This document shows positions 1 to 64,000 of a DNA stretch of 64,000 nt, piece by piece; positions within the stretch are counted from its first letter, which is position 1, and the number at the start of each line of letters is the position of its first letter. Location of the stretch: positions 32,001 through 96,000 of IMG/VR virus record IMGVR_UViG_3300036790_000270; one strand, written 5' to 3'. A program made the translations under genes and the position numbers. The DNA comes from a virus. The notes under the pieces were generated by a model. That model was not told the DNA's origin, made no database searches, and was given only the letters and a program-made list of their open reading frames with translations.

Positions 1-1
1 A

Positions 2-946
2 TTCCCGAAGGACCACCCGTACTCGACAGGAAACTCTGCGGCGCTGCGCGAGCATTACGGCCGTCTAGCCCGGGACCTCGCTACAAACCTGTTCACCGAT
101 GACGTCGTCGTTGACATCGGCGCCAACGACGGGACGCTGCTAGCCTGCTACCCGCCGGGCGGCCTGGTGAAGGTCGCCGTTGAGCCGACGGACCAGGGAA
201 AGAAGATCCCGGCGGGCATCACCTGGGAGAAGGGCTCCTTCACTGCGAATCTCGCCATAGGTATTCGCGAGGGATACGGCCCGGCCAAGGTGATCACCGC
301 GATGAACGTTCTCGCGCACGTGCCCGACGTGCACGATTTCCTCGACGGCGTTGCTGAGCTGCTGCACGACGACGGGGTGTTCGTCACTGAGAACCACGAC
401 CTGTACAGCATCACCGAGGGCCTGCAGATCGACACGATTTACCATGAGCACCTGCGCTACTACACCGTCGGCACTCTCGCTCACCTGCTAGAGCAGCACG
501 GGCTGCACGTCACCCGCTCAGAGCCGACCCCGATGCACGGCGGGTCGTTCCGCGTTCGGGCGCGCAAGGTCGCCCCTGGTTTCCAGAGGCGGGCCAGGTC
601 CGCGGCGACCGCGCTGCGCGGCATGCTGTGGCAGCTCGTCGACAAGCACCAGGCTGTCTACGGTATCGGCGCAACCACCCGCGCGACCCCGCTGATCCAT
701 TACGCCGGCATCAAGGACCTCGTCGACTGCGTTTGCGAGCGGCCAGGTAGCGACAAGATAGGCACGTGCATCCCAGGTACCGCGATCGAGGTAGTCGACG
801 AGGCCCGGCTCATTACCGACCAGCCGCCGTACGCCCTGCTGTTCGCCTGGCACATCGCTGACGACATCGTTCCGAAGCTGCGCGCGGCCGGGTACAAGGG
901 GAAGTTCATCGTGCCGCTGCCGAGCCCGGAGGTCCTTGATGACTGA
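2..946 (+). CDS. NDP-sugar C-methyltransferase (SAM-dependent), 5'-truncated by the window edge
   Basis: Frame is open from base 2 and reads ...VVVDIGANDGTLL...NVLAHVPD...IDTIYHEHLRYY...HGGSFR...YGIGATTRATPL...LLFAWH...GKFIVPLP. These motifs are typical of NDP-hexose 3-C-methyltransferases. Confidence 0.85.
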   Translation, partial: FPKDHPYSTGNSAALREHYGRLARDLATNLFTDDVVVDIGANDGTLLACYPPGGLVKVAVEPTDQGKKIPAGITWEKGSFTANLAIGIREGYGPAKVITAMNVLAHVPDVHDFLDGVAELLHDDGVFVTENHDLYSITEGLQIDTIYHEHLRYYTVGTLAHLLEQHGLHVTRSEPTPMHGGSFRVRARKVAPGFQRRARSAATALRGMLWQLVDKHQAVYGIGATTRATPLIHYAGIKDLVDCVCERPGSDKIGTCIPGTAIEVVDEARLITDQPPYALLFAWHIADDIVPKLRAAGYKGKFIVPLPSPEVLDD

Positions 947-1310
947 GCTAGGCCGCTTCGAGGACGAGCGCGGTGTCATTCAGGACCTGCTAGCCGGCCC
1001 TGTCGATTCCGTCACCGAGATCTTTACGCGGGCCGGGGCCGTCCGTGGTAATCATGTGCATGCTGAGACTGTCCAGTGGACTTACGTTGTCTCCGGCAGG
1101 CTCCGCGTAGTGCATCAGTCGGCGGGCGCTGAGCCGGCTGCTAACGAATGCGGTTCCGGCGAGCTGATCTGCGATCCGATGGGCGTTGCCCACGCCTGGC
1201 AGGCAGTGGAGGACACGACAGTTCTCGTCTTCACGCGGGGCCCGCGCTCGGGGGCGGACTACGAGGACGACGTGCAGCGGCTAGCCCCGGGGGACAGGCT
1301 GATTCCGTGA
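939..1310 (+). CDS. cupin-fold sugar epimerase/ketoisomerase-like protein
   Basis: FEDERG start, cupin motifs RGNHVH and GVAHA. Overlaps the stop of the previous gene. Confidence 0.7.
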   Translation: MTELGRFEDERGVIQDLLAGPVDSVTEIFTRAGAVRGNHVHAETVQWTYVVSGRLRVVHQSAGAEPAANECGSGELICDPMGVAHAWQAVEDTTVLVFTRGPRSGADYEDDVQRLAPGDRLIP

Positions 1311-2011
1311 GCACTGCCGTTATCATCCCTACCTTCGGCCGCGCGGGCAAGATGGCGGCCGTCACCCGGAACATCCTGGAGGCCAGCCACGCGCCGCTGA
1401 ACGTGTTCTTCGTGGTGGAGCGAGACGACGCGGAGTCTGTAGCGGAAGCCGGGCGGCTATTTGACGAGAACATCGTCAGCGTAGTAAACACCCGGAAGCA
1501 GTCATATGCCGGTGCGGTCAATACCGCCGTCAGTGCGCTGCTAGACCTAGAGTGGGAGTACTTCTTCCTGGGCGCGGACGACCTCGACTTCAAGCCCGGC
1601 TGGGATACCGAGGCCCTGCGGGCAGCTCAAGACGGCGCGCTGGTGATCGGCACTAACGACCTGCATAACCCTTACGTCCTAGCCGGAACTCACGCCACGC
1701 ACGTCCTGGTGCACCGGGATTACGTCACTGACCCGCGTTATGCCTACGACCCGGATATGGCGGGGCAAGTGATGTTCGAGGGTTACGATCACAACTTCGT
1801 CGACACTGAGTTCGTTGACGCGGCCAAGGCAGCTGGTGTCTTTACCCCGTGCATGACCTCCGTAGTGGAGCACCTCCACCCCGACTGGGGCCTGTCCCCG
1901 TGGGATGCCACGTACGCGAAGACCCGTGCGCGTATTCATGATGATCACGGGCTATTCCGGTCTCGCGAGCACTTGTGGACAGCGCACCCGGACGGAAGGC
2001 AGCTGCTGTGA
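1307..2011 (+). CDS. GT-A (family 2-like) glycosyltransferase
   Basis: GTG at 1307 overlaps the upstream TGA. Motifs AVIIPTFGR, YAGAVN, FLGADD (DxD-like), HNFVDTE, VVEHLHP. Confidence 0.8.
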   Translation: MSTAVIIPTFGRAGKMAAVTRNILEASHAPLNVFFVVERDDAESVAEAGRLFDENIVSVVNTRKQSYAGAVNTAVSALLDLEWEYFFLGADDLDFKPGWDTEALRAAQDGALVIGTNDLHNPYVLAGTHATHVLVHRDYVTDPRYAYDPDMAGQVMFEGYDHNFVDTEFVDAAKAAGVFTPCMTSVVEHLHPDWGLSPWDATYAKTRARIHDDHGLFRSREHLWTAHPDGRQLL

Positions 2012-2637
2012 CCATTCCACTCGTCAGCATCATCACCTCGACCTGGCAGCGGAACGAGCGGCTGCTCAACCGGTGCATCCCGTCGGTCCAGGCACAGGCG
2101 TACCCGAAAGTCGAGCACGTCATCGTCTCCGACGGCCCTGACCCGGACCTCGCTGACCAGATTGCCCTCCTGGACAGCCGGCTCGCATTCGCCCACCCGG
2201 TGCACTTCCTCGAACTGCCCGAGCACGACCCGGAGCGGCACTGGGGGCACCATGCGCGGCTGGCGGCCCTCGCGCGTGCCAAGGGTGACCTGATCGGCTA
2301 CTGCGATGACGATGACTCGCTGCGCCCGGACCACATCCGGCTGCTCGCGCAGGCACTGAAAGACGACCCGTCAGCTAGCTGGGCGTACTCCGTCATGGCG
2401 TCCTACAGCCACGCGGGTGTCTGCGAGATCGGTCACGGCGCTCCCGCGGGCGGCCAGATCGGCACACCGGTGATCATGCACCGCCGCGAGGCCCTGCAGC
2501 ACGGCACCTGGGGGCCGGCCTCGCCGATGGAAGACTGGCAGCTGGTGCAGCGCTGGACGGAAGCCGGGCTTACCCACGCGCATATCCAGGATGTCACCGT
2601 TGACGTCTGGCCCTCTGCGTACCATGAGCATTTCTGA
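2008..2637 (+). CDS. glycosyltransferase family 2
   Basis: GTG at 2008. Motifs PLVSIITSTWQR, HVIVSDGPD, ARAKGDLIGYCDDDD, EDWQL. Confidence 0.88.
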   Translation: MTIPLVSIITSTWQRNERLLNRCIPSVQAQAYPKVEHVIVSDGPDPDLADQIALLDSRLAFAHPVHFLELPEHDPERHWGHHARLAALARAKGDLIGYCDDDDSLRPDHIRLLAQALKDDPSASWAYSVMASYSHAGVCEIGHGAPAGGQIGTPVIMHRREALQHGTWGPASPMEDWQLVQRWTEAGLTHAHIQDVTVDVWPSAYHEHF

Positions 2638-2639
2638 CC

Positions 2640-2813
2640 ATGGAGCGTGTTGTCCTGCCGGTGTGGCTCGTGCTCATGCTCGGCATGCCCGGGTTCATGA
2701 TCGTGATGCTCGTATCCGGGTACCCGCAGGGACTCGCCATGATCTTCGTCATGGTCATCATGAGCTGGGTAGCAGGGCAGATACTTGAAGACTTGTCCCG
2801 GGGGAATTCCTGA
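2640..2813 (+). CDS. small membrane protein (57 aa)
   Basis: Translated by hand from ATG 2640 to TGA 2811-2813 (MERVVLPVWLVLMLGMPGFMIVMLVSG...). Two hydrophobic stretches. Confidence 0.5.
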   Translation: MERVVLPVWLVLMLGMPGFMIVMLVSGYPQGLAMIFVMVIMSWVAGQILEDLSRGNS

Positions 2814-2992
2814 GCCGCGTGGTAGCGTGACCCCATGAGCACGCCTGAGCCACTTGACGAAGAGCAGGCACCCAAGGTAGAGGTCCGTGGCGGCGACCGG
2901 GAAGCCGACTGGAACACGCCGCTGTCGTACCTGCCTGCTTACGAGGATGCCGGTGCCGGCTGCGGTCCGGACTGCGCCTGCCACGAGGATGA

Positions 2993-3583
2993 GTGAGCGG
3001 GCAGGTACGGCAGCGGCGTGACCAGCTGTTCCTTCAGGCTGCCCTCGTAATCCGGCAGGTTCAGCAGGCTGAGCACCGGTGGTTCGCCCAAGGGGACCCG
3101 GCTTCTCCTACGCTGCCCTGGATGCCGTTCCAGCCCGCCGACTTCCTCTCGATCGTCTTCGAGTGCGTCCCGGAGATGAAAGGCGGCCGGTGGTTCATTG
3201 ACGTCGGGTGCGGGCCCGGTACCAAGATGCAGCTTGCCCGGCAGTTCTTCGGGCTTGAGGCCGAGGGCATCGAGATCGACCGGCCGATGGCGGAAGCGGC
3301 GGCTGCCTACGGCACTGTCTTCGCGGCTGACGCCCTGGACACGCCTCCCGGTTTCTATGCCGAGTACGACCTGGTCTGGCTGTACCGGCCGTTCCGTGAC
3401 GTGCAGCTGGAAGAGAAGCTTGAGTCCCGCGTCATGAACGAGATGAAGCCCGGCGCGATCCTGGCCGGCGGCAGCTGGGAGCACTGCCCGGCGGAGTACG
3501 GCTGGATACCCGTCATGGACGACTGGGAGCTGCGCCGCGGCGCCTGGATGAAGCCACGCCCGGTTGCTGACCTAGTGCTGTGA
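2993..3583 (+). CDS. class I SAM-dependent methyltransferase
   Basis: Motifs FIDVGCGPGTK, GIEID, ADAL, YDLVWLYRPF. Confidence 0.8.
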   Translation: MSGQVRQRRDQLFLQAALVIRQVQQAEHRWFAQGDPASPTLPWMPFQPADFLSIVFECVPEMKGGRWFIDVGCGPGTKMQLARQFFGLEAEGIEIDRPMAEAAAAYGTVFAADALDTPPGFYAEYDLVWLYRPFRDVQLEEKLESRVMNEMKPGAILAGGSWEHCPAEYGWIPVMDDWELRRGAWMKPRPVADLVL

Positions 3584-3861
3584 AAAACCTGGCGACCTAC
3601 CTGGCGCACTTCCACCTAACGGGATTCGGCTGGTACTGGGTCGTCTGGTTCGTCTTCGGTTTCGGCGTGCCCGAAGCGTACGGACTGCTCCGCAACACCC
3701 AGGACACCCTGAGCTGGCAGTTCTGGGGACTTGAGCGCATTAACTTCCAGCATCCTTTCGATTTCTCTGACTGGACCTGGGAGCACTACCTGATCGGCGT
3801 CATGCTGCTAGCCGGCTTCGTGTGGCTTTTCTTTCACCTGGTTGACGGTATCTGGCGCTAG
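3580..3861 (+). CDS. small membrane protein
   Basis: Two Trp/Phe-rich hydrophobic helices. Coupled to the previous gene by a GTGA overlap. Confidence 0.6.
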   Translation: MKNLATYLAHFHLTGFGWYWVVWFVFGFGVPEAYGLLRNTQDTLSWQFWGLERINFQHPFDFSDWTWEHYLIGVMLLAGFVWLFFHLVDGIWR

Positions 3862-3882
3862 GTACGCGCCCTGCTGACCAGC

Positions 3883-3927
3883 TAACCTTGAGCTGAACCG
3901 CCCTACGGCCGCATCCGGAGCTAGGGC
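3883..3927 (+). promoter_or_regulatory. putative late promoter -10 plus leader RNA motif, copy 1
   Basis: TAACCT (3883-3888), then GCCCTA-C-GGCC-GCATCC-GGAGC-TAGGGC (3900-3927). The same architecture occurs at four other loci. Confidence 0.6.
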
Positions 3928-3947
3928 ACCCGACGAAGGGTGTCCAC

Positions 3948-4268
3948 GTGCGTGATATTCCGCTGATCGCTCCGCAGCCGCAGGGCTGGTACTGCCCCAA
4001 CTGCCTCGTCACCGACGTCACCGCGCCGCTGCCACCGGGCCAGTCGCGCTATCACGCCTGCGCGGGCCTGCACGGGCTGAATGCTCCCCTGATCCGGTCG
4101 GGCCTGGACGCCAAGGTTGAGGCTGAGGAGCGCCAGGACTACCTCAACGGCGACCAGCAGGCGACCGGTGACGACGGCAAGGTCTACATGGCCGTGCGGA
4201 CCACCCGCGATGACGGCGACGACGTGACCGTATTCGCGGGCCTCGCCCACGCAGAGATGAAGGTGTGA
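3948..4268 (+). CDS. hypothetical phage protein with CxxC and HxC motifs
   Basis: ORF track; WYCPNC...YHAC. Confidence 0.6.
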   Translation: MRDIPLIAPQPQGWYCPNCLVTDVTAPLPPGQSRYHACAGLHGLNAPLIRSGLDAKVEAEERQDYLNGDQQATGDDGKVYMAVRTTRDDGDDVTVFAGLAHAEMKV

Positions 4269-4272
4269 CCTA

Positions 4273-4647
4273 ATGGCTTATGTTTCCTTCACGGCGTTCC
4301 CTCGGCGTCATGACCTAGTGGACGAAATTTTCGACGCTTTCAACTCGAACGGGATCTATACCAGTGGCTACTACGACAGTTCCGGTATCGACCGACTCCG
4401 GGTAGCTTCTTACAACCTCAACGGCACGGATATTACTTTCCAGGTGCAGGAGAGTCAGCTCAGTTCAGGGAGTGATTCTGGCGAGGTAGATGAAGGCGCC
4501 GTACAGGTTGTCCGCCAGCAGAGTCTGACCGTAGCCACTGACAACTCGGTGTACTGCGAGGTTCCATTGACGGGAAGATTTTTCTGTTTGGTTCTACAGA
4601 ACGGTGAAGTAGATTCACCCATCGTGATCACGCTTAGGGCGGTCTGA
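4273..4647 (+). CDS. hypothetical protein, possibly a virion beta-sandwich
   Basis: ORF track; tightly packed between neighbours, visibly lower GC. Confidence 0.55.
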   Translation: MAYVSFTAFPRRHDLVDEIFDAFNSNGIYTSGYYDSSGIDRLRVASYNLNGTDITFQVQESQLSSGSDSGEVDEGAVQVVRQQSLTVATDNSVYCEVPLTGRFFCLVLQNGEVDSPIVITLRAV

Positions 4648-4648
4648 A

Positions 4649-5173
4649 ATGTCCTGGTCTGTTAGTGCCATCTTCCAGCAGTCACTGCTGAACCCGCTGA
4701 TGGGCAAGGCCACCGGGTCTACCAACCCCACCACTTTCGGGAGCTGGACGGCCGACACCATCGACGTCGCCCTGTTCCTGACTGGCGCTACCCCGGATAA
4801 AACGGCGGCGTTTGCCTCAATCGGTTACAACACAGGCAGCGTTTGGACTACGGCGAATGAGGCCCCGGGCACCGGCGGGTACACCCAGGGCGGCACGGCG
4901 CTCGCGTCCAAGGCGAACACCGTTGACTCAGGTTCTTCTTCCCTGTGCTTCACGGCGGCTAACCCAAGCTGGACGAGTGCCACCATCTCCGGCGTGTTCG
5001 GGGACTTCGTCTACGATGCCTCGATCACCGCTACCGGCAGCACCGTCACCAAGCAGGGGCTCTGCTTCAACTACTTCGGCGGCTCGCAGTCGGTCACCTC
5101 GGGCACCTTCACCATTCAGTGGGCCACCCCGCCCAGCGGCGGCGTTACCGCGGTCTTCAACGTCAGCGTCTGA
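4649..5173 (+). CDS. putative virion structural protein (S/T/G-rich)
   Basis: Motifs DTIDVALF, NE..GTGGYTQGG, SVTSGTFTIQW resemble small phage fibre/decoration proteins. Located in the structural block. Confidence 0.6.
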   Translation: MSWSVSAIFQQSLLNPLMGKATGSTNPTTFGSWTADTIDVALFLTGATPDKTAAFASIGYNTGSVWTTANEAPGTGGYTQGGTALASKANTVDSGSSSLCFTAANPSWTSATISGVFGDFVYDASITATGSTVTKQGLCFNYFGGSQSVTSGTFTIQWATPPSGGVTAVFNVSV

Positions 5174-5208
5174 CCTTCCCTCCGCTTTACCCCGGGAGGC
5201 GGTGAGGC

Positions 5209-6708
5209 ATGACGATCGCCGCCGTGCCGTCGGGTGGCGCGCTTGGTTCCGCGACCGCCAAGACATTCACCCTGACGCCCAGTACCGTCGGCGACTTCAT
5301 CCTGCTCTGGGTGACCGCGGAGACCGTTGCGGATTATGCCGTTTCGATCAGTAGCAGCAACATCAGCTGGGTTGTCACGCCCCTGGTCGCCCATCACGCG
5401 TTTACGAACAACCTGGTCGTTCAGTCTGTTTTCATCGGTGAGGTCACCAGCACCAGCGGTGCCACGCAGACAATCGTTACGGCCGCGGGCAGCCCGACGC
5501 TCCGGATCGCCTGGCAGGAATTCAGCACTACGGCCGGGTACGCGTCGATCACCCTCAACGTATCGGGTACCACAGACACCCTTTCTAGCGGCACGATGCC
5601 GCCGGTCACCACCACCGTTACCGGTTGCACTTACGCGGGCTACGTCTACGACAACGGCTCCGGTGTCATCGGTACTACCAGCGGTTACAAGTACCAGCTA
5701 GACACCAACAGCAACCAGTACGCGTACAGCACGACGCCTCTGGGCATTAGCACCTACACCCCGAATATCGGTGACGCGAACGGCACGTCCGGTATCGCTG
5801 TCGCCGTCTACGAGGCCGGGGTCACAGCCAGCGCCGGCCTCGCCCACGGCACGGGCGCCGCCCTGCAGCCGCAGGCAGGCTCCGTCGGCCTTCCGGCCGG
5901 CACTGGCACCGCCCAGCCGCCGACAGCGCAGGTCACTGCCCTTGCGGGGCTCGCCCACGGTGCCGGCACCGCGCAGCAGCCGCAGTTCGGCATTGCTAAC
6001 CCGCCTGCCGCCACGGGCACCGGCACCGCGCAGCAGCCGGCCGCTCAGGTCACTGCCCTCGCCGGGCTCGCGCACGCTGCCGGTACCTCCTTCCAGGTGC
6101 CGGCGCCCGCGGGGCTCGCGCACGGCACCGGCACCGCGCAGCAGCCGTCAAAGCTCGTCGAGCCGTCTGCCGGGCTAGCCGCCGGGGCCGGCAACGTGTT
6201 CCAGCCGACACCGCGCATCCTGCGCAACCCGCAGAACCTCGGTGCCGTCGTCACCCCGCTCGGTCCTAACGCGACCGCCGAGCTTCCGGTCACCGGCGGC
6301 ACCCTCACCCTCGCTGACCTGGGCGCGACCTTCGCCCTGGCTAACCTCGGCGCAAGCCTGACGGGATGGACCATGCAGACAGCCACGCTGAACATCCTTG
6401 AGTTCAACGACGTGACGATCAACCTCGCCATTACCAACAACGGCAGCGCGTACAACCTGGCGTCCGCCACGCTGAACATGCTGTTCAAGAGCGCCGCCGG
6501 CACGCCGGACGCGGACGCGCTGCTCTTCTCCTCCGCGGGCGGCTCCCCGGCCATCACCATCACCAACTCAGCTGGCGGCCTGGCGACCGTGCAGATCCCC
6601 AACGACGACCTGGATACCGAGGCGTACAACTTCTACCGGGTCGACGTGGTTGTCGGCGGGTTCCAGAACACCTGCATCAGCGGGTCGGTCACCTGGACGA
6701 GCCTGTAG
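5209..6708 (+). CDS. putative virion fibre/decoration protein with internal repeats
   Basis: Thr/Ser-rich N-terminus, repeated AGLAHG(T/A)GTAQQP units, C-terminal beta-rich attachment-like domain. Confidence 0.6.
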   Translation: MTIAAVPSGGALGSATAKTFTLTPSTVGDFILLWVTAETVADYAVSISSSNISWVVTPLVAHHAFTNNLVVQSVFIGEVTSTSGATQTIVTAAGSPTLRIAWQEFSTTAGYASITLNVSGTTDTLSSGTMPPVTTTVTGCTYAGYVYDNGSGVIGTTSGYKYQLDTNSNQYAYSTTPLGISTYTPNIGDANGTSGIAVAVYEAGVTASAGLAHGTGAALQPQAGSVGLPAGTGTAQPPTAQVTALAGLAHGAGTAQQPQFGIANPPAATGTGTAQQPAAQVTALAGLAHAAGTSFQVPAPAGLAHGTGTAQQPSKLVEPSAGLAAGAGNVFQPTPRILRNPQNLGAVVTPLGPNATAELPVTGGTLTLADLGATFALANLGASLTGWTMQTATLNILEFNDVTINLAITNNGSAYNLASATLNMLFKSAAGTPDADALLFSSAGGSPAITITNSAGGLATVQIPNDDLDTEAYNFYRVDVVVGGFQNTCISGSVTWTSL

Positions 6709-6734
6709 CCTTTCCCGGCTGCCTGACGTGCCGT

Positions 6735-6777
6735 TAAACTCAAGGGGAACTGCCGCGGCCTGAACCAGGAGCCGGCA
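6735..6777 (+). promoter_or_regulatory. putative late promoter -10 plus leader RNA motif, copy 2
   Basis: TAAACT (6735-6740), then TGCCG-C-GGCC-TGAACCA-GGAGC-CGGCA. Confidence 0.6.
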
Positions 6778-6806
6778 TCGGGATTGACCACGATGCCGGA
6801 GTCCTG

Positions 6807-7223
6807 ATGACGATCCTCCTGTCCAGCACTTTCACCGACAACCTGCTCGGCACGGGAACTGAGGGCGTCGCCACCCAGATCGGCAGCGGCACGCTCATTA
6901 TTTACAGTGGCGCTGCCCCGGCGGGCCCGAACGAGTCCCTGTCCGGCAACACGGCGCTGGCGACTTTTACGTTCTCAGTTGCGGGCAGCCAGGGCTCTCC
7001 GGCCGGCGGCGTGATGGACCTGGCGTTCTCCGCTACCACTGTCACCGCCGCCGCCTCCGCGACCGCGACGTTCTTCCGCATTGCCAGCTCGGGCAGCACC
7101 GCCCTGATCCAGGGGACGGTAGCTGTCAGCGGCGGGGACTTCAACCTGTCCAGCACGGCCATCACCTCCGGCGACAACGTAACCATTACCGGCACGCCGA
7201 CGATCTCCTGGCCGGTGAGCTAA
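6807..7223 (+). CDS. putative virion structural protein
   Basis: GTLIIYSG..P, LATFTF, ATATFFRI, IQGTV pattern, as seen in small phage structural proteins. Confidence 0.6.
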   Translation: MTILLSSTFTDNLLGTGTEGVATQIGSGTLIIYSGAAPAGPNESLSGNTALATFTFSVAGSQGSPAGGVMDLAFSATTVTAAASATATFFRIASSGSTALIQGTVAVSGGDFNLSSTAITSGDNVTITGTPTISWPVS

Positions 7224-7225
7224 CC

Positions 7226-7840
7226 ATGGCCAACCAGCAGTGGGTCTGCCTGCTTAACGGCGGCAACCCGTACAGCGCCGGCGCCGGCGCCGCCCTTAGC
7301 TCGGCTGCCACGGCCACCATCTCGCCGGTTAACGGCGTCGCCTCCAACCCGCCGGACATGGCGCAGGTTCAGGCAGCCGGCCAGTCTTACGGCTGGTACC
7401 CCGGCATGCTGGTCCGCGTCACCGCCCGCGGGTACCTCACCACCACTGGCACCAGCGGCACCGTCACGTTCTTCCTCGCTAGCCGGGTCGGTAACTCCGG
7501 CAGCACCTGGGTCACCCTCGCGACCGCCGCCGCCCTGACTACCGGGACGGGCTCGCTAGCCGGCCTGCAGTGGGAGCTGGACGCGCTGTCCCAGTGCACT
7601 GCGGTCGCCGCCACCGGGAACACGGTATCGACGCAGGGGAACCTCACCCTTGTCCCCGTCGCCGCCCAGACGATTCCCACTGGCACCGCGGACATCGTCC
7701 TGTCCCTGCCGAACGCCTCCGGTGTGACCGCGGCGGCGGTCGACACCACGCAGCTGCAGGGGATCTCCATGCGCTGCACCCAGGCGACCAGCGCGTGCAC
7801 CGTCCAGCTCACCCAGTGGCTTGTAGAAGCACTGGACTAG
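7226..7840 (+). CDS. putative virion structural protein
   Basis: ORF track; T/A/G-rich beta-type composition within the structural block. Confidence 0.55.
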   Translation: MANQQWVCLLNGGNPYSAGAGAALSSAATATISPVNGVASNPPDMAQVQAAGQSYGWYPGMLVRVTARGYLTTTGTSGTVTFFLASRVGNSGSTWVTLATAAALTTGTGSLAGLQWELDALSQCTAVAATGNTVSTQGNLTLVPVAAQTIPTGTADIVLSLPNASGVTAAAVDTTQLQGISMRCTQATSACTVQLTQWLVEALD

Positions 7841-7872
7841 CCAGGCCGCCCGTGCCCGGAGGGCGGTGACGC

Positions 7873-10260
7873 ATGACGACCTACCGGCTGTTCCCGTCCA
7901 CCAGCGGGCCGTCGGCCGCCACCAGCTTCAGCGGCGCCTACGGGACCGGCACCAAGTTCCAGGTGACCGCGGGCGGCCTGTGGCTGGCCGGCTTCTGGTG
8001 GTGGGTGTGCGCAACGGGCTCGCAGTCCACCGCGGCGCAGCCGTTCTGCCTGTGGCAGGTGACTGCGTCAGCGGCAGGAATACTCCTGTCCCCGGGTGTG
8101 TCCGTCACTTCCGGCACCTTGTCCGCCGGGTGGAACTACGTCCCGCTGGCCACCCCGGTTGCCCTTACGCAGGGTGCCACTTACCAGGCGGCGACTGCGT
8201 TCAGCAACGCGTTCCCGCTGACCAACAGCCAGTACGCCACCGGTGGCGCCTACGCGGCGGGCATCGTCAACGGGCCGCTCACCGCGTTCAGCGACGGCAC
8301 CGGCACCAACCCGGACCCGTACAGCAACAGCCAGTGCGCCTACCAGACCTCAAGTACCGACCCGACGGTCACGTTCGCCACCGACGGGGACTCCGGGTTC
8401 AACGGCTGGCTGGACGTCCAGGTCACCGACCAGGCGCCCGCCGGGGCCAGCTACCGGATCTGGCCGGACTACCCGGACGTGCTGGTCGGCGTCAGCAGCG
8501 ACACCACCGGCTACATCCTGGCCACCGAGTTCTCCGTGTCGGCGGCCAGCGCGCTCGACCGGATCTGGCACTACTCGCCGTCCGGCGCCGCCTCCCTGCC
8601 GACCCGCTGCAGTATCTGGAACGTCTCCACCACGACGGAGCTCAGCGGCGCGGGTAACACCTCACCGGCGTGGCTGCTGCCCGGCGGCGCCAGTGCCTCG
8701 GCCGGCGGCGGCTGGGTCTACTGCGACTACACCTCTGCAGGGGTAACGCTGGCTGCCGGCACCAGTTACAAGGTCGCCACCTACCACGCCAGCGGCAGCG
8801 AGTGGATGGCGGTCACCCCGGACTACTGGTCAACCGGCGCCGGCACGTCCGGGATCACCAACGGCGTCATCTCCGCGCCGAACAGCGCCTCGGCCAGTCC
8901 CGGGCAGGGCTCGTACGAGACGACCTGGTCCTATCCGTCGCTGTTCATCACCGGCGGTGAGAACTACTGGGTCGACGCGGAGGTCACCCCGCTCACCGCT
9001 ACGGCCGTGCTGCCCGTCCCGCCGCTGCCCGTTCCCCCCGGGCGCCTGTCCCCGGCGGCCTTCCGCTTCTACGCCCGCCCGGTGTCAAGCCCCGCGGCGG
9101 CGGTTAACGCCGAGTCCGGCTCGCTTGCTGTCGCACTGCCCGCCCTCACCACAGCCCTGGCGGGCGCGACCGGGCACAAGGGCCCGCTTGCCGTCACGCT
9201 GCCCACCCTGACGACGTCGCTGGCGGGTACTGCCCAGCACACCGAATCAGGTTCCCTCGCTATCGCGCTGCCGACCCTGACGACGACGCTGACCGGTGCC
9301 GACGGGCATAACGGCGCACTGGCGGTCACGCTGCCCGCCGTGGCGACCAGCCTGGCCGGAACCGCGCAGCACACGGAATCCGGCTCTTTCACGGTCACGC
9401 TGCCGACGCCGGCGACCTCGCTGACCGGTGCCGACGGGCACGGCGGCGCGCTTTCCGTCGTGCTTCCCGCAATGGTGACGTCGCTGAATGCGGCGCGGGG
9501 CGGCGGCGGTGCCTTCACGATCACGCTGCCGGCTCTTGTCACCTCGCTGGCGGGTACCGCGCAGCACACCGAGTCGGGCCCGCTTGCCGTCGTGCTGCCC
9601 GCGCTAGTTAGCAGCCTGACGGGCGCGGCCGGGCACAAGGGCCCGTTCACGGTCACGCTGCCGACCCTGGCGACATTGCTGGCGGGCACGTCGCAGCACA
9701 CCGAGTCCGGGCCGTTCACGGTCACGCTGCCGGCTCTCGTCACGTCGCTGACCGGAACCAACGGGACGCCAGGCGCGGTAACCGGCGCGTTCCTGATCGA
9801 GCTGCCCCCCGGCAAGCGTGACCAGGCGGAAACCGGGCCGCTCGCGCTGCCGCTGCCGGCCCTGTCCCTGAGCCTGACCGGGGAGCACGGCCGCCAGGGC
9901 GCCCTGCAGCTGGCACTGCCGGCACTCGTCACCGGGCTGGCCGGCCACGCGCCGGTCGTGATCCCCGGGGCGTTCACCCCGTCGCTTCCCGTCCCGGTAA
10001 CCGGCCTGACCGGGAAGGTCGCGCACTGCGGCCCGCTAGGGATCTCGTTCGGGATACCCGGTGACGGCCTGACCCGCTTCCAGATGTTCGGCGCTGAGTC
10101 TCGCGGCGCCGCCGTGCTAACGCTTCCCGTGCCCCGGCTGACCATGGCCGCGCAGGTACCCGACGAGCCAGGCACCCGTTCCCATTTCCGGCTCGGCCGC
10201 TGGATTTCCGCCCGGCTGCCCCGCAAGTACAGCCAGACCGAAGAAGAGGAGACACCGTGA
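7873..10260 (+). CDS. virion fibre-like protein: two aromatic-rich beta domains plus an approximately 20-aa repeat stalk
   Basis: Duplicated GTKF/ATEF...W.DV.V domains (DUF4082-like by inspection), followed by tandem (E)SG.L.V.LP.L.TSL.G repeats at about 9110-9940. Confidence 0.6.
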   Translation: MTTYRLFPSTSGPSAATSFSGAYGTGTKFQVTAGGLWLAGFWWWVCATGSQSTAAQPFCLWQVTASAAGILLSPGVSVTSGTLSAGWNYVPLATPVALTQGATYQAATAFSNAFPLTNSQYATGGAYAAGIVNGPLTAFSDGTGTNPDPYSNSQCAYQTSSTDPTVTFATDGDSGFNGWLDVQVTDQAPAGASYRIWPDYPDVLVGVSSDTTGYILATEFSVSAASALDRIWHYSPSGAASLPTRCSIWNVSTTTELSGAGNTSPAWLLPGGASASAGGGWVYCDYTSAGVTLAAGTSYKVATYHASGSEWMAVTPDYWSTGAGTSGITNGVISAPNSASASPGQGSYETTWSYPSLFITGGENYWVDAEVTPLTATAVLPVPPLPVPPGRLSPAAFRFYARPVSSPAAAVNAESGSLAVALPALTTALAGATGHKGPLAVTLPTLTTSLAGTAQHTESGSLAIALPTLTTTLTGADGHNGALAVTLPAVATSLAGTAQHTESGSFTVTLPTPATSLTGADGHGGALSVVLPAMVTSLNAARGGGGAFTITLPALVTSLAGTAQHTESGPLAVVLPALVSSLTGAAGHKGPFTVTLPTLATLLAGTSQHTESGPFTVTLPALVTSLTGTNGTPGAVTGAFLIELPPGKRDQAETGPLALPLPALSLSLTGEHGRQGALQLALPALVTGLAGHAPVVIPGAFTPSLPVPVTGLTGKVAHCGPLGISFGIPGDGLTRFQMFGAESRGAAVLTLPVPRLTMAAQVPDEPGTRSHFRLGRWISARLPRKYSQTEEEETP

Positions 10261-11291
10261 GCGCCCAGGTGTATTACGATTCGCCGACTGAGGCGTCTGC
10301 GATCGTCCCGGTCACCTTTACCGCTGCAACGGGCGTCGTCACCGACCCGAGCTCGATTAGCTGCGTCGTCGTCGACCCGACCGGCGCGCAGGTCACCTAC
10401 ACCTACGGCGCGTCGGGCCCGGACAACACGATCACCCGCACCGCGTCGGGAAACTACGCGCTGAACCTCACCGGGATCGACCTGGCGGGGCTGTACACGA
10501 CGATCTGGGTCGGCACCGGCAACGGCGTCCAGCAGACGAGCCCGTACACGGTGCGCATCGTCCCGCTGTCTGCCGTCGGTACCGGGATGCAGTACTGGTA
10601 CACCGGCCGGGAAGAACTCAAGTCCCGGCTGAACATCACCGACAGCAACTCGGACTACGAGATCCAGATTGCCATCCAGGCGGTCACTAACTGGATAAAC
10701 TCGTACGCCGGCCGTCACTTCTACCAGCTCACCGAGACGCGGACGTACTGCCCGACGAATATCTGGGAGCTGGCAGTCGACGATATCGTGTCGACGCCCG
10801 CTGTCGCCGCGGCCACCCAGGTCAACCTGGATTATGACGGCGACGGCATCTACGAGGTCAACTGGGGAAACCCGGCGCCCCCGGTCGGCACCGGCCTCAA
10901 CTACGTACTGAAGCTGGGCACCCCGGGCAATTACGAGGACAACTACAACGTCAACTCAGCTGGCGTCCCCCGGCCGTACACCCAGCTGCAGGCCCTCATG
11001 AGCGGGCAGGGCGAGGACCCCGCAGGCGGCGGCTGGCTGCCCTTTATCTGGCCCTACACCCACCTTAACCGGGTGCAGGTCATCGCCACCTGGGGCTGGC
11101 CCGTTATCCCGCCGAGCGTCGCCCAGGCCTCGTTGCTGCTGTGCACCGACGTCTTCAAGTCAAAAGACGCGCCCTGGGGTATTGCCGGGACAGCCGAAAC
11201 CGGGCTGATGCGCGTGCAAAGTAACCCGTGGGCAGTCGAATTCCTGCACGATTTCATCAACACGCGCAGGAAGGTGGGAGTTTTATACTAA
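10257..11291 (+). CDS. head-tail adaptor-like protein with N-terminal extension
   Basis: YTGREELKSRL...INSYAGRHF...VQVIATWGWP.IP..V.QASLL, an actinophage adaptor pattern. Confidence 0.7.
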   Translation: MSAQVYYDSPTEASAIVPVTFTAATGVVTDPSSISCVVVDPTGAQVTYTYGASGPDNTITRTASGNYALNLTGIDLAGLYTTIWVGTGNGVQQTSPYTVRIVPLSAVGTGMQYWYTGREELKSRLNITDSNSDYEIQIAIQAVTNWINSYAGRHFYQLTETRTYCPTNIWELAVDDIVSTPAVAAATQVNLDYDGDGIYEVNWGNPAPPVGTGLNYVLKLGTPGNYEDNYNVNSAGVPRPYTQLQALMSGQGEDPAGGGWLPFIWPYTHLNRVQVIATWGWPVIPPSVAQASLLLCTDVFKSKDAPWGIAGTAETGLMRVQSNPWAVEFLHDFINTRRKVGVLY

Positions 11292-11340
11292 GGCTTTTCG
11301 TATGCTGTTCTCATGCGCGAGGTTCAGTTGCACGGGAAGG

Positions 11341-11394
11341 TGCGGTCCCGGCGTGCATCCTTTGGGTTACGTCCGTGGGGTGGCCGGGACCGCA
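11341..11394 (-). ncRNA. solo TIGR-like unit closed by a perfect 12-bp stem
   Basis: On +: tgcggtcccggc-g-tgcatcctt-tgggttacg-tccgtgggg-tg-gccgggaccgca. Confidence 0.7.
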
Positions 11395-11442
11395 GCCTGT
11401 ACAGCACCGGGCTTCCGTGTTTTAGTCCCGTAAGGTGAGGTC

Positions 11443-12453
11443 ATGGCGCCGAAGGCTAAGGTCACCGCGGTCTCGTCGAAGACCACGTCCACGGCGGCCA
11501 GCGGGCTGCAGCTGTCGGCCGCGCAGTGGAAGGTGTACAGCTCTGTTTACACCGCTACCCAGCGCAGGCTGGCGATCGCCGCTGCCGCCAAGTCGCTGCG
11601 CAAGTCCCGGCTGAGCGCCGCCTACGCGACGCAGAAGAAGGCCGCGGTGGCGCGCTCGGTTGCCTCGGCGGCGGCGATCGCCGCGAACGCGACCCGGGTG
11701 TCCTACCGGAACTCGGTGCTGGCGCACCAGAACACCGCGCTGAAGAACCGGGTGTACGCGGACATGGCGCAGCACATGACGATCGCCGGGCGCGCCCAGT
11801 ACATCGCCGGCGGCGAGAAGTCCTACGCGCAGGCCGCCGTCTTGCGGACGCTCACCACCGCGCAGGCCACCACCATCGAGGCGGCCACGTTCGCGAAGGC
11901 CGTCAAGACGGCGAAGGTAGCGGCCAGCGGCGCGAAGGTAACCGTGGCGGGCGCTGCGATAGCGAAGGCAGCCAAGGCCGCCGCGACCGCTGCCGCGAAA
12001 GCCTCCCCGGCCGGCCGTACCGCGCCCCGCCCCGCTCACCTGATGCTGCCGCTGTTCCGCGAGCCGTTCGGCGACCCCGAGGGCTACGACTGCGTCGCGG
12101 CGGCGATCGCCACCCACCTTGACTTCCGCACGGCCTACCGGATGACGCCGCAGGAGTACGGCACGCTGACCGCCCGGCTCGGGGACGGGCCGGCCCTGGA
12201 GGACGCGCTGAATGTCGTAGCCGGGGACGGCCTCAGCGGCTCCTACCGCCTCAGCAGCTTCGGCCTGACGGAGCCGCGGGCGGGCACGCGCCTGGTCGCC
12301 GGCTTTGCCACGGCTAACGGGCCGCACGCTGCGCTGCTGCTGTCAGACCTGCTGGTCTTCAGCTGGGGTGAGGTGCTGAGGCTGCAGGACGTGATGCTCC
12401 CGGGAACCGCGATCGAGGAGGCCTGGGACCTGACCTGGGAGCCGCTAGGCTGA
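11443..12453 (+). CDS. Ala/Lys-rich protein with a possible C-terminal cysteine-peptidase-like domain
   Basis: Basic helical N-terminus. C-terminal YDCVAAAIA...GPHAALL...FSWG. Confidence 0.5.
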   Translation: MAPKAKVTAVSSKTTSTAASGLQLSAAQWKVYSSVYTATQRRLAIAAAAKSLRKSRLSAAYATQKKAAVARSVASAAAIAANATRVSYRNSVLAHQNTALKNRVYADMAQHMTIAGRAQYIAGGEKSYAQAAVLRTLTTAQATTIEAATFAKAVKTAKVAASGAKVTVAGAAIAKAAKAAATAAAKASPAGRTAPRPAHLMLPLFREPFGDPEGYDCVAAAIATHLDFRTAYRMTPQEYGTLTARLGDGPALEDALNVVAGDGLSGSYRLSSFGLTEPRAGTRLVAGFATANGPHAALLLSDLLVFSWGEVLRLQDVMLPGTAIEEAWDLTWEPLG

Positions 12454-12523
12454 GCTACATGGGAAGTTCCGGGAACAAGAAGCCATTCGACGCCGCTGCC
12501 GCCCGCGATCTCGACGAGACCCG

Positions 12524-12997
12524 GTGAACCTGACGGTTATCAGGGCCGCGCTCGCCGCGCAGGTCAACGCGGTAGCCTCGCCCGCGCTGCGCATGCTGCC
12601 CGAGCCCGAGGACCAGATCAACCCGCCCGTCGGGATCGTCATGCCGGGGCGCCCGTACGTTGACTACGCCACCACGCTGCAGGGCGAAACGGGGTTCGGG
12701 CCGGTTCTCGGCGGTACCGCGACCCCGCTGTCGGAGACGAACTTCAACCTGGACATCCTGGTCCTGATCTCGCACGCCTCCACCCTGGAGCGGATCGAGC
12801 AGAACCTGGACGCGTGGCTCGGCCTGGAGAACGACGGCACGGCCGTGTCAGTTGCCGCCGCGGTCTTGTCTGACATCACCCTCGGCGGTACCGTCCGCTG
12901 GTGCATCCCGACGACCGCTGACGCACCGGGTCCCCTTGCCTGGAGCGGCCCCGAGGCATTCGGCAGCCGCGTCCACCTGCAGTTGTCCGCCTTGTGA
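12524..12997 (+). CDS. tail terminator/completion-like protein
   Basis: Size and position before the tail tube gene; IRAALAA...PPVGIV...D.TLGGTV pattern. Confidence 0.6.
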   Translation: MNLTVIRAALAAQVNAVASPALRMLPEPEDQINPPVGIVMPGRPYVDYATTLQGETGFGPVLGGTATPLSETNFNLDILVLISHASTLERIEQNLDAWLGLENDGTAVSVAAAVLSDITLGGTVRWCIPTTADAPGPLAWSGPEAFGSRVHLQLSAL

Positions 12998-13290
12998 TGG
13001 CGCACGCTTACCTGTCGACCGCCTGCTATCACAGCAAGCACGGCGTCTTGTGCCGCCAGACGTGCAAGTACTGTGACGCGCCCTGCTCGTGCACCTGCCA
13101 CCGGGGCATTCTCCCGGTACCGTGGGTCGATCAGGCGCGAGCCGTTGCTGCGGAGCTGTTCAGCGCGATTTACCCGGCTGACGTGCCCGATGCCCTAGCG
13201 CAGCGAATCGAGACTGACCCGGCCTTGTTCTGGCTGCGCGGCGAGATAGCACCGGACGGGCAATGGCACGAACCTGGGGACGAGGGTTAG
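12997..13290 (+). CDS. Cys/His-rich hypothetical protein
   Basis: YLSTACYH..H..CRQTCKYCDAPCSCTCH. Confidence 0.55.
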   Translation: MAHAYLSTACYHSKHGVLCRQTCKYCDAPCSCTCHRGILPVPWVDQARAVAAELFSAIYPADVPDALAQRIETDPALFWLRGEIAPDGQWHEPGDEG

Positions 13291-14363
13291 TGGCGCGCAT
13301 CCTGCTGGTGCAACCGGGCCCGGACTTCTCCGTTGCCGACGTTTACCGCGGCTGGCAGAAGGCGCTGACCGCGCTCGGTCACACGGTGATGGCGTACAAC
13401 ACCAGCGACCGGCTGACCTTCTACGGCCGCACCCGGATGCCCGAGCACGACAAGCCCGCCTGCGAGCACTGCGGTGAGGTGCCGACCAGGCAGGCGGTGC
13501 CCGACAGCAACGGCATCCTGGCCCTCGGCATGGACGGGCTGTACGCCACCCTCAACAAGTTCTGGCCGGACATCGTGTTCTTCATCTCGGGTTTCTACCT
13601 GACCCCGGCGATTCTCCAGTTCATCCGCACCCGGCGGCACAAGATCGTCTTCCTGCACACTGAGTCGCCGTACCAGGACGAGGAACAGCTGCAGCGCGGT
13701 GAGTTCGCGGACCTGAACCTGCTGAACGACCCCGCGAACATCAGCGCGTGGAAAGACCTGGACGTCCCCGTCGCGTACATGCCGCACGCCTACGACCCGG
13801 GCATTCACTACCCGGCCAGCCCGCGTAACTATGAGGCTGACTTCGCGTTCGTCGGCACCGGGTTCCGCTCGCGCCAGGAGTTCTTCCACCAGATGGACCT
13901 GGACGGGCTCAGCGTCGTCCTCGGCGGCAACTGGGCGAACACCGAGCCGGAGTACCGCCACCTGCTGAAGTACCTTGGCCACCCGCTGGAAGCCTGCGTC
14001 GGCAACGAGGAAACCGCCCGCGTCTACCGGCTCGCTAAGGCCGGCATCAACTTCTACCGGCGGGAATCAGAGGACGCGCACGCTGGCGAAGGCTGGGCGA
14101 TGGGGCCACGGGAAGTGGAGATGGCCGCCTGCGGCTTGTTCTTCCTGCGTGACCCGCGGCCGGAGTCCGACGAGGTTTTCGGCCGGTGCCTGCCCGCGTT
14201 CGGCTCAGCTGACGAGGCATCTCAGGAACTCCGTTACTGGACGGGTAACGACGCCCTGCGCGAGCGCTATGCGGCGCAGGCACGCGAGCGGATCGTAAGC
14301 CGCACGTTCAGCAACAATGCCAGGGCGGCACTCAACCTGATGGAAGAGGCGGGAATACTGTGA
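13290..14363 (+). CDS. GT-B glycosyltransferase (CgeB-like)
   Basis: GTG at 13290. Motifs TESPY, YMPHAYDP..H, DFAFVGT, KAGINF, R..EMAACG.F.L. Confidence 0.85.
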   Translation: MARILLVQPGPDFSVADVYRGWQKALTALGHTVMAYNTSDRLTFYGRTRMPEHDKPACEHCGEVPTRQAVPDSNGILALGMDGLYATLNKFWPDIVFFISGFYLTPAILQFIRTRRHKIVFLHTESPYQDEEQLQRGEFADLNLLNDPANISAWKDLDVPVAYMPHAYDPGIHYPASPRNYEADFAFVGTGFRSRQEFFHQMDLDGLSVVLGGNWANTEPEYRHLLKYLGHPLEACVGNEETARVYRLAKAGINFYRRESEDAHAGEGWAMGPREVEMAACGLFFLRDPRPESDEVFGRCLPAFGSADEASQELRYWTGNDALRERYAAQARERIVSRTFSNNARAALNLMEEAGIL

Positions 14364-14682
14364 GCGACAGCTGGATGTGCGGGTACCGGTGGCAGGACGG
14401 GGATAACACCGAGCTGCACGAGACGCATGTCTGCGGCCTGCTGACCAACGGCGGCCAGCACACGCACGACTGCATTGTCTCGGTGTGCCGGGGGACGCAG
14501 TGATCTGCCAGCCGTGCCGGGACAACGCCCACGACGTGTGCCCCGAAGTAGCGCGCCGGGAGCACCGGGCTGACCTGAACGCCATTGAGCTTAAGGGCGG
14601 CCCGTGGTGTGACTGCCAGCACAAGCCGCGGGCTGAAGTGCAGCGCCGCATGTAGCCCTATCCCGGCAGGCAGAGCGCCGCT

Positions 14683-14731
14683 TACACTAGATAAGTAGAG
14701 CCGAGGCCACGTGTTACCACGTCGGAGCCGG
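14683..14731 (+). promoter_or_regulatory. putative late promoter -10 plus leader RNA motif, copy 3
   Basis: TACACT (14683-14688), then CCG-A-GGCC-ACGTGTTACCACGTC-GGAGC-CGG. Confidence 0.55.
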
Positions 14732-14763
14732 ACCCGTTCCTTTTTTCGGAAAAGGGGTCTGAC

Positions 14764-15216
14764 GTGGGAAGAATCCACGGTCGCAACGGCATGGTCTATA
14801 TGGCCCTGCTCGCTCAGGGCACCGCGCAGCCACTCGCTTACGTCAGTGACTGGACCATGAACTTCACCGTGGCGAAGGTGGACGTCACTGCCCTCGGCGA
14901 CGCCAACCTCGTCTGGGTAGCCGGCCTGCCCGACGCCTCCGGTGACTTCACCGGTTTCTTCGACACGGCGACTTCGCAGACCTACCAGTCCGCGGTTGAC
15001 GGCCAGCCTCGTAACTTCTACCTGTACCCGACGCTCGTCGCGGTCAACGGCGGCCCCGGAAACGCGACCGTCAACGTCGGCCAGTACTTCTTCGGCACGA
15101 TCCTCCCCGACTTCAGTTCCGCTGGCGGAGTTGCCGCCGCGGTCACCATGAAGTCAACCTGGAACGCTGCCTCCCAGGTGCAGCGGTACCCGAGCACGGG
15201 CGTTCCCGGAACCTGA
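14764..15216 (+). CDS. major tail (tube) protein
   Basis: RIHGRNG, WTMNFTVAKVDVTALGD...VAGLPDASG. Located before the chaperone and tape measure genes. Confidence 0.75.
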   Translation: MGRIHGRNGMVYMALLAQGTAQPLAYVSDWTMNFTVAKVDVTALGDANLVWVAGLPDASGDFTGFFDTATSQTYQSAVDGQPRNFYLYPTLVAVNGGPGNATVNVGQYFFGTILPDFSSAGGVAAAVTMKSTWNAASQVQRYPSTGVPGT

Positions 15217-15228
15217 TCCTGACGTGGC

Positions 15229-15262
15229 GACGGCCCTTTCCCCGGACAGGAAAAGGGCCGTC
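15229..15262. terminator. strong hairpin after the tail tube gene (putative terminator/attenuator)
   Basis: GACGGCCCTTTC...GAAAAGGGCCGTC imperfect inverted repeat. No U-tract. Confidence 0.45.
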
Positions 15263-15263
15263 T

Positions 15264-15310
15264 CCGGATGGCGTTGGAACGCTGGGTTTCGTGTGCTCTT
15301 TGGCCTCCGG
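15264..15310 (-). ncRNA. solo TIGR-like unit
   Basis: On +: ccggatggc-g-ttggaacgc-tgggtttcg-tgtgctctt-tg-gcctccgg (bulged stem). Confidence 0.65.
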
Positions 15311-15325
15311 TGAAACTCACCCTAT

Positions 15326-15823
15326 ATGAGCGAACCGGAGAATTCAGTGCCCCCTCGCAAGACCCGTACCGTCGCGCCGCGCCCCGTTCAGGACGTCCCG
15401 CTGGAGGGCGAGGAGCCGGTCAAGGTGGACGGCCGGACCAGTGCCGCCCGGCAGGCCCGCCGCCTGCAGATGGCGACCGCGGAGGAAAAGGTGCGGCTGC
15501 CCGAGGAGGAGCGCGCCGTTGAGGTGACCGACGGGCAGCTGGTCGCGCCGATCAAGGAGAAGTACTTCCGGCTGCAGGAGTCCCTCGGCCTGATGCCGCT
15601 GATGGAGTGGGCGGCGGCGCAGGACGACCTGGACGCCGACAACCAGGTGCAGCTGGCCGGCCTGTTCCGGTTGCTGAAGGACCTGGTCGCGCCGGAGGAG
15701 TGGGCGGAGTTCCGCAGCTTCACCCGGGAAGCCAAGTGCATCGATGAGGACTTCATCGGCTTCGTCAACGCCGGGATGGAAGCGATGGCGGCCCGCCCTA
15801 CCGGGGAGCCCGCAGCCTCCTGA
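15326..15823 (+). CDS. tail assembly chaperone (G-like)
   Basis: Lies between the tail tube and tape measure genes. Acidic, ends ...ARPTGEPAAS. Confidence 0.7.
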   Translation: MSEPENSVPPRKTRTVAPRPVQDVPLEGEEPVKVDGRTSAARQARRLQMATAEEKVRLPEEERAVEVTDGQLVAPIKEKYFRLQESLGLMPLMEWAAAQDDLDADNQVQLAGLFRLLKDLVAPEEWAEFRSFTREAKCIDEDFIGFVNAGMEAMAARPTGEPAAS

Positions 15824-16272
15824 AGTGGCTGCTGGCGAACTTCGCCAAGGTAAACGGTGACTTCCTGCGCGCTCACGGGCACGGCGTCGAGATGCTGTCG
15901 GCCCGTGAGCTGTGCGACGTCGCCTACGCCGCGATCATCGCGGACATGGAGCGTCACCATTACGCCCTGGTGGCTGCCGGGGCGCAGTGGAAGGACAGCC
16001 GGGACCCGCTCGGGGACGACATCGCCCGGTTCGAGGAGCGCATCGGGCTGCGGGACAACCCGGAGGCCCTCGCCCTCGCCCTGCACAAGCAGTTCCTCGC
16101 CGACCAGGGCAAGGAATGGGATGACACGCCTGTCGGCGCCGGGAACGGCGAGTGGTGGGACCAGGACGCCGAGTTCACTGACATGCGTGACCTGGACGCC
16201 GAGGCGAAGCGGCGCGCTGCGGCAGCGAAGAACTACGGGCTGTTCGCCAAGGACCGGAAGGGTAAAAAGTAG
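15796..16272 (+). CDS. tail assembly chaperone second frame (GT-like, probably reached by a -1 frameshift)
   Basis: The frame of ORF 15892-16272 is open back to 15748 and is -1 relative to 15326-15823. It reads PYRGARSLLKWLL... across the first stop. The start shown is the inferred shift site. Confidence 0.55.
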   Translation, partial: PYRGARSLLKWLLANFAKVNGDFLRAHGHGVEMLSARELCDVAYAAIIADMERHHYALVAAGAQWKDSRDPLGDDIARFEERIGLRDNPEALALALHKQFLADQGKEWDDTPVGAGNGEWWDQDAEFTDMRDLDAEAKRRAAAAKNYGLFAKDRKGKK

Positions 16273-16274
16273 TC

Positions 16275-16673
16275 ATGGCAGAGGTGAACCTGGACGCGGT
16301 GGCGATGGACTGGCTGCTGAACGACCCGGCCGGGCCGGTCGGCGTGCTGATCGCGGACATGTCGGAGAAGGCAGCCGCGATTGCCCGGACCGCTGCACCC
16401 GTCATGGTGACCGGCTCGCGCTGGCCGCCGAGCAACTTCTCGCACTGGGGGAAGGCTTTCAACCCGCGCTTCCAGTACGGTGACACGGGCCCGGGTGACA
16501 CGCGGGCGAGTGTGCGGTGGTCCGGGTTCCTGTACAACGGTCTCGGCCAGATGTACTCCGGGGTGAACGTCAACTACGGGCCGACGCTGTACCTGCAGCA
16601 GGGCGGCGGCCGGCACGGGCACGCGATCCGGCACCCGTTCATGACCACGGCGCTGGATACGGTGCAGCTGTGA
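16275..16673 (+). CDS. neck protein (HK97 gp10-like)
   Basis: LLNDP.GPVG...ARTAAPV...HPFMTTAL pattern. Confidence 0.55.
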   Translation: MAEVNLDAVAMDWLLNDPAGPVGVLIADMSEKAAAIARTAAPVMVTGSRWPPSNFSHWGKAFNPRFQYGDTGPGDTRASVRWSGFLYNGLGQMYSGVNVNYGPTLYLQQGGGRHGHAIRHPFMTTALDTVQL

Positions 16674-16676
16674 GCA

Positions 16677-16724
16677 CTGCCGGGCGTAGGTCGTATGGGT
16701 TCCGTAACTGCATTGGCCCGGCAG
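16677..16724 (-). ncRNA. solo TIGR-like unit closed by a perfect 9-bp stem
   Basis: On +: ctgccgggc-g-taggtcgta-tgggttccg-taactgcat-tg-gcccggcag. Confidence 0.7.
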
Positions 16725-16749
16725 CTACGCAGTAGAGCGCCCGTCCCCG

Positions 16750-16792
16750 TAGGGTTATTCCGAATGCCGCGGCCTGAACTCCGGGAGCCGGC
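16750..16792 (+). promoter_or_regulatory. putative late promoter -10 plus leader RNA motif, copy 4
   Basis: TAGGGT (16750-16755), then GCCG-C-GGCC-TGAACTCCG-GGAGC-CGGC, ahead of the tape measure RBS (AGAGGAG). Confidence 0.6.
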
Positions 16793-16823
16793 CTGATCCC
16801 CGCTCCAGAGGAGATGGCGACCG

Positions 16824-19800
16824 GTGGCCAGGCTAATTGGCGACGCTTATATCGTCATCTACCCGCAGACGGACCAGTTCGGGCCGCTGCTCAAGGCGGC
16901 TGTCACCGCGCAGGTTAACGCGATCCGGCCGAAGGTCAACGTCACCCCGCAGCTGGATAAGGCCGCCGCCGCGGCGATTGAGACCGAGCTGAAGTCCCTT
17001 GGCGGCCAGGAACTCACGCTGGACGCGATGCTGTCGGCCTCGTCGATCGCGGCGATCCGGGCCGAGCTTAACGGTCTCACGAGTGACGTTAAGCTCGGTG
17101 CCGACCTGGACCCGGCTGCCCTGGCCCGGGTTGAGGCGGAGCTGAAGGCGGTCTCGGACAACCTGCAGCTGGGCGCGTCCGTTGACCCGGCGGCGCTCGC
17201 GCGGATCGCGTACGAGCTGCGGGCGATCGGGCAGAACGTGCCAGTGGACCTGCAGCTGGACAGCCCGAGCCTTTACGCGGCGCGGGTTGAGATGCAGAAC
17301 GCGCTCGGCGAGATCCGGCCGGACCTTGACATTGACCCGGCGTCGCTGGCCGCCGCACGGGCGCAGCTGGCCTCGGTTATCGCGAACGTGCCGCTCAACT
17401 TCAGCCCGGCGCAGGTTGCCGCGGCCGTTGCTGACCTGAACATGGACCTGCGGACGGGCATCACCACCGTTAACATCCCGGTCGGTCTCAGTCTCCCGGA
17501 GCTGACTGCCGCCGCCGCGTCGCTTAACGCTTACATGCGGAGCAACACCGCAACGGTGCAGGTGCCGGTGCAGGTCAGTCAGGCGCAGCTTGCAGCGGCG
17601 GTTGCCTCCCTTGACGCTTACCTGCGGACCGGTATCACCACGGTCAACATCCCGGTCGGCTTCAGTGCCGCGCAGGTCGCAGTCGCCAGCATCGCGCTGA
17701 ACAGGTACATCCAGTCGGGCATCACCCCGGCGACTGTCCCGGTGCAGGTCAGTAAGGCGTCCCTGGCGGCGATGAACGCGTCCATCAACGCCTACCTGCG
17801 CACGGGCACCACTGCCGTTAACATCCCGGTGCAGCTTAACCAGGCGCAGCTTGCCGCGATGCGCGCGTCGCTCAGTGCCTACCTGAACGCCGCCCCGGTT
17901 AGCGTGAACGTCAGCACCGCCAGCGCGATGACGAAGGTTGCCGCCCTGGGCGCCTACACCTCCCAGGTGATGGGCAACGCGTTCAGCAACGTCAACGTCG
18001 CCGGGGCGCTCGCCAAGATACTGTCGCTGCAGGCTGCCGCGGCGAGCATCGGGGCGACGTTCAGCGCGATGGCTAATACCAGCAACGTGCTCAACATGAG
18101 CCTGTCACTGGCGGGCGCAAGCGCTAACTCACTGATGAAGGCGTTCATCACGATGGTGAACGGCGGCGGCGCCTGGGGCGTGCTGACGTCCCGGATTACC
18201 TTGTTCGCCGGCGCGCTGAACCAGGTGCTGCCCGAGGTGCTGTCGAGCGTGTCCGTCTGGCACCTGGCGACTGACTGGGTGCTGGAGTTCGCCGCGGTCC
18301 TGGTGCCGGCGTCCCTGGCCGTCACCGCCTGGGGCGCGGTCATGGCATTCGTTGCAGCGGACGCGCTGACCAAGTTCCAGGCGATCTCGGCAGCGGCGAC
18401 GGTGACCGGCGAGAAGATCGGGTCGTTCAACTCGAACCTGAAGAACGGCATCGGGCCGCTTCAGTCGCTGCAGAACTACCTGAACCCGACGGTGTGGGAG
18501 CTGTACGGCGACGCTATGACGGTCGCCACGTCGAAGAGCAGCGTCTTCACCGGGATCGTGAAGCAGGTCAATACCGTCGTGGAGGACCTGGCCGCCCGGA
18601 TGACGGCGGCGTTCTCCTCAACCGGGGTGCAGACGTTCATGCAGAACGGCGCCCTCGACTTCCAGCGGTTCGGCACGATCATCGGCAACCTGGGCGGCGC
18701 GTTCGGTAACTTTGTCAAGGACGTCCCTGGTTACGCTGAGATTATAGAAGAACTGTTCGAGAAGATAACGGCTGGTATCGAGGCGTTCACGGCGTTCGCC
18801 GGGCCCGTTATCCAGGCTGGCCTCGCGATGCACGGCTTCATCCTTTACGTTGGCCTGGCGCTGACCGCCGGGGTGTCCCTGATTGCCGGCATCGGCAACG
18901 TCACCGCCAAGTTCTTCACCTTCGCCGCCTCCGCGGTCGACCTGAGTACCATCAGCGAAACCATCCAGATTGCCTTCCTCAACGCCGGGCTCGCAATTAC
19001 CGGGTTCATCGAGCGCATCGCGCTGCTGGTGAGCAACCCGTACGTCGTCGCGCTCGCCGCCATCGGCCTGGCAGCGTACGACATGGTGGAGGATTTTGAC
19101 TCCGCTTCCTCGGCGGTCAGCAACTGGGCGCGGAACCTGACGCAGGGCATCGCCCAGATGCAGGGCGGCGCGGCGCTGCAGTCAATCTCTGAGGCGTTCG
19201 GCAAGATCACCACGCAGATCCAGCTAGCCTCCTCGCCGGCCGCGTACAACCAGATCGCGGCGAACTGGAACAACCTGTCCAACACGGGGAACGCGTTCGC
19301 CAAGGACTCGACTTACGACGCGAACGAGTGGATCAGCGCCTGGTCGGACCTGGGCAAGGCCCTGCTCACCAGTTCCGGCTGGGCGACGACGGTCTCCAAG
19401 TTCGGTAACGCCATCGCGGACATGTTCGTCACCGGCAAGGGCGTTACCCTCCAGGTAGCCGCTAACGTCGGCGCCCTGGAAAACGCGTACCAGCAGCTCT
19501 CCGTCCAGCAGCAGAACCTGCTCGTCGTGACCGGGCAGCTGATGACAAGCACCCTGAAGATTCCCGGCACCAACCAGCTGGCCACCACCACCACCTACTC
19601 CTACGCGCAGAGCCTCGGCATCCTGAACGCGGCCGGCGTGCAGTCCACTGACAGCCTGGCGACGATGGAAACCAAGGTCGCCAGCCTGCTGCAGGGCTAC
19701 CAGACGCTCGGGCTGACCGCCGGCCAGGTCGGCAACGCCGTTAACGCGATGACGTTCGCCACCCAGCTGGGGCAGACCGGCATCACCAAGATGACCCAGG

Positions 19801-22334
19801 GCTACTCCAGCTTCATCTCCACCATTACCGGCGGCGAGACCGCGTTCACCACCTTCGGCGAGGGCCTCGCCACGCTCGCGCAGGCATTCAACTCCGCCGG
19901 CATCGCAACGTACACCGACAAGCTCGGCACCCTCCAGGTGAAGACCAATGAGGCCGCCACGTCGATGGACGGGCTGTCTGCCGCCGACCTGAACGTCCGC
20001 GGCGCGTTCGCCACGGAGATCACCAACGCGACCAACCTGTACAACAGCCTGCTTACCCTGGCCACCGTCTCTGACGCCGGCGCTAAGGGACAGGGGCTGC
20101 TCGCCCAGGCGGGCAAGGACATGGTCGCGACGCTGCTGCCACTCGCCAAGGGCAGTGCCACCGCGATGTCTGAGGTGTCCGCGCTCGCGCAGATCGCCGG
20201 CGGCCCGGCTACCACCTCGTTCCAGACGCTGTCTAACTGGGTTGGCAAGGTGCAGAACCCGATGCAGCAGCTGAATAGCATCGAGGGCAAGCTGACCGTC
20301 TCCTCCGTTAACCTGGAGACCGACGCCAACAACCTGGCGGGCGCGTTCGGCGTCACCTTGACCAGCGCTATCTCCGGCGCCCTGTTCGCCGCGGAGAAGG
20401 GCCCGCAGGCACTGCAGGGACTTGCGACCGCCCTGGCGGCCATGGTGAACGGCACTGGTTCCGCGACTGACGTCGAAGCGGCGCTGCGGCAGCTGATCCC
20501 GGCGCTCACCCTGATGACGGGCAGCGGCAAGAACGCGGAAGCCCAGTTCCTGGCGATGGGCGGCGCGCTGCATATCAGCCAGAGCGAGCTGGCCGCCATG
20601 TGGGACGCGGCCCAGCCGGTTCCCGGCACCCTGATCAACGCTGCTGCCGCGGCGAAGAGCTTCACGGCCGCGGTGCAGGACACCGGCAACGTGCTGAAGG
20701 GCATCCCCGGGGTTCTTACCAGCAACCTCGCCGGGTACACCCAGCTGCAGGCGATGCTCGCCAAGACCGACACCGGCCTGACCAACAACACCAGCGCGGC
20801 GAACCTGGGCAAGCAGGCGTTCATTAACTTCGCCGAGCAGGGCCTGCACCAGACGGCCGCGCAGGCGACCGCGCTGTGGGCGAACATCAACGACCAGAAC
20901 CTGGTGAAGCTGGGCGATGAGGCCACCACCACCAAGACCCTGTTCATCCAGCTAGCCGAAAACGGCATGGGCCTCACCAAGACCCAGGCGACCGCCCTGT
21001 GGACCACGCTGCGCCTGCAGTACCTGGATACCCTCGCGTCTAAGGCAGGCACGACGGAGTCGTCGTTTGTCGCCCTGGCCAAGAGCGGCCTCAACCTGTC
21101 GAACACGGCGGCTGAGAACCTGTGGACCTCGATGCGCCAGCAGTACCTGGACACCCTGGCGTCCAAGGCGGGCGAGACCGAGACCGCGTTCGAGGGCGTC
21201 GCCAAGCAGTTCGGCCTCAACCAGACGGCAGCCGAGCAGCTGTGGACGGCGATGCACACCCTCGCCTCCGGCAGCCCTTACAACGCGAACGTCAACGCCA
21301 CCATCGGCGCGTCCGGTGAGGTATCGGTGCTGGAGGACATCGCCGCGCCCGGCGTCGCCGTGACCAAGAACATCCTCGGCGAGCTGACGTTCTCCGCGGC
21401 GGGCGGCATCATCAACGGCAAGGGCCCGTCCGGCAAGGATTCCACCCTGGTAATGGCGGCGCCTGGTGAGGCCATCATCCCGACGGCGCACGTGCCGAAG
21501 ATCGCCGACATGGCGCGCAAGGCCTCCATTCCCGGTTTCACGGCCGGCGGCCTCGTTGCCGGCGCACCCGGGCTGGAAACCCAGCTCGGCCAGATCGTGC
21601 CGACGACGGCGAAGGACGTGGGCAGCTACGCGCAGTCGGTTATCCAGGCGTTCGTCACCGGGGCGTCTAAGACCGCGGACGCGTCCGCCACGGCGATGCT
21701 GCCCACTGTCGGCGCGCAGACGTCCACCCAGATCGTGTCAATCCTTGAGCAGGCGCTGAAGATCACCAACACGCCGCTGTCCTGGCTGCCCGCCCTGGAA
21801 ACCCTGGTGAGCAAGGAATCGTCCGGTAACGCGTCCGCGGTCGACCCGATCTCGGTTGACGGCCAGCACGCTACCGGCCTGTTCCAGACGCTGCCCAGCA
21901 CTTTCGCGCAGTACGCGATGCCCGGGTACGCCGCCGGCCCCACCAACGCGCTGGACGACGCGATCGCGGGCATCCGCTACATCAAGGCCGAGTACGGCAC
22001 GCCCGCTGCCATCACCGGTATCGGCAAGCCCGGCACCTACGAGGGCTACAGCGCCGGCGGCATGGTCAACGAGCCGGTGTTCGGCTACGGGAAGTTCTCC
22101 GGGATGCCGTACTCATTCGCGGAGAACGGGCCCGAGCAGGTCATCCCCGGCGGCGCGGCCACTCAGTCGCAAGCAGGGCTCCCGGGGCTCACCATGTACC
22201 AGGGAAACACGCTCATTCAGCTGCTGCAACAGCAAAACAAGCTCCTCGGGCAAATGCCGTACACGCAAGCACAGGCGATCAACCAGGCCAATGCGACCGG
22301 CGTGCGCAGGGGATACTTTGCGACGAGTGGCTGA
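16824..22334 (+). CDS. tape measure protein with C-terminal lytic transglycosylase (SLT-like) domain
   Basis: 1836 aa, Ala/Leu-rich and helical, follows the chaperones. C-terminal KESSGN...ATGLFQ...AGIRYIKAEYG. Confidence 0.9.
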   Translation: MARLIGDAYIVIYPQTDQFGPLLKAAVTAQVNAIRPKVNVTPQLDKAAAAAIETELKSLGGQELTLDAMLSASSIAAIRAELNGLTSDVKLGADLDPAALARVEAELKAVSDNLQLGASVDPAALARIAYELRAIGQNVPVDLQLDSPSLYAARVEMQNALGEIRPDLDIDPASLAAARAQLASVIANVPLNFSPAQVAAAVADLNMDLRTGITTVNIPVGLSLPELTAAAASLNAYMRSNTATVQVPVQVSQAQLAAAVASLDAYLRTGITTVNIPVGFSAAQVAVASIALNRYIQSGITPATVPVQVSKASLAAMNASINAYLRTGTTAVNIPVQLNQAQLAAMRASLSAYLNAAPVSVNVSTASAMTKVAALGAYTSQVMGNAFSNVNVAGALAKILSLQAAAASIGATFSAMANTSNVLNMSLSLAGASANSLMKAFITMVNGGGAWGVLTSRITLFAGALNQVLPEVLSSVSVWHLATDWVLEFAAVLVPASLAVTAWGAVMAFVAADALTKFQAISAAATVTGEKIGSFNSNLKNGIGPLQSLQNYLNPTVWELYGDAMTVATSKSSVFTGIVKQVNTVVEDLAARMTAAFSSTGVQTFMQNGALDFQRFGTIIGNLGGAFGNFVKDVPGYAEIIEELFEKITAGIEAFTAFAGPVIQAGLAMHGFILYVGLALTAGVSLIAGIGNVTAKFFTFAASAVDLSTISETIQIAFLNAGLAITGFIERIALLVSNPYVVALAAIGLAAYDMVEDFDSASSAVSNWARNLTQGIAQMQGGAALQSISEAFGKITTQIQLASSPAAYNQIAANWNNLSNTGNAFAKDSTYDANEWISAWSDLGKALLTSSGWATTVSKFGNAIADMFVTGKGVTLQVAANVGALENAYQQLSVQQQNLLVVTGQLMTSTLKIPGTNQLATTTTYSYAQSLGILNAAGVQSTDSLATMETKVASLLQGYQTLGLTAGQVGNAVNAMTFATQLGQTGITKMTQGYSSFISTITGGETAFTTFGEGLATLAQAFNSAGIATYTDKLGTLQVKTNEAATSMDGLSAADLNVRGAFATEITNATNLYNSLLTLATVSDAGAKGQGLLAQAGKDMVATLLPLAKGSATAMSEVSALAQIAGGPATTSFQTLSNWVGKVQNPMQQLNSIEGKLTVSSVNLETDANNLAGAFGVTLTSAISGALFAAEKGPQALQGLATALAAMVNGTGSATDVEAALRQLIPALTLMTGSGKNAEAQFLAMGGALHISQSELAAMWDAAQPVPGTLINAAAAAKSFTAAVQDTGNVLKGIPGVLTSNLAGYTQLQAMLAKTDTGLTNNTSAANLGKQAFINFAEQGLHQTAAQATALWANINDQNLVKLGDEATTTKTLFIQLAENGMGLTKTQATALWTTLRLQYLDTLASKAGTTESSFVALAKSGLNLSNTAAENLWTSMRQQYLDTLASKAGETETAFEGVAKQFGLNQTAAEQLWTAMHTLASGSPYNANVNATIGASGEVSVLEDIAAPGVAVTKNILGELTFSAAGGIINGKGPSGKDSTLVMAAPGEAIIPTAHVPKIADMARKASIPGFTAGGLVAGAPGLETQLGQIVPTTAKDVGSYAQSVIQAFVTGASKTADASATAMLPTVGAQTSTQIVSILEQALKITNTPLSWLPALETLVSKESSGNASAVDPISVDGQHATGLFQTLPSTFAQYAMPGYAAGPTNALDDAIAGIRYIKAEYGTPAAITGIGKPGTYEGYSAGGMVNEPVFGYGKFSGMPYSFAENGPEQVIPGGAATQSQAGLPGLTMYQGNTLIQLLQQQNKLLGQMPYTQAQAINQANATGVRRGYFATSG

Positions 22335-22446
22335 CCGTCGCGGGCGCAGCTCCTGTGGGCCTCGTTACGAAGTTGGCCTGCGGCGGTCAGCTGCGAGCAC
22401 TGCGGGCGTTGGCTGACTGGGTTTCGTTTCGAGAGTGGCCCGCGGT
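22330..22446 (-). ncRNA. two hairpin-closed TIGR-like units
   Basis: On +: cagctcctg-tgggcctcg-ttacgaagt and ttggctgac-tgggtttcg-tttcgagag. Each lies between GGGCG and TGGCC and is enclosed by inverted repeats. Confidence 0.7.
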
Positions 22447-22534
22447 AGTCGCAACAGCTGAGTAGCGGCCGGTATTCCGCCCGTATAGGGTCAGCGTAGG
22501 GAGCGCTCGGCAGACCGCTGAGCTGGCCTGAGTC

Positions 22535-25500
22535 GTGTCGCGCGGAGGACGTGTGGCCGCCTACTCAGGCAGCTCGTACCCATACTGGCTGACGTTGCAG
22601 GGCAACGGCTCTGTCGCCAACGCCGGGGCGCAGTCGGAGAACATCCCGGTCACGCCAGGGACGGACTACGCGTTCACCGTCGTCGCGGCGTACTCGGGGT
22701 TCTTCTCGGGCGGCATCAAGCTGACGCTCGCCTGGTACGAGTCGGGCGGCACGCCGATCAGCTCGGTGACCGCCACCAGCGGCGCGATGGCCCCCAACGA
22801 GCTGGTTGAAGTTGCCACCGCCTCGACGGCCGCGCCCAGCCTCGCGTCTTACGCGATCGCGACTGTCGCCCAGGACGGGCTGCCCGGGGCGTCTAACGTC
22901 CTGTCGGTCTTCGCCGCCACGGTTACCCCGGCGGCCTCGATCCCGGTCAACATCAACTACGCCTTCACCTGGACGTTCTGGCCCTGGGAAGGAGTTAACG
23001 ACGCGACGCTGGGCTGGCAGGCGGACCAGTTCCTGGTCGACAACAACGACTCGCTGGTGCTGTCCGGGGTCATTGAGCTGATGGGCGGCGCGGGCGGCGT
23101 TGAGTGCACGGCGATCCCCGAGCTGCTGGACGCCAACGGGGTCGGCCCGCGGTACCGCATCCTGGCGGCGCCGTCGCTGAACACCGCAGCGTACGGCTAT
23201 GAGGCGTCTTACGACATGAACGCCCCGCAGCCGACCCAGGACGTCGTCGCGTCGATGCTGCTGGACGGGGAGCGGCCGTTCGGCACCCGGGCGTCCAACC
23301 GGACGATCTCGCTGCCCATCATTATCTTCGGCACGCTCAACGGCGGCATGAAGCAGGTGCTGGCGGCCCGCGAGTACCTGATGAGCCTGATCGACCAGCA
23401 GGTCTGGCAGATTACCTGGACCTCGTCCGGCAGCGGCCTGCCGATGCTGTACGACTGCTTCCGGGCGCTGCCGTCGATCCCGCTGTACGGCTTCAACTAC
23501 TCCTCCGGCGGCTCGGCGGTCGGGTCGGCGGCGGCTGCCACCCACGGCGGCGCGCTCGGGCGGCCCAACTACCCGATCGCCATGATCACCGTCACCCTCC
23601 AGGCGCTGCCTTACGGCCGCAGTGACATTGACGGCATCCAGAACCTGGCGATCGCCAACAGCCTGATCAACTCCCCGGTGCCGCCGGGCAGCCAGGGCGT
23701 CGACAACTTCTCCTCGGTCACCGGCGGCCAGGGCTGGGTGCAGGACGACACCAAGTTCGTGCAGGGCGGTACCGCGTCCATCCGCTACGACGCGCCCGTG
23801 CCGGTCAGCTCGCCGTACCCGGCCGCCATTTACGCGCATAGCCTGTCCGCACCGGTCAGCGTCATCGGGCTGCCCGCCATAGCGGTCTGGCTGGGGCAGG
23901 CCTACGACACCCAGTGGGCGCCGTCCCCGTCGTTCGTCTCTAACGTCACCCTCGCCTGGACGCTGACCGACGGCCTGGGCCGCACCCTGTCGTTTTCGGC
24001 GACGCAGAATGCGGCACCCTGGGGGGCGCTGCCGTCCACCCCGCAGTGGACGCTGGTCAGCGCGCCGATCCCGCAGGCAAGCGCCAGCTTCTCCTACGGG
24101 GACGTCACCGGCTACTCCGTCGTCGTCACCAACTGGGCGGGCTCCGGCAACACGGGGCTCGTGCGGATGCACGCGTGGCTGAACGACCTGGTCGCCGTGC
24201 CGCAGACGGTGGCTAACCAGCCGTCCCCGCGCGGGGTGCTCTACAACCTGTTCTCGCTGCCCGGCAGCGCCCGCGCCCCCATCAACGTGCAGTGCCAGCT
24301 GCCCGCTACCGCGCCGGTCGTGCAGGAGATCACCACCCCGGCCTCCGGCAGCTGGATCGTGCCGCCGTCGGTCTACCAGCTTGAGGCGGAAGCCTGGGGG
24401 GGCGGCGGCGGCGGGGCGACCGTCAACCAGGCACGGCCGACCGCGGGCGCCGGCGGGGGCGGCGGCGAGTACGCGGCTGAGCCCCTGCTGAACGTGATCC
24501 CCGGTGCCGTCGTCCCTTACAGCCTCGGCTCGGGCGGTACGCCGTCCCAGGTGCAGGACACCGTCATCGACATCACGACGCCCGGCGCGCACAGCTGGCT
24601 CTGCCCGCCGAACGTCACCTCCCTGCTGGTGGAGTGCTGGGGCGGCGGCGGGGCGGGCGCGGCCGGGTCGGGCGGCGGCGGGGCGGGCGGCTACTCGTCC
24701 TCCACGGTCACCGTCGTGCCCGGCCAGTCGTACAACCTGTCGGTCGGCGCGGGCGGCACCGCTAACTCGGGGACCACGTCGGCGGATAACGCGGCCCGTA
24801 ACGGCGCGGCAACCTGGTTCGGCAACTCCAGTGCCACCGGGATCAGCAACGCCCTGGTCGCCGCGTCTGGCGGTACTTCCCCGACCACCGGCAGCACCTC
24901 GGGCGGCTCCGGCGGCAGCAACTCCGGCTGCCCCGGCACCACGCAGTACCCCGGCGGCAACGGCGGCTGGGCCCCGGGCGGCGGCGGGGGCGGCGGCGGC
25001 GGGTGCGCGGGGCACAGCGGTCGCGGCGGCCACGGCCGGGCGCCTGCCTCCAACGGGTTCGGCGCGGTGTGGTGCGGCTCCGGTTCCGGCGGCTCCGGCA
25101 GCGGCCAGGGCGGTAACGGCGGTAACGGCTCGTCCTGCCCGGGTACCCCGTCGGGCGGTTTCTTCCCCGGTGGCGGCGGCGGCGGCGGTTTCTGCGGCAC
25201 CTACTTCCAGTACGCGGCGCAGCCTGTGCAGGCGACTCCCGGTACCGCCCAGGTCAACTACATGGGTGCTAACGGCGCCAACGGCATGGTGCAGCTGACT
25301 TACGCCATCGGCAACGGCATCGCGGTCAACGGCGGGGCCACCATCTTCGGGTCGGCCGGCACGACGGGCACCGTGGTTACCGCCAACGGCGGCGCGAGCG
25401 CGGCCCTGAACTCGGTGACCGGCGCGGCGGGCGGCTCGGGCAGTGCTAACACGGTGCACGAGAGCGGCGGCGCGGGCGGCCTTAACACCTCCGGCACCTA

Positions 25501-27814
25501 CGGCAGCTGGATGCTCGGCCCGTCGGTCAGCAACCTGTTCCAGACGCTGAGCTCGTTCACCTACAGCGCGGGCAGCCACACCTCCGCGGCGGCCAGCAGC
25601 TCCTGCGCGCAGGGCGGCGGCGTCGTGCTCATTGAGTCGGCTGCTCCCGTCTTCGACCTGGTGGTCACGGACTCCGCGGGCAACACCTACGTCAACCAGC
25701 AGCAGCAGGGCGGCGGCAGCGGCGGGGCGACCGGCTGCATCTACGTTTTCAGCACCCCGCTGGCCTTCCCGGTTACTACCAGCACCACCCTGACCGTCAC
25801 CTCGGCGACCAGCCAGGAGTACGGCGCCATCTGGTACGCCTCGCCGTGGATCACCGACGCCACCGGCTCCAACAACGGGCAGGGCAACGGCACCGGGACC
25901 GCGGTCAGCGGCCAGTTCGGCACTGCCGACAACGTGTCCGCGCAGTATGAGCTGGTGCTCGCGTTCAACGCCACCAATCAGACCTTCGGGACCCCCACTT
26001 ACGGCGGCAAGCTCTGGTACGCACCCGGCTCGACCAGCTCCCTGGTGGCGGGCGGCAGCCTGTCCATGCAGGCGTACGTGGGACTGAACTCCGGCGGCGG
26101 CACCGGCTCGGCTAACGGGGACGCCTTCGCGCAGGCCATCGGCGGCAGCTCCTCCTGGGCGGTGCTGTGCATCCCGCTCATGGCGGCCAGTCAGCAGGCG
26201 TACGCGCCGCAGCTCGACTGGCGGGCCGGCACCACCCCGGGAGCGTCGACCACCTGGGGCACTGACTGCTCCATCTCGGCGGAGGGCATGATCGCCGTCG
26301 TCGGGATGGCCGGGTCCGGCAGCGGCATCACGGCGGGGCCGTCCGCGTTCAGTGACCAGGGCGGCAACGTCTACACGGTGCAGAACACGACGGTGCTGCC
26401 GTCTAGCGGCGGGGTGATGTTCCTGGCGACCGCGCCGGTCACCGCGGCGATGACGCAGGGCGCGTCGGGCACGGTCAGCTGGGGGCACGCGTCGGCCGCG
26501 CCCAACTACTGGACGGCCGCCTACTGGATTCCGAACGCCACCGGCCTGGACGGGGTCTCTGCGGTGACCGGCAGCAGCGGTACGCCGTCGGGGGTCTACG
26601 CGCCGTCTGCCAGCAACGACATGACCCTGGCGGTGCTCGGGAACGCGGTGAGCGTTACGGCGTCAGGCACGATGGCCGCGCCGTGGAACTACCTGGACGC
26701 CAATAGCCAGGCGTACCTGTCGGGGCAGACGTGGGCCTGCCAGGTGACTGACCGGACGGCGGTTACCGCCGCCACGACGATGACCTCCGACCCGTGGGCG
26801 ATGCTCCTGGCCGGGTTCACGATGAACGTGCGGGCAGGCGGCGGCGGCGCAGCCGGGGGTCCTGGTAACACGGGCTACCCGTCGACCTTCTACGGCGGCG
26901 GTCCGGGTTACGCGGGCGGCGGCAAGGGCGGCCTGGGCGCGCAGTCCCTTAATACCAACGGCGGCGGCGCGTCACTGCCCGGCGGCGGGGGCGGCGGCTC
27001 CTACGGGGCGACCACCACCTCGATCGAGGGCGGGCAGGGCGGGCAGGGCGCCGCGCGGATCACCTACTCGCCGCCGCTCACCCCGTTTAACACGCTGATC
27101 GTGCACCGGCCGGGGACGACCGCGAGCAAGAACCTGAACCCGCTGTGCCCGATCCCGATCACCGACGTGCCGAACAACACCGAGTACACGGTGACCAATG
27201 CGGTGCAGGCGTCGATCCCGGCGGCGTTCAACAGCACCTACACCGTCATCCTGGTCAACCACGCCTGGGACTCGGCCACCCTCGGTACCGCGCGGACGAT
27301 CACCGTGACGATCTCCCAGTACGAGTACCCGGGCGGCCCGGCCTCGTCAGTGCAGGTCAGTCGCGCCGTGACGCCCTCAACTGACGTGGTCAACGGAATT
27401 CTCAACATGGGCGAAGTCACCTTGCCGGTCAAGGATTACGCCAAGTTCAATAACCAGGCGTACTTCACGGTGAGTATCAACGACACTGACGCCAGCGACC
27501 GGTTCATGGACGTCCTGTTCCTGGACACCACCGGGCAGACCGTCCTGCTGAACATCGACCCGAGCCAGCCTGGCTACAACACCTACGTCAACTTCTACAT
27601 TGACGAGCCGACCGCCGACCGCGACCTCGGCTTCATCGGCGGCACCTGCCAGGACCGGCAGCACAACGTCTCGCTGATGGAGTACACCTTCGTCTCCGGC
27701 GGCCCGCTGTACATCGGCGCGGGTGACAACCTGCTGCTCACCTACAGCCCAAGTGGCGCGCCGAGTCTCGGGCTGAGTTATAGCCCGCGCTGGTACCTAG
27801 ACAGGATTGTCTAG
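22535..27814 (+). CDS. large minor tail protein with glycine-rich domains
   Basis: 1759 aa directly after the tape measure gene. Repeated E.WGGGGGG...GGGGG.Y Gly-rich modules. Confidence 0.8.
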   Translation: MSRGGRVAAYSGSSYPYWLTLQGNGSVANAGAQSENIPVTPGTDYAFTVVAAYSGFFSGGIKLTLAWYESGGTPISSVTATSGAMAPNELVEVATASTAAPSLASYAIATVAQDGLPGASNVLSVFAATVTPAASIPVNINYAFTWTFWPWEGVNDATLGWQADQFLVDNNDSLVLSGVIELMGGAGGVECTAIPELLDANGVGPRYRILAAPSLNTAAYGYEASYDMNAPQPTQDVVASMLLDGERPFGTRASNRTISLPIIIFGTLNGGMKQVLAAREYLMSLIDQQVWQITWTSSGSGLPMLYDCFRALPSIPLYGFNYSSGGSAVGSAAAATHGGALGRPNYPIAMITVTLQALPYGRSDIDGIQNLAIANSLINSPVPPGSQGVDNFSSVTGGQGWVQDDTKFVQGGTASIRYDAPVPVSSPYPAAIYAHSLSAPVSVIGLPAIAVWLGQAYDTQWAPSPSFVSNVTLAWTLTDGLGRTLSFSATQNAAPWGALPSTPQWTLVSAPIPQASASFSYGDVTGYSVVVTNWAGSGNTGLVRMHAWLNDLVAVPQTVANQPSPRGVLYNLFSLPGSARAPINVQCQLPATAPVVQEITTPASGSWIVPPSVYQLEAEAWGGGGGGATVNQARPTAGAGGGGGEYAAEPLLNVIPGAVVPYSLGSGGTPSQVQDTVIDITTPGAHSWLCPPNVTSLLVECWGGGGAGAAGSGGGGAGGYSSSTVTVVPGQSYNLSVGAGGTANSGTTSADNAARNGAATWFGNSSATGISNALVAASGGTSPTTGSTSGGSGGSNSGCPGTTQYPGGNGGWAPGGGGGGGGGCAGHSGRGGHGRAPASNGFGAVWCGSGSGGSGSGQGGNGGNGSSCPGTPSGGFFPGGGGGGGFCGTYFQYAAQPVQATPGTAQVNYMGANGANGMVQLTYAIGNGIAVNGGATIFGSAGTTGTVVTANGGASAALNSVTGAAGGSGSANTVHESGGAGGLNTSGTYGSWMLGPSVSNLFQTLSSFTYSAGSHTSAAASSSCAQGGGVVLIESAAPVFDLVVTDSAGNTYVNQQQQGGGSGGATGCIYVFSTPLAFPVTTSTTLTVTSATSQEYGAIWYASPWITDATGSNNGQGNGTGTAVSGQFGTADNVSAQYELVLAFNATNQTFGTPTYGGKLWYAPGSTSSLVAGGSLSMQAYVGLNSGGGTGSANGDAFAQAIGGSSSWAVLCIPLMAASQQAYAPQLDWRAGTTPGASTTWGTDCSISAEGMIAVVGMAGSGSGITAGPSAFSDQGGNVYTVQNTTVLPSSGGVMFLATAPVTAAMTQGASGTVSWGHASAAPNYWTAAYWIPNATGLDGVSAVTGSSGTPSGVYAPSASNDMTLAVLGNAVSVTASGTMAAPWNYLDANSQAYLSGQTWACQVTDRTAVTAATTMTSDPWAMLLAGFTMNVRAGGGGAAGGPGNTGYPSTFYGGGPGYAGGGKGGLGAQSLNTNGGGASLPGGGGGGSYGATTTSIEGGQGGQGAARITYSPPLTPFNTLIVHRPGTTASKNLNPLCPIPITDVPNNTEYTVTNAVQASIPAAFNSTYTVILVNHAWDSATLGTARTITVTISQYEYPGGPASSVQVSRAVTPSTDVVNGILNMGEVTLPVKDYAKFNNQAYFTVSINDTDASDRFMDVLFLDTTGQTVLLNIDPSQPGYNTYVNFYIDEPTADRDLGFIGGTCQDRQHNVSLMEYTFVSGGPLYIGAGDNLLLTYSPSGAPSLGLSYSPRWYLDRIV

Positions 27815-28158
27815 TGCGCGGCCTTTCCCCAGCGCCCCGGTGGCTTCTGCTTCCGCCACACCAGGTTGCCCGGCGAGGCGTCCAGCTTGCCCCCGGGCCC
27901 GTGCCCTGCCTCGTACCCGGGGGGCCGGGGACGGTCAAAAGCCTCCAGCACCAGGTGGTGAACGTAGCGCCGGAGCATCGTGCCGTTCCGGTACAGCCGG
28001 ACCTCGGGGTACCCGTCGTTCTCCCGGATGTACCAGTTCATCAGCTTGCCGCCGCGAACTCCCCGGAGGGTTTTCCGCGGCAGGGAGCGCACGCTGCCCA
28101 GGCTGCTGACCTCGTACAGGCCCTCCCAGCCGTACACCGGCCGCCACTCTTCGTCCAT
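27811..28158 (-). CDS. NUMOD4-HNH homing endonuclease-like protein (possibly degenerate)
   Basis: EEWRPVYGWEGLYEVSSLGSVRS (NUMOD4), VHHLVLEAF...EAGH...NL.W. Confidence 0.8.
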   Translation of the reverse strand: MDEEWRPVYGWEGLYEVSSLGSVRSLPRKTLRGVRGGKLMNWYIRENDGYPEVRLYRNGTMLRRYVHHLVLEAFDRPRPPGYEAGHGPGGKLDASPGNLVWRKQKPPGRWGKAAH

Positions 28159-28205
28159 GCAGGACGTAACTGCCCGCGTGCCGGGTGTATTCCGGGTGGT
28201 GAGAC

Positions 28206-31200
28206 GTGACCGCGACCCCCCCGAAGCCGAGCCTGGTCAAGACCACCGCGCTGTCGATGGCGCAGGCGGTGACCGACCGGCTGACCGCGCTGCTGCCGAC
28301 GGTACCGAGCGCCGAGTCGCCGGTAACCGTCTACCAGGCGGGCACCCTGGGCGTCGGCGGCCAGCTGAACGCGCCCACCTCGGTCTTCCCCGCGGGCGCC
28401 GGCTACTACGGGGTGTGGACCGCACCGGACCTGAACGACGGCAACGCCTACACGGTGCAGGTGGAGTGCTTCGGCGGCGGCGGGGGCGGCGGCGGCGGCT
28501 CGACCACGACCGGCGGGGGCGGCGGCGGCGGGGCGGAGTACGCCAGGGAAACCTACTACCCGGTCAAGCCCGGCGCGGACTACGTGTGGACGGTCGGGGT
28601 GCCGGGCAGCGCGGGCACCGCCAACAGCGACAACAACCAGGGCGGGACCGCGGGCGGCAGCGGCGGCGACACGGTCTTCGACATCGCCGGGAGCGGGGTG
28701 GCGGGCGGCATCACGGCGCACGGCGGCCAGGGCGGTGACGTCGGTAACACCGGGATCGGCGGGACGGCCGGGTCGGGCAGTATCAACACCACCGAGTTCA
28801 GCGGCGGCGCCGGAGGTACCAATCTTCCCGGTTCTGGCGGCGGCGGGTCCGGCGGCCAGGGCGGTACCGACAATCCCGTTAGCCTGAACCAGGGAGGCAT
28901 GCTGAGCGCGCCGCCGCTCGCCTGGCTGGTGCTGAACGACGCCTCCTCCAACGGCCAGCTGAACGACAACAGCGGGAACAACAACACCGGCGCGGTCGGC
29001 AACCCGGGCGGCGGCAGCGGCGGCTTCACCTATGCCCAGCCGGGCGCGCCTGCCCAGGTGCCCGCCTACTCCAACGGCGCGAGCCCGCCGAGCTCACCCA
29101 ACCCGAGCGCCGCCGGGGACCAGCTGCGCTTCACGCTCAGCTCGCTGACCTCACCGTCGGCGTACTTCTACACGCCCGGCTACAGCGCCAACGGGTCGCA
29201 GTTCACCGTCTCCGGCTGGTTCACCCCCGACCCGACCGGCACCTGGGGCAACACCGCGACCGGCTCACGGGCCGTGCTGGTCGGCAACAACGCGGGCTAC
29301 GCGACCGCCAGCCGGGCCGGGGTCACCTTGTACCTGGTGAACAACGGGACGCCTGCCAACCAGAGCTGGCAGCTGGTCTACTACTGCTCCGACTTCTACA
29401 ACTACCAGACGGTCAGCACACCGCTGAAGCCGGTGGCGGGCACCGCGGTCTACATCGTCGCGACCTTTAGCTCCGGCACCATGAAGCTGTACGTCAACGG
29501 GACGCTCGCCGGCAGCGCCAGCGCTGGCTTCAGCAGCATTCCCGGCTGGCCGACCACGCCGTACTCGATGCTGGCGGGCGCCAACCCGACCCTGACCGGC
29601 GACTGGTTCTTCGGCTTCATGAGCAACCTCTGGTTCGCTGACGGGGTGCTGAACGCGGCGGGAGTCAGCCAGGCGTACGCTGGCTCGGGCGGCAGCTCCA
29701 CCGAGGGCGGTGCGGGCGGCGGCGCATCGGGCGGGCCCGCTGCCAACGGGGGCGCGGGGGCTGCTGGCAGCGGGTCCTCCGGCGGGGCAGGCGGTACCCC
29801 GGCAACGCAGCCCGCAACCTCGATCGGGCTGAACACCCCGGCGTCGGCTGGCATCGCGGGCGCGGCCGGCAGCTCCGGCAACTCCGGCATCACCGGCGCG
29901 GCCGGCGCGGGCGGCGGCGGGGCAGGCTCCAGCTCAGCGCCCCCGGTGATCACCACCGTGCAGGTCCCGTTCGTCACCGCGGCTTCCTACTGCGGGACGG
30001 ACGCGGGCGGCGGCGCGGCGGGCGCGGTCTACAACCCGGTCATCCAGGGCACCACGGGGCGGCTGTTCACCGGCGGCCTGGCCAGCGACACCGCCAGCGG
30101 CTCAAAGAACTCGCTGCTGGTCCTGCCGCCCAACCTGGCGGCCAGCCTCGCCAGCGGCAGCTACACGGTACTGCGGGTCACCCTCACCGTCACCAATGCC
30201 AACACCCAGGGCAGTCAGGCGGCGCTGATGCAAGTCGGCTGGAGCGCTGACACGTTCCTGCCGATCACCTATGAGGCCGGCGACATTGCCGGGTCTGCCG
30301 GGGTGATGGAGATCCCGGCCGGGGCGTACACGGTGACCGCGGACCTCACTGAGTCCCAGCTGGGGCTCTACCTGCAGAACGGCGGCGCGACCGCCCTGGT
30401 GCTCGGGCCGGGCAGTACCCCCACCTTCGCTGCCTACAGCGCGGACACAGCGGCTGACTTTTACACCGCGGTCTACGGGCCGGGTGCCACTGATAACGCG
30501 GGAAACTCCCTGCAGCCCTACCTGACCGTCACCTACGCGCAGGCGACCACCGTCCAGCAGGGCTCCCCGGGCGGGGCCGGCGCCATCCTGCTGACCTACC
30601 TGAACCAGGCGCAGACCCTTGTCGGCACCTGGAACTCCACTGACGGGATCAATGCCAGCGGCGGCCAGCTGACTGAGACGACCGTTGTCCTCGGCTCGAC
30701 GATCACCGACGCGGCCCTCGACGGCGCCCGCACGCTGAACCGCGGTGACGCCCGGCGCAGCATGCGGGCAGCTCGGGCACGGGGCCGGGCACTGGGGGCT
30801 CGCCCCGGCCGCCGCCTCGGCGCTGTTCCCGGGGCGCCGGGCACCATCCTCGGTTACACCGCTGGCACCACTACGGTTACCCAGGCGACCGCCGGAAGTT
30901 ACACGTTCACCGTGCCCGCGGACGTCACCTCCCTGAACGTGCAGTGCTGGGGCGGCGGCGGCGGTGGCACGGGCGGCAGCAACACGCAGGGGCAGGCAGG
31001 CGGCGGCGGCGGGGGGTACGCCGGGGAACCGAACTACGTGGTCAGCCCGGGGGACGTCATCAGTTACGTCGTCGGGGCGGCCGGCGCGGGCGACCACGTC
31101 GGGACTTCCACCAGCGCTAACGGGGGCAATACCCAGTTCGACACGACCGGCGTGGCGGGCGGCGGCGTGCTGGCTAACGGCGGCAAGTCGTACAGCAGCA

Positions 31201-32183
31201 GCCTCAACTACGGGCCCGGCGGCAGCTCGTCCGGCAATACGGTCAGCTTTGCCGGCGGCAACGGCGGTCCGCTTTACTCCGGTCAGTCCAACGGCTCGGG
31301 CGGCGGCGGCTCCGGCGGCACCACGGGGAACGGCGGCGGCGGCAGCAACGGCGGCGGGGCGGGCCGGGCAGGCAACGGCGGCGGTGAGCCGGGTGGCGCG
31401 GGCGCGGGTACCGGCAGTGGCTCCGGCGGCTCGGCGCCCGGGGGCGGCGGCGGCGGCGCGAGCAAGGGCACCAGTTCTTATACCGGCGGCTCCGGCGGCG
31501 CGGGCCAGGTGCTGATCACCTACGCATCGTCCACCGCGCTGGCCACCTCGATCGCGACCGCCTCCGGCAGCGACGCAGCGGGCAACACCTACCCGGCGGG
31601 CGTGATGACCGCGGCGCTGCAGGTGAACGGCACCACCACCACCGAAAACCAGACGGTGTCCAACACCACGACCACCGACATTCTGGCGGTCACCGCTAAC
31701 GCGACCGTCGGCGGCAACCACACGGTCACCGGCAACGTCGCCGCGGCTACCTATACCGGTGCGTCCGGCGGCGCGATGGAGAACAGCACCGGCATTCACT
31801 CCTCCGGCACCGTGGAGGCTGACGGCGGCCTGACAACCGGGGGCGGCGCCAGCATCAGCGGTGGCGCGAGCATCTCTGGCGGCATCGAGAACGACAGCAT
31901 GCACGCCTCGGCGAACGTGCAGATCGACGGTACCGGAAGCGTCAACGGCACGCTCACCGCGAGTTCCGGCATCGAAACCTCCAGCATGCACTCCACCGGG
32001 AACGTGCAGATCGACGGCACGCTCAACGGGCAGCCGGTCGGGGGCGGCGTAACAGGCGGCCAGGCGGGCGTATCGACGGTGTCCTCCGGTGAATCAAGTT
32101 ACGACCAAACACAGATGACCTCTTACGCGTCAGCAATTAACGGCATCATTTCCCGGCTAGAGTCATCCGGGCTTATCGGGTAA
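28206..32183 (+). CDS. minor tail/fibre protein, Gly-rich with LamG-like domain
   Basis: Gly-rich modules. FTVSGWF...YIVATFSSGTMKLYVNG...FFGFMSNL is a LamG-like pattern. C-terminal beta-helix-like repeats. Confidence 0.75.
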   Translation: MTATPPKPSLVKTTALSMAQAVTDRLTALLPTVPSAESPVTVYQAGTLGVGGQLNAPTSVFPAGAGYYGVWTAPDLNDGNAYTVQVECFGGGGGGGGGSTTTGGGGGGGAEYARETYYPVKPGADYVWTVGVPGSAGTANSDNNQGGTAGGSGGDTVFDIAGSGVAGGITAHGGQGGDVGNTGIGGTAGSGSINTTEFSGGAGGTNLPGSGGGGSGGQGGTDNPVSLNQGGMLSAPPLAWLVLNDASSNGQLNDNSGNNNTGAVGNPGGGSGGFTYAQPGAPAQVPAYSNGASPPSSPNPSAAGDQLRFTLSSLTSPSAYFYTPGYSANGSQFTVSGWFTPDPTGTWGNTATGSRAVLVGNNAGYATASRAGVTLYLVNNGTPANQSWQLVYYCSDFYNYQTVSTPLKPVAGTAVYIVATFSSGTMKLYVNGTLAGSASAGFSSIPGWPTTPYSMLAGANPTLTGDWFFGFMSNLWFADGVLNAAGVSQAYAGSGGSSTEGGAGGGASGGPAANGGAGAAGSGSSGGAGGTPATQPATSIGLNTPASAGIAGAAGSSGNSGITGAAGAGGGGAGSSSAPPVITTVQVPFVTAASYCGTDAGGGAAGAVYNPVIQGTTGRLFTGGLASDTASGSKNSLLVLPPNLAASLASGSYTVLRVTLTVTNANTQGSQAALMQVGWSADTFLPITYEAGDIAGSAGVMEIPAGAYTVTADLTESQLGLYLQNGGATALVLGPGSTPTFAAYSADTAADFYTAVYGPGATDNAGNSLQPYLTVTYAQATTVQQGSPGGAGAILLTYLNQAQTLVGTWNSTDGINASGGQLTETTVVLGSTITDAALDGARTLNRGDARRSMRAARARGRALGARPGRRLGAVPGAPGTILGYTAGTTTVTQATAGSYTFTVPADVTSLNVQCWGGGGGGTGGSNTQGQAGGGGGGYAGEPNYVVSPGDVISYVVGAAGAGDHVGTSTSANGGNTQFDTTGVAGGGVLANGGKSYSSSLNYGPGGSSSGNTVSFAGGNGGPLYSGQSNGSGGGGSGGTTGNGGGGSNGGGAGRAGNGGGEPGGAGAGTGSGSGGSAPGGGGGGASKGTSSYTGGSGGAGQVLITYASSTALATSIATASGSDAAGNTYPAGVMTAALQVNGTTTTENQTVSNTTTTDILAVTANATVGGNHTVTGNVAAATYTGASGGAMENSTGIHSSGTVEADGGLTTGGGASISGGASISGGIENDSMHASANVQIDGTGSVNGTLTASSGIETSSMHSTGNVQIDGTLNGQPVGGGVTGGQAGVSTVSSGESSYDQTQMTSYASAINGIISRLESSGLIG

Positions 32184-32194
32184 AGGCTGGATAG

Positions 32195-33934
32195 ATGGCA
32201 CTGGAGAAGCTGGACGCCACCCAGATCTGCACCTGGGCGCCGCCGTTGCCGCGACGGGCGTTCCCCGTTCAGGCGGCCGGGGTGACCAGCGACAGCGTCG
32301 GGGTGAGCCTGGGCGGGGCGACGGTCAACGGCGTGCAGTACGGGTACTTCCTGCTGAACACCAGCCAGTGGGGGGTCAGCCCGAGTCTTAACCTGCCGCC
32401 GGTCAGCGTCGGGGAGCGGTTCCAGCTGTGCACGGCGGTTTCCGGGCGCTCGTTCCTGCCGATGCCCGGGTTCGAGGGCGGTGAGGCGCTGCCGCCGTCG
32501 CTGGTTGCCGATGCCGGGGCGGGGGGCACTACCTACGCGCCGGACCTGTTCAACGTGTCGATGATGTTCCCGACCGCGTACGCGGTGAAAGACCCGACGC
32601 TGTGCTCGGTGGTCTCCACCCGGCAGGACGGGGCTAACTCCTGGTACGTTTACTACTCGCCGTACAACCCGGCTATCTCGGTTACCCCGGGCGGCGACGG
32701 CCTGGTGACGGTGCCGGAGCTGTCGTCCCCCAAGTGGCTCGGCCAGATCGGGCACGTGGCCGGCGTGGACTACTCCTACTCGATCCCCGGCGGTCCTGAC
32801 CAGCTGACCTGCGTGCTGCAGACCGAGCCGGACTACCGGACCGACGCGATCAACCCGGGGCGGGTCGTCACCGCGCACCGCGGCGGCTCCTGCATCTGGG
32901 AGGGCGTCCTGACCGAGCCGGTCCCGGCCTCTACCACCGGGTGGACGCTGACCGCTAACGGCTGCGGTACCTACGGCACCAACTTCGGCGCCTGGTGGCA
33001 GCTTGACTACCCGGACTCCTGGTCGGTGGACGGCCCGATTGACCTGGCGATCGGGCGCGGCCTGCGCTGGGCGAACCCGGGCCAGTACTCGGCGGGCGGC
33101 AGCGCCTACCTGGGTCCCGTCCAGGAGCCGGGCAGCCTGACCCTCACCGACTTCATGAACCTGCTGTGCACCGGCGGCGCCCTGTCCTGGCAGCTGGTGC
33201 AGCCACCGTCGGCGAGCTCGTTCCCGCCCGGCCCGTGGGTACTGAACCTGTTCCCGCTGCCCACCGACTCCTCGGGCAACCCGATCGCGTCGCAGCCGTC
33301 GGACGTGCTGGCCTCCGAGCTGTTCACCTTCGACCGGTGGTCCCGTTCCGACTTGTCCGCTACGTCCTCGCGCCGGCCGCCGGACCTGTACATCATCAAC
33401 ACCAACCCGGTCGGCCGGACGATCGCCGCGGACATTAACACGGTCATCGTCTACTACGAGGTAACCGACGACACGACGGCCACCTCGACGACGACGGCAG
33501 CGGCGGCCACCTACGGCACCACGTTCGCGGACATTCCCGGCTCGGTAGCCCGGCACGGGCGCCTGGAGTACTTCCTCGACGTGAGCTCCGCCGGGGTGAT
33601 GACGCAGCCGCAGGCCGCCCAGATCGCGCAGAACGTGCTGAGCAAGTACGTGCGGGCGAACTTCTCCGGCAGCTTCAGCGTGCAGCCCGGCCAGCTGCTG
33701 AACGTCGGCGGCTACCCGGTTGACCTGGGTTGCAACTGGGGCGGCTACATGGCCTCGCTGCAGGTGGAGAACTTCGCGGCCGGCGGTGAGGTGGGCTTCG
33801 GCCCGATCACCTTCCAGATCGGCGAGTACGAGTTCAACGACGATTCCCAGACAGCCATGATCACGCCGTACCAGAATGCGCGCACGGACATGTCGTCGGT
33901 GATAGCCCAGCTTTACCCGGGTAAGTTCACGTAG
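32195..33934 (+). CDS. minor tail protein
   Basis: Position. YSIPGG, IWEGVLTEP, S.ARHGRLE patterns resemble tail hub proteins. Confidence 0.65.
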   Translation: MALEKLDATQICTWAPPLPRRAFPVQAAGVTSDSVGVSLGGATVNGVQYGYFLLNTSQWGVSPSLNLPPVSVGERFQLCTAVSGRSFLPMPGFEGGEALPPSLVADAGAGGTTYAPDLFNVSMMFPTAYAVKDPTLCSVVSTRQDGANSWYVYYSPYNPAISVTPGGDGLVTVPELSSPKWLGQIGHVAGVDYSYSIPGGPDQLTCVLQTEPDYRTDAINPGRVVTAHRGGSCIWEGVLTEPVPASTTGWTLTANGCGTYGTNFGAWWQLDYPDSWSVDGPIDLAIGRGLRWANPGQYSAGGSAYLGPVQEPGSLTLTDFMNLLCTGGALSWQLVQPPSASSFPPGPWVLNLFPLPTDSSGNPIASQPSDVLASELFTFDRWSRSDLSATSSRRPPDLYIINTNPVGRTIAADINTVIVYYEVTDDTTATSTTTAAAATYGTTFADIPGSVARHGRLEYFLDVSSAGVMTQPQAAQIAQNVLSKYVRANFSGSFSVQPGQLLNVGGYPVDLGCNWGGYMASLQVENFAAGGEVGFGPITFQIGEYEFNDDSQTAMITPYQNARTDMSSVIAQLYPGKFT

Positions 33935-34577
33935 TTTTTACTTCCGGGGGCGGACCTGTTGCTAGTACGCATTCAGCGGGGTCGAGAGGGACTGACGGGT
34001 AATGGTGCACTGTAACTTCACCGGCTGATGTATAAGGGATGCCAGCTTCCAGCCAGGACTGCACGAGCAGCCAGTCTTCCGCAGGATGCGCCTGCTCCCA
34101 GGTAGCTGTCTTCAGTACCCAGCGCCGGTGCATGAGCATTGAGCTTTGCACGCGTCCGTGGGCAGGTCGCCCGTCTCCGATCCGGACTACCCCGGATGTC
34201 ATGTGGACCAAGGCCCGGGAAAAACCGAAGCCTGCGTCAGGCTCGTTAATTAGAGCTTTAGCTAGGACTTCCAGGTGCCTAGGCTCCCAACAGTCATCGT
34301 CGTCCAAGTAGGCAATGAACTCACCCCGGGCTAGTTCAAGGCCGCGTAGTCGTGCGAGGTGCCCCCAGTGCCGCTTCGGGTCATGCCCAGGTAGTTCGCT
34401 GTACTTAATGTGCGCTGGCCAGTCGATGGCAGCCAGGACCTGGTCAGGGCCGTCCGATACGATGACATGCTCGCACGGCCATTGCTGTGCCTTAACCGAC
34501 GGGACGCACCTACCTAGAAGTGTGCTGTGCCGCTGCCACGACGGGGTAATAACGGAAACTAGCGGCTCGTCCGTCAC
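33927..34577 (-). CDS. glycosyltransferase family 2 (paralogue of 2008-2637)
   Basis: PLVSVITPSWQR, HVIVSDGPD, RHWGH.ARL, ARGEFIAYLDDDD, EDW.LVQ.W.EAG. Confidence 0.88.
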   Translation of the reverse strand: MTDEPLVSVITPSWQRHSTLLGRCVPSVKAQQWPCEHVIVSDGPDQVLAAIDWPAHIKYSELPGHDPKRHWGHLARLRGLELARGEFIAYLDDDDCWEPRHLEVLAKALINEPDAGFGFSRALVHMTSGVVRIGDGRPAHGRVQSSMLMHRRWVLKTATWEQAHPAEDWLLVQSWLEAGIPYTSAGEVTVHHYPSVPLDPAECVLATGPPPEVKTT

Positions 34578-34972
34578 GAGGTGTTAGCGACGACCATCCA
34601 GTAGGTGACGTCCATACTGTAGCCGTCACCTCCGCTTTGCAACTTTACTGACCCCTGAAATCGCCACTTTGTGTTATCTGTAGGGTGAGGGCCGTCTGCG
34701 GACAGCCACGCATTACCAAATCCGGATACCTGGATGCCCGAGCCTAGAACCGTGGTTCCCGCTGGGATAGCCATGTCGTACGTCGTATTCGACGTAACAG
34801 TGTCGTCGTAGGTAAGCAGCTGCAAGCCGAGTGCGCCAATCCAGCTGACTTCGGCCTGTCCGTCAACTACAGACACCGTGTCCGGGTCAACGATGTTAAG
34901 CGCCGTACCGCAGGAAAGTGCCGAAGTCTGATAGACAGCGTGAAGCAGCCCGTTAGCGTCAGGAATAGCCAT
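34574..34972 (-). CDS. hypothetical protein (beta-rich)
   Basis: ORF track; RBS AGGAAGG upstream; coupled to the glycosyltransferase gene. Confidence 0.6.
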   Translation of the reverse strand: MAIPDANGLLHAVYQTSALSCGTALNIVDPDTVSVVDGQAEVSWIGALGLQLLTYDDTVTSNTTYDMAIPAGTTVLGSGIQVSGFGNAWLSADGPHPTDNTKWRFQGSVKLQSGGDGYSMDVTYWMVVANTS

Positions 34973-35209
34973 AACGTGCCTTCCTAATTTTAATCGTTGT
35001 TTGCCTTAAAGTTTAATCCAGTTACCGTCGTTAGGGCCGTGGTCGTTCACGTCAACCAGCGGCCACTCGGGAACGTCAACGCGGGCGGGCGCCACCTGGC
35101 CGGCCCGGGGCCAGTGCTCCTCGCCGTTACCGAGCTTGCCGTCCAGGCCTGATACGTCTTTCACAAGGCCAGGGTACGCGCAGGCCTCGCTGTGGATCAG
35201 CACGCCCGG

Positions 35210-35250
35210 CATACTGGTGAGTAGGTCCTGCGGCCGTGCCCGGAGCCAGG
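35210..35250 (+). promoter_or_regulatory. putative late promoter -10 plus leader RNA motif, copy 5
   Basis: CATACT (35210-35215), then CCTG-C-GGCC-GTGCCC-GGAGC-CAGG. Confidence 0.55.
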
Positions 35251-35283
35251 TCCCCGCTAGAGCATGACAGTGAGGGAGAAGCC

Positions 35284-35655
35284 GTGCCAGGGACCGAAGA
35301 AAGCCGCGCGATCCCGGCGGTGCCCCCGGAAAGAACGGGCGTGTCCCGGAACGGGAAGCTGCTCGCCGCGGCGCTGCTACTGCTAGCCGTGATCCTTGGC
35401 GCGACCAACCTGTGGTCCAGCTATGTTGAGAACCACCAGTTCGAACAGCAGTTCACTACGGCTCAGGCCAAGGCCGCGGCGGCACAGCAGAAGACGGCGG
35501 TAACCGAGATCCAGGCGCTGTGCAAGGACCTCGGCACCATGGCGGCGATACCGGCTCCTGCCGGGCCCGCCCAGTCGAACCCGTCCCGTGGCTACGAGCA
35601 GGCTGAGCACCTGGCGTGGCAAGGGCTGTACACGAGCATCCGCTGCCGCCCGTGA
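35284..35655 (+). CDS. single-pass membrane protein (lysis-cassette type)
   Basis: GTG at 35284 after GAGGGAG. One TM helix (LLAAALLLLAVILGA) and two Cys in the outer part. Confidence 0.55.
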   Translation: MPGTEESRAIPAVPPERTGVSRNGKLLAAALLLLAVILGATNLWSSYVENHQFEQQFTTAQAKAAAAQQKTAVTEIQALCKDLGTMAAIPAPAGPAQSNPSRGYEQAEHLAWQGLYTSIRCRP

Positions 35656-35996
35656 ACCCGGAATGGCTCACTGCGCTAGCCGCGCTGATCACGATCGTCG
35701 CCGGGATACTCGCCTGGGGTGCACAGAAAGTCTGGTACGTCTTCCGGCGCACGGATCAGTTCCTGGAAGACTGGAACGGTGTTTCAGCTGACAAGGGTCA
35801 CGAAGGGTATCCCGGTGTGATGACCCGGCTGCTAGCGCTAGAGCACAGCATGACCGACATCCAGGGGCAGGTGCACCTGAACAGCGGGCACTCAATGCGA
35901 GATGAAGTACAGCGTACCGAGGCCGCCGTGGAAGAGCTGACGATCAAGCTAGGAAAAGTAGAGCTGACGGTTAACGAGCTGAATGGCCGCCAGTAA
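35652..35996 (+). CDS. membrane protein with coiled coil (lysis-cassette type)
   Basis: N-terminal TM helix. DW.G...PGV..RL..LE...NSGHSMRD motif, common after actinophage tail genes. Confidence 0.6.
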   Translation: MNPEWLTALAALITIVAGILAWGAQKVWYVFRRTDQFLEDWNGVSADKGHEGYPGVMTRLLALEHSMTDIQGQVHLNSGHSMRDEVQRTEAAVEELTIKLGKVELTVNELNGRQ

Positions 35997-35999
35997 CGC

Positions 36000-36117
36000 G
36001 CCGGCGTCTGGGAGTTGGGTTTCGTAAACGACTTGGCCGGGCGTAGATTGATTGGGTCTCGCATGCGATATGGCCCCGGCGTAAGTAAGCTGGGTTTCGT
36101 GACCTGATTGGCCGGGA
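36000..36117 (-). repeat. TIGR-like mini-array, 3 units
   Basis: Spacer pairs on +: tctgggagt/taaacgact, tagattgat/catgcgata, taagtaagc/tgacctgat. Loops tgggt(t/c)tcg; edges tggcc..ggcg. Confidence 0.8.
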
Positions 36118-36124
36118 GCCCGGG

Positions 36125-36283
36125 TCAGAGCAGCTTCTGCAGTTCCGCCAGGATCGCGGTGAACTGAGCCGTTACGAACTTCACGGCAAGCGCTACTTCG
36201 GTCTTGCCCTCGGTCACCATCTGCTGCTCCAGTGCCTGCAGGTCGGCAATCAGGCCTTGCAGGTCGGTGATGATCTCGTTCAT
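36125..36283 (-). CDS. small helical protein (52 aa)
   Basis: Translated by hand: MNEIITDLQGLIADLQALEQQ...AELQKLL. GGAAGGG upstream. Confidence 0.55.
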   Translation of the reverse strand: MNEIITDLQGLIADLQALEQQMVTEGKTEVALAVKFVTAQFTAILAELQKLL

Positions 36284-36446
36284 GAGCGCCCTTCCGGGAA
36301 GTTAGCTGCTGTGACAGGTACCGCAGACGTGCGTGTGGCTTTCACCGGGGTAGATCCACACCCCGCACACGTGAGAGTAGACATTACCTTTCACCGGCTG
36401 CCCGCACTGCCCCCAGGTGACGCCGCACATGACCTTATGCGGCATG

Positions 36447-36959
36447 TCAGCTGTCGTCTCCCGGCTGCGGTGGCAACCCGAGTTCCGTGTGCGTTACCGG
36501 GCCGTGCCGCGGCCGGTAGTCAGCCGCGTTAGAACCGTGGCCGGGAGCTGTTTTCCGGGCAGCACGGTCACGCTGCGCCTTTTCCTTCTGCGCGCGGACG
36601 TTAGCCGCGTGCTTCACCTGGCCGTTCGCCTGCCGGGACAGCTGGTGCCCCATCTTCAGGAACAGCCGGGCCAGGGCGAGGGCGGTGCCGGTCTCCGGAT
36701 CGTAGATGTCCGTGTTGTCCCGCTTGGACGAGCCGGTTGCCGTCAGGAACGGGTCGTACATGTTGTCCGCGGTAGACAATGTTCCCCGCGCGACGGTTGC
36801 GCCCGGGTCGGCCAGCACGGTCACGTGGACGGTGAAAGAATCCGGGGTGCCGGGTGCGCGAACCGGCTGCGGCGGCAGCGGGTAATAAGGGGACGGGTCC
36901 GGGGGGGCGAAGATGCCCGGGTGCTGCTTTTTCTGCTGCGACACAGTGCTCCTTGTCAT
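36447..36959 (-). CDS. Rv2632c/DUF1876-like (dsRBD-fold) protein
   Basis: ATGSSKR...D.YDPETG.ALALAR motif. Confidence 0.5.
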   Translation of the reverse strand: MTRSTVSQQKKQHPGIFAPPDPSPYYPLPPQPVRAPGTPDSFTVHVTVLADPGATVARGTLSTADNMYDPFLTATGSSKRDNTDIYDPETGTALALARLFLKMGHQLSRQANGQVKHAANVRAQKEKAQRDRAARKTAPGHGSNAADYRPRHGPVTHTELGLPPQPGDDS

Positions 36960-36965
36960 GCGGAT

Positions 36966-37023
36966 CGCCCGCGCCCGGCGTTACATGTTTGGGCCCCGCA
37001 AGTGGAATGGCCGGGCGCGGGCG
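36966..37023 (-). ncRNA. solo TIGR-like unit closed by a perfect 14-bp stem
   Basis: On +: cgcccgcgcccggc-g-ttacatgtt-tgggccccg-caagtggaa-tg-gccgggcgcgggcg. Confidence 0.75.
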
Positions 37024-37034
37024 GGCGGGTAAAG

Positions 37035-37805
37035 TCAGGCGGCCATCAGCTGGACGTCGAGCGCGATCTCCGCCGGGTCGGACACGCCGGTCAGCGCGAC
37101 CACGGAGATGTACTTGTTCTTGGCGGCCAGCCGCTTGTAGCTGCTGACGGCCGCGTCGTGCCCGGGGCCGTAACCGACCACGGCGACGCCGACGACGCAG
37201 AACTCGTCGGCCTGCGCCAGCCACTCCTCGAAGTCAGCCTCGTCGTTCAGCTTGCCGTCGGTCCAGATGACCACTTCCATCGTGGGCCGCTTGCGCATCG
37301 CGATGCTGCTGAACTCACCCTGGAAGGCCTTCTCCGCCGCGTGGATCGCCGGCATGATGTACGTCCGGCCGCCCCATGGCGCATTGCCCAGGGATTCCTG
37401 GACATTGGCCTCGGAGACGTCCTTCAGGTCACGCGTGTCACCGAACTCGGCTTCCTCCTCGTCGTAGTCCTCGAACTCACAGGGCTCGTTGAACGCGTAG
37501 CTGCGGACGCCGCCCTTGCCGGTACCCTCCTCGCTCTTCGCCTGCGAGTCGTCACCTGCCAGCTTGCCAGTGGCGAGGGGAATGGCCGTCAGCAGCAGCT
37601 GCTGCTTGGTCATCGGGGAATCCGGGGACGCTGCCTCCCCGTTTGAGGCGGAGATGTCGATCAGGAAGACCGGCTCCTTGTCCCGGCCGCCGTTGTCCGG
37701 CTTCTCCTCGATGATCTGCTCGCGCGGGGTGCGGCCCGGCAGCCCGGTGACCGGGGCCTCGACGATCTCCCGGACTGCCTGCTCGCTCAGTTCAGAACTT
37801 GGCAC
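37035..37805 (-). CDS. vWA (MIDAS) domain protein
   Basis: FLIDISASN (DxSxS), GGRT, VIWTDG. Confidence 0.75.
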   Translation of the reverse strand: MPSSELSEQAVREIVEAPVTGLPGRTPREQIIEEKPDNGGRDKEPVFLIDISASNGEAASPDSPMTKQQLLLTAIPLATGKLAGDDSQAKSEEGTGKGGVRSYAFNEPCEFEDYDEEEAEFGDTRDLKDVSEANVQESLGNAPWGGRTYIMPAIHAAEKAFQGEFSSIAMRKRPTMEVVIWTDGKLNDEADFEEWLAQADEFCVVGVAVVGYGPGHDAAVSSYKRLAAKNKYISVVALTGVSDPAEIALDVQLMAA

Positions 37806-37921
37806 CTTGTTCTCCTGTCCGCTGGGCGGTGTTGCCCGTGACTGACCTCAACCAGGCGCCTGCGGCAGGTATTCCGCTCCCGTCCGGCCGTAATGTCAGG
37901 GGCCGGCGATAGCCTGCCGTC

Positions 37922-38338
37922 ATGACTTCCATTGACAAGGCGATCGCCAACGCGCTGACCGCGGACGCCCAGGCGCACGCCGCGCCGGAACGCCCCGAGG
38001 TGGTGATCGTGGTGGTGCCGCCGGACAGCAAGCTGGAAGGGTGGCTGTGCCTTGGTGACCCGCGTAAGAGCGCCCTGGAGGCAGCGGAGGCGGCGCACGG
38101 CGAGTGGAAGGACGCGGTCATCGCCGAGCTGCAGCGGATGTACCCCGGTGAAACCGCTCCTACTAAGGGGTACGAGATACCCGGCGGCCCGATGTGGTCA
38201 TCGCTGAGTGTCAGCTGGCAGAACGGCAAGGAGTACCTGCCGACCGACCTGATCAAGCAGCACATCCCGCAGGTGTGGTCGGCGTTCAAGAAGCAGTCGA
38301 GGGGTTTCTGGATTATCCGGCGGAAGGCAAAACGGTGA
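37922..38338 (+). CDS. hypothetical phage protein
   Basis: ORF track. TAGCCT 6 nt before the ATG suggests a leaderless start of the rightward block. Confidence 0.6.
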   Translation: MTSIDKAIANALTADAQAHAAPERPEVVIVVVPPDSKLEGWLCLGDPRKSALEAAEAAHGEWKDAVIAELQRMYPGETAPTKGYEIPGGPMWSSLSVSWQNGKEYLPTDLIKQHIPQVWSAFKKQSRGFWIIRRKAKR

Positions 38339-38559
38339 GCGGCGGCCGGTGGAACTACCAGGAATGGCGCATCCGGGATTTCGGTGAGGACGTCACCAGG
38401 TTCATCGGTCAGTTCGCCGGGGCGATCGCGCAGTCCGAGCACATCGTCGACTGGGCGGAGTCCGGGGACACGACGCGGCGGCGCGAGGACGGGTCGGGAG
38501 CTGAACGTGACTTGTACGACCTGTGGCTGAAGACCTTCGATGACGTGTACGGCGACTGA
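38335..38559 (+). CDS. hypothetical protein
   Basis: GTG at 38335 overlaps the upstream stop; MSGGRWNY...IVDWAESGDT. Confidence 0.55.
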   Translation: MSGGRWNYQEWRIRDFGEDVTRFIGQFAGAIAQSEHIVDWAESGDTTRRREDGSGAERDLYDLWLKTFDDVYGD

Positions 38560-38564
38560 TCCGG

Positions 38565-39386
38565 GTGCCTGGCGCAGCGGGTGAGTTCATGTCGGCGGCG
38601 CCGCGGTCGACGTCGGGGTCGGACGCGTGGGCAGAAGGCTACGGGAACGAGCTGAAGGGCATCGTCACCCGGTACGCGAGCCAGCAGCCGCGCTCGGTGC
38701 AGCGGCACCTGGGGCCCTCCGAGCTCGGGCACGCCTGCGACCGCCAGGTGGTGGCGAAGATGGCGGGCAGCAAGCCGACCAACCACGTAGCCGACCCGTG
38801 GGCGTCGATCGTCGGGACCGCCATTCACGCGTACCTGGCGGACGCGTTCGAGTGGGACAACGCGCACAACAGCTACCTGCGCTGGCTGACCGAGGCGCGG
38901 GTGACTCCCGACCCGGGGCCGGACGAGCACCCGGGGACGGCCGACCTGTACGACTGCCACCTGCGGGCGCTGGTCGACCACAAGGGGCAGGGTGAGTCAA
39001 CGCGGGCGAAGCTGAAGGCTAACGGGCCGCCGCGGCATTACTTCGTGCAGCTGCTGCTGTACCGGCGGGGTTACCAGAACCTGGGGCTGCCGGTAGAGCG
39101 GATCGCGATCGCCAGCTGGCCGCGGACCAAGTCCACCCTCGACGACCTTTACGTCTGGTCACACGTGCCCACCCCGCAAGACGACCAGTTCATCGAGGAC
39201 GTGCTCACCCAGACGCAGTTCCGGCAGCAGGTCGCGGGGCTGGTGCACGCCGGGCAGCTGGGCATTATGGACGTGCCCGCGCAGCCGGAGGACACCGAGT
39301 GCTTCTTCTGCCTGCTGTACCGGCCGCAGGCTGCCCACGACGGCCTCTACGGCTGCCCCGGCACGCTGCTGAGAAAGGAACAGTAG
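38565..39386 (+). CDS. Cas4/RecB-like PD-(D/E)XK exonuclease
   Basis: LGPSELGHACDR, GTAIH, GTADLYD, LVDHK, QLLLY, C-terminal CFFC...GCPG. Confidence 0.85.
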   Translation: MPGAAGEFMSAAPRSTSGSDAWAEGYGNELKGIVTRYASQQPRSVQRHLGPSELGHACDRQVVAKMAGSKPTNHVADPWASIVGTAIHAYLADAFEWDNAHNSYLRWLTEARVTPDPGPDEHPGTADLYDCHLRALVDHKGQGESTRAKLKANGPPRHYFVQLLLYRRGYQNLGLPVERIAIASWPRTKSTLDDLYVWSHVPTPQDDQFIEDVLTQTQFRQQVAGLVHAGQLGIMDVPAQPEDTECFFCLLYRPQAAHDGLYGCPGTLLRKEQ

Positions 39387-39541
39387 ACGACCGCTCGTAG
39401 TTACCAGGCTCATGGGAAGCAAGGGAACTAAGCACTACATTACGGTAACGTGCCCGACGTGCAACGGCAGCGGGACGCGCGGTAACAACGTGTGCCCGCT
39501 GTGCAAGGGCGACAAGGTGATCAAGGTCCCGCAGGAGTTAG

Positions 39542-39808
39542 GTGCACGAAGAGCTGAACGTGAACGCGGCGCGGGCACTGGTCGCGCTGTCCACCCTAGG
39601 CGAAGTGCAGCCCGGTGACGTCTTCTACCTGGTTAGCGACCCGTCTGCCGTATGGTTCCGGGACATCCCGGACGGCGGGTACGACGGGTACGCCTTCACG
39701 TCGTTTGCCGCTGACAGCTGGCGCACTGCAGGAGAAGTCGGCACCGGCGACCTGAGGCAGCGGGTGGTTATCCTGCACAACACCGGAACACAGAAGAAGG
39801 AGCAGTAA
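39542..39808 (+). CDS. hypothetical protein
   Basis: ORF track; GGAG upstream. Confidence 0.5.
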   Translation: MHEELNVNAARALVALSTLGEVQPGDVFYLVSDPSAVWFRDIPDGGYDGYAFTSFAADSWRTAGEVGTGDLRQRVVILHNTGTQKKEQ

Positions 39809-39810
39809 AG

Positions 39811-40494
39811 ATGGCGCAACCTGGTTACCGGCACCGCATCCTGGTGATCGACCGCTCCGGCAGCATTGCCGACATCCTCAGCGGCCAGCAGTCAGGCATG
39901 CGGGAGTTCTTCGGCAGCGAGGCGGGAGTGCCCGGGAAGGCGACGTACTCCCTGTGGGACTTCGACCACGAGATCCGCTGCCTGCATTCCTTCGCGGCGA
40001 TGGAGGAGGTGCGCGGTTACCAGATCGAGCCGCGCGGCACTACCGCGATGTACGACGCGATCGGCCTGGCCGTAGCGGCGGAGCGCGCCCGGATCGCCGG
40101 CATGGAAAAGGGCGCGCAGCCGGAGGACGTCACCGTCATCGTGTCTAGTGACGGCCTTAACAACGTCTCGGACCAGCTGCACAACGCCACGCGGCTCAAC
40201 GCGCTGCTCGCGGCCGTGCAGGCGGGCGGCGGCGCCCGGTGGAACCCGTGGCGCGTCCTCTACATGGGCTGCAACCAGGACGCCATTAAGGAGGGCGGCT
40301 ACATCGGCACCCGTTACGGGATGACGGTGAACACGGTGTCCACTGACGACGGCCAGCGTAACGCCTGGAAGATGTCCGCGGACTACCTCCGGCGCGCTCC
40401 TGTCGCGGCAGCCGCGGCCGGGGGCTACGAGGTCACCCCGGAGGAGCGGTCGCTCGGGGAATCCGCCGAAACTAATGACGCGCCAGCCGGGTAG
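39811..40494 (+). CDS. vWA domain protein
   Basis: LVIDRSGSI, PRGTTAMYDAIG, VSSDGLNN, YMGCNQDA. Confidence 0.8.
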   Translation: MAQPGYRHRILVIDRSGSIADILSGQQSGMREFFGSEAGVPGKATYSLWDFDHEIRCLHSFAAMEEVRGYQIEPRGTTAMYDAIGLAVAAERARIAGMEKGAQPEDVTVIVSSDGLNNVSDQLHNATRLNALLAAVQAGGGARWNPWRVLYMGCNQDAIKEGGYIGTRYGMTVNTVSTDDGQRNAWKMSADYLRRAPVAAAAAGGYEVTPEERSLGESAETNDAPAG

Positions 40495-40756
40495 CTGCTA
40501 GGTTCACCCCACGGAGCACCTGAACCAACGCCGCCGGGAACCTGCAGAACCCGGCGGCTGGCAGGTCAGGCAAAAGCTCCGGGCAGGAGGCAGATCCCCA
40601 GCGTCTTCGCAGGACGCCAGGGCCGTTAGTCCTCCAGGGCCAGGAACAGTAGGGGGTACCGCCCGACCTCAAGGACGGTACCCCCGCCAAGGAACAGTGA
40701 CAGTACCCAGTTTCAGTGACCTTTTAGTGATCATGGCAAGGGACAGTGACAGTTCA

Positions 40757-41968
40757 GTGACTTATCCTCAGGCGCCTTACCCGCAGCAGCCGGGGTACCC
40801 AGCACCGCAGCCGAATTACGCTCCCGCGACGCAGGGGTACCCCGCTGCCGCACCGCAGTACGCACCTCCTGCGCCTCCGCCCGGCTACCCCGCGCAGCAG
40901 GGATACGCGCCGCCACCCCAGCCTGGCTACGCCATGCAGCCGTACGCCCCGCCGCAGCAGGGATACGCGCCGCCACCCGAGCAGCCGACTGCCCCGCCGC
41001 CCCCGCGCGGGACGGTCAAGGACTTCTGGGAGCAGCCTGCTACCGGCGGCGGCCCCTCACTCAGCTTCCCGGTGGCCGGCACCGAGTACACCGGCGTCGT
41101 CATCCGGGACGTTACCGACGCGGACACTGAGATCCAGACGGACATGCGCACCGGTGAGTTGCGCAAGCACCCGGACGGCCGCTACAAGCGGCACATGAAG
41201 ATCCCGCTGGCGATCCCGCCGTCCCCGCAGTACCCGGAGGGCATCGGCGTCTGGTACGTCAAGGGCAACGACCAGACCGAGCTGGTGCGCGCCATGACCA
41301 TGGCCGGCTGTGACGTCGACCCGGATACCAGCAGCCTGTACCCGCCGCGGGCCGGCGACGTCATCCACGTCAAGTTCACCCATGAGCGGGCAGGCCGCGC
41401 CGGGTCAGGCATGAACCCGACCAAGATCAAGCAGGTTAGCTACAGCAAGGGCAACGGGCAGCCGCCACAGATGGCATCGCCCATGGTGCAGGGCCAGGTT
41501 GTCGGCTCGCAGTACCAGCCGCAGCCTCAGTACCAGCAGCCTATTCAGCCGCAGCCTCAGTTCCAGCAGCCTATTCAGCCGCAGCCTCAGTTCCAGCAGC
41601 CGCAGAACGGGTACGCCCAGCAACCTGATCCCGCGCAGGCTTACCAGCAGGCGACCGGGCAGCCGATGCAGCCTTACGCGGGCAACGGCCAGTACGCAGC
41701 CAGCCCGCAAGTGCAGATGGCCCAGCCTGCCCCTGCTCAGCAGCCGCAGTACCCGCAGCAGTTCCCTACGCCTGCACCGCCTGCCCCGGGCGCGCCGCCT
41801 TCGGGTCCTGTGCCGCCCTCGGCTGCGCCGTCCCCTTCTAACGGGCAGCCGACTGCGCCGGACGGATCAGCATGGCCTGCTGACGTGCCGTTCATCGCTG
41901 GCCTGACGCCGGCCCAGGCACAGATGGCCGCGGCCATGCACCTGAACCAGCAGGCACCCCAGCAGTAA
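40757..41968 (+). CDS. putative ssDNA-binding/recombination protein with Q/P/Y-rich tails
   Basis: Central GGGPSLSF...GTEYTG.V...Q.D..TG...YVKG...P.KI..V.Y core resembling actinophage SSB-like proteins, flanked by low-complexity regions. Confidence 0.55.
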   Translation: MTYPQAPYPQQPGYPAPQPNYAPATQGYPAAAPQYAPPAPPPGYPAQQGYAPPPQPGYAMQPYAPPQQGYAPPPEQPTAPPPPRGTVKDFWEQPATGGGPSLSFPVAGTEYTGVVIRDVTDADTEIQTDMRTGELRKHPDGRYKRHMKIPLAIPPSPQYPEGIGVWYVKGNDQTELVRAMTMAGCDVDPDTSSLYPPRAGDVIHVKFTHERAGRAGSGMNPTKIKQVSYSKGNGQPPQMASPMVQGQVVGSQYQPQPQYQQPIQPQPQFQQPIQPQPQFQQPQNGYAQQPDPAQAYQQATGQPMQPYAGNGQYAASPQVQMAQPAPAQQPQYPQQFPTPAPPAPGAPPSGPVPPSAAPSPSNGQPTAPDGSAWPADVPFIAGLTPAQAQMAAAMHLNQQAPQQ

Positions 41969-41974
41969 AGCCAG

Positions 41975-42017
41975 CGGGGCCACAGAAGCAACGAGACCCA
42001 CAGTGCTAGCGCCCCGG
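41975..42017 (+). ncRNA. solo TIGR-like unit (+ orientation)
   Basis: cggggcca-cagaagcaa-cgagaccca-cagtgctag-cgccccg. Confidence 0.7.
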
Positions 42018-42126
42018 TTAGGTATCGAACTGGTAACAGGAGCAGCAGGCAGCATCAGGAGCAATAGACTCGCTGCTTGTTGTCCCTGTTACCGGCCATG
42101 TCCCCTATCACAGGAGATCCTTATTC

Positions 42127-43443
42127 ATGTTCCGTAAGCTCATGATCGTAGCCGCGCCAGTCGCGGTGACCGCCCTGATCCTCGGGGGCGCAGCTGCCTC
42201 CGCGGACGCGAGCGTCGGCCCGATCCAGTACACGCCCACCGGGGCGGACTCGATCAGCGGCTACTACGCGCACGCACTGAACGACAGCGTTGACTTCACG
42301 CACATCACCAGCTACGCCGGCAGTGACGGCAGCCACACGATTGAGCAGCTTCCCGTCACCAGCATTTCCGGCGGCAAGCTAACGGGCGTCATCGGCGGCG
42401 CGGCGGGCATCGGGCTGTGCAACCAGGGCACTGGCGCCGCGGCCCAGGTCGGCCTTGTCTACGCGGGCTCCGGCACCGTTGACGTCGTTTACGGGACTGG
42501 CAACTTCTCGGCTGGCAACAACGGTGACCTCTGCCAGGGCGGCATCGTCAACCCGAGCGGCCTGAACGGCACCCCGACTACGGTGAAGCCGAACCCCACC
42601 GCTGAGACGACCAGCTTCTCGTACACGCCGAGCTCGGACGTACTGGTGGTCACGCCCGGCGATGTTGTCCCGCCGACCGGGACGCCCGTTAACTTCACGC
42701 TCCCCGGCACGCTGACCGGCGCTGCCCTCACTGCCGCGCAGAATGCCCTGACGGCCCTTGGGCTCACCCCGGCGGCCGGCGGCGTCTACACCCTGTACGT
42801 CGTGCACACCACCGCGACGACGTTTGAGGTGTCCAGCAACAAGGGCGCAGTGCCGCTGACCGTGCCGGCCGCCTCTGCCGGGGTGATGGCCGGAACCGCG
42901 TCGGTTACCTGGTCGAAGCCCGGCTTCACGATCGTGCCCGGCGGTAACCTGGACGACTCGTTCGGCGTGCTGGCCACCGGCATCCCGGACAACAACACGG
43001 TGTCCCTCGATGTCCTTTACGACGCGGCGCACAGCTACACGTTCAAGGGCAAGGTCCACGCGGCTGGCACCATCACGTTCTCGGCGACCAACCTGGGCGC
43101 CCCCGGCGTGACCTACCAGGCGGGCGTGTCCGCTCCCGGCCGGTCGTTCAACGAGGCTGACACCGGGGTCATCGCCGACACCAACTCGATTACCGCGCTG
43201 ACCGGGACGGCCCCGCTGCCGGACGGCAACGCCAACCTCCTGGAGCGGTTCGCGCACGTCACCCTGGCGGGCAACCCGGTGGGCGGCGGCGCGGCGGTTG
43301 AGGGGTCGCTGCAGGACAACGCCAACTGGACGGCGTTCCCGGTGGCCTCCGCTAACGGCGGCGTGCTCTACCTCGCGCCGTCGGTGTTCCTCAACGACCA
43401 CTTCTCCGAGCTGGTCGGGGCGCCGGTCGCCAACGCAGGGTAG
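42127..43443 (+). CDS. secreted protein
   Basis: Sec signal MFRKLMIVAAPVAVTALILGGAAASADA; G/T/A-rich. Confidence 0.7.
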   Translation: MFRKLMIVAAPVAVTALILGGAAASADASVGPIQYTPTGADSISGYYAHALNDSVDFTHITSYAGSDGSHTIEQLPVTSISGGKLTGVIGGAAGIGLCNQGTGAAAQVGLVYAGSGTVDVVYGTGNFSAGNNGDLCQGGIVNPSGLNGTPTTVKPNPTAETTSFSYTPSSDVLVVTPGDVVPPTGTPVNFTLPGTLTGAALTAAQNALTALGLTPAAGGVYTLYVVHTTATTFEVSSNKGAVPLTVPAASAGVMAGTASVTWSKPGFTIVPGGNLDDSFGVLATGIPDNNTVSLDVLYDAAHSYTFKGKVHAAGTITFSATNLGAPGVTYQAGVSAPGRSFNEADTGVIADTNSITALTGTAPLPDGNANLLERFAHVTLAGNPVGGGAAVEGSLQDNANWTAFPVASANGGVLYLAPSVFLNDHFSELVGAPVANAG

Positions 43444-43471
43444 CAGTCGCCCCGGAAACACAGCGGAATAG

Positions 43472-43513
43472 AGCGACCGTGTCAGGAGTTGCACCTGGCA
43501 CGGTCGCTTTTTT
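43472..43513 (+). terminator. intrinsic terminator
   Basis: AGCGACCGTGTCAGG-loop-CCTGGCACGGTCGCT followed by TTTTT. Confidence 0.75.
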
Positions 43514-43614
43514 GTGGCCACATAACAACGGAGACCTGCGTGAATGATGCAGAAGCGCTAACCTACCGGCGCTGGGCGCGAGATACCTGCGTCCGCAATA
43601 TCAGTACCCAGCCA

Positions 43615-44706
43615 ATGGAAGCACTAGACACCACACGCGATATCCCGCGCATCGTCGCACTGGTGCCCGCGCACAACGAGCAAAAGTCACTAGCCGGAAC
43701 TCTCGCGTGCCTGCAACGGCAGAGCATCCGGCCTGACCGCGTGATCGTCATATGCGACAACTGCACGGATAATACCGAGGCGGTCGCTGCCAGCCAGGGT
43801 GCGGACGTCTACCTGACCCGTGAGAACACGTTCATGAAGGCGGGGGCACTCAATCAGGCGCTTGAATGGCTGGCGCCTTTCGCTGACGACCGGGATGTTG
43901 TCGTCATAATCGATGCCGACACTTACGTTACGGAGAACTTCACCACCGAAGCGGTCGCCAGGTTCACAGCTGACCGGCGCTTCGGCGGCCTCTCCGGTGT
44001 CTACGACGGGAAGCGGGGCAGCGGGTTCGTCGGCTGGTGTCAGCGGAACGAGTTCGCGCGCTGGGGGTTTGACGCGCGGCAGCAGAACGGTAAGGCAATC
44101 TGCCTGTCAGGAGCTGCTTCTGCGTTCACGGTGGGCGCGCTCCGGGCGGTTAAGGCCGCGCGTGTTTCCGGGGAGCTAGGCGGCGGGAGCAGTTTCTACG
44201 CCACTGACAACTTCACCGAGGACTTCGAGCTCACCCAGGCACTGCTGCACTGCGGTTACCACATCCAGAACATGATGAACGTGACTATCACCACGGCTAT
44301 CAAGCCGACCTGGGGCACGCTGCACATTCAGCGCCTGCGGTGGAACCGTGGCATCACCGAGACGCTCCTGGCGTACGGGCTAACTAGGCATACCCGCCTG
44401 ATGTGGACGAAATGGTGCATTTACGTCGCCTCGGTCGTCTCCATTCCGCTGTCGTTCTTCCTGATCAGCTACCGGCTTTCCTCCGGCGAGGGCTGGCACA
44501 TGAACGACTGGATGGTGCTGTGGCTAGGTGTCACCGGCGTTATCTCGCTTTACAAGTCGGTAACCGTCATCCGTACCAGGGGTGCTGCCTCAGCTCTCGT
44601 AGCAGCCGTACTGCTACCCGAGATCCTCTATGACAGCTTCCTGCACCTTACGTTCCTGCGCTCACTTGCTCAGGTAATCCAGGGCGCTAATAAGTCCTGG
44701 CGATAG
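43615..44706 (+). CDS. processive membrane GT2 polysaccharide synthase-like protein
   Basis: VPAHNE, DNCTD, KAGALN, IDAD, TED, QRLRW (QxxRW), C-terminal TM helices. Confidence 0.88.
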   Translation: MEALDTTRDIPRIVALVPAHNEQKSLAGTLACLQRQSIRPDRVIVICDNCTDNTEAVAASQGADVYLTRENTFMKAGALNQALEWLAPFADDRDVVVIIDADTYVTENFTTEAVARFTADRRFGGLSGVYDGKRGSGFVGWCQRNEFARWGFDARQQNGKAICLSGAASAFTVGALRAVKAARVSGELGGGSSFYATDNFTEDFELTQALLHCGYHIQNMMNVTITTAIKPTWGTLHIQRLRWNRGITETLLAYGLTRHTRLMWTKWCIYVASVVSIPLSFFLISYRLSSGEGWHMNDWMVLWLGVTGVISLYKSVTVIRTRGAASALVAAVLLPEILYDSFLHLTFLRSLAQVIQGANKSWR

Positions 44707-44854
44707 CAGCCAAAAACACCGAGAGAGAAGAGCAGTAAATGCATGTCATGATCGACATCATCGGGGTCATCGTCGTGACAACGGCGGTGAGCACCTCGCT
44801 CATGGCCTTGTGGAGCCTAGCTCCCCGGCTGAGCCGTATCCTGCGGGCGGCGCA

Positions 44855-45745
44855 ATGACACTGCGCAGCGTCATCGCGATCGCGGTTGGGGCCGTCTTCG
44901 TCATAGCCGGGGGCGGCGCTTACGCCGGGGAAGCTACCCGGACTGCCGCCAGCACAGCAGCGCCTTCCCTGCACAACTTGACGGTCGCAGTACCCGCCGC
45001 CGCCCCGCTCAGCGAGGCCCGCGTAACCGGAAATGTTGTCTTCACCTTCGACGACGGCCCGGACGCCTACACCCAGGCCCTGCTCACCGAGCTGCAGCGG
45101 CTGCACGTGCCGGCCGTGTTCTTCGTCTTCGGGTGGAAGGCCGAAGCGTACCCGGCCCTGATCCGCGAGGAGCTGGCCGACGGCGACCTGATCGAGAACC
45201 ACACGTGGGATCACCTCAGCTTCACCGGTGCCTCAACGGATACGCCGCCGCTTGCGCCAGCGAAAATACGCGCGGAGCTTTCCGTGACACAGCAGGCCCT
45301 GACCAGCCTGGGCGTGCCCGCGCCCCAGTACTACCGGCCGCCGTTCGGGGACGTGACACCGCAGGATAACGCCATCGCGGTCTCACTCGGTCTGAAGATA
45401 ATCCAGCCGTTCGCCGTCACCAGCAACGGCAACGTTACCGACAGCCGGGACTGGACCGGGATCAGCGCCGCGCAGATCGTCAAGGACGTGACGCACGGCT
45501 ACACCATCACCCAGAACGGGAAAACAGCCTACCGGGCCGGGATCAGCGCGGGCTCGGTCATCGGGTTCCACGACTCCTCCGTCGGTGACTGCGTAACTAC
45601 CGACCCAACGTGCGCTGACGTTAAGCAGACAATCCTGTCCCTGCCCGGGATCGTCGCCTGGATGAACGCGCACCACCTCGGGGCAACTGTCCGACTGGCC
45701 GGTGCTATGACTGGGGGGATGAACCTCGCTGTCCCCGCTTCGTAG
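44855..45745 (+). CDS. secreted polysaccharide deacetylase (NodB/CE4)
   Basis: Signal peptide; TFDDGP, NHTWDH, YRPPFG, DSRDW, GFHD. Confidence 0.9.
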   Translation: MTLRSVIAIAVGAVFVIAGGGAYAGEATRTAASTAAPSLHNLTVAVPAAAPLSEARVTGNVVFTFDDGPDAYTQALLTELQRLHVPAVFFVFGWKAEAYPALIREELADGDLIENHTWDHLSFTGASTDTPPLAPAKIRAELSVTQQALTSLGVPAPQYYRPPFGDVTPQDNAIAVSLGLKIIQPFAVTSNGNVTDSRDWTGISAAQIVKDVTHGYTITQNGKTAYRAGISAGSVIGFHDSSVGDCVTTDPTCADVKQTILSLPGIVAWMNAHHLGATVRLAGAMTGGMNLAVPAS

Positions 45746-45749
45746 TTCC

Positions 45750-46568
45750 TTGTCGCGCCGTCAGGTGATCACGGTCGCACTGGCGGCGCTACTCAGTTAC
45801 AAAGCAGAGGAGTACCTTATGCCGCACCATCCTGTTCACCCGCAACCGGTCGTTACCCCGGTGCCGCTGCCGTCGTCGGGTAAGTTCGCGTTTAACGATG
45901 ACTTCGACGGGGCAGCCGGGACACCCCCGAACCAGGCTAACTGGGCCTATGACGTAGGGCCCGGGTCAGTGGTCGGCGGCAACAACGAAACGGAAACGTA
46001 CACGGACTCAACGCAGAACGCGTACCAGGACGGGGAGTCGCACCTTGTCATCGCCGTTACCGCCGCGGCAGCCGGCGGCACCAACAGCGCCCGGATCAAG
46101 ACGATGGGCAAATTCACCCAGCAGTACGGGTCCTGGCAGGCATCGATCGCCGTTGACAACACGCCGGGCTGCTGGCCGGCATTCTGGTTTCTTGGCGCCC
46201 GCGGAGACTGGCCCGCATGCGGTGAGGCCGACGTCATGGAGAACTACGGGTCGGGCTTCACGGAAGGAACCGTCTGGAACACGCGTGCCTCCAAGAGCAC
46301 GGTCGGACGCGCACTGACAGCCGTGGACCAGGACTTCCACACCTACCAGATGGACTCCTCGCCCAGTGGGATCAATTACTTCGTGGACGGGGTAGCCTAC
46401 GTTCAGGCCACGCCAGACGCAGTCAGCCCGTGGCCGTTCAGCGACAACGGCGGCGTGTACGCTATCCTCAACATCGCGGTCAACGGAACGGGGACTGGTG
46501 GCATAAAGCCCGCGGCCTCCGCCCTTCCGGTTCTCATGAAGGTTGACTTCGTGCGCGCCTGGAGCTGA
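45750..46568 (+). CDS. glycoside hydrolase family 16
   Basis: WPAFWFLG, WPACGEADVME (ExDxxE), DFHTY, ILNIAV, MKVDFVR. Confidence 0.9.
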   Translation: MSRRQVITVALAALLSYKAEEYLMPHHPVHPQPVVTPVPLPSSGKFAFNDDFDGAAGTPPNQANWAYDVGPGSVVGGNNETETYTDSTQNAYQDGESHLVIAVTAAAAGGTNSARIKTMGKFTQQYGSWQASIAVDNTPGCWPAFWFLGARGDWPACGEADVMENYGSGFTEGTVWNTRASKSTVGRALTAVDQDFHTYQMDSSPSGINYFVDGVAYVQATPDAVSPWPFSDNGGVYAILNIAVNGTGTGGIKPAASALPVLMKVDFVRAWS

Positions 46569-46580
46569 CCGTATTTTCAG

Positions 46581-46632
46581 GTTAGCGAGGCCAAATTGGT
46601 GACGAGACCCATCGACCACACGCTCTGCTAAC
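46581..46632 (+). ncRNA. solo TIGR-like unit (+ orientation)
   Basis: gttagcgaggcca-aattggtga-cgagaccca-tcgaccaca-cgctctgctaac, with outer stem gttagc/gctaac. Confidence 0.65.
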
Positions 46633-47945
46633 CGGAGCCCCGGGCTGCATACGGGATGTTGCCGCCTGCCAAGTAGGTTCCAGCGGTACCCCGGCTGTGT
46701 GCAGCGGTGAAAGTCCGTGCCAGCCCGGAATACGACGGCCGCTCCTGTAGCTGATACAGGGGCGGCCGTCGGCGTCTGCCCGGGAGGCAGCATGGACATC
46801 GAGAACTTCGCGTGGATGGCGCTGTACCAGCCGGACCAGATCGGCTACGCGGAAACAACAGGCATACCGGAGGCCAGCATGCGCAGGCGCGCAACGGTCA
46901 GCCCGGCCGAGCAGGATGCGTTCGGCTCGTGGGGGCGCCGCTTCATGTGCTATATCCAGCGGGCGGGGACAAGAAGCTCAATCAAGAATGGCGCGATAAG
47001 GCGGGAACGCCGTGAGGCTAAGGCCCGCATCCGCCGCGGTGAGGACAATTAGGAGGAAAGCATGAGTGACAACCTGCCCCCGCACGTCAGGTCAGGTAAC
47101 AAGGGGCAGTCCTATGAGGAGCGGTTCCCGCGCTACGCCGCTAACGCCGACCGGGAGACCGCGCTGCTAGACCTGGCGGCCGGTAGCTGGAAGCGGTCAG
47201 CGGACTTTTACAAGAAGGCGGCGCGCAATTCCCTGCTGCACCATGACGAGGCCGCCGCGGGTTTTTACGAGGAGATGGCCGAGGCAGCCCTGGATGCCAC
47301 CGCGGCCCTCCGCGACGCGATGCGGGCTGCACAGCGGGTAGCCGAGCACTACCGGTCAGCTATGCGTCCAGGGGCGCCAGGCGAACACGACCTCGGCGGT
47401 GAGGCAGGCGAGGCCCGCGTAGGCGAGCGGCGCCGCGTGCGGGTTGCCGTTCCACCCGATGACCGCCGCGACGATGAACAGGATGAAGGCGAAGATGCCG
47501 AACATGCCCGCTTACCTACCCGGAAAGGAGCGCCGGATGCCGGAAATCATCGACCAGCAGTGGTTGCGCACCCTGGACGAGGCCGTTGCCCTGGAGAACT
47601 CGCTGTCCGGGGCCGCCAAGTACCAGAACCTGGTGATCGGGCACAAGCCGTTCGGCGGCGGTTACCTGGTGACCGTGGAGACGCAGGAGTGAGCAAGGCT
47701 GCCAGGCTGCGTAAGTGCCGCTGCGGGGACGGCTGCCCGCTGTCGGCGGCGTGCGAGGACGAAGCCACGCAGGAGGACCTGCTGTGCGACTACTGCCGGG
47801 CCGCCCGGGACGGGACCGGGGCCGAGGAAGGGCCGCTGCACTGCCATGAGTGCCGCAATGACGGAGAGGAAGCAGAAGAGATGTCCCCTGATGAACTGTC
47901 CGCGTTCACCCGGATACTGCGCCGGGCACTGAGAGGGCCGTCCCG

Positions 47946-48395
47946 GTGAAGTACCGCAAGCTGAGCATCAAGGCGGTCATCGCCGTCGAGGACGACGCCG
48001 ATGACGGCGAGGCGCAGGGACGCGCCTACCTTGAGGTGATGCTGCTGCTGAAGACGATGGCGACCCGCTCGTTCCTGCGCCGCGACCCGGCAGACCAGCT
48101 GATCGGGATGGACTTCCCGGTGGTCTGGTTCGACAGCCGCAGCGAGGACACCCAGTGGCCGCCTGCGCCTGTTAAAGCACGCCAGGCAGCGACCGCCCCG
48201 TCGTTCGGCCGGTTCCTCAGCTGGCTGGAGGGGCGCGGCTACAGTGACCGCGACTGGAAGTACATCGGGCGCGAGCATGACCTGAGCGGCTTCCCGCCGG
48301 GAACGGAGCTGCACGTCATCGACGGGTTCCCGCACAGCCTCGAATTCAGCCGGGAAAGCCTCACGGAACTCACCGTTACCTGGGAGCTGCCGTGA
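47946..48395 (+). CDS. hypothetical protein
   Basis: ORF track; GTGA-coupled; plausible composition. Confidence 0.5.
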   Translation: MKYRKLSIKAVIAVEDDADDGEAQGRAYLEVMLLLKTMATRSFLRRDPADQLIGMDFPVVWFDSRSEDTQWPPAPVKARQAATAPSFGRFLSWLEGRGYSDRDWKYIGREHDLSGFPPGTELHVIDGFPHSLEFSRESLTELTVTWELP

Positions 48396-48661
48396 GCCGG
48401 CCGTCACGCGCTACTTACGCGGAAGGACTGCTGTAATGGCTTTCGGTGTTCCCCCCTGCACCTGCACGCCCGGTGAGATTATCAACGGGCACCAGACGTG
48501 GCTGATCGCCCGGGACTGCCCCGAGCACGCGGACGCGGCGTGAGCGCGCCGTCCCACCCGTGCTGTGATCACTGCGACCACCCGGACGCGGACTCGGAGG
48601 GAGCGTGGCTGCAAGTGCACGACGAGCCCTGCCCGCACGGGTGCAATGACCCGGAGGAACC

Positions 48662-48910
48662 GTGACGAGCGTATTCAACGACGTCTACCTGGTGGTCGCC
48701 TCGTTCGCGCTTCTGCTGCTCGTTACCGGGCTGCTGTGGCCGGACCGCTTCCCGAAGTACAGCCGGGTGAGCAGCGGAGACCTCGGGCCGCTGCTGATCA
48801 TGACCGTCCTGTCGCTGCTACCCGGCTTTACCTGGCCCTGCCGCGAGCTGCTCCTGGGCACTACCCTCGCCCACGGCGTGGTCTTCATCCGGCAGCGGCG
48901 GCACCGGTGA
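48662..48910 (+). CDS. small membrane protein
   Basis: GGAGG RBS; hydrophobic helices. Confidence 0.5.
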   Translation: MTSVFNDVYLVVASFALLLLVTGLLWPDRFPKYSRVSSGDLGPLLIMTVLSLLPGFTWPCRELLLGTTLAHGVVFIRQRRHR

Positions 48911-49128
48911 CCCCCGTGCAGGCGCTCGCCGGCTGCCTCTTGCTGTTCGCGGCGTACTGCACGGTGATGATCTGCCTTGCGGTCGCCGGGGTGCACGCCC
49001 CGTGGTGGGCGCAGTGACCGGGAACGAGACGACCCAGGCGGTCATCCCGCCGGAGGCACTCGGCCCGGGTGCGGAGGGCAACCTGCCCGCGTACATCATC
49101 GGGTTCAGGTAAGCGCTGAGGAGCTTAA

Positions 49129-50955
49129 GTGAGTGCAGTATTTGGCGAGCTGGACGAGGCCGGGCAGCACATCCTGGTCACCTGTACCGGGGACGCGCAC
49201 GACGTAAACGCGTTCGTCGCGGTGCTGCGCGCCATCACCCCGAACGTGACGCCCACGGACAACCCGAACGTGATGGCGGTGCCGCTGTCCTGGGCGGCCG
49301 TCGTCCAGCTGGCGCACGGCTTCCCCGGTGAGCCGCAGTGGGACGGCCGCCCGGGGCTCACCTGGGTACCGGGGGAGCAACTCGGCAAGTGGCTGATCGC
49401 CGAGATCATCCGGCGCTCCTGCGAGGGCGACTGGGCCGGGGAGTGGCCGGCCCTGGAGCCGATGAAGCACCAGCGCAGCGGGGCGATCGCCGTCGGGATG
49501 AACGGCCGGTTCCTGTTCGCCGACGATATGGGCACCGGCAAGACGATAACGTACTTCATGAGCCTGGCCGCACTGGAGGGCCGCAACCGGAACCCGTGGC
49601 CGGCGCTGCTCGTCACCCCGGCGAGCGTCGTCGACACCATCCTGGAGGAACTCCCGCGGTTCTACCCGGGCTGGGAGGCGGTCGCCTACCGGGGTACCCA
49701 CCGCCAGCGGTTCCTGCGCTCCAACGCGCGCCTGCTGGTCATGGGGTACGAGACGATGCGCACCGACACCGGGGACAGCAAGAAGCCGGGGCCGCTGATG
49801 AAGTTCCGCGCGGGCACCGTCATCTACGATGAAGCGCACTTCCTGTGCAACTTCGACTCACTGCAGTCCCGTGAGGCGCGGAAGCTGGCGGCGAAGGTCC
49901 CTAACGTGATCGCCGGGTCCGGCACCCCGATCACTAGCAGCGTGGTCGGCTTCTGGCCGCTGCTCAGCGCGATGTACCCGGGCAGCTACCCGTCCCGGCA
50001 GCGGTGGAAGGACCTGTACACCATCGGCCGCCGGGCACAGTACGGCAACGGCGACGCGGAGGTAAGCGGGCTGGACCCGCTGCGGGAAAAGCAGTTCCGC
50101 GCCGAGATGCAGGGCGTGTTCCGCCGGGTGGCGGCCGACGACGTGCTCGACCTGCCGCCCAAGTCCTACCAGGCGCGGTACGTGGAGATCCCGGCCGCCT
50201 GGCGGGCCGCCTACAACCAGATGGAAGCGGACATGCTGGCGGAGCTGCCCGACCAGATGACCCCGCTGGAGGCGAACGTCGCCGTCGTCAAGATGATGCG
50301 GCTGCGGCAGCTGGCCTGCTCGGCGTGCGACGTGGAGGTCACCCGGGGCATCGAGGGCAACCCGCGGTCCCCCAAGTTCGGCCAGGAGGTGGCGCACACC
50401 AGGGTCACCCTGAAGGAGCCCTGCTGGAAAGGCGCGGCGCTGGTATCGCTGCTCGACGAGATCCACCAGGCCGACGGGGAGCTGGACGACCGGGGCGTTC
50501 GTCACGGGCACCGGGTCGGGTCACGGCCGGTCCTCGCGTTCGCCGAGCACGCGCAGCTGACCAGGCTGGCCGGGGCGATGGCGGAGAAGAAGGGGTACGT
50601 CACCGGGTACATCGACGGGGACGTCAGCCAGAAGGACCGCACCAGCACCCGGCTGGCGCTGCAGGCCGGCGAGCTCGACCTGGTTTGCGTGACCACCGGG
50701 GCGGGCGGCGTCGGGCTGAACCTGACGGCGGCGGCCGACGTCGCGTTCCTCGCCAACCCGTGGGGGTTCGTCCCCCGGACCCAGTCGGAGCGGCGGTCGT
50801 GGCGGCGCGGGCAGGACAAGCCGGTGCGGGTTTACGATTTCGTCGCCAAGGACAGCGTGGAGTCGCGGATCGCCGCGCGGCTGAAGCAGAAGGCAGGCAA
50901 CCTCGCTGACCTTGTCATGGACCGCCGGATAGTAGAAGAGTTCCTCGGCGGGTAA
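49129..50955 (+). CDS. SNF2-family (SF2) helicase
   Basis: ADDMGTGKT, DEAH, SGTP, AGGVGLNLT, QSERRSWRRGQ. Confidence 0.92.
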   Translation: MSAVFGELDEAGQHILVTCTGDAHDVNAFVAVLRAITPNVTPTDNPNVMAVPLSWAAVVQLAHGFPGEPQWDGRPGLTWVPGEQLGKWLIAEIIRRSCEGDWAGEWPALEPMKHQRSGAIAVGMNGRFLFADDMGTGKTITYFMSLAALEGRNRNPWPALLVTPASVVDTILEELPRFYPGWEAVAYRGTHRQRFLRSNARLLVMGYETMRTDTGDSKKPGPLMKFRAGTVIYDEAHFLCNFDSLQSREARKLAAKVPNVIAGSGTPITSSVVGFWPLLSAMYPGSYPSRQRWKDLYTIGRRAQYGNGDAEVSGLDPLREKQFRAEMQGVFRRVAADDVLDLPPKSYQARYVEIPAAWRAAYNQMEADMLAELPDQMTPLEANVAVVKMMRLRQLACSACDVEVTRGIEGNPRSPKFGQEVAHTRVTLKEPCWKGAALVSLLDEIHQADGELDDRGVRHGHRVGSRPVLAFAEHAQLTRLAGAMAEKKGYVTGYIDGDVSQKDRTSTRLALQAGELDLVCVTTGAGGVGLNLTAAADVAFLANPWGFVPRTQSERRSWRRGQDKPVRVYDFVAKDSVESRIAARLKQKAGNLADLVMDRRIVEEFLGG

Positions 50956-50962
50956 GACCCAG

Positions 50963-51016
50963 GGGGATGGGGGGCCAATCAGGTAACGGGGCCCGTATGC
51001 CGCACGCCCGGTCCCC
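50963..51016 (+). ncRNA. solo TIGR-like unit (+ orientation, divergent loop)
   Basis: ggggcca-atcaggtaa-cggggcccg-tatgccgca-cgcccggtcccc. Confidence 0.55.
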
Positions 51017-51574
51017 GGGGCGCCGTCAGCGTGCCCGTAAAATCAGAGCCAGCAGCCCGCGACTAAGGAGGACGGATGAGCAGCCGGGAACCCGATGACG
51101 ATGCGCGCGTGCCCTGGGATGACCTGCGCGTCCTTACCCTGGACGCACTGCACCGGTACGTGGCGGTCCTCGGCCTCAAGCCCGGTGACGTCCTTTACCC
51201 GGCGATCCTTGACCGGCTGGAGCGCGAGGACGAGCTGGCGCGAGATGCTGATGACGAGTAAGCGGCGCCGCAACAAGCACCGCACGCACACCTACCACAA
51301 GCCGCCCGCGCAGAACAACCGCAAGGTCCGCGGGCACCACCACTGCGCGCGGTGCGGCAAGTGGTGCTACGTCAGCCGGGCCGAGGCGGAGGCCGCCGTG
51401 CGCACCCTGCACCCGGGCGCCACCGTGCACTTCTACAAGTGCGGGGACTGGTGGCACTTCACCAGCATGACCGCCGAGCAGGTGGAGGGCATCCGGCAGC
51501 GCCAGGCGCAGGCCGCGGAAGACGAGGATGACTGGCCGGAACAAATGCCCGCGTGAGACGGTTGCACCAGGCAC

Positions 51575-51620
51575 GTCCCGGCCAACAAAAAAACGAGGCC
51601 CACAGCGGGAACGCCGGGGC
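51575..51620 (+). ncRNA. solo TIGR-like unit (+ orientation)
   Basis: gtcccggcca-acaaaaaaa-cgaggccca-cagcgggaa-cgccggggc. Confidence 0.7.
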
Positions 51621-51913
51621 ACCCGCCTACCCAAAGGAGAGCACCGTGAGTAACGACGAGAGAAGCTTCGCTAACGGCGGCGGCGCGATGACCGGCAACA
51701 CCGGCGCTATCGTATCCCTGCACCTGCGCCGCCTCTGGGAGTACGAGCAGGTACACGCGGCACAGCACAGCTTCTGGACCGTGCAGGCGTGAGCGGCCAC
51801 AGCTGCTCTTACACCGTGGAGATCGAGAGCTGGGAAGACAACGTGACCGGGGTCAAGTGGGTCCGGCTGCAGTGCTCGCATCCCGGTTGCGTTAATCAGA
51901 CGGTCGACCGGGC

Positions 51914-52582
51914 GTGAGTAACCGCGGGCCTTTCCACCGGGCTTTTAACTGCGGGGTCGCCGCCGCGATGGCGGGCGTTATCGGCTTCTTGCTCGCCGAC
52001 CCGCAGTCCTACGCGGCCACGCAGTACATGGGGACAGCCATTCCCGTCGGTGGGCTCGCCCTGATAGCCGCGGACATCGTCAGCAAGCAGCTTGCGGCCC
52101 GGCGCGGACGGATCGAGGGGGAAAAGCAGCAGCAGGAGACTGAGCGCAGGCGCCAGGAACTGGGCCTCGGATGGCGTATCCCGCCGCAGAAGCAACTGAT
52201 GGCGCTGTCTGAGAAGTACGGGCTGCCCGTCGTCACGCTCCTGCAGAAAAGCGAGCCGCTGCCTGACTTCGTGATGGCGCTGCCGCCGGAGGAGAAGGCA
52301 GAGCAGGAGTACGTGCCTGACGGCCAGTCGGAGCTAAGCGAGAACCTGTTCGACTCCCTGTTCACGCAGCACTGGGACCGGGACCGCGGGACCGCCGGGT
52401 ACCACTGGGAGATGAATGCCGAGTGGGCGGCCGAGGTGAAGAAGCTGAAGGACAAGGACGGCAGGCCGCTGTGGACGCAACGGCAGCGGATCATGCCGCC
52501 CGGCTACCCGAGTGATTACCTGTTCGGCTGCCCGGTCCGTACCGGGAATGAGTTCGGGGCGCCTAACCTGGTGGCAACGTGA
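51914..52582 (+). CDS. membrane-anchored protein with a C-terminal HK97 capsid-like segment
   Basis: Two N-terminal TM helices. C-terminal WEMN...VKKLKDKDGRPLW...LFGCPV. Confidence 0.5.
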   Translation: MSNRGPFHRAFNCGVAAAMAGVIGFLLADPQSYAATQYMGTAIPVGGLALIAADIVSKQLAARRGRIEGEKQQQETERRRQELGLGWRIPPQKQLMALSEKYGLPVVTLLQKSEPLPDFVMALPPEEKAEQEYVPDGQSELSENLFDSLFTQHWDRDRGTAGYHWEMNAEWAAEVKKLKDKDGRPLWTQRQRIMPPGYPSDYLFGCPVRTGNEFGAPNLVAT

Positions 52583-53424
52583 CCAGGCACCAGCGGGGGA
52601 TCACTGACGATGACGAGTACGACGCCTTTATCACGCAGCTGCCGTCTGCGGAGGAACGCGTCATGCTAGCCCTGCGGGAAAGCCGGTACGTGACAGGCTT
52701 CTTCCCGCCGTACTCCTCAGGTGCTACAGGCATGATCACGGACCTGCTAGCGGAACTGAAAGAAGAGTGGACCTCGAAAACATCATGATGATCGTGGGCA
52801 TCGCCGCGGTCTCGGTGGCACTGGTCATGCTCAGCCTGATGCTCGCCGGGATCTGGGACGCCGGCCCGATGGCCGGGTGGTGGCTCAGTTAACGGGTTCT
52901 ACCATTAGTTATGCCTTTGACGCATCATCCGGTGCGGTTGTTCCGGTTGTCGTGCGGCTGCCTGCGCGAGTACCCGATGATGTCAGCGACCGTGCAGCAC
53001 CTAGTGCTCTGCATCACCTGCCGCCAGGCAGTCATGACGGTACTCGCCTACCCCGAGCGCCGGTGCGGGGCCCGCGGGCACGCTGACGCCCGGTTCCCGC
53101 TGTCCTGCACGCTACCGCGCGCCGAGTGTAACGGGCGCTGGCACTTCGACGACTGCGCCAGCACCTGGTTCGCTACCGTAACCCCGAAACTAGCAGCCGT
53201 ACGCGAGGGAAGGACAGGACGGGCATGAGCACGACCAGGCTTTGCGGTGCCCCCAGCACCACCCGGCCGGGCTGGTCCCTTAACTTCGCGCAGTGCCTGT
53301 GGGAGCTGCACGACGAGCGCGGCACAACGGTAACCCGGGTGACCGCCGAGCTGCTGGCACTGGGCCCGGCCGTGGAAGAGCTCCTGGAAGCCCGGTTCGG
53401 CGTGCCGTTCCCGAAGGAGGGCCG

Positions 53425-54231
53425 GTGACCCGCAAGCTCCGCATGCTGGCGGCCTGCGAGTGCTCCGGCCTGGTCCGCGACGCGTTCGCCGCAAGAGACT
53501 GGGAGGCGTGGTCGGCGGACATCCTGCCGAGTGAGACCCCGGCCCGGTACACGCGGCTGGACGACGACTGCTACGTCCGCGACCAGAGCATCGACGTGCT
53601 GTCCTGCCACTACCAGGGCGACGTCCGCGACCTGTTCAGCCCGTGGCACCCGATGAACGAGGAGCGGCGCAAGCGCACGCAGGAGCTGTGGCCGCTGTGG
53701 GACCTGGTGATCGCGTTCCCGCCGTGCACGCACCTGTCGCTGGCCGGGGCGGTGTGGTGGAAGGTGAAGCGGGAGCCGCAGCTCGACCAGGACAGCGGCC
53801 AGTACACGCTGCCGTCGGTGCAGGACGAGGCCGCCGCGTTCTTCATGGAGATGGTTCGCGCCCCGGCGGCGCACGTCGCGGTGGAGAACCCGCGCGGCGA
53901 CATGACCCGCCGTTACCGCCCGCCTGACCAGTACGTGCAGCCGTGGATGTTCGGCGACCCGCTGATCAAGGCAACCGCCCTGTGGCTGGAGAACCTGCCG
54001 CCGCTGTACCAGACGTCCGCGCGGGAGGACTTCCCCGGACTGGGCCGGGTGGCGACCGGCGGGGGCAGCTGGCGGACCGACAAGGCAGCCGGGAAGAAGG
54101 CGATGAACACGCACGAGGACGGCAAGGGCCGTGAGCACCGGCAGCGGGAACGCAACCGCACCCTGCCCGGCCTCGCCCGCGCGATGGCACAGCAGTGGGG
54201 CGCCTTCATCGAGGAGCAGCATGGCAACTAA
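53425..54231 (+). CDS. phage DNA cytosine methyltransferase-like protein
   Basis: GTG at 53425 after GGAGG. Motifs LAACECSG.VRDAF, DLVIAFPPCT (PC), AVENP, QPWMFG, KATALWL. Confidence 0.75.
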   Translation: MTRKLRMLAACECSGLVRDAFAARDWEAWSADILPSETPARYTRLDDDCYVRDQSIDVLSCHYQGDVRDLFSPWHPMNEERRKRTQELWPLWDLVIAFPPCTHLSLAGAVWWKVKREPQLDQDSGQYTLPSVQDEAAAFFMEMVRAPAAHVAVENPRGDMTRRYRPPDQYVQPWMFGDPLIKATALWLENLPPLYQTSAREDFPGLGRVATGGGSWRTDKAAGKKAMNTHEDGKGREHRQRERNRTLPGLARAMAQQWGAFIEEQHGN

Positions 54232-54514
54232 GGAGATCGAGCTGCGGGTGACCGTCGTCGTCAGTGAGGAAACGGACCTGCAGATCGTGCCGACGAGGGT
54301 GTGGCTCGCGCTGGACGACGCCTTTACCTTCGGCGTTAAGACCGTGGAGCTGGCCGATGCCGAGTGAGATCACGGTGAAAACAGCATTCGGCGAGTACAC
54401 GTTCCGTGAGTGCATCGCGTGCCGCCTCTGGAATCACTGGCACGATACCCTAGACGGTTCCTGCGAGGACCCGCGGTGCGAGTGCCCGTACCGGCCCGGA
54501 GAGGTGAGGTTCAC

Positions 54515-55015
54515 GTGATCGACAGCTGCGTCGGGTGCGACCCGGGCCCGGCCACCGGCCTGTGCTTCCTCGACTACCAGGACGGCAGGCTTGTCGGGCG
54601 CACCCTCCTCCAGGCGGAGGGCAGTACCGCGGTCATCGTGCTGCGCGGGCTGCTGCAGGCGTACTACAGCGATGGCGCCAGGCACTACAGGCGCGTCGGG
54701 TCGGTGGAGAAGTTCCTTACCGGAGCAGGCGCCGGGTCACGCGGGAAGAACGCTGACGTCACCCGGCAGCTGGTCTACGAGCTGGCCGAGGTACTGCAGC
54801 TGTTCGGCTACCAGGTAGCCATCCGGCCGGCCGCCGACGTCAAGCCGTGGGCGAGCAGCAAGCGCCTGGTGGCCGCGGGCATCGTCAGCTCGGAGAAAGG
54901 CATGCACGGCGACATGAACCACAGCTACGACGCGGCCCGGCACTGCCTGTACGGGGCGCACGAGGCCGGCGTCATCCGGGACCCGCTGATCCGGGGCGCC
55001 CGTGCCGAAGCATGA
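54515..55015 (+). CDS. RuvC/RNase H-fold nuclease (Holliday junction resolvase-like)
   Basis: VGCDPGPATG, VEKF, AADVK, H..DAARH. Confidence 0.7.
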   Translation: MIDSCVGCDPGPATGLCFLDYQDGRLVGRTLLQAEGSTAVIVLRGLLQAYYSDGARHYRRVGSVEKFLTGAGAGSRGKNADVTRQLVYELAEVLQLFGYQVAIRPAADVKPWASSKRLVAAGIVSSEKGMHGDMNHSYDAARHCLYGAHEAGVIRDPLIRGARAEA

Positions 55016-56080
55016 GGAACAGCGGCAGTGCAACGTGACCTGGGGGAGCTGCGACAAGCGCAGCCTGAGCGTGCCCGGGAAGAAGTCACTGCCGCACATC
55101 TGCAGCCTGTGGGGCGGGCACCGGGTACATATCTGCGACTACTGCCTGGTGCTGCAGCGGTAACAAGGGAAGAGGAACACGTGAGCGAGGAACAGTGCGC
55201 GCTGTGCGGCGGCTCCGGTCAGCGGGACTGCCCGTTCTGCAATAACTGCCCGTCCTGCAGTACAGCCTGCCGGGCGTGCAACTACACCGGCAAGGTATCG
55301 TGCCCGGACTGCAAGGGCCGGGGCTCCCGGTAACAAGGAGGACTAGAAGCTCATGACGGAAACCCCGTTCGGGCACCAGTGGGGGGCGTGGTCGGAGTGG
55401 GCGTACGCCTGCGGTGACCAGGACACCCGCCATCGCGCCTGCACCCGCTGCCCCGCGGTCGACCCCGGCTACCGGCGGCACGCGCACCAGTGGAAGGAGC
55501 ACCCCGACGTCTTCGCCCCGGTCGGTACCGGCGCCACCATCAGCGTGTGCAGCGCCTGCCGTACGGTGAAAGGCAGCTGATGGCCTTTCAGGTCCTCGTG
55601 AAAACTACCCCGGGGATGCTCGGCTCCTACTCCTACGACGTGGTCAGCCGGGAGGTCGCCGAGGTTTTCGTGCGCCGCTCCGACGTCTGGTGGTACGCGT
55701 TCCCCGTGGAAGACGAGACACTAGACGGCAGCAGCTGGAAGAAAGGCGGCGCGTGGGCTCAGCCGCCCGAGGCCGGCAACGACGTCGCCGCGGCGGTCCC
55801 GCTGGAAGCGTACGGGAACCGGGTTAGTGACGGGCTCGACCGTGAACGTCCCGCTGTACCGCGGGGGAGCCAGGTCGTAACAGAGGAAAACGAGGACGAC
55901 GAGGATGACGGCCGATGGGGCTAGCTGGTGCGCCCGCTGCCAGCACATGATCCGGGTGGCCGACGGCATCTGGGTGCACGTCAGCAGCGACGACTGGGCG
56001 GCCGGGGACTGCTACTGCACCTCGCAGCTGGCCCGCTGCGTGCCCGCGGTCAAGTTCCGCCGGGCTCGTATACTCCGGGA

Positions 56081-56935
56081 ATGAGCTTCACGTTCGCGTT
56101 CGACGTCACCGCCCCGTTCTTCAGCCAGGTCCCGCAGGGCTACCAGCTGGCCGGGTACGACACCGGCGACGGCGTCGCCTGGACCCCGGCGATGTGGGCC
56201 GCGCACCCTGGCGCCGTGCACATCGACCAGGACCCGGGCGCGGTCGTTACCACCGCGGACGTGCTCGACTGCGAGAACGGGGCGGTACCGGTCGGGTCAC
56301 CGAGGATCGCCGCCTGGGCGCGGGACGCGCAGGTGTCGTACGCGGAAGCCCGGCGCCCCGGCCAGCGCAGCCCGCTGCTGTACTGCTCGGCCTCCAACGT
56401 CACCGCCAACGTGAACGCGCTGGTCGCCGGCGGGGTGAGCTCCGGGACGGGCCTGTGGGTGGCGGACTGGAGCCTGTCGTCGGCGCAGGCGGTAGCCGAG
56501 CTCGCCGCCGCGGCCGGGCCGTTCCCCGTGCAGGGCATCCAGTTCAGTGACGACGGTGACTTTGACGCCGACATCTTCTCCACCGCCTGGCTGGATGACG
56601 TCTCCGGGGACGGCTGGGTATTCGGGCCGGTCCGCAACGCCGCCTTCTGGCCGGGGATCACCACGTTCGGGGTGAGCGGCAACTCACCGGGCACCCCGCA
56701 GGCCCTCGGCGTCGGGGACTACGAGGTCGCGGTGTTCCCCGGGTCGTCATTCGGGTCGGGGCCGCAGGTGCCCGGCTACCCGGTTTACCTGCCGAAAGGC
56801 CCGGAGTCCGCGTTCAGCTACACGGGGCACGACATCGGCCAGCACGCGCGGGTCACTATCGGGGTCCGGGCGATCGCCACCGACGGCGGCCATGCCTCCC
56901 CGTGGGTGACCGGCACCATCACGACGGGCACCTGA
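56081..56935 (+). CDS. GH25-like muramidase (endolysin-like) with C-terminal Fn3-like domain
   Basis: AGYDTG, DVLDCENG, PLLYCSAS, LWVADW, IQFSD...DADIF. TATACT just upstream of ATG 56081. Confidence 0.6.
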   Translation: MSFTFAFDVTAPFFSQVPQGYQLAGYDTGDGVAWTPAMWAAHPGAVHIDQDPGAVVTTADVLDCENGAVPVGSPRIAAWARDAQVSYAEARRPGQRSPLLYCSASNVTANVNALVAGGVSSGTGLWVADWSLSSAQAVAELAAAAGPFPVQGIQFSDDGDFDADIFSTAWLDDVSGDGWVFGPVRNAAFWPGITTFGVSGNSPGTPQALGVGDYEVAVFPGSSFGSGPQVPGYPVYLPKGPESAFSYTGHDIGQHARVTIGVRAIATDGGHASPWVTGTITTGT

Positions 56936-57029
56936 TGCGCGCGGCGCTGCGCAGGCTTGACCCCGGCCTGGTGCTGATCGGGGTGTTCCTCGGCTTCGCG
57001 GCCCTCACCCTGGTCATCCTGCTGTAGTA

Positions 57030-57518
57030 CTAAGCGGGCAGGTCGGGGCGCTTGCGGCGGTACCCCTGCCTGCCGGTGACCGGCGGCTTGCGCGGCCAGC
57101 GGGAACGCTGCGCAGTGACCTGGGCCTCGGCCTCAGCTCGCTTCTCCTCGATGACGGCGCGCTCGGCCGCGGTGACCTCATGGAAGTCCGGGCACTCCGT
57201 AGCGCCGATCCAGGAGCGCAGCACCTTCCCGCAGCCGGCGCAGACCTCCTGGTGGTCGCAGTACCAGGCCAGCTTGCCGTTGCTGCGCCAGCCAGCCGAC
57301 CACTGGCACCGGCCGGGACGCGGCCCGGGGTAGACGCGCATCCGGAGCTGAGGCTGGTGCGGTCCTTTCCAGTGGGCGGCCTTGCACAGGTCCCGGTCTT
57401 TCTTACCGGGCGCCTTCGCCGCGGGCTCGGTCACCGCGCGGGCCACCTCGTCACGCCGGGAGCCGGGGGTCCCCCGTTCCCAGGCGGAGCGGGCGTGCCG
57501 CTCGAAGCGCTTCGGCAT
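57030..57518 (-). CDS. basic Cys/His-containing hypothetical protein
   Basis: ORF track; WYCDHQEVCAGCGK. Confidence 0.5.
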   Translation of the reverse strand: MPKRFERHARSAWERGTPGSRRDEVARAVTEPAAKAPGKKDRDLCKAAHWKGPHQPQLRMRVYPGPRPGRCQWSAGWRSNGKLAWYCDHQEVCAGCGKVLRSWIGATECPDFHEVTAAERAVIEEKRAEAEAQVTAQRSRWPRKPPVTGRQGYRRKRPDLPA

Positions 57519-57651
57519 GTTAACCCCGCTTCAGGTTCCGGGTGTGAACCCGGTGATCTTAAACATGACTTCCGGTATCCCGCAGTGCACGCTAGCCGGC
57601 TGCGTGAGCGCAAGATCGGCGTAAACGGCGGAGCAGCCGCTGCGGCAGCCG

Positions 57652-57960
57652 TCACACAGCAGGTCCTCCTGCGTTATCGCCAGCGTGCACCGCACCGCCC
57701 CCCACCTCGGGCACCGGCACGTGCGATCGGGAATGCTCACCTGGCTCCTCCTGCCGGACGATGTGCGCGATCAGTTCCTTGCTGCAGCCGATCTCCCTCG
57801 CCAGCGCGCCCAGCGTCCAGGTGACCGGGTCAGCCGCGCGCAGCCTCCGGACAATATGGTCGCGGGTCGCCCGGCGCCGTCGGGCCTCACTGTCACTGGA
57901 GGCAGCCGACGCGTGGCAGGTACGCGCCTGGGCGAGGAGAATACGATCGGTTTCAGTCAC
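57652..57960 (-). CDS. helix-turn-helix protein
   Basis: WTLGALAREIGCSKELIAHIVR; AAGGA RBS. Confidence 0.6.
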   Translation of the reverse strand: MTETDRILLAQARTCHASAASSDSEARRRRATRDHIVRRLRAADPVTWTLGALAREIGCSKELIAHIVRQEEPGEHSRSHVPVPEVGGGAVHAGDNAGGPAV

Positions 57961-58002
57961 CTGTCCTTGTTACCCTGCTTTACCGCTGGTTACCAGCACT
58001 GC

Positions 58003-58116
58003 TTAGTCGTGCCACCCGTTGCCGCAGTTACCGCAGACGTGGCCGCTGTGCGCGCCGGACCCCTGGCAGGTACCACCGCACTTGCTGCACGTCGCCGTGC
58101 AACCTGAATTCGCCAT
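58003..58116 (-). CDS. tiny Cys/His-rich peptide (37 aa)
   Basis: GGGAGGGAG RBS; MANSGCTATCSKCGGTCQGSGAHSGHVCGNCGNGWHD. Confidence 0.55.
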   Translation of the reverse strand: MANSGCTATCSKCGGTCQGSGAHSGHVCGNCGNGWHD

Positions 58117-58175
58117 GACCTGCTCCCTCCCGGAAATTGGTGGGCCCCCGCCCATGCCCAGGACGGGGGCCCGAT

Positions 58176-58246
58176 GACATCGGGGGACTTGAACCCCCAA
58201 CTTCAGTCTCCTAATGACTGCGCGCTACCAATTGCGCCAGGTGTCT
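58176..58246 (-). tRNA. atypical tRNA, anticodon UAG (Leu), short variable loop, weak acceptor stem
   Basis: On -: AGACACC TG GCGC AATTGGTA GCGC G CAGTC ATTAGGA GACTG AAGTT GGGGG TTCAAGT CCCCC GATGTC. No encoded CCA. Confidence 0.7.
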
Positions 58247-58290
58247 GTTTGGTGCCCTCAGTGTCGTTAAGGAACGGCAGGTCTTGCGAC

Positions 58291-58364
58291 GGGTAACGCT
58301 CTGCCGGCTGAGCTAGGGGACCATGCGGAGGTCCCCCGGGGGGTCGAACCCCGGACCTTTACCC
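58291..58364 (-). ncRNA. circularly permuted tRNA mimic (YrlA/Y-RNA-like module)
   Basis: On -: GGGTAA AGGTC CGGGG TTCGACC CCCCG GGGGACC TCCGCAT GGTCCCC TA GCTC AGCCGGCA GAGC G TTACCC. This gives T arm, loop-closed acceptor stem and D arm inside a GGGTAA/TTACCC stem. Confidence 0.75.
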
Positions 58365-58386
58365 TGGTACTACCGTCCTCGCGGGG

Positions 58387-58471
58387 AGGACCTAACGGCT
58401 AACGGCGCGAAGGACAAGGAGCGAACGGCTAAGCAGTCCGGCTCACGGCTAACGGCTAAGTGCTAGGTCCT
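58387..58471 (-). repeat. heptamer (TTAGCCG) repeats enclosed by an 8-bp stem
   Basis: AGGACCTA (58387-58394) and TAGGTCCT (58464-58471) enclose about 5 copies of ctaacgg-like heptamers. Confidence 0.65.
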
Positions 58472-58516
58472 TACGTGTAACAGCTTACACGGTCACCTGG
58501 TAAATGCAACCTGTAC

Positions 58517-58648
58517 GGCGGGCAAGGCGTCGCCAGTTTGGGTTTCGCCGTCGTCATGGCCTCACGCGCCGCACAAGCCGTTCCGCAGGCAGGGAGTAAG
58601 GCGTGTGGTTATTGGGTCTCGTCAGGTAGGTAGCCTCACGCCCCGCCT
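58517..58648 (-). ncRNA. two separate TIGR-like units
   Basis: On +: aggcg-tcgccagtt-tgggtttcg-ccgtcgtca-tggcct and aggcg-tgtggttat-tgggtctcg-tcaggtagg-tagcct. Confidence 0.65.
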
Positions 58649-58650
58649 TG

Positions 58651-59415
58651 CTACGGCCGCAGCAGCCAGGAGAAGATCTCCGCGCCCTCGTTCCGCTCGG
58701 TCACCGTCGCCGAGTTGGCTTCCTCCCGGGCCATCTTCACCGCGGTGCGCAGTGCCGACAGCCGGTCGAGCAGCTCCGCCTTCCGCTTCGCCTCCAGGGC
58801 GCCGGAGAAGCTCACCGTCGTGTTGTACTCGACGATCTCGTCGCGGGTCATCACGTCGACCTGCTCCTGGATCGTCGGGGTGCCGTTGCCGCGGTGCCAG
58901 TTGAACATGACCTTGTCCTTCAGGTCACCTTCCTGCGGGCGCACCGAGCGCCACTGGCCGGGCTCGGTGTTCTCATTCGTCCAGTCCTGCACCCCGTTCA
59001 GCACCGGGAGCGCCTGCACGATGGCGTGCAGCTTGGTGAGCTCGCCTTCCAGGTACACCAGGTGCCGGACCGGGACGTCGTGCATGACGGTGTGCGGCCC
59101 GACCACGACGTCCGCCTTCGCCGCGCCCTGGGCGGTGTCCAGGGTCAGCGCGGTGTCCCACTTGGCAGTCAGCAGCGTCTTCACGTCATCGAGGACCTGA
59201 ACCGCGGTGTAGGCGACCTTCTTCTTCACGTCGGGGGTCACCCGGCGGCGCTGGTGGTTCGGGTCGACGGAGTCACTCGCCGCGACCGACTCCTTCTCCA
59301 TCCCGCTGAACAGCTCCGGCTTGGCGACCACCTGGGACACCCGGGCGAGCGCCGTGTCGGTCTCGGTGTTAACCCCGCTGATGATCGCAAGCAGCTGGTG
59401 AATCCGGACGGGCAT
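58651..59415 (-). CDS. conserved hypothetical coiled-coil protein upstream of the ncRNA cluster
   Basis: AAGGAG RBS. AKADVVV...DVPV..L.YLE..L...LPVL...FSGAL...ELLDR...AVK.AREEAN recalls a widespread uncharacterised bacterial/phage family. Confidence 0.75.
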   Translation of the reverse strand: MPVRIHQLLAIISGVNTETDTALARVSQVVAKPELFSGMEKESVAASDSVDPNHQRRRVTPDVKKKVAYTAVQVLDDVKTLLTAKWDTALTLDTAQGAAKADVVVGPHTVMHDVPVRHLVYLEGELTKLHAIVQALPVLNGVQDWTNENTEPGQWRSVRPQEGDLKDKVMFNWHRGNGTPTIQEQVDVMTRDEIVEYNTTVSFSGALEAKRKAELLDRLSALRTAVKMAREEANSATVTERNEGAEIFSWLLRP

Positions 59416-59450
59416 CCTTGCTCTCCTTTATACGTTTACGTTTACACGAG

Positions 59451-59606
59451 ACCGGGCGTTACTACCTTGGGCCTCGTGTCTCGGGTGGCCCGGCGTCGTA
59501 CGTTTGGGTTACGTCTTGCTGGCCGGGGCGTTACTACCTTGGGCCTCGTGTCTGCGTTGGCCCCGGCGTTTGTGCTGTGGGCCTCGTCATGATGCTGGCC
59601 GGGACG
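59451..59606 (-). repeat. TIGR-like array, 4 units (one with a 6-nt spacer)
   Basis: Pairs on +: ttactacct/tgtctcggg, tcgtacgtt/tcttgc, ttactacct/tgtctgcgt, tttgtgctg/tcatgatgc. Confidence 0.8.
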
Positions 59607-59993
59607 CCACGGCCCCGGGAGGCACTACACCATGCCTCCCGGGGCCTTTCCCTCCTCCGGCGCGCGTACCGGCCGTCCCGGCAGGGTGCCTTCAGCGTGC
59701 CGGAGCTTTATGCCGCGCCGGGTCAGGCAGCCTGCGCGGGGAACGGGGCGGTGCTGGTGAGCCGCTGGTAAAGGCCGTGGAGGGCCTCCGTCGCGGTGAC
59801 CTCGGGGGCCTGCGCCAGGCACGCGCCCTGGCTGTTCGACCAGTTCATGCTTTCCTCCTGATAAGTCGGCCCGCGGTACCCGTCCCGGGATTAGCCCCCG
59901 TTATGAGCAGGGCCGCTGACTGGCCCGGGAACGGGTTCGCTGCGGGGGCTGCACCGCGGTACTGGCGGCGTCCCTCCGCCGTCGTACAGCATC

Positions 59994-60275
59994 TTACACG
60001 CTCTCGCCGGGCCGTGTCAGCGACTTAACCGAAGGCGCAGGCGATTTTGGTCTCGTGTCATCGTTGGCCTCCGTCTCGTCGCCGAGCACGCTGATTACCG
60101 CGTCCAGCACGTCGTCGGGCCGCTTCTCCGCGACCTTCAGCAGCACTGCCAGCAGCACCTCGCCGTCCGCGTCCAGCGCCAGGCGCCCGGATAGCAGCAG
60201 CCGGATCTTCTGCCGCACGTGCCGGTACGGTATTCCCTTGTCCGGGTCCGGCGCCCCGGCGTAACCACGTGGCAT
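59994..60275 (-). CDS. hypothetical protein
   Basis: ORF track; AAGGA upstream. The 3' end overlaps a degenerate TIGR-like unit at 60030-60073. Confidence 0.5.
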   Translation of the reverse strand: MPRGYAGAPDPDKGIPYRHVRQKIRLLLSGRLALDADGEVLLAVLLKVAEKRPDDVLDAVISVLGDETEANDDTRPKSPAPSVKSLTRPGESV

Positions 60276-60285
60276 CGCACTGTCC

Positions 60286-61242
60286 TTACCGGCGGGCCTG
60301 CTCCAGCGCCTGGTGCGCCTTAGACAGGGCCAGCAGGTTGCCGTCCTTGCCGGGCAGCGGCAGGAAGTCCGGCACCGAGCTGGCCGCGAAGTACTTCAGG
60401 CCGGTCCGCGGGCGCACGTCGAAGTTCGGGTTCACCCGGGCGTAGTTCTCATTGCGGGCGTGCTTGTTCCACGCGGTGGTGAACGCGTACAGCTCCATCA
60501 GCCGCTTGTCGGCTGGCAGCCGGTCCCGGACCGTGCCGAGCAGCAGCCAGTTGTGCAGGGTAAGCGCCGGGTTGCCCCGGTCCAGGTTGGCGCCGGTGCG
60601 CACCGACTCCCAGAAGCCGTCCGGGTCAATCTTGGTGACCGTGCCGTCCTCGTCGCGCTCCGCCGTCCGCATGATCGCGTACCCGGCGACCGACGGGTTG
60701 GCCCGCACCGCCCGGTACAGCGCCTCGCCCCGGTGGATCGCGTCGGTGATTCCCGGTGCGTCCACCCACGCGTCCTGTGACGCCCGGGTCAGCGCCTGCT
60801 TGCCGGGGTTACGCACCCCGTCGATGCCGTAGTTCTCGTACAGCGCCATGTACTTGGCGAGCACCGAGGCCCGCTTGTAATCGGGTATCGCCAGCATCCG
60901 CAGGGTGTCCGCGTAGGTGCGCTTGCGGCCCGTGTCGATGTACTCGGCCTCCTCTGTGGTGATGCCCCGGATGAACGGCAGGTACGTGGCGATGCCGGTC
61001 CGGATGATCGCCGCGAAGCGGTGCTGGCCGTCCCAGGCCCGGTCCGCGTCGTCCAGGTAAACGGGGCTGATCCCCGGGAAGAACGTGCCCTCCCGCAGGT
61101 TCAGCTCCATCACCGCGGTATCCAGCTTCGACTGGCTGCGGTTGGCGTGCATCGTCTTCAGGTACCGCTCGGCGTCCTTCGGCGTCACCAGCGTCATCTC
61201 AAAGGTGACGTGCGCCGGGAACGGGACTTCGGTACTGGTCAC
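60286..61242 (-). CDS. ParB/Srx-fold DGQHR-motif protein
   Basis: GTG at 61242 after AGGAGG. VTP..AE.YL...NR...DGQHRFAAI...IDTGRKRT..D.L. Confidence 0.8.
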   Translation of the reverse strand: MTSTEVPFPAHVTFEMTLVTPKDAERYLKTMHANRSQSKLDTAVMELNLREGTFFPGISPVYLDDADRAWDGQHRFAAIIRTGIATYLPFIRGITTEEAEYIDTGRKRTYADTLRMLAIPDYKRASVLAKYMALYENYGIDGVRNPGKQALTRASQDAWVDAPGITDAIHRGEALYRAVRANPSVAGYAIMRTAERDEDGTVTKIDPDGFWESVRTGANLDRGNPALTLHNWLLLGTVRDRLPADKRLMELYAFTTAWNKHARNENYARVNPNFDVRPRTGLKYFAASSVPDFLPLPGKDGNLLALSKAHQALEQARR

Positions 61243-61341
61243 GCGGTCCTCCTGAAAAGGGGATAGCAGAAGTTGTGTCATGGCTGCTCGGAACAAGCTG
61301 GCTGCGGTATCTATTCCGCGTCAGGGCCACCGCCCTCGCGA

Positions 61342-61594
61342 GCCCCGCAGGCGTCACGGGAATGGGTTTCGTGTCGACTTTGGCCTGCCAGGGGCCGGCG
61401 TTCTACCTGTGGGTTCCGTCCTCGGTTTGGCCGGGCGTTACTTGTTTGGGTCTCGTGAAGGCGTTGGCCCGGCGTGGTTCAGGCGGGTTCCGTGCTCGGT
61501 TTGGCCTGGCGCTGTGCCGCTGGGTTCCGTGAAGTAGTTGGCCGGGCCCGGCGTAACATCATTGGGTTCCGCCTCACTTTTGGCCGGGCCCGCG
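61342..61594 (-). repeat. TIGR-like array, 6 units
   Basis: Six tgggt(t/c)(c/t)cg-type loops, each flanked by two 9-nt spacers and tggcc..ggcg edges. Confidence 0.85.
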
Positions 61595-61600
61595 CCAGGC

Positions 61601-61741
61601 TTACTGCATCGCCCCGCAGCCGTTAGCCAGGCAGATATGGCGCCCGTCGTGGTTAACGTCGTCCCCGCACCGGTGCAGGCTGCCCGGGTGGGCCGGCTCC
61701 TTCAGCGTCCCCCAGCTGTGCCCGCATGCTCTTACTGCCAT
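61601..61741 (-). CDS. tiny Cys/His-rich peptide (46 aa) between two arrays
   Basis: GGAGAAGGAG RBS; MAVRACGHSWGTLKEPAHPGSLHRCGDDVNHDGRHICLANGCGAMQ. Confidence 0.6.
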   Translation of the reverse strand: MAVRACGHSWGTLKEPAHPGSLHRCGDDVNHDGRHICLANGCGAMQ

Positions 61742-61760
61742 CAGCTTCTCCTTCTCCGGG

Positions 61761-62088
61761 TGCCCGGCGTTTGCCTTTTGGGTCTCGTAGGCCGTATGGC
61801 CGGGCCCGGCGTGGCGACATTGGGTCCCGTCAAGCTTGATGGCCGGGCCCGGCGTTTGTGGACTGGGTCTCGTGAGGACTATGGCCGGGCGTGATGGATT
61901 TGGGTCTCGTGTCTCAGATGGCCCGGCGTTGTCCTGTTGGGTTCCGTGTCGACTTTGGCCGGGCGTTACTGTCGTGGGTTCCGTTGCTCGGTTGGCCCGG
62001 CGTGCATCCAATGGGTTCCGTGAACTTGATGGCCGGGCAGCACGGCGGCGGCGTTCCAGGAATGGGTTCCGTTACTACACTGGCCGCC
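61761..62088 (-). repeat. TIGR-like array, 8 units, directly downstream of the Tas-like gene
   Basis: Eight loop repeats with 9-nt (one 10-nt) spacer pairs. Edges tggccgggcg, tggcccggcg or tggccgggcccggcg. Confidence 0.9.
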
Positions 62089-62094
62089 TGCCCG

Positions 62095-62982
62095 CTACCG
62101 GCCGCGGTGCCGTCCCCGGTTCTCCTCCCCCACCCGGACCGTCCCGTACACCGGCGCGTCCCCGGCTGCCGTCAGCCACAGGTCCCGCAGGATCTCCTTA
62201 CCGGTGTGCCGCAGCCCGATCGCGTGCACGTGCGACTTCTGGTACGGGTCCCCGGCCAGGGCGTAACCGAGCTTCACCTTGCCGCCGGCCGCGTCATCCG
62301 GGGTTGCCAGCGGGTCAGTGTCATCAGGGACGTGCGTCTTGCACTTGACGTACAGCTTCCCGCTGTACCCGCCCACGCAGTCCCGGGTGTGCACCCGCCC
62401 GCTGTAGGCTGCCTTCACGTCGTCGTAGACCTTCCGGTACCCGGTACCCGCCTTCGCGGTGCTCTTCACCTGCGCGACCGACATCAGGTAGACCAGCTTC
62501 TTCGCGTCGGGGCGCCCGTTGGCCATCAGCGCGTCCGCGTCGCCCTTCACGTTCCGGTTCTTCGGCGCGCCCACTGAGCAGTATTGCCACAGCTCGCCCA
62601 CCCCCCGCGGGTGCTCCTCGTCGTCGATCAGGTGCCGCCCCGGGCCCTCGCCCTCCCAGTGCCGCGGGGAGGCCGTCCGCGGGTCACCGGTGATGCCCAG
62701 CAGCCGGGCCAGGGTATGCTCGCCGATCCCCGCGCTCTCCTGCTGCCAGCGCTGCACGCTTTCCGGCACCGTCATCCGGTAGCAGGCCGTCAGCTCCGCC
62801 TCCAGCCGCTTCTCCGCCTCCTTGTACAGCTCCAGCACCGGGCCGAGCGCGTCCAGCGTCACCGTCCCCGACCGCTTGGTGTTCTCGAACGCGATCCGGG
62901 CGGCCTGCGCGTCCGCGAACTCCTCCGCCCACATCCGCAGCTCGGTGTACGAGCCCGGGTTGGTGCGCCTGACATTCGTCAT
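62095..62982 (-). CDS. tasA: TasA-like IS110/Nop-domain RNA-binding protein without nuclease domain
   Basis: N-terminal coiled coil (D.Q..RIAFEN), GIGEHTLARLLG, LWQYCSVG, YRKVYD..K, H..GLR..GKEILRDLW. No RuvC (DEDD) or HNH region. Flanked by dual-spacer arrays. AAGGAG RBS. Confidence 0.8.
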   Translation of the reverse strand: MTNVRRTNPGSYTELRMWAEEFADAQAARIAFENTKRSGTVTLDALGPVLELYKEAEKRLEAELTACYRMTVPESVQRWQQESAGIGEHTLARLLGITGDPRTASPRHWEGEGPGRHLIDDEEHPRGVGELWQYCSVGAPKNRNVKGDADALMANGRPDAKKLVYLMSVAQVKSTAKAGTGYRKVYDDVKAAYSGRVHTRDCVGGYSGKLYVKCKTHVPDDTDPLATPDDAAGGKVKLGYALAGDPYQKSHVHAIGLRHTGKEILRDLWLTAAGDAPVYGTVRVGEENRGRHRGR

Positions 62983-63000
62983 TTCCTTTTCTCCTTGCGA

Positions 63001-63645
63001 TGGCCGGCGTATTGTGTACGGGTTCCGTCGTGTGCATGGCCGCCGGGGCGTTAACAGGGTGGGTTCCGTGAGGCAGTTGGCCCGGCGTTGTTCTCTTGGG
63101 TTCCGTTGCTCGATTTGGCCGGGCCTGGCGTTAGCTAGTTGGGTTCCGTGAGGCAGTTGGCCGGGCGTTAACGTGGTGGGTTCCGTGACTCGGTTGGCCG
63201 GGCGTTACTGCCCTGGGTTCCGTGTGCCTGTTGGCCCGGCGTCGTGATTTTTGGGTTCCGTACCTGAAGTGGCCGGGCGTCATGTTTTTGGGTTCCGTGG
63301 AAGCGGTGGCCCGGCGTCATGGCATTGGGCCTCGTTACGGTGGTGGCCGGGCGTGCAGTCATTGGGTTTCGTTACTCAGTTGGCCCGGCGTGCGTCCAAT
63401 GGGCTCCGTTGGAGTGGTGGCCGGGCGTTCAGCCATTGGGTCTCGTTAACTCAGTTGGCCCGGCGTGACCAGTATGGGTTCCGTTACGTAGCTGGCCGGG
63501 CGATACCTGATTGGGTTCCGCGGGAGTGGTGGCCCGGCGTGGGTCGCATGGGTTCCGTAACGGGTTTGGCCGGGCGTAACACCGATGGGTCTCGTTGCGT
63601 GGTTGGCCTGGCGCCCGGACACCGGGTTCCGTCATGCGGCCGGCC
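63001..63645 (-). repeat. TIGR-like array, 17 units of about 37 nt, directly upstream of the Tas-like gene
   Basis: On +: (tggccgggcg or tggcccggcg)-N9-tgggttccg-N9. 34 spacers, of which 31 are 9 nt and 3 are 10 nt. Confidence 0.93.
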
Positions 63646-64000
63646 TAGGCGCCCACCGGGGCGTCCTGCCCCAGCAGGCTGTCCGGCAGCGCGCCGAACC
63701 GGTCCGCGTAATCATCCAGGTCGGGGCAGCCCGCCTGCGCCAGCAGCGCCGCCGCGCTCTCGTGCCGGGCGATCGTCGCGTCCGCCCCGCTGACGTACCG
63801 GCGCTTGCACTCGCGCAGGAACGCGGCCCGCAGCCGGTGGTGCTCCGGGGTCAGCCGCCCCCAGGGAACCTGCCCCTGGCCCGGCACGTAGCAGGTCTCG
63901 CCGAGCAGCCGCCGCATCGCGTCCTCCGCCGGGTTGGTGTAGGCGGCCAGCTCACCGCGGACCGCCGGCGGGGCGGAGCTGAACGCCCGCTTCTCGCTGC
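63645..64000 (-). CDS. hypothetical protein, probably 5'-truncated by the window edge
   Basis: ORF 63645-63917 stays open upstream (...VRGELAAYTNPAEDAMRRLLG...). Its stop abuts the array. Confidence 0.55.
   Translation of the reverse strand, partial: SEKRAFSSAPPAVRGELAAYTNPAEDAMRRLLGETCYVPGQGQVPWGRLTPEHHRLRAAFLRECKRRYVSGADATIARHESAAALLAQAGCPDLDDYADRFGALPDSLLGQDAPVGA

Follow-up and report, generated by a model that had tools for sequence, protein, structure and literature searches.

A hairpin motif with covarying stems recurs before gene starts in an uncultured phage genome and may act in mRNA leaders

What is the short element that recurs in front of genes in this viral DNA, and at what level might it act? 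In the window, by which we mean the whole 64,000-nucleotide stretch that was analysed, an earlier note had described five copies of a motif reading stem-N-GGCC-variable hairpin-GGAGC-stem', each preceded by a hexamer. The letters at each of the five sites bear out this anatomy, and the hexamers TAACCT, TAAACT, TACACT, TAGGGT and CATACT are present, ending 10–12 nt 5' of the stem; the observation is real, and it was understated. In the canonical form a helix of 3–7 bp (P1) leads into a 3×3 internal loop, 5'-H-G-G opposite 5'-A-G-C, followed by a second helix (P2) consisting of two C-G pairs at its base and a free-form extension. Between GGCC and GGAGC lies an insert of 4 to about 40 nt that has no fixed sequence. 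The copies in the window and their hexamers are as follows, with scores given for the motif model R1.

3883..3888, + strand: -10-like hexamer TAACCT of copy 1, 11 nt 5' of the stem
3900..3927, + strand: canonical copy 1, GCCCTA-C-GGCC-N6-GGAGC-TAGGGC; 31.5 bits
6735..6740, + strand: -10-like hexamer TAAACT of copy 2
6751..6777, + strand: canonical copy 2, TGCCG-C-GGCC-N7-GGAGC-CGGCA; 40.5 bits
14683..14688, + strand: -10-like hexamer TACACT of copy 3
14701..14731, + strand: canonical copy 3, CCG-A-GGCC-N15-GGAGC-CGG, with P2 lengthened by an ACGTG/CACGT hairpin
16750..16755, + strand: -10-like hexamer TAGGGT of copy 4
16766..16792, + strand: canonical copy 4, GCCG-C-GGCC-N9-GGAGC-CGGC; 34.8 bits
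22486..22491, + strand: -10-like hexamer TAGGGT of the permuted copy, overlapping TATAGG and 8 nt 5' of its GGAGC
22499..22529, + strand: circularly permuted copy, G-GG-AGC-GCTCGGC-AGACC-GCTGAGC-T-GG-CC-T; a sixth copy, absent from the earlier list
35210..35215, + strand: -10-like hexamer CATACT of copy 5, deviating from TANNNT at its first base
35227..35250, + strand: canonical copy 5, CCTG-C-GGCC-N6-GGAGC-CAGG; 32.3 bits

In the permuted copy the internal loop is unchanged, and the hairpin loop closes P1 and not P2; it precedes a gene for a 1759-aa tail protein (start at 22535 or 22553), and the minimum free energy (MFE) fold of this leader includes the permuted hairpin. An orthologous permuted copy with a different P1 sequence is found in the relative G001; G003 has a further permuted copy in front of its major tail gene, and the loop also occurs within a hairpin with a 14-bp stem in G000 and G001. 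The 117-kb record as a whole contains nine canonical and two permuted copies, the canonical copies outside the window being at record positions 14896 (minus strand), 20287, 23994 and 97583.

The motif is always in the sense orientation relative to the downstream gene, at a distance of 15–59 nt from the start codon overall, of 20–33 nt in 23 of 27 leaders, and of 20–34 nt for the five canonical copies of the window. Copy 1 is 20 nt from GTG 3948, which opens a series of small open reading frames; copy 2 is 29 nt from ATG 6807 of a virion structural protein gene (phrog_3758), copy 3 is 32 nt from GTG 14764 of the major tail protein gene, copy 4 is 31 nt from GTG 16824 of the tape measure protein gene, and copy 5 is 33 nt from GTG 35284, the second gene after it (35616–35996) encoding a product with one hydrophobic segment. 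A link to late genes alone is not supported, since two further copies stand in front of a replication gene (primase/helicase-exonuclease) and of a peptidase-like gene that runs leftward.

The bare core, GGCC-N5–16-GGAGC, is not enriched: the window has 37 matches, and shuffles average 29.7. A flanking stem of at least 3 bp with a 1-nt spacer accompanies eight of these 37, all eight on the + strand: the five reported sites together with 15790, 26224 and 44154, the last three of which lack a hexamer. With stems of at least 4 bp there are nine in the whole record; 100 shuffles averaged 1.74 and never exceeded 6. A TANNNT hexamer ending 13–20 nt 5' of the core is found at 8 of the 86 cores of the record, which coincide exactly with the copies that have stems; in the background, 2.0% of positions have a hexamer so placed. 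Eight of the nine canonical copies of the record thus have TANNNT, and the ninth has CATACT.

The strict motif pattern is found in 107 stretches of IMG/VR, variants with GGTC exist, and relatives retain copies at orthologous genes, for example upstream of the major tail gene. In G003 and G004 the capsid and major tail genes are the only ones still preceded by it. The closest cultured relatives are the Cluster J phages, with about 30% identity between the portal protein here and its counterparts in Omega and Ariel. In neither of these two phages does model R1 match strongly (best 21.7 bits), and the words 'promoter' and 'stem-loop' do not occur in the main text of the Cluster J paper (PMC3706429).

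The earlier note had also held that the stem changes while pairing is kept, and this is what the alignments show. When 36 distinct copies are aligned with a fitted model, covariation scores 0.335, compared with 0.120 for shuffles (none of 500 reaches the observed value) and at most 0.094 when partners are slid, and changes on both sides are seen at 8 of 10 pairs; both P1 and P2 are backed. Pairs 3 and 4 of P2, which the motif search does not impose, are formed in 47 of 60 copies (pair 3) and 43 of 58 (pair 4), each with all four Watson-Crick types, and among the unimposed P2 pairs G-U-type pairs outnumber A-C (17 vs 8). Across the 60 copies, a set that we curated by hand, the spacer N is C in 31, T in 17, A in 12 and never G, which fits selection for an open loop. 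Without guidance RNAalifold predicts both helices and the loop between them for the leaders of six capsid genes, whose genomes have 55–68% GC; thermodynamic folding rarely recovers the motif itself. Together with the sense orientation, the permuted topologies and the position 3' of the hexamers, the covarying pairs speak for an RNA, and we infer that the motif acts as one in vivo.

A site acting in DNA, either a downstream promoter element or a protein operator on double-stranded or extruded DNA, would fit the tight linkage to the -10-like hexamer, whose distance to GGCC is nearly constant at 14–18 nt, and GGCC is palindromic. We regard this as very improbable, because the spacing between GGCC and GGAGC is so variable, the stems vary with pairing kept and with the excess of G-U-type over A-C pairs, the permuted topologies preserve the loop and not the linear order, and some copies have no hexamer. 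As an RNA the motif matches no Rfam 15 family, in agreement with its having been described as unnamed: at the gathering score the only match in the whole window is a tRNA at 58174–58246 (minus strand), and searches of window positions 3800–17000 at E≤5 and of three relatives' loci at E≤1 gave only unrelated matches of the kind expected by chance.

Since the motif lies just 3' of -10-like hexamers, it would be located at the 5' end of the transcripts, whose starts we place from the hexamers. In the lower-GC relatives G003 and G005 the upstream site reads TTGTCA-N16-TACTAT, with TTGTCA as the -35 element; a scan for strict TTGACA/TATAAT consensus promoters found none. The promoter link is not universal, because in one sublineage the copies located 3' of the major tail gene lack TANNNT; there, a hairpin directly follows the major tail gene stop and is itself followed by the motif.

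Such a location raises the alternative of a 5'-terminal stabilising or processing module, in which the hairpin, with or without a bound protein, shields the mRNA from 5'-end-dependent RNases or marks an endonuclease site, lengthening mRNA half-life with no switch in translation. P1 would indeed start only a few nucleotides after the inferred transcription start, because the hexamer ends 10–12 nt before it; where relatives have just two copies, as in G003 and G004, these stand at the capsid and major tail genes, whose products are needed in the greatest numbers; and the motif that follows a hairpin past the major tail gene stop, with no hexamer, would fit processing into a downstream mRNA whose 5' end is structured. 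A generic hairpin, however, would need neither an invariant loop, nor the exclusion of G from the spacer, nor complementarity to the region of the ribosome-binding site, and the permuted form with a 30-nt loop and a 14-bp outer helix is away from any predicted 5' end. We consider this explanation unlikely.

The earlier note took the motif for an antitermination or activator site. Antitermination would make it a co-transcriptional recruitment site in the style of nut, put, TAR or LoaP hairpins, from which RNA polymerase picks up, as the hairpin emerges, a factor that keeps it from pausing or terminating. The motif falls within the first ~40 nt of the inferred transcripts, straight after the promoter hexamer, and in its conserved loop sequence it resembles nut-type sites that bind proteins; the lambda nut sites (boxA and boxB) and HK022 put likewise are promoter-proximal leader hairpins with a conserved protein- or polymerase-binding feature. 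The major tail leader could also fold into a weak terminator-like structure, GGAGC...GTTCC with T6 after it, which is conserved in the relatives L012–L015. However, boxA-like words lie within -60 to +110 of only 2 of 25 copies, and the U-tract of an intrinsic terminator or attenuator is seen after only 3 of 25, all of them major tail leaders; with no boxA and no consistent U-tract, antitermination is disfavoured. Terminator-like sites between 3000 and 22900 of the window are at chance level (10, compared with 10.0 from shuffles). In contrast to nut and put there is a single hairpin and not two, in many copies near start codons, and the fixed GNRA-like pentaloop of boxB is absent, the insert being variable. 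Known processive antitermination systems use one or two sites, whereas here a genome has 9–11, all with promoters of their own, and those at 14701 and 16766 are only 2 kb apart; nor does this model require a short, fixed spacing from the start codon or any pairing near the ribosome-binding site. Pfam finds no NusG/LoaP, N or Q family member, and no match to an N-type arginine-rich antiterminator among 133 predicted proteins, such proteins being small and diverse. The antitermination reading is not supported, and we judge recruitment to be improbable. As a separate observation, one papain-like protein of 317 aa has an arginine-rich N-terminus.

Within the 3' strand of the motif is an SD-like GGAG, and the strand is complementary to sequence next to the ribosome-binding site. 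Pairing of this strand with its own downstream region has an energy of -13.0 kcal/mol, compared with -11.7 ± 0.15 kcal/mol for permuted downstream regions (best of 30: -12.2), -10.7 kcal/mol for its own upstream region, and -10.4 kcal/mol for the reversed strand. The pairing at copy 2 forms a hairpin:

6766..6806, + strand: alternative hairpin, using the motif 3' strand GGAGCCGGCATCG and sequestering the SD sequence GGAG

The leader of copy 2 folds into it with an MFE of -28.7 kcal/mol (z -3.76, with none of 200 shuffles equal to it), the duplex has -19.2 kcal/mol, and this hairpin and copy 2 are mutually exclusive. In all eight leaders of a second lineage the RNAalifold consensus contains a 12-bp helix in which GGAGCCGGGACC pairs with a stretch ending about 4 nt before the ATG; its support is conservation, compensatory changes being present at 0 of 12 pairs. 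About half of the copies in the record itself show strong alternative pairing; it is weak in three of eight leaders, those at 14701, 35227 and 14896 (minus strand), with -5.6 to -6.9 kcal/mol. Over 27 leaders the stretch from motif to start is no more stable than shuffles (mean z -0.36), and in five of six window leaders |z| is about 1 or less.

The presence of 9–11 copies per genome, with their own promoters, near start codons and with this 3'-strand complementarity, favours translational control. We tentatively prefer the interpretation, at somewhat below an even chance, that the motif is a 5'-UTR translational switch, locked by a putative ligand so as to free the ribosome-binding site. The module would act in cis at the 5' end of phage mRNAs, a few nucleotides downstream of a host-type TANNNT promoter. 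Its 3' strand (GGAGC and the 3' arm of P1) could pair either with its own 5' strand, in which case the motif forms, or beside the ribosome-binding site, which would then be closed. The motif would be thermodynamically the weaker fold, yet the one transcribed first, and a trans-acting ligand, most likely a protein from phage or host, would read the internal loop and lock the motif, leaving the ribosome-binding site open. That the two folds compete, that such a ligand exists, and that the effect runs in this direction are points that we infer.

In translational riboswitches and protein-dependent leader switches, one strand of a 5'-UTR sensor hairpin can instead pair beside the ribosome-binding site, which gives two exclusive folds, as is proposed here. 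In phage Mu, Com acts on mom mRNA by binding a hairpin upstream of a translation-inhibiting structure; that system serves one gene, whereas the present motif has 9–11 copies per genome at most operon starts, no Com-like zinc finger is found by Pfam, and the sensor here would be just a 3×3 loop between short helices. Scans of 133 and 45 proteins with Pfam and PHROGs gave no RNA-binding regulator as a candidate ligand. The T4 endoribonuclease RegB cleaves at GGAG in phage mRNA leaders, and GGAG in many leaders is common to both; here it lies inside a covarying hairpin, apart from the true SD, and the RegB family has no match in the Pfam scan of the predicted proteins. Mycobacteriophage clusters have start-associated sequences and other repeated intergenic motifs before many genes, which are also short repeats, but the motif described here is a structured hairpin 20–33 nt upstream and not an SD. 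A kink-turn, defined by a 3-nt bulge and, after it, tandem sheared G-A / A-G pairs, was considered for the loop and rejected, one strand reading GG and not GA and the loop being symmetric (3×3).

The loop also resembles helix 8 of SRP RNA (RF00169 / RF01854), and a mimic of its symmetric loop could hijack or titrate host Ffh. The phage HGG/AGC beside two C-G pairs has the strand arrangement of the loop CAGG/AGCA in Rfam's bacterial SRP consensus, as seen on two actinobacterial SRP RNAs, with the xGG and AGC strands and a C-G-rich distal stem in common; the GG-opposite-AG non-canonical pairs are also present, and are invariant in the phage motif by definition, and the GGTC variants are in keeping with such a likeness. 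According to PMC5115805 and PMC4605306 the symmetric loop is the SRP54/Ffh-binding surface, and the second describes its A-C pair as invariant. At the corresponding position, facing C, just 12 of 60 phage copies have A, and the loop is 4×4 in SRP RNA and 3×3 in the phage motif. The copies have neither an asymmetric loop nor a GNRA tetraloop, R1 has no match on helix 8 of either actinobacterial SRP RNA (E≤10, filters off), and the Rfam SRP models do not match the leaders. We therefore hold SRP mimicry to be highly unlikely.

Gene timing in actinobacteriophages is mostly attributed to repressors and promoters, and to our knowledge leader-RNA control is barely documented in them. Here one small RNA module is reused at 9–11 operon starts per genome in a soil phage and its relatives of 55–68% GC. 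A broader and more doubtful proposal is that it represents a new class of phage riboregulator, a minimal, permutation-tolerant, aptamer-like HGG/AGC hairpin that senses a dedicated phage or host protein, or possibly a small molecule, and so turns on, in most transcription units of a large lineage of uncultured actinobacteriophages, translation of the first cistron; this would amount to a genome-wide translational 'late switch' in 5' UTRs. Should the motif prove to be a translational switch locked by a ligand, it would offer a compact and portable control part for high-GC hosts, and also a natural case of a circularly permuted RNA motif. The hairpin is a concrete target for finding a new RNA-binding factor, and if it merely stabilises mRNA it would still mark the starts of transcription units in the genomes of uncultured phages.

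The motif comprises an outer helix (P1), a one-base spacer N, GGCC, a variable insert, GGAGC and the returning strand of P1, and a fixed internal loop (HGG/AGC) separates P1 from an inner helix (P2) that starts with two C-G pairs. All five sites of the earlier note (window 3900, 6751, 14701, 16766 and 35227) match this anatomy exactly as it was described there. On its own, the core GGCC-N5-16-GGAGC shows no enrichment in the window (37 matches vs 29.7 expected). A flanking stem of at least 3 bp follows the one-base spacer in eight of these 37 matches, all on the plus strand, and five of the eight are intergenic with a hexamer upstream; over the whole record, stems of at least 4 bp occur nine times where 1.74 are expected, with a maximum of six in 100 shuffles. 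Four more good copies lie beyond the window edges:

Record 20287: motif copy before the portal gene.
Record 23994: motif copy before the capsid gene.
Record 97583: motif copy before a 1241-aa DUF5906/exonuclease replication gene.
Record 14896, minus strand: motif copy before a 317-aa papain-like gene.

The motif is real, more widespread than first reported, and unnamed. Late genes are not its only setting: copies also precede the replication gene and the papain-like gene. The 317-aa protein (record 13895-14848, minus strand; locus L077) is arginine-rich at its N-terminus (MARTPGRYGRRSPKRARALR), with papain-like Cys and His motifs after that, and is conserved in the related genomes G001-G004. 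The interval from the motif copy at 97583 to the 1241-aa gene contains an ORF of 13 codons (record 97643-97684; L079 ~2643-2684) that has a strong SD and might encode a leader peptide.

The proposed link to a promoter-like hexamer holds in this record: a TANNNT hexamer ends 13–20 nt upstream at 8 of its 86 core matches, against a background rate of 2.0%. Those eight coincide exactly with the stemmed copies, apart from a ninth that has CATACT instead. The hexamer lies 14–18 nt from GGCC, and two relatives, G003 and G005, have upstream of the motif a sequence close to the promoter consensus, TTGTCA-N16-TACTAT or TATTAT. The end of the motif is 20–33 nt from the start codon in 23 of 27 leaders, placing it at the 5' edge of the ribosome-binding site with an SD-like GGAG in its own 3' strand. 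A short C-rich tract directly adjoins the 3' side of P1 in the 60 copies that we curated, the second base after P1 being C in 45 and the third in 33. One sublineage (L028 4440-4535, L055 4455-4567 and similar loci) carries the motif downstream of the stop codon of the major tail gene, ahead of the following gene, as GCA-C-GGCC...GGAGC-TGC preceded by another hairpin and with no TANNNT hexamer.

A covariance model, R1, built from 14 short-loop copies finds the remaining copies again, with long P2 inserts scoring low. The stems covary, as the earlier note had claimed: in a model-fitted alignment of 36 distinct copies, which is biased towards R1, 81% of cells pair compared with 68.5% in shuffles; the covariation score reaches 0.335, whereas shuffles give 0.120 (0/500 attain 0.335) and slid partners at most 0.094; and 8 of 10 pairs have changes on both sides. 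Because this alignment leans to the model, two independent checks carry the weight. P2 pairs 3 and 4, which the search descriptor did not demand, are paired in 47/60 and 43/58 copies with G-C, C-G, U-A and A-U all in use, and RNAalifold, run on six capsid leaders aligned simply with MAFFT, arrives unaided at P1, the internal loop and P2. The spacer is G in none of the 60 curated copies, as expected if N must stay unpaired with the C of AGC. When whole leaders were folded thermodynamically, the motif was seldom recovered.

The same loop also occurs in other topologies:

Window 22499-22529: permuted copy, GG-AGC-P1-loop-P1'-N-GG-CC, 8 nt past TAGGGT and before a 1759-aa tail gene.
Record 108240-108322 (L079 13240-13335), minus strand, outside the window: long hairpin of a third topology, between two leftward genes.

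The orthologous G001 site keeps the permuted arrangement with a different P1, and in G003 a permuted copy precedes the major tail gene. The third topology, common to this record and G001, has a 14-bp outer helix and a 30-nt loop; the hairpin of this record keeps the AGC / C-GG internal loop with a 6-bp inner helix, and its G001 orthologue differs in inner helix and loop. Circular permutation is the clearest indication that function resides in the internal loop. Together with the variable spacing, the sense orientation everywhere and the excess of G-U over A-C at P2 positions that were not imposed (17 vs 8), it argues against a double-stranded DNA site.

The earlier suggestion of antitermination fared poorly, with boxA-like words near only 2 of 25 copies, a U-tract after only 3 of 25, and terminator-like sites no more frequent than chance. 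In the major tail leader, the motif GGAGC can pair with GTTCC followed by T6 (window 14724-14746), a weak terminator-like alternative flagged in the scan and conserved in the relatives L012-L015; it could be an attenuator specific to the major tail gene. An Rfam search returned nothing relevant at gathering or permissive thresholds, and no description of the motif was found in literature main texts. The loop recalls the symmetric loop of SRP RNA helix 8, for which Rfam gives the consensus CAGG/AGCA next to a C-G stem, as on two actinobacterial SRP RNAs. However, the A-C pair called invariant in PMC4605306 is present in only 12 of 60 motif copies, the motif has neither an asymmetric loop nor a tetraloop, and R1 gave no match to helix 8; SRP RNA mimicry was therefore downgraded, and the relation is one of resemblance, not membership. 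Two further comparisons, of P2 in one sublineage with CRISPR repeats and of the AGC triad with group II intron domain V, were dropped as likenesses of a few letters only.

The record (117,211 bp) is classed as linear in IMG/VR with a completeness estimate of 82%. The window, its bases 32001-96000, has ~67% GC, and the gene content identifies a long-tailed phage (Pfam/PHROGs annotation):

Adjoining the window on its left: large terminase, portal, prohead protease and major capsid.
Within the window: virion protein, head-tail adaptor, tail terminator and major tail protein.
Within the window: tape measure protein (1836 aa) and large glycine-rich tail proteins.

The likely host is an actinobacterium, judging from Ku, an Rv2632c-like protein, an Rpf-type transglycosylase and DUF3631. 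Three Actinomycetota MAG contigs hold relatives of the major tail gene; one of them, G006, is flagged as unpublished, and it supplies only part of the case for this host. Among cultured phages, Cluster J mycobacteriophages come closest (portal identity ~30%); of these, Omega and Ariel give no strong motif match. The cultured phage collection yielded no DNA match and no protein match to the 499-aa ORF or major tail protein. The three sequencing runs listed for window 7000-16999 are all of soil DNA. Sugar-modifying genes are abundant (window 1-3600, 13263-14363 and 43489-46568; record 29391-32946), including glycosyltransferases, one of them within the tail-gene block, an epimerase/dehydratase, a C-methyltransferase, a cupin, a polysaccharide deacetylase and GH16, a set that suggests glycosylation of virion proteins or the cell envelope. 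The window also has a tRNA gene (58174-58246, minus strand, Rfam 48.3 bits), and a 118-aa protein with an ion-channel domain (Ion_trans_2) lies among the head genes (record 27687-28043; L078 9687-10040).

The major tail protein retrieved 68 IMG/VR loci at 48–91% identity, many with one motif copy ~60 nt ahead of the major tail gene and another ahead of the tape measure gene. Copies in complete or large relatives are as follows:

G001: nine copies, orthologous to copies of this record.
G002: about eight copies, orthologous to copies of this record.
G004: two copies, at the capsid and major tail genes.
G003 (55% GC): one canonical copy at capsid and one permuted at major tail.

A strict pattern (hexamer, CCG-N-GGCC, GGAGCCGG) matched 107 IMG/VR stretches, with 80 loci listed and 72 distinct matches examined; among these 72, N is C in 27, A in 19, T in 18 and G in 8, and the third P2 pair is formed in 51. 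By eye, the matches with G lack a start site. Genes behind strict-pattern matches include putatively intein-bearing 900-aa proteins, endolysin, connector and DUF927 primase. In a second lineage of IMG/VR phages (L160, L194, L215, L236 and L237) the motif precedes a ~700-910-aa protein with a LAGLIDADG/Hom_end insertion that looks like an intein and is missing from 559-585-aa relatives. The three MAGs with major-tail relatives gave only weak R1 matches (E 0.28-0.89), and 7 of 151 Actinomycetota genomes gave one match each at E<=0.01; by eye, all seven are without TANNNT and resemble GC-rich coding DNA. The motif was not found in host genomes, where 47-150 first-look candidates per genome were scored, a result that does not imply absence.

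The 3' strand of the motif has a predicted pairing energy of -13.0 kcal/mol with its own downstream region, compared with -11.7 +/- 0.15 for permuted downstream regions, -10.7 for its own upstream region and -10.4 for the reversed strand. In eight second-lineage leaders, GGAGCCGGGA has its almost exact reverse complement in a stretch that ends ~4 nt upstream of the ATG, and the RNAalifold consensus is a 12-bp helix between the two (-19.6 kcal/mol) that has no compensatory changes. The minimum free energy fold of the leader at window 6751 is an alternative hairpin from GGAGCCGGCAUCG with the SD buried (z -3.76, 0/200 shuffles as good); the alternative pairing is weak at 3 of 8 leaders of this record. 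A second, SD-sequestering hairpin was rejected as a general feature, its stability (downstream segment alone) not exceeding that of shuffles (mean z -0.36). Two exclusive folds, one of which shuts the ribosome-binding site, are what a translational switch would use: the motif would be the weaker fold, yet transcribed first, and a putative ligand reading the invariant loop would hold it. Pfam and PHROGs revealed no candidate ligand protein, and the core non-structural genes that this record shares with G001-G004 (exonuclease, HNH endonuclease, methyltransferase, helicase/polymerase, Ku and terminase) include no obvious RNA binder. The motif, so far without a name, reads best as a promoter-proximal 5'-UTR RNA module. 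Its role is probably to control how the gene that opens each unit is translated, or possibly how stable its message is, in preference to antitermination.

What the first reader, a model, noticed from the sequence alone, without database searches (positions are those of the whole stretch)
11341..63645. Guide units are dispersed across the window as single hairpin-closed cassettes
Seen: the same N9-loop-N9 unit occurs far from the Tas-like gene, nearly always in intergenic gaps. Loci: 11341, 15264, 16677, 22330 (x2), 36000 (x3), 36966, 41975, 46581, 50963, 51575, 58517 (x2), 59451 (x4), 60030. With the three main arrays this gives about 51 units at 16 loci by my manual count. Most solo copies have their own locus-specific closing stem (perfect 12 bp at 11341, 9 bp at 16677, 14 bp at 36966), so the stem is conserved as structure rather than sequence. 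Inference: either a distributed guide repertoire cut out of many mRNAs, cis-acting Tas-binding sites that regulate neighbouring genes, or a self-spreading REP-like element. I do not know of this dispersed layout being described for TIGR systems.
Basis: partly seen in the sequence, partly recalled or inferred. Interest (0 to 1): 0.9.

Follow-up and report, generated by a model that had tools for sequence, protein, structure and literature searches.

The report
Scattered single TIGR guide-RNA units in phage
A soil phage keeps many of the short two-part guide RNAs of its TIGR-Tas system as single hairpin-closed units wedged between unrelated genes up to 50 kb from the Tas gene, rather than only in arrays beside it, a layout that the published descriptions I could read do not mention.

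Summary
A relaxed scan and a covariance model bring this to 51 units at 16 loci: 31 in three arrays around a 295-aa gene, and 20 as singletons or mini-arrays at 13 loci up to 50.7 kb away.

The 295-aa protein is a nuclease-less Tas (TasA) by profile and fold. It sits with a weakly ParB-like gene.

Each unit reads GCCA-9 nt-CG-N4-CCA-9 nt-CGC, closed by a locus-specific stem supported by covariation. Non-array spacers have the same low GC as array spacers, 51% against 62.5% intergenic.

In the whole 117-kb record, 20 of 24 loci are co-oriented with their upstream gene, laid out stop codon, unit, next ribosome-binding site. Four loci are antisense in the late operon.

Two relatives at about 70-80% identity share the scattered layout, with some sites filled, empty or decayed.

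No RNA data and no targets were found. Best reading: self-contained stem-loop tigRNA genes embedded in phage operons. This is a new variant of a known kind. This scan has noted the same layout in other phages (unchecked notes).

The parts
11344..11391 (-). Solo unit (core 11351-11384). It has one departure from the motif in the loop and a 12-bp closing stem. It is antisense to both flanking + strand genes.
   Evidence: E 4e-5, not in the training set; z -4.3
15264..15311 (-). Solo unit, antisense in the late operon. The closing stem is interrupted (CCGG/CCGG with a bulge). A decayed copy lies at the same site in relative G002.
16677..16724 (-). Solo unit 10 nt after the stop codon of a + strand gene and 106 nt before the 1836-aa gene, antisense. 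The positional ortholog in G002 (36258-36291) is filled.
22337..22446 (-). Two units after the 1836-aa tape-measure-like gene, antisense. The site is filled, in the same orientation, in G001 (42731) and G002 (41425, 41816).
35997..36119 (-). Three-unit mini-array downstream of - strand gene 36125-36283, at a convergent gene junction.
36971..37018 (-). Solo unit with a 14-bp stem between two - strand genes (stop codon, 23 nt, unit, ribosome-binding site).
41972..42019 (+). Solo unit 10 nt after the stop codon of + gene 40697-41968.
46583..46630 (+). Solo unit 21 nt after the stop codon of + gene 45750-46568. The stem is interrupted and extended.
   Evidence: z -2.9
50967..51014 (+). Solo unit 18 nt after the helicase-like gene 49129-50955. 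No unit at this site in G001 or G002.
51574..51621 (+). Solo unit 24 nt after + gene 51095-51556, followed by a ribosome-binding site and start codon.
58520..58641 (-). Two units downstream of the DUF7873 gene and upstream (on the - strand) of a conserved non-coding stretch and tRNA-Leu. G001 has one unit here; the site is empty in G002.
59449..59606 (-). Four-unit mini-array (one unit degenerate, 59493-59528) upstream of the DUF7873 gene. Two of the units share spacer B.
60028..60075 (-). Degenerate unit (2 departures from the motif) inside the 3' part of ORF 59994-60275.
   Evidence: (E 7e-3)
61344..61591 (-). Tandem array of 6 units.
61760..62091 (-). Tandem array of 8 units immediately downstream of tasA.
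63000..63652 (-). Tandem array of 17 units (the last one degenerate) immediately upstream of tasA. The linkers alternate CCG/CGG, so each unit can close on itself.
62095..62982 (-). tasA: a 295-aa Nop-fold Tas protein with no nuclease domain.
60286..61296 (-). ParB/Srx-like gene with an invariant D-G-Q-H-R motif, in the same operon (candidate TasParB).
   Evidence: weak fold matches only

Best explanation
The dispersed cassettes are genuine guide-RNA (tigRNA) genes of this phage's TIGR-TasA system, of the self-contained stem-loop kind.

Anatomy of a unit:
- Box C is CCA and box D is CG, at both the edge and the loop.
- There are two 9-nt spacers and a 9-nt loop.
- The unit is closed by a helix: three invariant pairs plus locus-specific pairs made from its own flanks.

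Because a unit needs neither a neighbouring repeat nor a Tas-borne cleavage loop, it can work as a singleton anywhere in a transcript.

Most units sit between the stop codon of one gene and the ribosome-binding site of the next. They would therefore be transcribed inside the phage's polycistronic mRNAs, bound by a TasA dimer, trimmed out by host RNases, and used like array-derived guides to bind an 18-bp DNA site. With no nuclease, the likely effect is to block transcription or to recruit the ParB-like partner.

Shown here: the anatomy, structure, placement, composition and conservation of the units, and the identity of TasA. Inferred only: transcription, processing, loading on TasA, and DNA targeting.
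For: - Motif density: 46 hits against 0.37 expected; 58 against 2 or fewer in reversed-sequence controls.
- Invariant columns GGCCA / CG / CCC / CGC across 42 aligned units, solos and array units alike.
- This matches the published rule that edge and loop both start with box D and end with box C (CCA) and covary (Faure 2025, section read).
- Closing helix: covariation score 0.239 against 0.069 in shuffles (0 of 500 reach it) and 0.101 or less when the partner is slid. Pair 6-43 reads CG 17, GC 15, AU 2, other 8.
- Non-array units have a mean of 4.7 contiguous flank pairs against 1.8 with mismatched flanks. 19 of 29 have 4 or more, against 12.7% of the controls.
- 13 of 13 folded solos have the closing stem in their minimum-free-energy structure; 9 of 13 have z at or below -2.2.
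- Spacer GC is 50.6% in 29 non-array units and 51.6% in 31 array units, against 62.5% in other intergenic DNA. None of 2000 resamples fell below 53.4%.
- Four identical 9-nt spacers are shared between units against 0.23 expected, one of them between an array unit and a solo.
- 20 of 24 loci are co-oriented with the upstream gene, tightly packed between stop codon and ribosome-binding site.
- TasA identity: the family profile hits TasR 9mty (E 4e-13) and TasH (E 1e-9). The model (pLDDT 83.6) matches TasH and TasR best (E 4e-7 to 7e-6).
- The family has no conserved C-terminal Y/H tail, as published for stem-loop-binding Tas.
- Relatives G001 and G002 carry the same scattered layout: 32 and 11 perfect-motif units against 0 in controls.
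- Units occur at the same sites in relatives.
- Published work shows stem-loop tigRNAs expressed and processed from positions upstream of, downstream of and inside tas, and TasA acting as an RNA-guided repressor (Xu 2026, sections read).
Against: - No expression data of any kind.
- Four loci (5 units) are antisense to the late operon, so they would not be made from the mRNAs around them. The promoter scan found nothing there.
- No 18-bp target was found in either strand geometry, with gaps of 0-8, in the phage itself, in two sister phages, or in the phage's 13-copy palindrome.
- Only about half of the mappable sites are filled in each relative (4 of 7 in G001; 3 of 7 plus one decayed in G002). 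Single units are therefore dispensable.
- Some copies are degenerate (59493, 60035).
- Spacers of positional orthologs are nearly randomised: 30 of 81 positions identical, against 60% in the flanks. This fits either fast guide turnover or irrelevance of the spacer sequence.
- The 59 of 60 identity of box positions in orthologs is partly built in, because orthologs were found by that motif.
- The CUU processing motif reported for stem-loop tigRNAs is seen after only 3 of 29 non-array units (listing).
- The gene calls are my own GC3 heuristic.
Confidence: 0.6

Rival explanations
1. The solo units are cis-acting RNA elements rather than guides. TasA (perhaps with the ParB-like protein) binds the boxes in nascent polycistronic mRNA and thereby marks processing sites, protects 3' ends, or tunes expression of the flanking genes. 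The spacer sequence does not matter.
For: - Placement exactly between stop codon and ribosome-binding site at many loci.
- Spacers at orthologous sites are almost randomised while the boxes persist.
- No targets found.
- Units lie next to tRNA genes, which are themselves processing sites.
Against: - Spacer composition is constrained exactly as in the arrays, 51% GC against 62.5% background, which a sequence-irrelevant filler would not need.
- The 5 antisense units would not display the boxes in the mRNA.
- This role is not exclusive of guide function.
Confidence: 0.15
2. The solo units are relics or selfish copies. On this reading TIGR units get inserted into, or duplicated at, intergenic hairpins and then decay, like REP or MITE-type repeats, with no benefit to the phage at most sites.
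For: - Presence/absence differences between relatives, and a decayed copy at the 15271 site in G002.
- Degenerate copies at 59493 and 60035.
- One clean filled/empty pair, outside the window. The empty genome keeps only the sequence that forms the 3' arm, and CCGGG stands at both junctions.
- TasA is related to the RNA-binding domain of IS110 recombinases.
Against: - Copies share no variable sequence beyond 4 half-spacers, so they are not recent copies of a master element.
- No terminal inverted repeats or regular target duplications were seen in the alignments.
- TasA has no recombinase catalytic domain: 295 aa, and the fold covers only the Nop part.
- Sites are shared, in the same orientation, across three phages at about 75% identity.
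- Low-GC spacer composition is maintained.
- Contigs of a near-identical strain from another soil run show no insertion or loss at 5 of 6 loci covered.
Confidence: 0.15
3. The units act at the DNA level, for example as loading or nucleation sites for the ParB-like protein (a parS-like set). On this reading orientation relative to transcription is irrelevant.
For: - A ParB/Srx-like gene sits in the tas operon.
- Five units are antisense yet some are conserved.
- The sites are spread over 71 kb.
Against: - Only about 13 conserved bases, split into four blocks around variable sequence, which is unlike known ParB sites (established knowledge of palindromic parS, recalled).
- Compensatory changes in the closing stem point to a folded single strand.
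- 20 of 24 loci follow the direction of transcription.
- The ParB assignment itself is weak: no fold match at E 0.001 or better.
Confidence: 0.05

Closest known systems
Stem-loop TIGR arrays with TasA (PlTasA locus from a Peromyscus gut contig; BlTasA and CsTasR loci). Sources: Faure et al. 2025, PMC12045711 (sections read); Xu et al. 2026, bioRxiv 10.64898/2026.09.09.750476 (sections read).
   Same: [quoted passage not shown]
- A variable but always palindromic flank closes each unit.
- The loop is mostly 9 nt.
- The Tas protein has no nuclease and no conserved Y/H tail.
- Units lie upstream of, downstream of and even inside genes.
- Sub-arrays are separated by non-array DNA.
   Different: - Published units lie at or within the tas locus, with sub-arrays about 450 nt apart. 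Here 13 window loci lie 2.5 to 50.7 kb away, between unrelated genes.
- Box D is CG, not UG.
- In the tandem arrays neighbouring units share a 3-nt linker that alternates between two complementary forms.
- The CUU motif at the stem base is not general (3 of 29 non-array units).
TasParB-TasA operons with dual-repeat arrays (Faure et al. 2025, methods section read; fig. S14 not seen).
   Same: tasA sits in an operon with a ParB-like gene. Arrays lie upstream, downstream and between the two genes. Repeats are about 10 nt.
   Different: The ParB assignment here rests on a DGQHR motif and weak fold matches. The published text does not mention units elsewhere in the genome.
Mycobacterium phage Omega gp21 ('transposase', 31% identical to this TasA) with flanking stem-loop units.
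   Same: An actinophage of similar size (110.9 kb). Its units read CCA-N9-CG-ACA-CCCA-N9-CG with their own closing stems. The covariance model built here detects four of them.
   Different: In Omega 8 of 11 pattern hits lie within 2.3 kb around gp21/gp22, and the other three look like chance. The layout is clustered, not scattered.
Box C/D snoRNA and sRNA genes.
   Same: [quoted passage not shown]
   Different: There are no k-turn box sequences (RUGAUGA/CUGA) in these units, by inspection. The published target of Tas is DNA, not RNA. No methyltransferase is present.
REP/BIME-type intergenic hairpin repeats of bacteria (recalled, not searched).
   Same: Short structured repeats found in gaps after stop codons, in both orientations.
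   Different: REP copies share their sequence. Here only the boxes are shared and the two 9-nt segments differ in every copy.
Phage-borne CRISPR mini-arrays and solitary repeat units (recalled, not searched).
   Same: Guide-system repeats carried by a phage away from any full array.
   Different: A different guide family. Here the partner protein is encoded by the same phage.

Membership tests
TIGR-Tas system (Faure et al. 2025) | A Tas protein with a Nop-type RNA-binding fold. | tested here: met
   The profile of 30 homologs hits TasR 9mty (E 4.3e-13) and TasH 21kl (E 1.2e-9). The AF2 model (pLDDT 83.6) matches TasH and TasR best (E 4e-7 to 7e-6, TM 0.53-0.69), then IS110-type recombinases. 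Pfam gave nothing.
TIGR-Tas system (Faure et al. 2025) | Units with two spacers of about 9 nt. Edge and loop both begin with box D and end with box C (CCA), and the motifs covary between edge and loop. | tested here: met
   Invariant GGCCA, CG, CCC(A) and CGC in 42 aligned units. Box D is CG at both edge and loop. The rule was read.
TIGR-Tas system (Faure et al. 2025) | Units stand in tandem arrays next to tas. | tested here: not met
   Met for 31 units in three arrays. Not met for 20 window units at 13 loci lying 2.5-50.7 kb from tasA. This is the point of the finding.
TIGR-Tas system (Faure et al. 2025) | Units are transcribed and processed into short tigRNAs bound by Tas. | not testable with these tools
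   Needs small-RNA sequencing or TasA pull-down from infected cells.
TIGR-Tas system (Faure et al. 2025) | The spacers jointly specify an 18-bp DNA target, one spacer per strand. | tested here: inconclusive
   No site with 2 or fewer mismatches in the phage itself. Hits at 3 mismatches are at control level. Nothing credible in two sister phages. The host genome is unknown.
Stem-loop TIGR architecture (Faure 2025 Fig. 7; Xu 2026) | Variable palindromic flanks close each unit. | tested here: met
Stem-loop TIGR architecture (Faure 2025 Fig. 7; Xu 2026) | The Tas protein lacks the conserved C-terminal Y/H processing loop. | tested here: met
   Many of the 30 homologs end right after the last helix. 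In the close clade the tail varies, with Y replaced by F in two sequences. The criterion was read. No structure-based alignment to TasH was made.
Stem-loop TIGR architecture (Faure 2025 Fig. 7; Xu 2026) | A conserved CUU at the base of the stem. | tested here: not met
   CTT directly follows the unit at 3 of 29 non-array units: 58527, 58601, 60035 (listing).
Dual-repeat TIGR architecture | One conserved edge repeat shared by neighbouring units. | tested here: inconclusive
   In the arrays the edge is conserved except for a 3-nt linker that alternates CCG/CGG. The solo units have no shared edge beyond GGCCA and CGCC.
TasParB-TasA subtype | A ParB-like gene in an operon with tasA. | tested here: inconclusive
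   Adjacent and co-oriented. The DGQHR motif is invariant in 22 homologs. The best fold matches are ParB-N, Noc, PadC and sulfiredoxin, but at E 0.01-0.1. Pfam and PDB sequence searches were negative.
REP/MITE-like mobile repeat | Copies share sequence over their whole length and show terminal repeats or target duplications. | tested here: not met
   The variable 9-mers differ in all copies except 4 identical pairs. No regular duplications appear in the filled/empty alignments.
Any Rfam family | A match at the family's gathering score. | tested here: not met
   The only hit in the window is tRNA at 58174-58246.

The most novel reading that the evidence does not exclude
In this phage lineage tigRNAs are organised like snoRNAs. 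They are single, hairpin-closed guide genes embedded in many operons. Cutting them out both releases a guide and cleaves the polycistronic mRNA, so the guide pool changes with the early, middle and late transcription programme. The conserved antisense units in the late operon would then be separately expressed guides, active when the late genes are silent. The locus-specific stems, and the filled/empty pair in which the empty site keeps only the 3' arm, hint that new units arise by inverted copying of the local flank. That would be a first clue to how TIGR systems gain guides.
Probability: 0.2. Interest if true: 0.85.

Novelty: new variant of a known kind. Interest (0 to 1): 0.62.

Why it matters
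Published TIGR-Tas work describes guides as arrays at the tas locus and states the contrast outright: tigRNAs are clustered, snoRNAs are scattered (Faure 2025, discussion read). The published annotation tool looks for arrays surrounding tas loci (Xu 2026, section read).

Three consequences follow if single units 50 kb away are real guides:
- Repertoires are under-counted. Here 20 of 51 window units, and 29 of 60 in the record, lie outside the three arrays.
- Tas systems reported as lacking arrays may simply keep their guides elsewhere.
- The proposed evolutionary link between TIGR and box C/D snoRNAs gains an organisational intermediate.

The layout also gives testable handles on two open questions named in both papers. 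One is how guides are matured without a Tas-borne nuclease. The other is how new guides arise.

Tried and rejected
**Identity of the phage and its proteins**
- Megablast of 20 kb against the phage collection found no match.
- Pfam on TasA, the ParB-like protein and their neighbours gave nothing useful except DUF7873 and a glycosyltransferase.
- Single-sequence PDB searches with TasA and with the ParB-like protein gave nothing. The profile of the ParB-like family against PDB gave nothing either.

**Promoters, terminators, expression**
- Promoter and terminator scans around the loci stayed at shuffle level. They gave no promoter for the antisense units.
- A possible shared upstream motif (CCCTATA-like) occurs only 3 times and in both orientations, so I dropped it.
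- Sequencing runs: no RNA holder listed; three soil DNA runs hold the stretch.

**Filled versus empty sites**
- Contigs of the three DNA runs were laid on 35500-55499. Run X2 covers 5 of the 6 solo loci there without listed insertions or losses. The locus at 46590 is not covered by a listed piece, and the tables were truncated. No filled/empty polymorphism was seen.
- Alignments with G001 and G002 were mostly too diverged for clean junctions. One clean pair was found, outside the window.

**Targets**
- Contiguous A+rc(B) and rc(A)+B sites were sought in the phage's own record, in G001 and in G002. Sites with gaps of 0-8 were sought in the phage's own record. All results were at control level.
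The best match to the 13-copy palindrome is 7 of 9 positions of one half-site, so it is not reproduced.
- No spacers are shared between the three phages beyond chance.

**Other**
- Rfam has no family for the units.
- Tas relatives in bacterial genome assemblies are only distant (25-38% identity, Actinomycetota), so no host genome was available for a target search.
- Not used: complex prediction, the search of protein representatives, the protein-atlas search, and scans of metagenome contigs.

**Literature**
- 'dispersed', 'scattered', 'orphan' and similar words are absent from the main texts of Faure 2025, Xu 2026 and the Asymmetric-targeting preprint.
- Library searches for tigRNA + intergenic (2 papers, both read in part) and TIGR-Tas + dispersed (1 unrelated paper) found nothing relevant.
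- The yeast paper was only searched for spacer wording.
They may list unit coordinates that bear on the novelty claim.

Full report
**What is there**

The window is bases 32001-96000 of a 117,211-bp viral record, estimated 82% complete, with 67% GC.

Scoring 18 fixed or semi-fixed positions with up to 2 mismatches gives 58 units in the whole record, against 2 and 0 in the two reversed-sequence controls. With two degenerate array-end copies added, the inventory is 60 units at 24 loci in the record, of which 51 units at 16 loci are in the window.

A covariance model built from 42 units, run with filters off, finds every locus, including four copies it was not trained on. It finds nothing else convincing.

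Thirty-one window units form three tandem arrays of 6, 8 and 17 around a 295-aa gene.

**The unit**

Aligned without gaps, the units share invariant GGCCA, CG, CCC and CGC. Between these blocks are two 9-nt variable segments, whose ninth base is A in 100 of 114 cases, and a 9-nt loop CG-N4-CCA.

This is the published tigRNA plan: edge and loop each begin with box D and end with box C (CCA), and the two covary (Faure 2025, section read). Here box D is CG in both places.

The flanks pair. Three invariant pairs are extended by locus-specific pairs:
- The covariation score is 0.239 against 0.069 in shuffles (0 of 500 reach it) and 0.101 or less when the partner column is slid.
- The 29 non-array units have on average 4.7 contiguous flank pairs, against 1.8 when the flanks of different units are combined.
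- All 13 solos that I folded show the closing stem in their minimum-free-energy structure, and 9 have z at or below -2.2.
- In the arrays the 3-nt linker alternates CCG/CGG. Each unit can therefore close on itself, in competition with its neighbours.

**The proteins**

The 295-aa protein has no Pfam hit. A profile of 30 homologs matches TasR (9mty, E 4e-13) and TasH (E 1e-9). Its model (pLDDT 83.6) is closest to TasH and TasR, and next to IS110-type recombinases. It has no nuclease domain, so it is a TasA.

Its family has no conserved C-terminal tail. The absence of the Y/H processing loop is the published mark of Tas proteins that bind stem-loop guides (Xu 2026, section read).

The neighbouring 336-aa gene has an invariant DGQHR motif. 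Its fold matches, though consistent, are weak: ParB, Noc, PadC and sulfiredoxin at E 0.01-0.1. This fits the published TasParB-TasA operons but does not prove membership.

**Placement**

By my own GC3-based gene calls, 15 of 16 window loci are intergenic.

In the record, 20 of 24 loci have the orientation of the gene just upstream. By hand, the binomial chance of 20 or more out of 24 is about 8e-4, though neighbouring loci are not independent. The units are squeezed between that gene's stop codon (7-40 nt away) and the ribosome-binding site of the next gene. Many gaps leave no room for a separate promoter, so these units would be transcribed within polycistronic mRNAs.

Four loci (11351, 15271, 16684, 22344/22406) lie on the - strand inside the + strand structural operon. 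I found no promoter for them.

**Are the solos like the array guides?**

- Composition: their spacers have 50.6% GC and array spacers 51.6%, while other intergenic DNA has 62.5%. No resample of 2000 fell below 53.4%.
- Sharing: four 9-mers recur exactly between units against 0.23 expected, one of them between an array unit and a solo outside the window.
- A difference: the loop variants differ. Arrays mostly carry CGGAACCCA (17 of 31). Solos mostly carry three other forms (21 of 29). The solos are therefore not recent spill-over from the arrays.

**Relatives**

Two viral records, G001 (122 kb, complete) and G002 (84 kb, a fragment), are syntenic at 67-85% nucleotide identity. Their TasA is 68-70% identical.

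Both carry arrays at tas plus scattered units. There are 32 and 11 perfect-motif units respectively, against 0 in the reversed controls.

Site by site:
- The gap after the tape-measure-like gene is filled in all three phages, always antisense.
- The gap before that gene is filled in G000 and G002.
- The 58527 site is filled in G001 and empty in G002.
- The 11351 site is empty in G002. At the 50974 site neither relative has a unit.
- The 15271 site holds a decayed copy in G002.

At positional orthologs the box positions are 59 of 60 identical, but this is partly built in, since that motif is how I found them. Spacers are 30 of 81 identical, below the 60% of the 70-nt flanks. No spacer is shared between the phages beyond chance.

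Units are thus long-lived as sites, individually dispensable, and their spacers turn over fast.

One clean filled/empty pair lies outside the window. G002 has a unit with an 18-bp stem where G000 has only the sequence that forms the 3' arm, with CCGGG at both junctions. Either insertion with inverted copying of the flank or a microhomology deletion would explain it.

By contrast, Mycobacterium phage Omega has a gp21 that is 31% identical to this TasA and keeps its stem-loop units within 2.3 kb of that gene, 8 of 11 pattern hits. Scattering is therefore a trait of this lineage, not of all actinophage TIGR systems.

**Targets and expression**

From the published 8-nt 3' overhang I derive the target form 5'-A·rc(B)-3'. 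I tested that form and the alternative, contiguous in all three phages and with gaps of 0-8 in the phage's own record. No site with 2 or fewer mismatches was found in the phage's own record. Cross-phage hits at 2 or fewer mismatches come only from GC-rich doubtful units.

Here the 13-copy palindrome, which lies outside the window, is matched by no guide.

**Reading**

The units are TIGR guide genes of the stem-loop kind. Because each is self-contained, it can work as a singleton.

The most likely mechanism has four steps: co-transcription with the surrounding genes, binding by a TasA dimer, trimming by host RNases, and RNA-guided DNA binding. TasA has been shown to repress transcription in other systems (Xu 2026, discussion read). 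Every step after the anatomy is inferred.

The rivals remain open and are scored in their own section: pure cis-acting RNA elements, decaying or selfish copies, and DNA-level sites.

**Comparison with what is known**

The kind is known: TIGR-Tas, the stem-loop architecture, and the TasParB association.

What I did not find in print is guides scattered through the genome far from tas. Faure 2025 states that tigRNAs are clustered, in contrast to snoRNAs. Xu 2026 annotates arrays surrounding tas loci and reports positions upstream of, downstream of or inside tas. Word searches in three main texts and two library searches found nothing on scattered units. Supplements were closed.

This scan's own earlier, unchecked notes describe the same layout in several other phage genomes. 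I did not test those.

**Verdict**

This is a new variant of a known kind, of moderate to high interest to people working on TIGR-Tas. Its main weakness is the complete lack of expression and target evidence.

Noticed in passing
window 58173-58246 (-), and 58126-58482: There is a tRNA-Leu gene (ARAGORN and Rfam). The non-coding stretch just upstream of it on the - strand is the best conserved part of the genome against G001, at 86.6% identity. The two units at 58527/58601 lie directly upstream of this RNA cluster.
   Followed up: partly
G000 contig C1 1391-10668 and 108238-114319 (outside the window): Thirteen copies of a 20-bp palindrome (TTAGTGCCACGTGGCACTAA, up to 2 changes in the 14-bp core) occur mostly in gaps of the leftward accessory-gene block. 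None is in the window. No tigRNA spacer pair matches it.
   Followed up: yes
L012:2731-2873 (G001), L023:1425-1640 (G002), L013:16553-16670 (G001): In the relatives, units lie right beside tRNA genes. The antisense unit after the tape-measure-like gene is 36 nt from tRNA-Arg (+) in both relatives. In G001 a unit lies 12 nt upstream of tRNA-Thr (-).
   Followed up: partly
G000 C1 about 16480-16560, matching G002 about 3730-3810 (outside the window): A non-coding block of about 75 nt is almost identical between G000 and G002 and contains a T-arm-like GGTTCGA motif. It lies just before the filled/empty unit site and upstream of a 549-aa gene.
   Followed up: no
window 61601-61741 (-): A 46-aa ORF rich in Cys and His sits between two of the arrays, with its own ribosome-binding site. 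No family match.
   Followed up: no
window 16718-16823: The gap between the antisense unit and the start of the 1836-aa gene is more conserved between G000 and G002 than the neighbouring coding sequence. Its role is unknown.
   Followed up: no
window 33927-34577 (-): A family 2 glycosyltransferase gene (Pfam E 1e-13) lies on the opposite strand at the end of the structural block.
   Followed up: no
L017 (Mycobacterium phage Omega, record positions 14226-16559): Omega gp21, annotated 'transposase', is a Tas homolog flanked by at least 8 stem-loop TIGR units that the record does not annotate. About 83 other Mycobacterium phage records carry a homolog at about 30% identity, variously annotated as transposase, DNA-binding protein or hypothetical. 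One of them, Barriga, had no unit of this pattern.
   Followed up: partly

What the first reader, a model, noticed from the sequence alone, without database searches (positions are those of the whole stretch)
60286..63645. TIGR-Tas-like RNA-guided locus: nuclease-less Nop/IS110-type protein among dual-spacer arrays
Seen: arrays of 17 (63001-63645), 8 (61761-62088) and 6 (61342-61594) units. On the minus strand each reads GGCCA-N9-CGGAACCCA-N9-CGCC, about 37 nt, with two different repeats alternating with two variable 9-nt spacers. They surround a co-oriented 295-aa gene with IS110/Nop-like motifs (GIG..TLARLLG, LWQYC, H..GLR..GKEILRDLW) and no nuclease domain. Established: TIGR-Tas systems have this edge/spacer A/loop/spacer B layout, are common in phages, and the TasA subtype lacks a nuclease. 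Inference: a phage-encoded programmable DNA-binding (non-cutting) system, possibly for inter-phage competition or transcriptional control.
Basis: partly seen in the sequence, partly recalled or inferred. Interest (0 to 1): 0.93.

Follow-up and report, generated by a model that had tools for sequence, protein, structure and literature searches.

The report
Phage TIGR-TasA guide-RNA locus
A soil phage carries a nuclease-free, RNA-guided DNA-binding system of the recently described TIGR-Tas kind, with a ParB-like partner gene and with extra guide units spread between genes across its genome.

Summary
Three minus-strand arrays hold 17, 8 and 6 units of about 37 nt (GGCCA-N8-A-CGRRRCCCA-N8-A-CGCC) around a 295-aa gene.

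That protein is a Tas protein. Its profile matches solved TasR and TasH, and its model aligns best to TasR (Z 16.8), TasH, an IS110-family recombinase, then Nop5. It starts at the coiled coil and has no nuclease domain.

The next gene downstream (60286-61242) has a ParB/Srx-like N-terminal domain. The layout matches the tasA-tasParB operons with interleaved arrays described by Faure et al. 2025. TasA was shown to be an RNA-guided repressor in a 2026 preprint.

- 27 further units lie singly or in groups of two or three across the 117-kb phage genome, 24 of them between called genes.
- They are closed by covarying stems, and two related phages show the same spread.
- No spacer pair matches the phage's own genome or those two relatives.
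- Spacers are about 50% GC in a 67% GC genome.
- Identical half-spacers recur with different partners.

Expression, targets and the role of the ParB-like protein were not tested.

The parts
63001..63645 (-). TIGR array 1, 17 units, directly upstream of tasA
   Evidence: Weight-matrix scores are 18-43 bits. The junction base alternates C/G over 11 successive junctions.
62095..62982 (-). tasA: 295-aa Tas protein with a coiled coil and a Nop domain, and no nuclease domain
   Evidence: It is the only match to NF052498 in the genome.
61761..62088 (-). TIGR array 2, 8 units, between tasA and a small ORF
61601..61741 (-). 46-aa Cys/His-rich ORF between arrays 2 and 3; uncertain whether it is a gene
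   Evidence: ORF. No family match. No tblastn match in any of the 50 related loci.
61342..61594 (-). TIGR array 3, 6 units, upstream of the ParB-like gene
60286..61242 (-). tasParB-like gene, 318 aa: ParB/Srx-fold N-terminal domain (residues 8-105) with a DGQHR motif, then a helical C-terminal part with no clear match
   Evidence: Model pLDDT 91. VIA-align matches are PadC Z 6.6, pNOB8 ParB 6.3, sulfiredoxin 6.1 and KorB 6.0. Foldseek matches are weak, best E 9e-3. No sequence match to Pfam, NCBIfam, PADLOC or PDB. Of the 14 invariant columns in 37 homologues, 11 lie in residues 24-108.
59994..60275 (-). 93-aa ORF downstream of tasParB, conserved in relative L001. It holds a degenerate unit-like site at 60034-60069.
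   Evidence: 59% identity over 69 aa in L001. The site scores 22.5 bits and has CAA in place of CCA.
59455..59600 (-). Mini-array of 3 units upstream of the DUF7873 gene
   Evidence: The syntenic gap in relative G001 holds 11 units.
58651..59415 (-). DUF7873 gene (254 aa), flanked by units on both sides
   Evidence: Pfam PF25283, E 6.8e-53. Homologues in L001, L002 and L024.
58526..58635 (-). Two further units (58600-58635 and 58526-58561)
   Evidence: 29.6 and 23.7 bits.
63645..64000 (-). 3' part of a gene of unknown function (up to 214 aa, running out of the window) directly upstream of array 1. Homologues lie upstream of tas in other loci.
   Evidence: tblastn finds it in 8 of 50 loci at E<=1e-3 and 4 of 50 at E<=1e-5. 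No family found.
11350..11385 (-). Dispersed single unit whose closing stem is extended by 9 pairs. It lies antisense between plus-strand genes.
15270..15305 (-). Dispersed single unit between plus-strand genes
16683..16718 (-). Dispersed single unit, closing stem extended by 7 pairs
   Evidence: The syntenic gap in G002 holds a unit.
22343..22440 (-). Two dispersed units at the junction after the 1836-aa ORF
   Evidence: The syntenic gaps of G001 and G002 each hold one unit.
36003..36113 (-). Mini-array of 3 units
   Evidence: The syntenic gap in G001 holds a unit.
36977..37012 (-). Dispersed single unit, closing stem extended by 11 pairs
41978..42013 (+). Dispersed single unit on the plus strand, between plus-strand genes
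46589..46624 (+). Dispersed single unit on the plus strand
50973..51008 (+). Dispersed single unit on the plus strand
51580..51615 (+). Dispersed single unit on the plus strand; overlaps a called 79-aa ORF

Best explanation
This is a TIGR-TasA system of the tasA-tasParB subtype in a phage of about 117 kb and 67% GC from soil.

Shown here:
- A 295-aa Tas protein (coiled coil plus Nop domain, no nuclease domain) sits among three co-oriented arrays of 31 dual-spacer units.
- An adjacent gene has a ParB/Srx-fold N-terminal domain.
- 27 more units of the same build are spread over the genome.

Inferred from solved and tested relatives:
- The arrays are transcribed with the operon and cut at the edge repeats into RNAs of about 36-37 nt.
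- In each RNA, GGC at the 5' end pairs with GCC at the 3' end.
- Box C (CCA) and box D (CG here, UG in TasR) of the edge and of the loop each bind one protomer of a TasA dimer.
- Spacer A pairs with one DNA strand and spacer B with the other strand of an adjoining site of about 18 bp. The site would read spacer A followed by the reverse complement of spacer B.
- TasA binds this site without cutting and blocks transcription or replication there.

Inferred further:
- The ParB-like protein is the partner that TasA brings to, or loads at, the target. It would act either as a nucleotide-switched clamp that spreads and silences, or as an enzyme.
- The dispersed units are extra guide genes, closed by their own flanking stems and transcribed as parts of the phage's operons.
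- The targets lie outside the phage, in the host or in unrelated mobile elements.
For: Protein:
- NF052498, E 5.9e-23.
- Profile matches to TasR 9mty (3.4e-15) and TasH (3.5e-12).
- Foldseek's ten best matches are all Tas structures.
- VIA-align gives Z 16.8, 16.1, 13.8 and 8.1 for TasR, TasH, ISCro4 and Nop5.

Arrays:
- 31 units with fixed CCA before, and A-CG after, each variable stretch, in both the edge and the loop.
- 58 sites in the genome against 0 in reversed controls.
- Across 50 viral loci encoding homologues, a generic CCA-N9-YG double-box pattern occurs 446 times on the tas strand and 82 times on the other strand.

Partner gene:
- ParB/Srx fold; ParB_N as a lead in the ESM Atlas.
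- The same order of upstream gene, array, tasA, array and ParB-like gene in L001.
- ParB-like hits in L001, L002 and L017 (3 of 50 loci).
- 16 equal contig lengths shared between the two homologue lists, and adjacent locus tags VGG75_13900 and VGG75_13905.

Literature:
- Faure 2025 describes tasParB in operons with tasA, with arrays upstream, downstream and between (section 44).
- The same paper gives the tandem-spacer rule (sections 6-8).
- The Xu 2026 preprint shows RNA-guided repression and EMSA binding by a TasA (section 12).

Dispersed units:
- 24 of 27 lie outside ORFs called by my own GC3-based caller.
- Closing stems are extended by a mean of 4.0 pairs, against 0.89 +/- 0.27 for re-paired flanks.
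- Over 64 dispersed units from three phages, the covariation score is 0.456 against 0.154 in shuffles (0 of 500 reach it) and 0.11-0.16 with slid partners.
- Relatives show the same spread: G001 has 35+4 sites and G002 20+5, against 1 control hit each.
Against: - No RNA data exist for this phage; no run on record as RNA holds the stretch. Transcription and processing are therefore inferred.
- No target was found. With at most 1 mismatch there were 0 matches in its own genome and 0 in the three related genomes for 122 units. Guide function therefore has no target-side support.
- The NCBIfam score is below the curated cut-off (82 against 100 bits).
- The Tyr/His pair that processes pre-tigRNA in SpTasH (Y289 and H296) has no clear counterpart. 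The tail has Y279 and H292, but Y279 is Phe in 5 of the 9 close relatives that share this tail, and the His is also not kept in several of them.
- ParB-fold support is modest: Z 6.0-6.6 over about 90 residues, Foldseek E no better than 9e-3, and no sequence-profile match.
- Contact between TasA and the ParB-like protein could not be modelled.
- No terminator-like site follows the arrays on the minus strand, unlike the typical arrays in Faure 2025.
- Three dispersed units lie antisense to their flanking genes.
Confidence: 0.8

Rival explanations
1. The system does cut or chemically modify its target. TasA only finds the site, and the ParB/Srx-fold protein is the enzyme (nuclease or NTP-dependent modifier), so the locus is a two-protein equivalent of TasR or TasH rather than a silencer.
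For: - The partner gene is kept next to tasA in the close relatives.
- 11 of its 14 invariant residues, among them D71, H74 and R75 of the DGQHR motif, N34, R35, S38, D103 and R108, lie in the ParB/Srx domain, as expected of an active pocket.
- The structural neighbours include enzymes of this fold: sulfiredoxin, serine kinase, Osa, and the N-terminal domains of SspE and BrxU.
Against: - The best matches are CTP-binding or DNA-clamp members: PadC, pNOB8 ParB and KorB.
- No nuclease family matches by sequence.
- Faure 2025 reports HHpred matches to ParB domains, including ParB-like CTPases.
- A TasA alone represses without cutting.
Confidence: 0.2
2. The 27 dispersed units are not working guides. 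They are decayed or copied fragments of the arrays, or intergenic hairpins (terminators, RNA-stability or processing signals) that merely share the Tas-binding boxes. Only the three arrays supply guides.
For: - Most are single, and their long GC-rich closing stems of up to 14 pairs would also serve as plain structural hairpins.
- Three lie antisense to their flanking genes.
- In relative G001, 4 of the 8 gaps with both flanks nearby hold a unit, and 4 do not.
- None has a known target.
Against: - Boxes and loop are kept as well as in the arrays; weight-matrix scores are 22-40 bits against 18-43 in the arrays.
- Their variable stretches have the same unusual composition as array spacers: GC 0.50 against 0.52, while the genome is 0.67 and non-coding DNA 0.64.
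- The conserved A after each spacer is kept.
- 23 of 27 are on the same strand as tasA, and the 4 plus-strand units lie in the plus-strand gene block 69922-89027; at least one flanking gene of each is on the plus strand.
- One dispersed unit (window 76314, outside the window proper) shares its whole spacer B with an array unit at 61923.
- Stem-closed units with a conserved loop are a described TIGR form (Faure 2025 section 9).
Confidence: 0.3
3. The gene is a remnant or relative of an IS110-family transposase, as PHROGs names its family, and the repeats are transposon-related rather than guides for DNA binding.
For: - phrog_4285, annotated 'transposase', matches at E 2.5e-29.
- IS110-family recombinases are the next-best folds after the Tas structures: ISCro4 Z 13.8; Foldseek E 3.7e-4 for ISCro4 and 3.3e-3 for IS621.
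Against: - Tas structures score higher by both sequence profile and fold.
- The protein covers only the coiled-coil and RNA-binding part. The alignment to ISCro4 starts at chain residue 124, and no catalytic domain is found by Pfam.
- IS110 elements carry one bridge RNA, not arrays of 6-17 units (Faure 2025 discussion).
- The gene is single-copy in the genome.
Confidence: 0.02

Closest known systems
tasA-tasParB TIGR loci (Faure et al. [quoted passage not shown] S14 itself not seen)
   Same: - A nuclease-free TasA in an operon with a ParB-like gene.
- Dual-repeat arrays upstream, downstream and between the two genes.
- Repeats of about 10 nt.
- Phage context.
   Different: No difference was shown. 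I could not compare sequences with the published loci: their identifiers were not found in the 3 of 4 supplementary files that could be searched. The dispersed units outside the tas neighbourhood are not mentioned in the sections I read.
TaTasR (PDB 9MTY) and SpTasH (PDB 9W03, 9W04, 21KL): RNA-guided nucleases with dual-repeat arrays
   Same: - Coiled-coil and Nop-domain fold (Z 16.8 and 16.1).
- Unit of 36-37 nt with edge, spacer A, loop and spacer B.
- Box C is CCA.
- The same box in both the edge and the loop, as a symmetric dimer requires.
   Different: - No RuvC or HNH domain.
- Box D is CG, not UG.
- The ninth spacer base is a conserved A.
- The SpTasH Tyr/His processing pair is not clearly present.
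- Identity to TasR is only 24% over the aligned residues.
Stem-loop TIGR systems (PlTasA, BlTasA, MbTasA, CsTasR; Faure 2025 section 9; Xu et al. 2026 preprint; Guan et al. 2026 preprint, abstract only)
   Same: - The dispersed units are closed by variable palindromic flanks, like stem-loop units.
- TasA without a nuclease.
- MbTasA was shown to repress transcription and bind target DNA.
   Different: - Here one phage with a single tas gene has both edge-repeat arrays and stem-closed single units, all with the same conserved loop.
- Faure 2025 mentions arrays with conserved loops and palindromic stems as a possible intermediate form.
- No CUU motif at the stem base was looked for.
IS110/IS621 bridge-RNA recombinases
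   Same: Shared RNA-binding Nop-like domain and coiled coil. The guide has two halves that read the two DNA strands.
   Different: No catalytic domains, arrays instead of one bridge RNA, and no sign of mobility.
Archaeal box C/D snoRNP protein Nop5 (PDB 1NT2, 3NVM)
   Same: Nop-domain fold and coiled-coil dimer (Z 8.1 and 7.2 over 145-154 residues). Guide RNA with paired box C/D motifs flanking two guide stretches.
   Different: The similarity is distant. There is no fibrillarin-binding N-terminal domain and no K-turn/L7Ae partner. The inferred target is DNA, not RNA.
ParB-family CTP-dependent clamps (ParB, Noc, KorB, PadC)
   Same: N-terminal ParB/Srx fold in the partner protein (Z 6.0-6.6).
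   Different: - The motif is DGQHR rather than the GERRxR arginine patch. The canonical ParB motif is recalled, not taken from a call.
- No recognisable helix-turn-helix or parS-binding domain.
- No Pfam ParB_N match.
- Nucleotide binding was not tested.

Membership tests
TIGR-Tas systems | Protein with a Tas-type Nop domain homologous to characterised Tas proteins | tested here: met
   Profile matches to TasR (3.4e-15) and TasH (3.5e-12). Z 16.8 and 16.1. Foldseek's ten best matches are all Tas structures.
TIGR-Tas systems | Coiled-coil domain N-terminal to the Nop domain (the dimerisation element) | tested here: met
   The model has helices 12-38 and 43-71 at pLDDT above 89, aligned with the TasR and TasH coiled coil. 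Dimer formation itself was not tested.
TIGR-Tas systems | Arrays of units with two alternating short repeats (edge, loop) and two short spacers of about 9 nt | tested here: met
   31 units. Edge is A-CGCC-S-GGCCA, loop is A-CGRRRCCCA, and there are two variable stretches of 8 nt plus a conserved A.
TIGR-Tas systems | Box C (CCA) and box D motifs flank each spacer and are the same in the edge and the loop | tested here: met
   CCA precedes both spacers in 28-31 of 31 units. CG follows both in 30-31 of 31. Box D is CG here and UG in TasR.
TIGR-Tas systems | Arrays adjacent to and co-oriented with the tas gene, also in relatives | tested here: met
   All three arrays are on the tasA strand. L001 has 23 and L002 has 8 sites on the tas strand and none on the other. 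The generic pattern occurs 446 against 82 times over 50 loci.
TIGR-Tas systems | Arrays processed into tigRNAs of about 36 nt that are bound by Tas | not testable with these tools
   No RNA run holds the stretch.
TIGR-Tas systems | Spacer-dependent binding of both DNA strands of a target | not testable with these tools
   Needs EMSA or ChIP. No candidate target was found.
TIGR-Tas systems | Score above the curated cut-off of NCBIfam NF052498 (equivalog 'RNA-guided endonuclease') | tested here: not met
   82 bits against a cut-off of 100. This speaks against equivalence with the nuclease-bearing members, not against homology.
TasA subtype | No HNH or RuvC domain | tested here: met
   The protein has 295 aa. 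Pfam finds nothing at E<=1. Fold alignments start at TasR residue 112 and TasH residue 66.
Dual-repeat Tas (self-processing) | Tyr/His pair on a C-terminal loop (SpTasH Y289 and H296) | tested here: inconclusive
   The tail has Y279 and H292. Y279 is Phe in 5 of the 9 close relatives that share this tail, and more distant homologues have short tails.
tasA-tasParB subtype | ParB-like gene in an operon with tasA, with arrays upstream, downstream or between | tested here: met
   The gene order is array 1, tasA, array 2, array 3, then the ParB-like gene, all on the minus strand. L001 has the same order. A shared transcript was not tested.
tasA-tasParB subtype | Partner protein has a ParB/Srx-type domain | tested here: met
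   The eight best VIA-align matches all have this fold, Z 6.6 to 3.8 over model residues 8-105. Foldseek's best matches are ParB, Noc, PadC and Srx but weak. There is no sequence-family match.
ParB CTPase clamps | CTP binding and hydrolysis, and clamp closure | not testable with these tools
   Only the fold and a DGQHR motif were seen.
IS110-family transposases | DEDD/RuvC-like and Tnp catalytic domains beside the RNA-binding domain | tested here: not met
   Pfam finds no such domain. The alignment to ISCro4 covers chain residues 124-321 only.
CRISPR arrays | One repeat of 25-36 nt alternating with spacers of similar size, and cas genes | tested here: not met
   There are two different repeats of 10-11 nt and spacers of 8-9 nt. 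PADLOC finds nothing on the four neighbouring proteins.

The most novel reading that the evidence does not exclude
One TasA serves a genome-wide set of guide genes.

- Besides the 31 arrayed units, about 27 individually stem-closed units sit in the gaps between genes of the phage's operons, and two related phages show the same spread. Guide output would then be tied to the phage's own transcription programme, and excision of a unit could at the same time cut the polycistronic mRNA.
- Edge-repeat arrays and stem-closed single units with the same loop in one genome would be a living intermediate between the two described TIGR architectures.
- New guides would arise by recombination between half units at the conserved repeats. 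Identical half-spacers occur with unrelated partners, and array 1 differs between near-identical strains.
- The ParB-like protein would be the effector loaded at AT-richer target sites in the host.
Probability: 0.35. Interest if true: 0.65.

Novelty: new member of a known kind. Interest (0 to 1): 0.45.

Why it matters
TIGR-Tas systems were described in 2025. Their natural targets, the way spacers arise and the role of the ParB-like partner are all stated as open questions in the papers I read.

This locus lies in a nearly whole phage genome (CheckV 82%) with two related genomes at hand, and that allows several statements:
- The guides do not target the phage itself or these relatives.
- Spacers are about 50% GC in a 67% GC genome, in the arrays, in the dispersed units and in both relatives. 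This points to AT-richer targets or to a constraint on the guide itself.
- Half-spacers are re-used in new pairs: 4 identical 8-mers where 0.14 are expected.
- Guide units are not confined to the tas neighbourhood.

The last point matters for annotation pipelines that look only around tas genes, and for the reported 'arrayless' Tas lineages. None of this changes the classification: the system belongs to a kind that is already known.

Tried and rejected
**Targets**
- I searched for spacer A plus the reverse complement of spacer B, in both orders, with gaps of 0-2 bp and on both strands.
- The phage's own genome, 58 units: 0 hits at 0 or 1 mismatch and 1 hit at 2 mismatches. The 3-mismatch counts were like those of re-paired controls.
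- 122 units from three related phages against all three genomes: 0 hits at 1 mismatch or fewer, and 7 at 2 mismatches against about 6.4 in controls.
- I did not search host genomes. The host is unknown, and single 18-mers give chance hits in large collections; by my own estimate about 17 are expected in the 596-Gb collection.

**Expression**
- No RNA holder is listed for 61300-63700.

**Complex of TasA with the ParB-like protein**

**Known RNA families**
- Rfam at E<=1 finds nothing on the arrays.

**Promoters and terminators**
- One promoter-like site was found (0.4 expected).
- Five terminator-like sites were found (5.1 expected), all on the plus strand and none after an array.

**Sequence families for the ParB-like protein**
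- Pfam, NCBIfam, PADLOC and a PDB profile search all gave nothing. PHROGs gave only phrog_5931, of unknown function.

**Similar phage records**
- megablast of 60000-64000 against 50,697 phage records gave no match.

**Literature**
- Two searches and term look-ups in two papers found no mention of dispersed, scattered, solo or orphan units. One broader search was badly framed and uninformative.
- The named relatives' identifiers were not found in 3 of 4 supplementary files of Faure 2025; one file could not be read. bioRxiv supplements are closed. I therefore cannot say that this clade, or the dispersal, is unpublished.

**Earlier notes of this scan**
- None exist for this genome.

**My own errors**
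- My first GC3 gene caller was too crude and I replaced it.
- A first tblastn with a mis-framed ParB query wrongly missed L001; one search corrected this.

Full report
**Observation**

The minus strand of 61342-63645 holds 31 repeat units:
- 17 in 63001-63645
- 8 in 61761-62088
- 6 in 61342-61594

Twenty units follow their neighbour at exactly 37 nt. The rest follow at 38-51 nt, where short extra edge-like pieces are inserted. Tandem Repeats Finder sees the same arrays with periods of 37, 43, 74 and 112.

Column counts give the unit as GGCCA, 8 variable bases, A, CG-RRR-CCCA, 8 variable bases, A, CGCC, plus one junction base.
- The loop is CGRRRCCCA, not always CGGAACCCA.

A weight matrix from the 31 units finds 54 minus-strand and 4 plus-strand sites in the 117,211-bp genome. 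It finds none in the two reversed control sequences at every threshold from 8 to 16 bits. The pattern is real and is not a product of base composition.

**The protein**

The 295-aa ORF at 62095-62982 has no Pfam match. PHROGs places it in phrog_4285, annotated 'transposase' (E 2.5e-29).

Sequence evidence:
- NCBIfam NF052498, 'TIGR-Tas system RNA-guided endonuclease', matches over profile positions 1-213 of 215 at E 5.9e-23. The score of 82 bits is under the curated 100 bits.
- It has 119 homologues in the large protein collection, none named.
- A profile of 51 of them (alignment A1) matches two solved Tas proteins: TasR 9mty (E 3.4e-15) and TasH (E 3.5e-12). The next hits are at E 0.46.

Structural evidence:
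- The AlphaFold model is confident (pLDDT 89.2, pTM 0.85).
- Its ten best Foldseek matches are TasH and TasR chains (E 1.4e-7 to 3.4e-6), then ISCro4 and IS621.
- VIA-align against 48,161 representative chains ranks TasR first (Z 16.8, rmsd 2.5 over 186 residues). TasH follows at 16.1, ISCro4 at 13.8, and Nop5 at 8.1 and 7.2 over 145-154 residues.
- Below the first three matches, the list is mostly coiled-coil look-alikes of residues 7-85.
- The alignments begin at TasR residue 112 and TasH residue 66, after their nuclease domains.

The protein is a TasA: coiled coil plus Nop domain and nothing else. It is the only such gene in the genome.

**Fit of the array to the published rules**

I read sections 4 and 6-10 of Faure et al. 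2025.
- In the paper, both repeats start with box D (UG in TasR) and end with box C (CCA). The motifs may differ between systems but agree between edge and loop.
- Here both repeats end in CCA and both start with (A)CG, so this rule is met with CG as box D.
- GGC at the 5' end of a unit can pair with GCC at its 3' end.
- The junction base alternates C and G, and 22 of 31 array units have complementary bases on their two sides. The edge core GCC-S-GGC is thus the reverse complement of its neighbour. Successive edges could form a stem of up to 7 pairs around a unit in the precursor.
This derivation is mine.

**The neighbour**

The ORF downstream of array 3 starts most likely at GTG 61242, giving 318 aa; the collection's own call is P0120. 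No sequence library names it.

- Its model is confident (pLDDT 90.9).
- Residues 8-105 align to ParB/Srx-fold proteins. These fill the first eight VIA-align rows: PadC Z 6.6, pNOB8 ParB 6.3, sulfiredoxin 6.1, KorB 6.0, down to Osa 3.8.
- Foldseek gives the same families but weakly (best E 9e-3).
- The ESM Atlas gives ParB_N as a lead only.
- The motif WDGQHRF lies in this domain, and 11 of the 14 invariant columns of 37 homologues fall in residues 24-108.
- The remaining 200 residues are helical and have no clear match.

Its link to tasA:
- In L001 (68% identical TasA) the order is upstream gene, array, tasA, array, ParB-like gene, as here.
- tblastn finds the ParB-like gene in 3 of 50 viral loci that encode TasA homologues: L001, L002 and, at 27% identity, L017.
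- All 52 ParB-like homologues are at least 41% identical. Sixteen contig lengths are shared between the two homologue lists, and one pair carries adjacent locus tags.
- The partner therefore belongs to the close TasA subclade only.

[quoted passage not shown] The paper calls its role an open question.

Of the 58 sites, 27 lie outside the three arrays:
- 3 at 59455-59600
- 2 at 58526-58635
- one degenerate site inside the 93-aa ORF at 60034-60069
- 13 elsewhere in the window
- 8 in genome positions 107217-114612, beyond the window

Position and orientation:
- By a simple ORF caller of my own (GC3 high, GC1 above GC2, greedy choice), 24 of 27 lie outside called ORFs and nearly fill short intergenic gaps. 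This caller is crude and covers 73% of the genome.
- 23 of 27 are on the tasA strand.
- The four plus-strand units lie in the plus-strand gene block. Two have plus-strand genes on both sides, and two have a short called minus-strand ORF (82 aa) on one side.
- Three minus-strand units lie between plus-strand genes.

Stems:
- Flanks extend the GGC/GCC stem by a mean of 4.0 contiguous pairs (up to 11). Re-paired flanks give 0.89 +/- 0.27, with a maximum of 1.65 in 200 trials.
- I aligned 64 dispersed units from three phages: 28 from G000, 27 from G001 and 9 from G002. One G001 unit was dropped because it straddled a locus boundary. One of the G000 rows, 46435+, is doubtful.
- A 13-pair closing helix is paired in 74.4% of cells against 53.6 +/- 1.4% in shuffles.
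- The covariation score is 0.456 against 0.154 (0 of 500 shuffles reach it) and 0.11-0.16 when partners are slid.
- The four pairs next to GGC/GCC are paired in 50-59 of 64 rows, with 17-25 double-sided changes each.
- Some rows are members of mini-arrays, whose flanks are neighbouring edge repeats, so not all of these changes are independent.

Relatives:
- A relaxed pattern gives 35 reverse and 4 forward sites in G001 (122 kb, CheckV 100%), and 20 and 5 in G002 (84 kb, 59%). Each has one control hit.
- In G001, both flanking genes were found for 11 of the 20 G000 gap rows. For 8 of these distinct gaps the two flanks lie within 4 kb of each other; one further pair lies about 77 kb apart and is not informative.
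- Of those 8 gaps, 4 hold units and 4 hold none. In G002, 3 of 5 such gaps hold units.
- No 8-nt spacer of L001 or L002 equals one of ours.

Stem-closed units with palindromic flanks and, in some loci, a conserved loop are a described TIGR form. I found no mention of units dispersed over a genome in the texts I read or searched. The published array finder works on the surroundings of tas loci.

**What the spacers say**

Nothing in the phage matches its own guides.
- For 58 units, two orders, gaps of 0-2 and both strands, there are no sites with 0 or 1 mismatch. Counts at 2 and 3 mismatches are as in controls with re-paired halves.
- The same holds for 122 units of the three phages against all three genomes.
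- Self-regulation of the phage genome by full two-spacer pairing, and mutual targeting among these three relatives, are therefore unlikely. The targets remain unknown.

Composition:
- Spacer GC is 0.52 in the arrays, 0.50 in the dispersed units, and 0.50 and 0.49 in the two relatives.
- The genomes are 0.66-0.68 GC, and DNA outside my called ORFs is 0.64.

Half-spacers recur:
- Two pairs of units share all 8 bases of spacer A (0.086 expected from column shuffles).
- Two pairs share all 8 bases of spacer B (0.058 expected).
- The other half of these four pairs agrees in only 0-5 of 8 positions.
- One such pair links a dispersed unit to an array unit.
- Recombination at the conserved repeats would produce this, and so would targets that share a half site.

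Near-identical strains:
- Two other soil metagenomes hold the locus at 90% and 63% of sampled words.
- In one of them, a 1,742-nt contig differs from the window within array 1 by two joints (one skips 163 nt, one goes back 137 nt) and by clustered substitutions. Table 3 lists a single change for that run in its tasA part (62626-62982).
- These are assembled contigs of low depth (about 7), so this is a hint only.

**Mechanism**

What is shown is the anatomy and the homology. The working model is taken from relatives:
- TasR and TasH bind one tigRNA per dimer and read both strands.
- A TasA from another lineage binds target DNA and represses transcription reversibly.

I take this locus to work the same way, with the ParB-like protein as the added effector. 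Whether that protein clamps and spreads like KorB or ParB, or acts as an enzyme, is open (first rival explanation).

How the RNAs are cut is also open. SpTasH uses Y289 and H296 on a C-terminal loop. Here the close relatives share a tail of the form PV(Y/F)G..R.GEE.R...R.R. The Tyr is Phe in five of the nine close relatives that share this tail, and more distant homologues, many of which sit beside units spaced at about 57-60 nt, have short tails.

**Verdict**

The layout, the nuclease-free effector and even the ParB-like partner were described in 2025, and the activity of TasA was shown in 2026. I rate it a new member of a known kind.

What this genome adds:
- guide units dispersed over the genome and closed by stems
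- the absence of self targets
- the low-GC spacers
- the re-used half-spacers

These are leads on the open questions of TIGR biology rather than a new system.

Noticed in passing
window 58173-58246 (-) and 58268-58379 (-): A tRNA-Leu gene (anticodon tag) lies directly downstream of the last two units (ARAGORN; Rfam tRNA 48.3 bits). Next to it is a sub-threshold match to the Y RNA-like family YrlA (35.1 bits against a gathering score of 69, E 5.9e-5) over the full model length.
   Followed up: partly
window 63645-64000 (-), continuing to about genome 96290 (L051 46-690): A gene of unknown function of up to 214 aa ends exactly where array 1 begins. Homologues lie directly upstream of tas in L001, L003, L005 and L012 (E<=1e-5), and in 8 of 50 loci at E<=1e-3. 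It may be a third conserved member of the neighbourhood. Pfam, PHROGs, PADLOC and the ESM Atlas gave nothing usable.
   Followed up: partly
window 61601-61741 (-): A 46-aa ORF rich in Cys and His, preceded by a GGAGAAGGAGAA stretch, lies between arrays 2 and 3. It has no homologue in the 50 related loci, so it may not be a gene.
   Followed up: partly
window 63001-63645, and all units: The single base between CGCC and GGCCA alternates C and G along the arrays; 22 of 31 units have complementary bases on their two sides. Each edge core GCC-S-GGC is therefore the reverse complement of the next, which allows a 7-pair stem around a unit in the precursor RNA.
   Followed up: partly
window 63162/63082, 61960/61385, 61923 with genome 108314, 59562/59490: Identical 8-nt half-spacers occur in two units whose other halves are unrelated: 4 such pairs where 0.14 are expected from column shuffles. 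This suggests exchange of half units at the conserved repeats, or targets that share a half site.
   Followed up: partly
all 58 units; relatives G001 and G002: Spacers are 49-52% GC, while the phage genomes are 66-68% GC and non-coding DNA is 64% GC. The spacers are also rich in A and C on the RNA strand.
   Followed up: partly
window 63344-63556: In one other soil metagenome, a contig of a near-identical strain differs inside array 1 by unit-scale joints and clustered substitutions, while only one change is listed for that run in the adjoining tasA part. These are low-depth assembled contigs only.
   Followed up: no
loci L004, L006, L008, L023, L030 and others: More distant TasA homologues (27-40% identity) are flanked on the tas strand by double-box units spaced about 57-60 nt apart. 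L001, L002, L005, L012 and L024 have spacing of about 37 nt. Both array architectures therefore occur within this one TasA family.
   Followed up: no
window 58651-59415 (-): A DUF7873 protein (E 6.8e-53) has units on both sides. It is conserved with the same flanking mini-arrays in L001, and is also present in L002 and L024.
   Followed up: no
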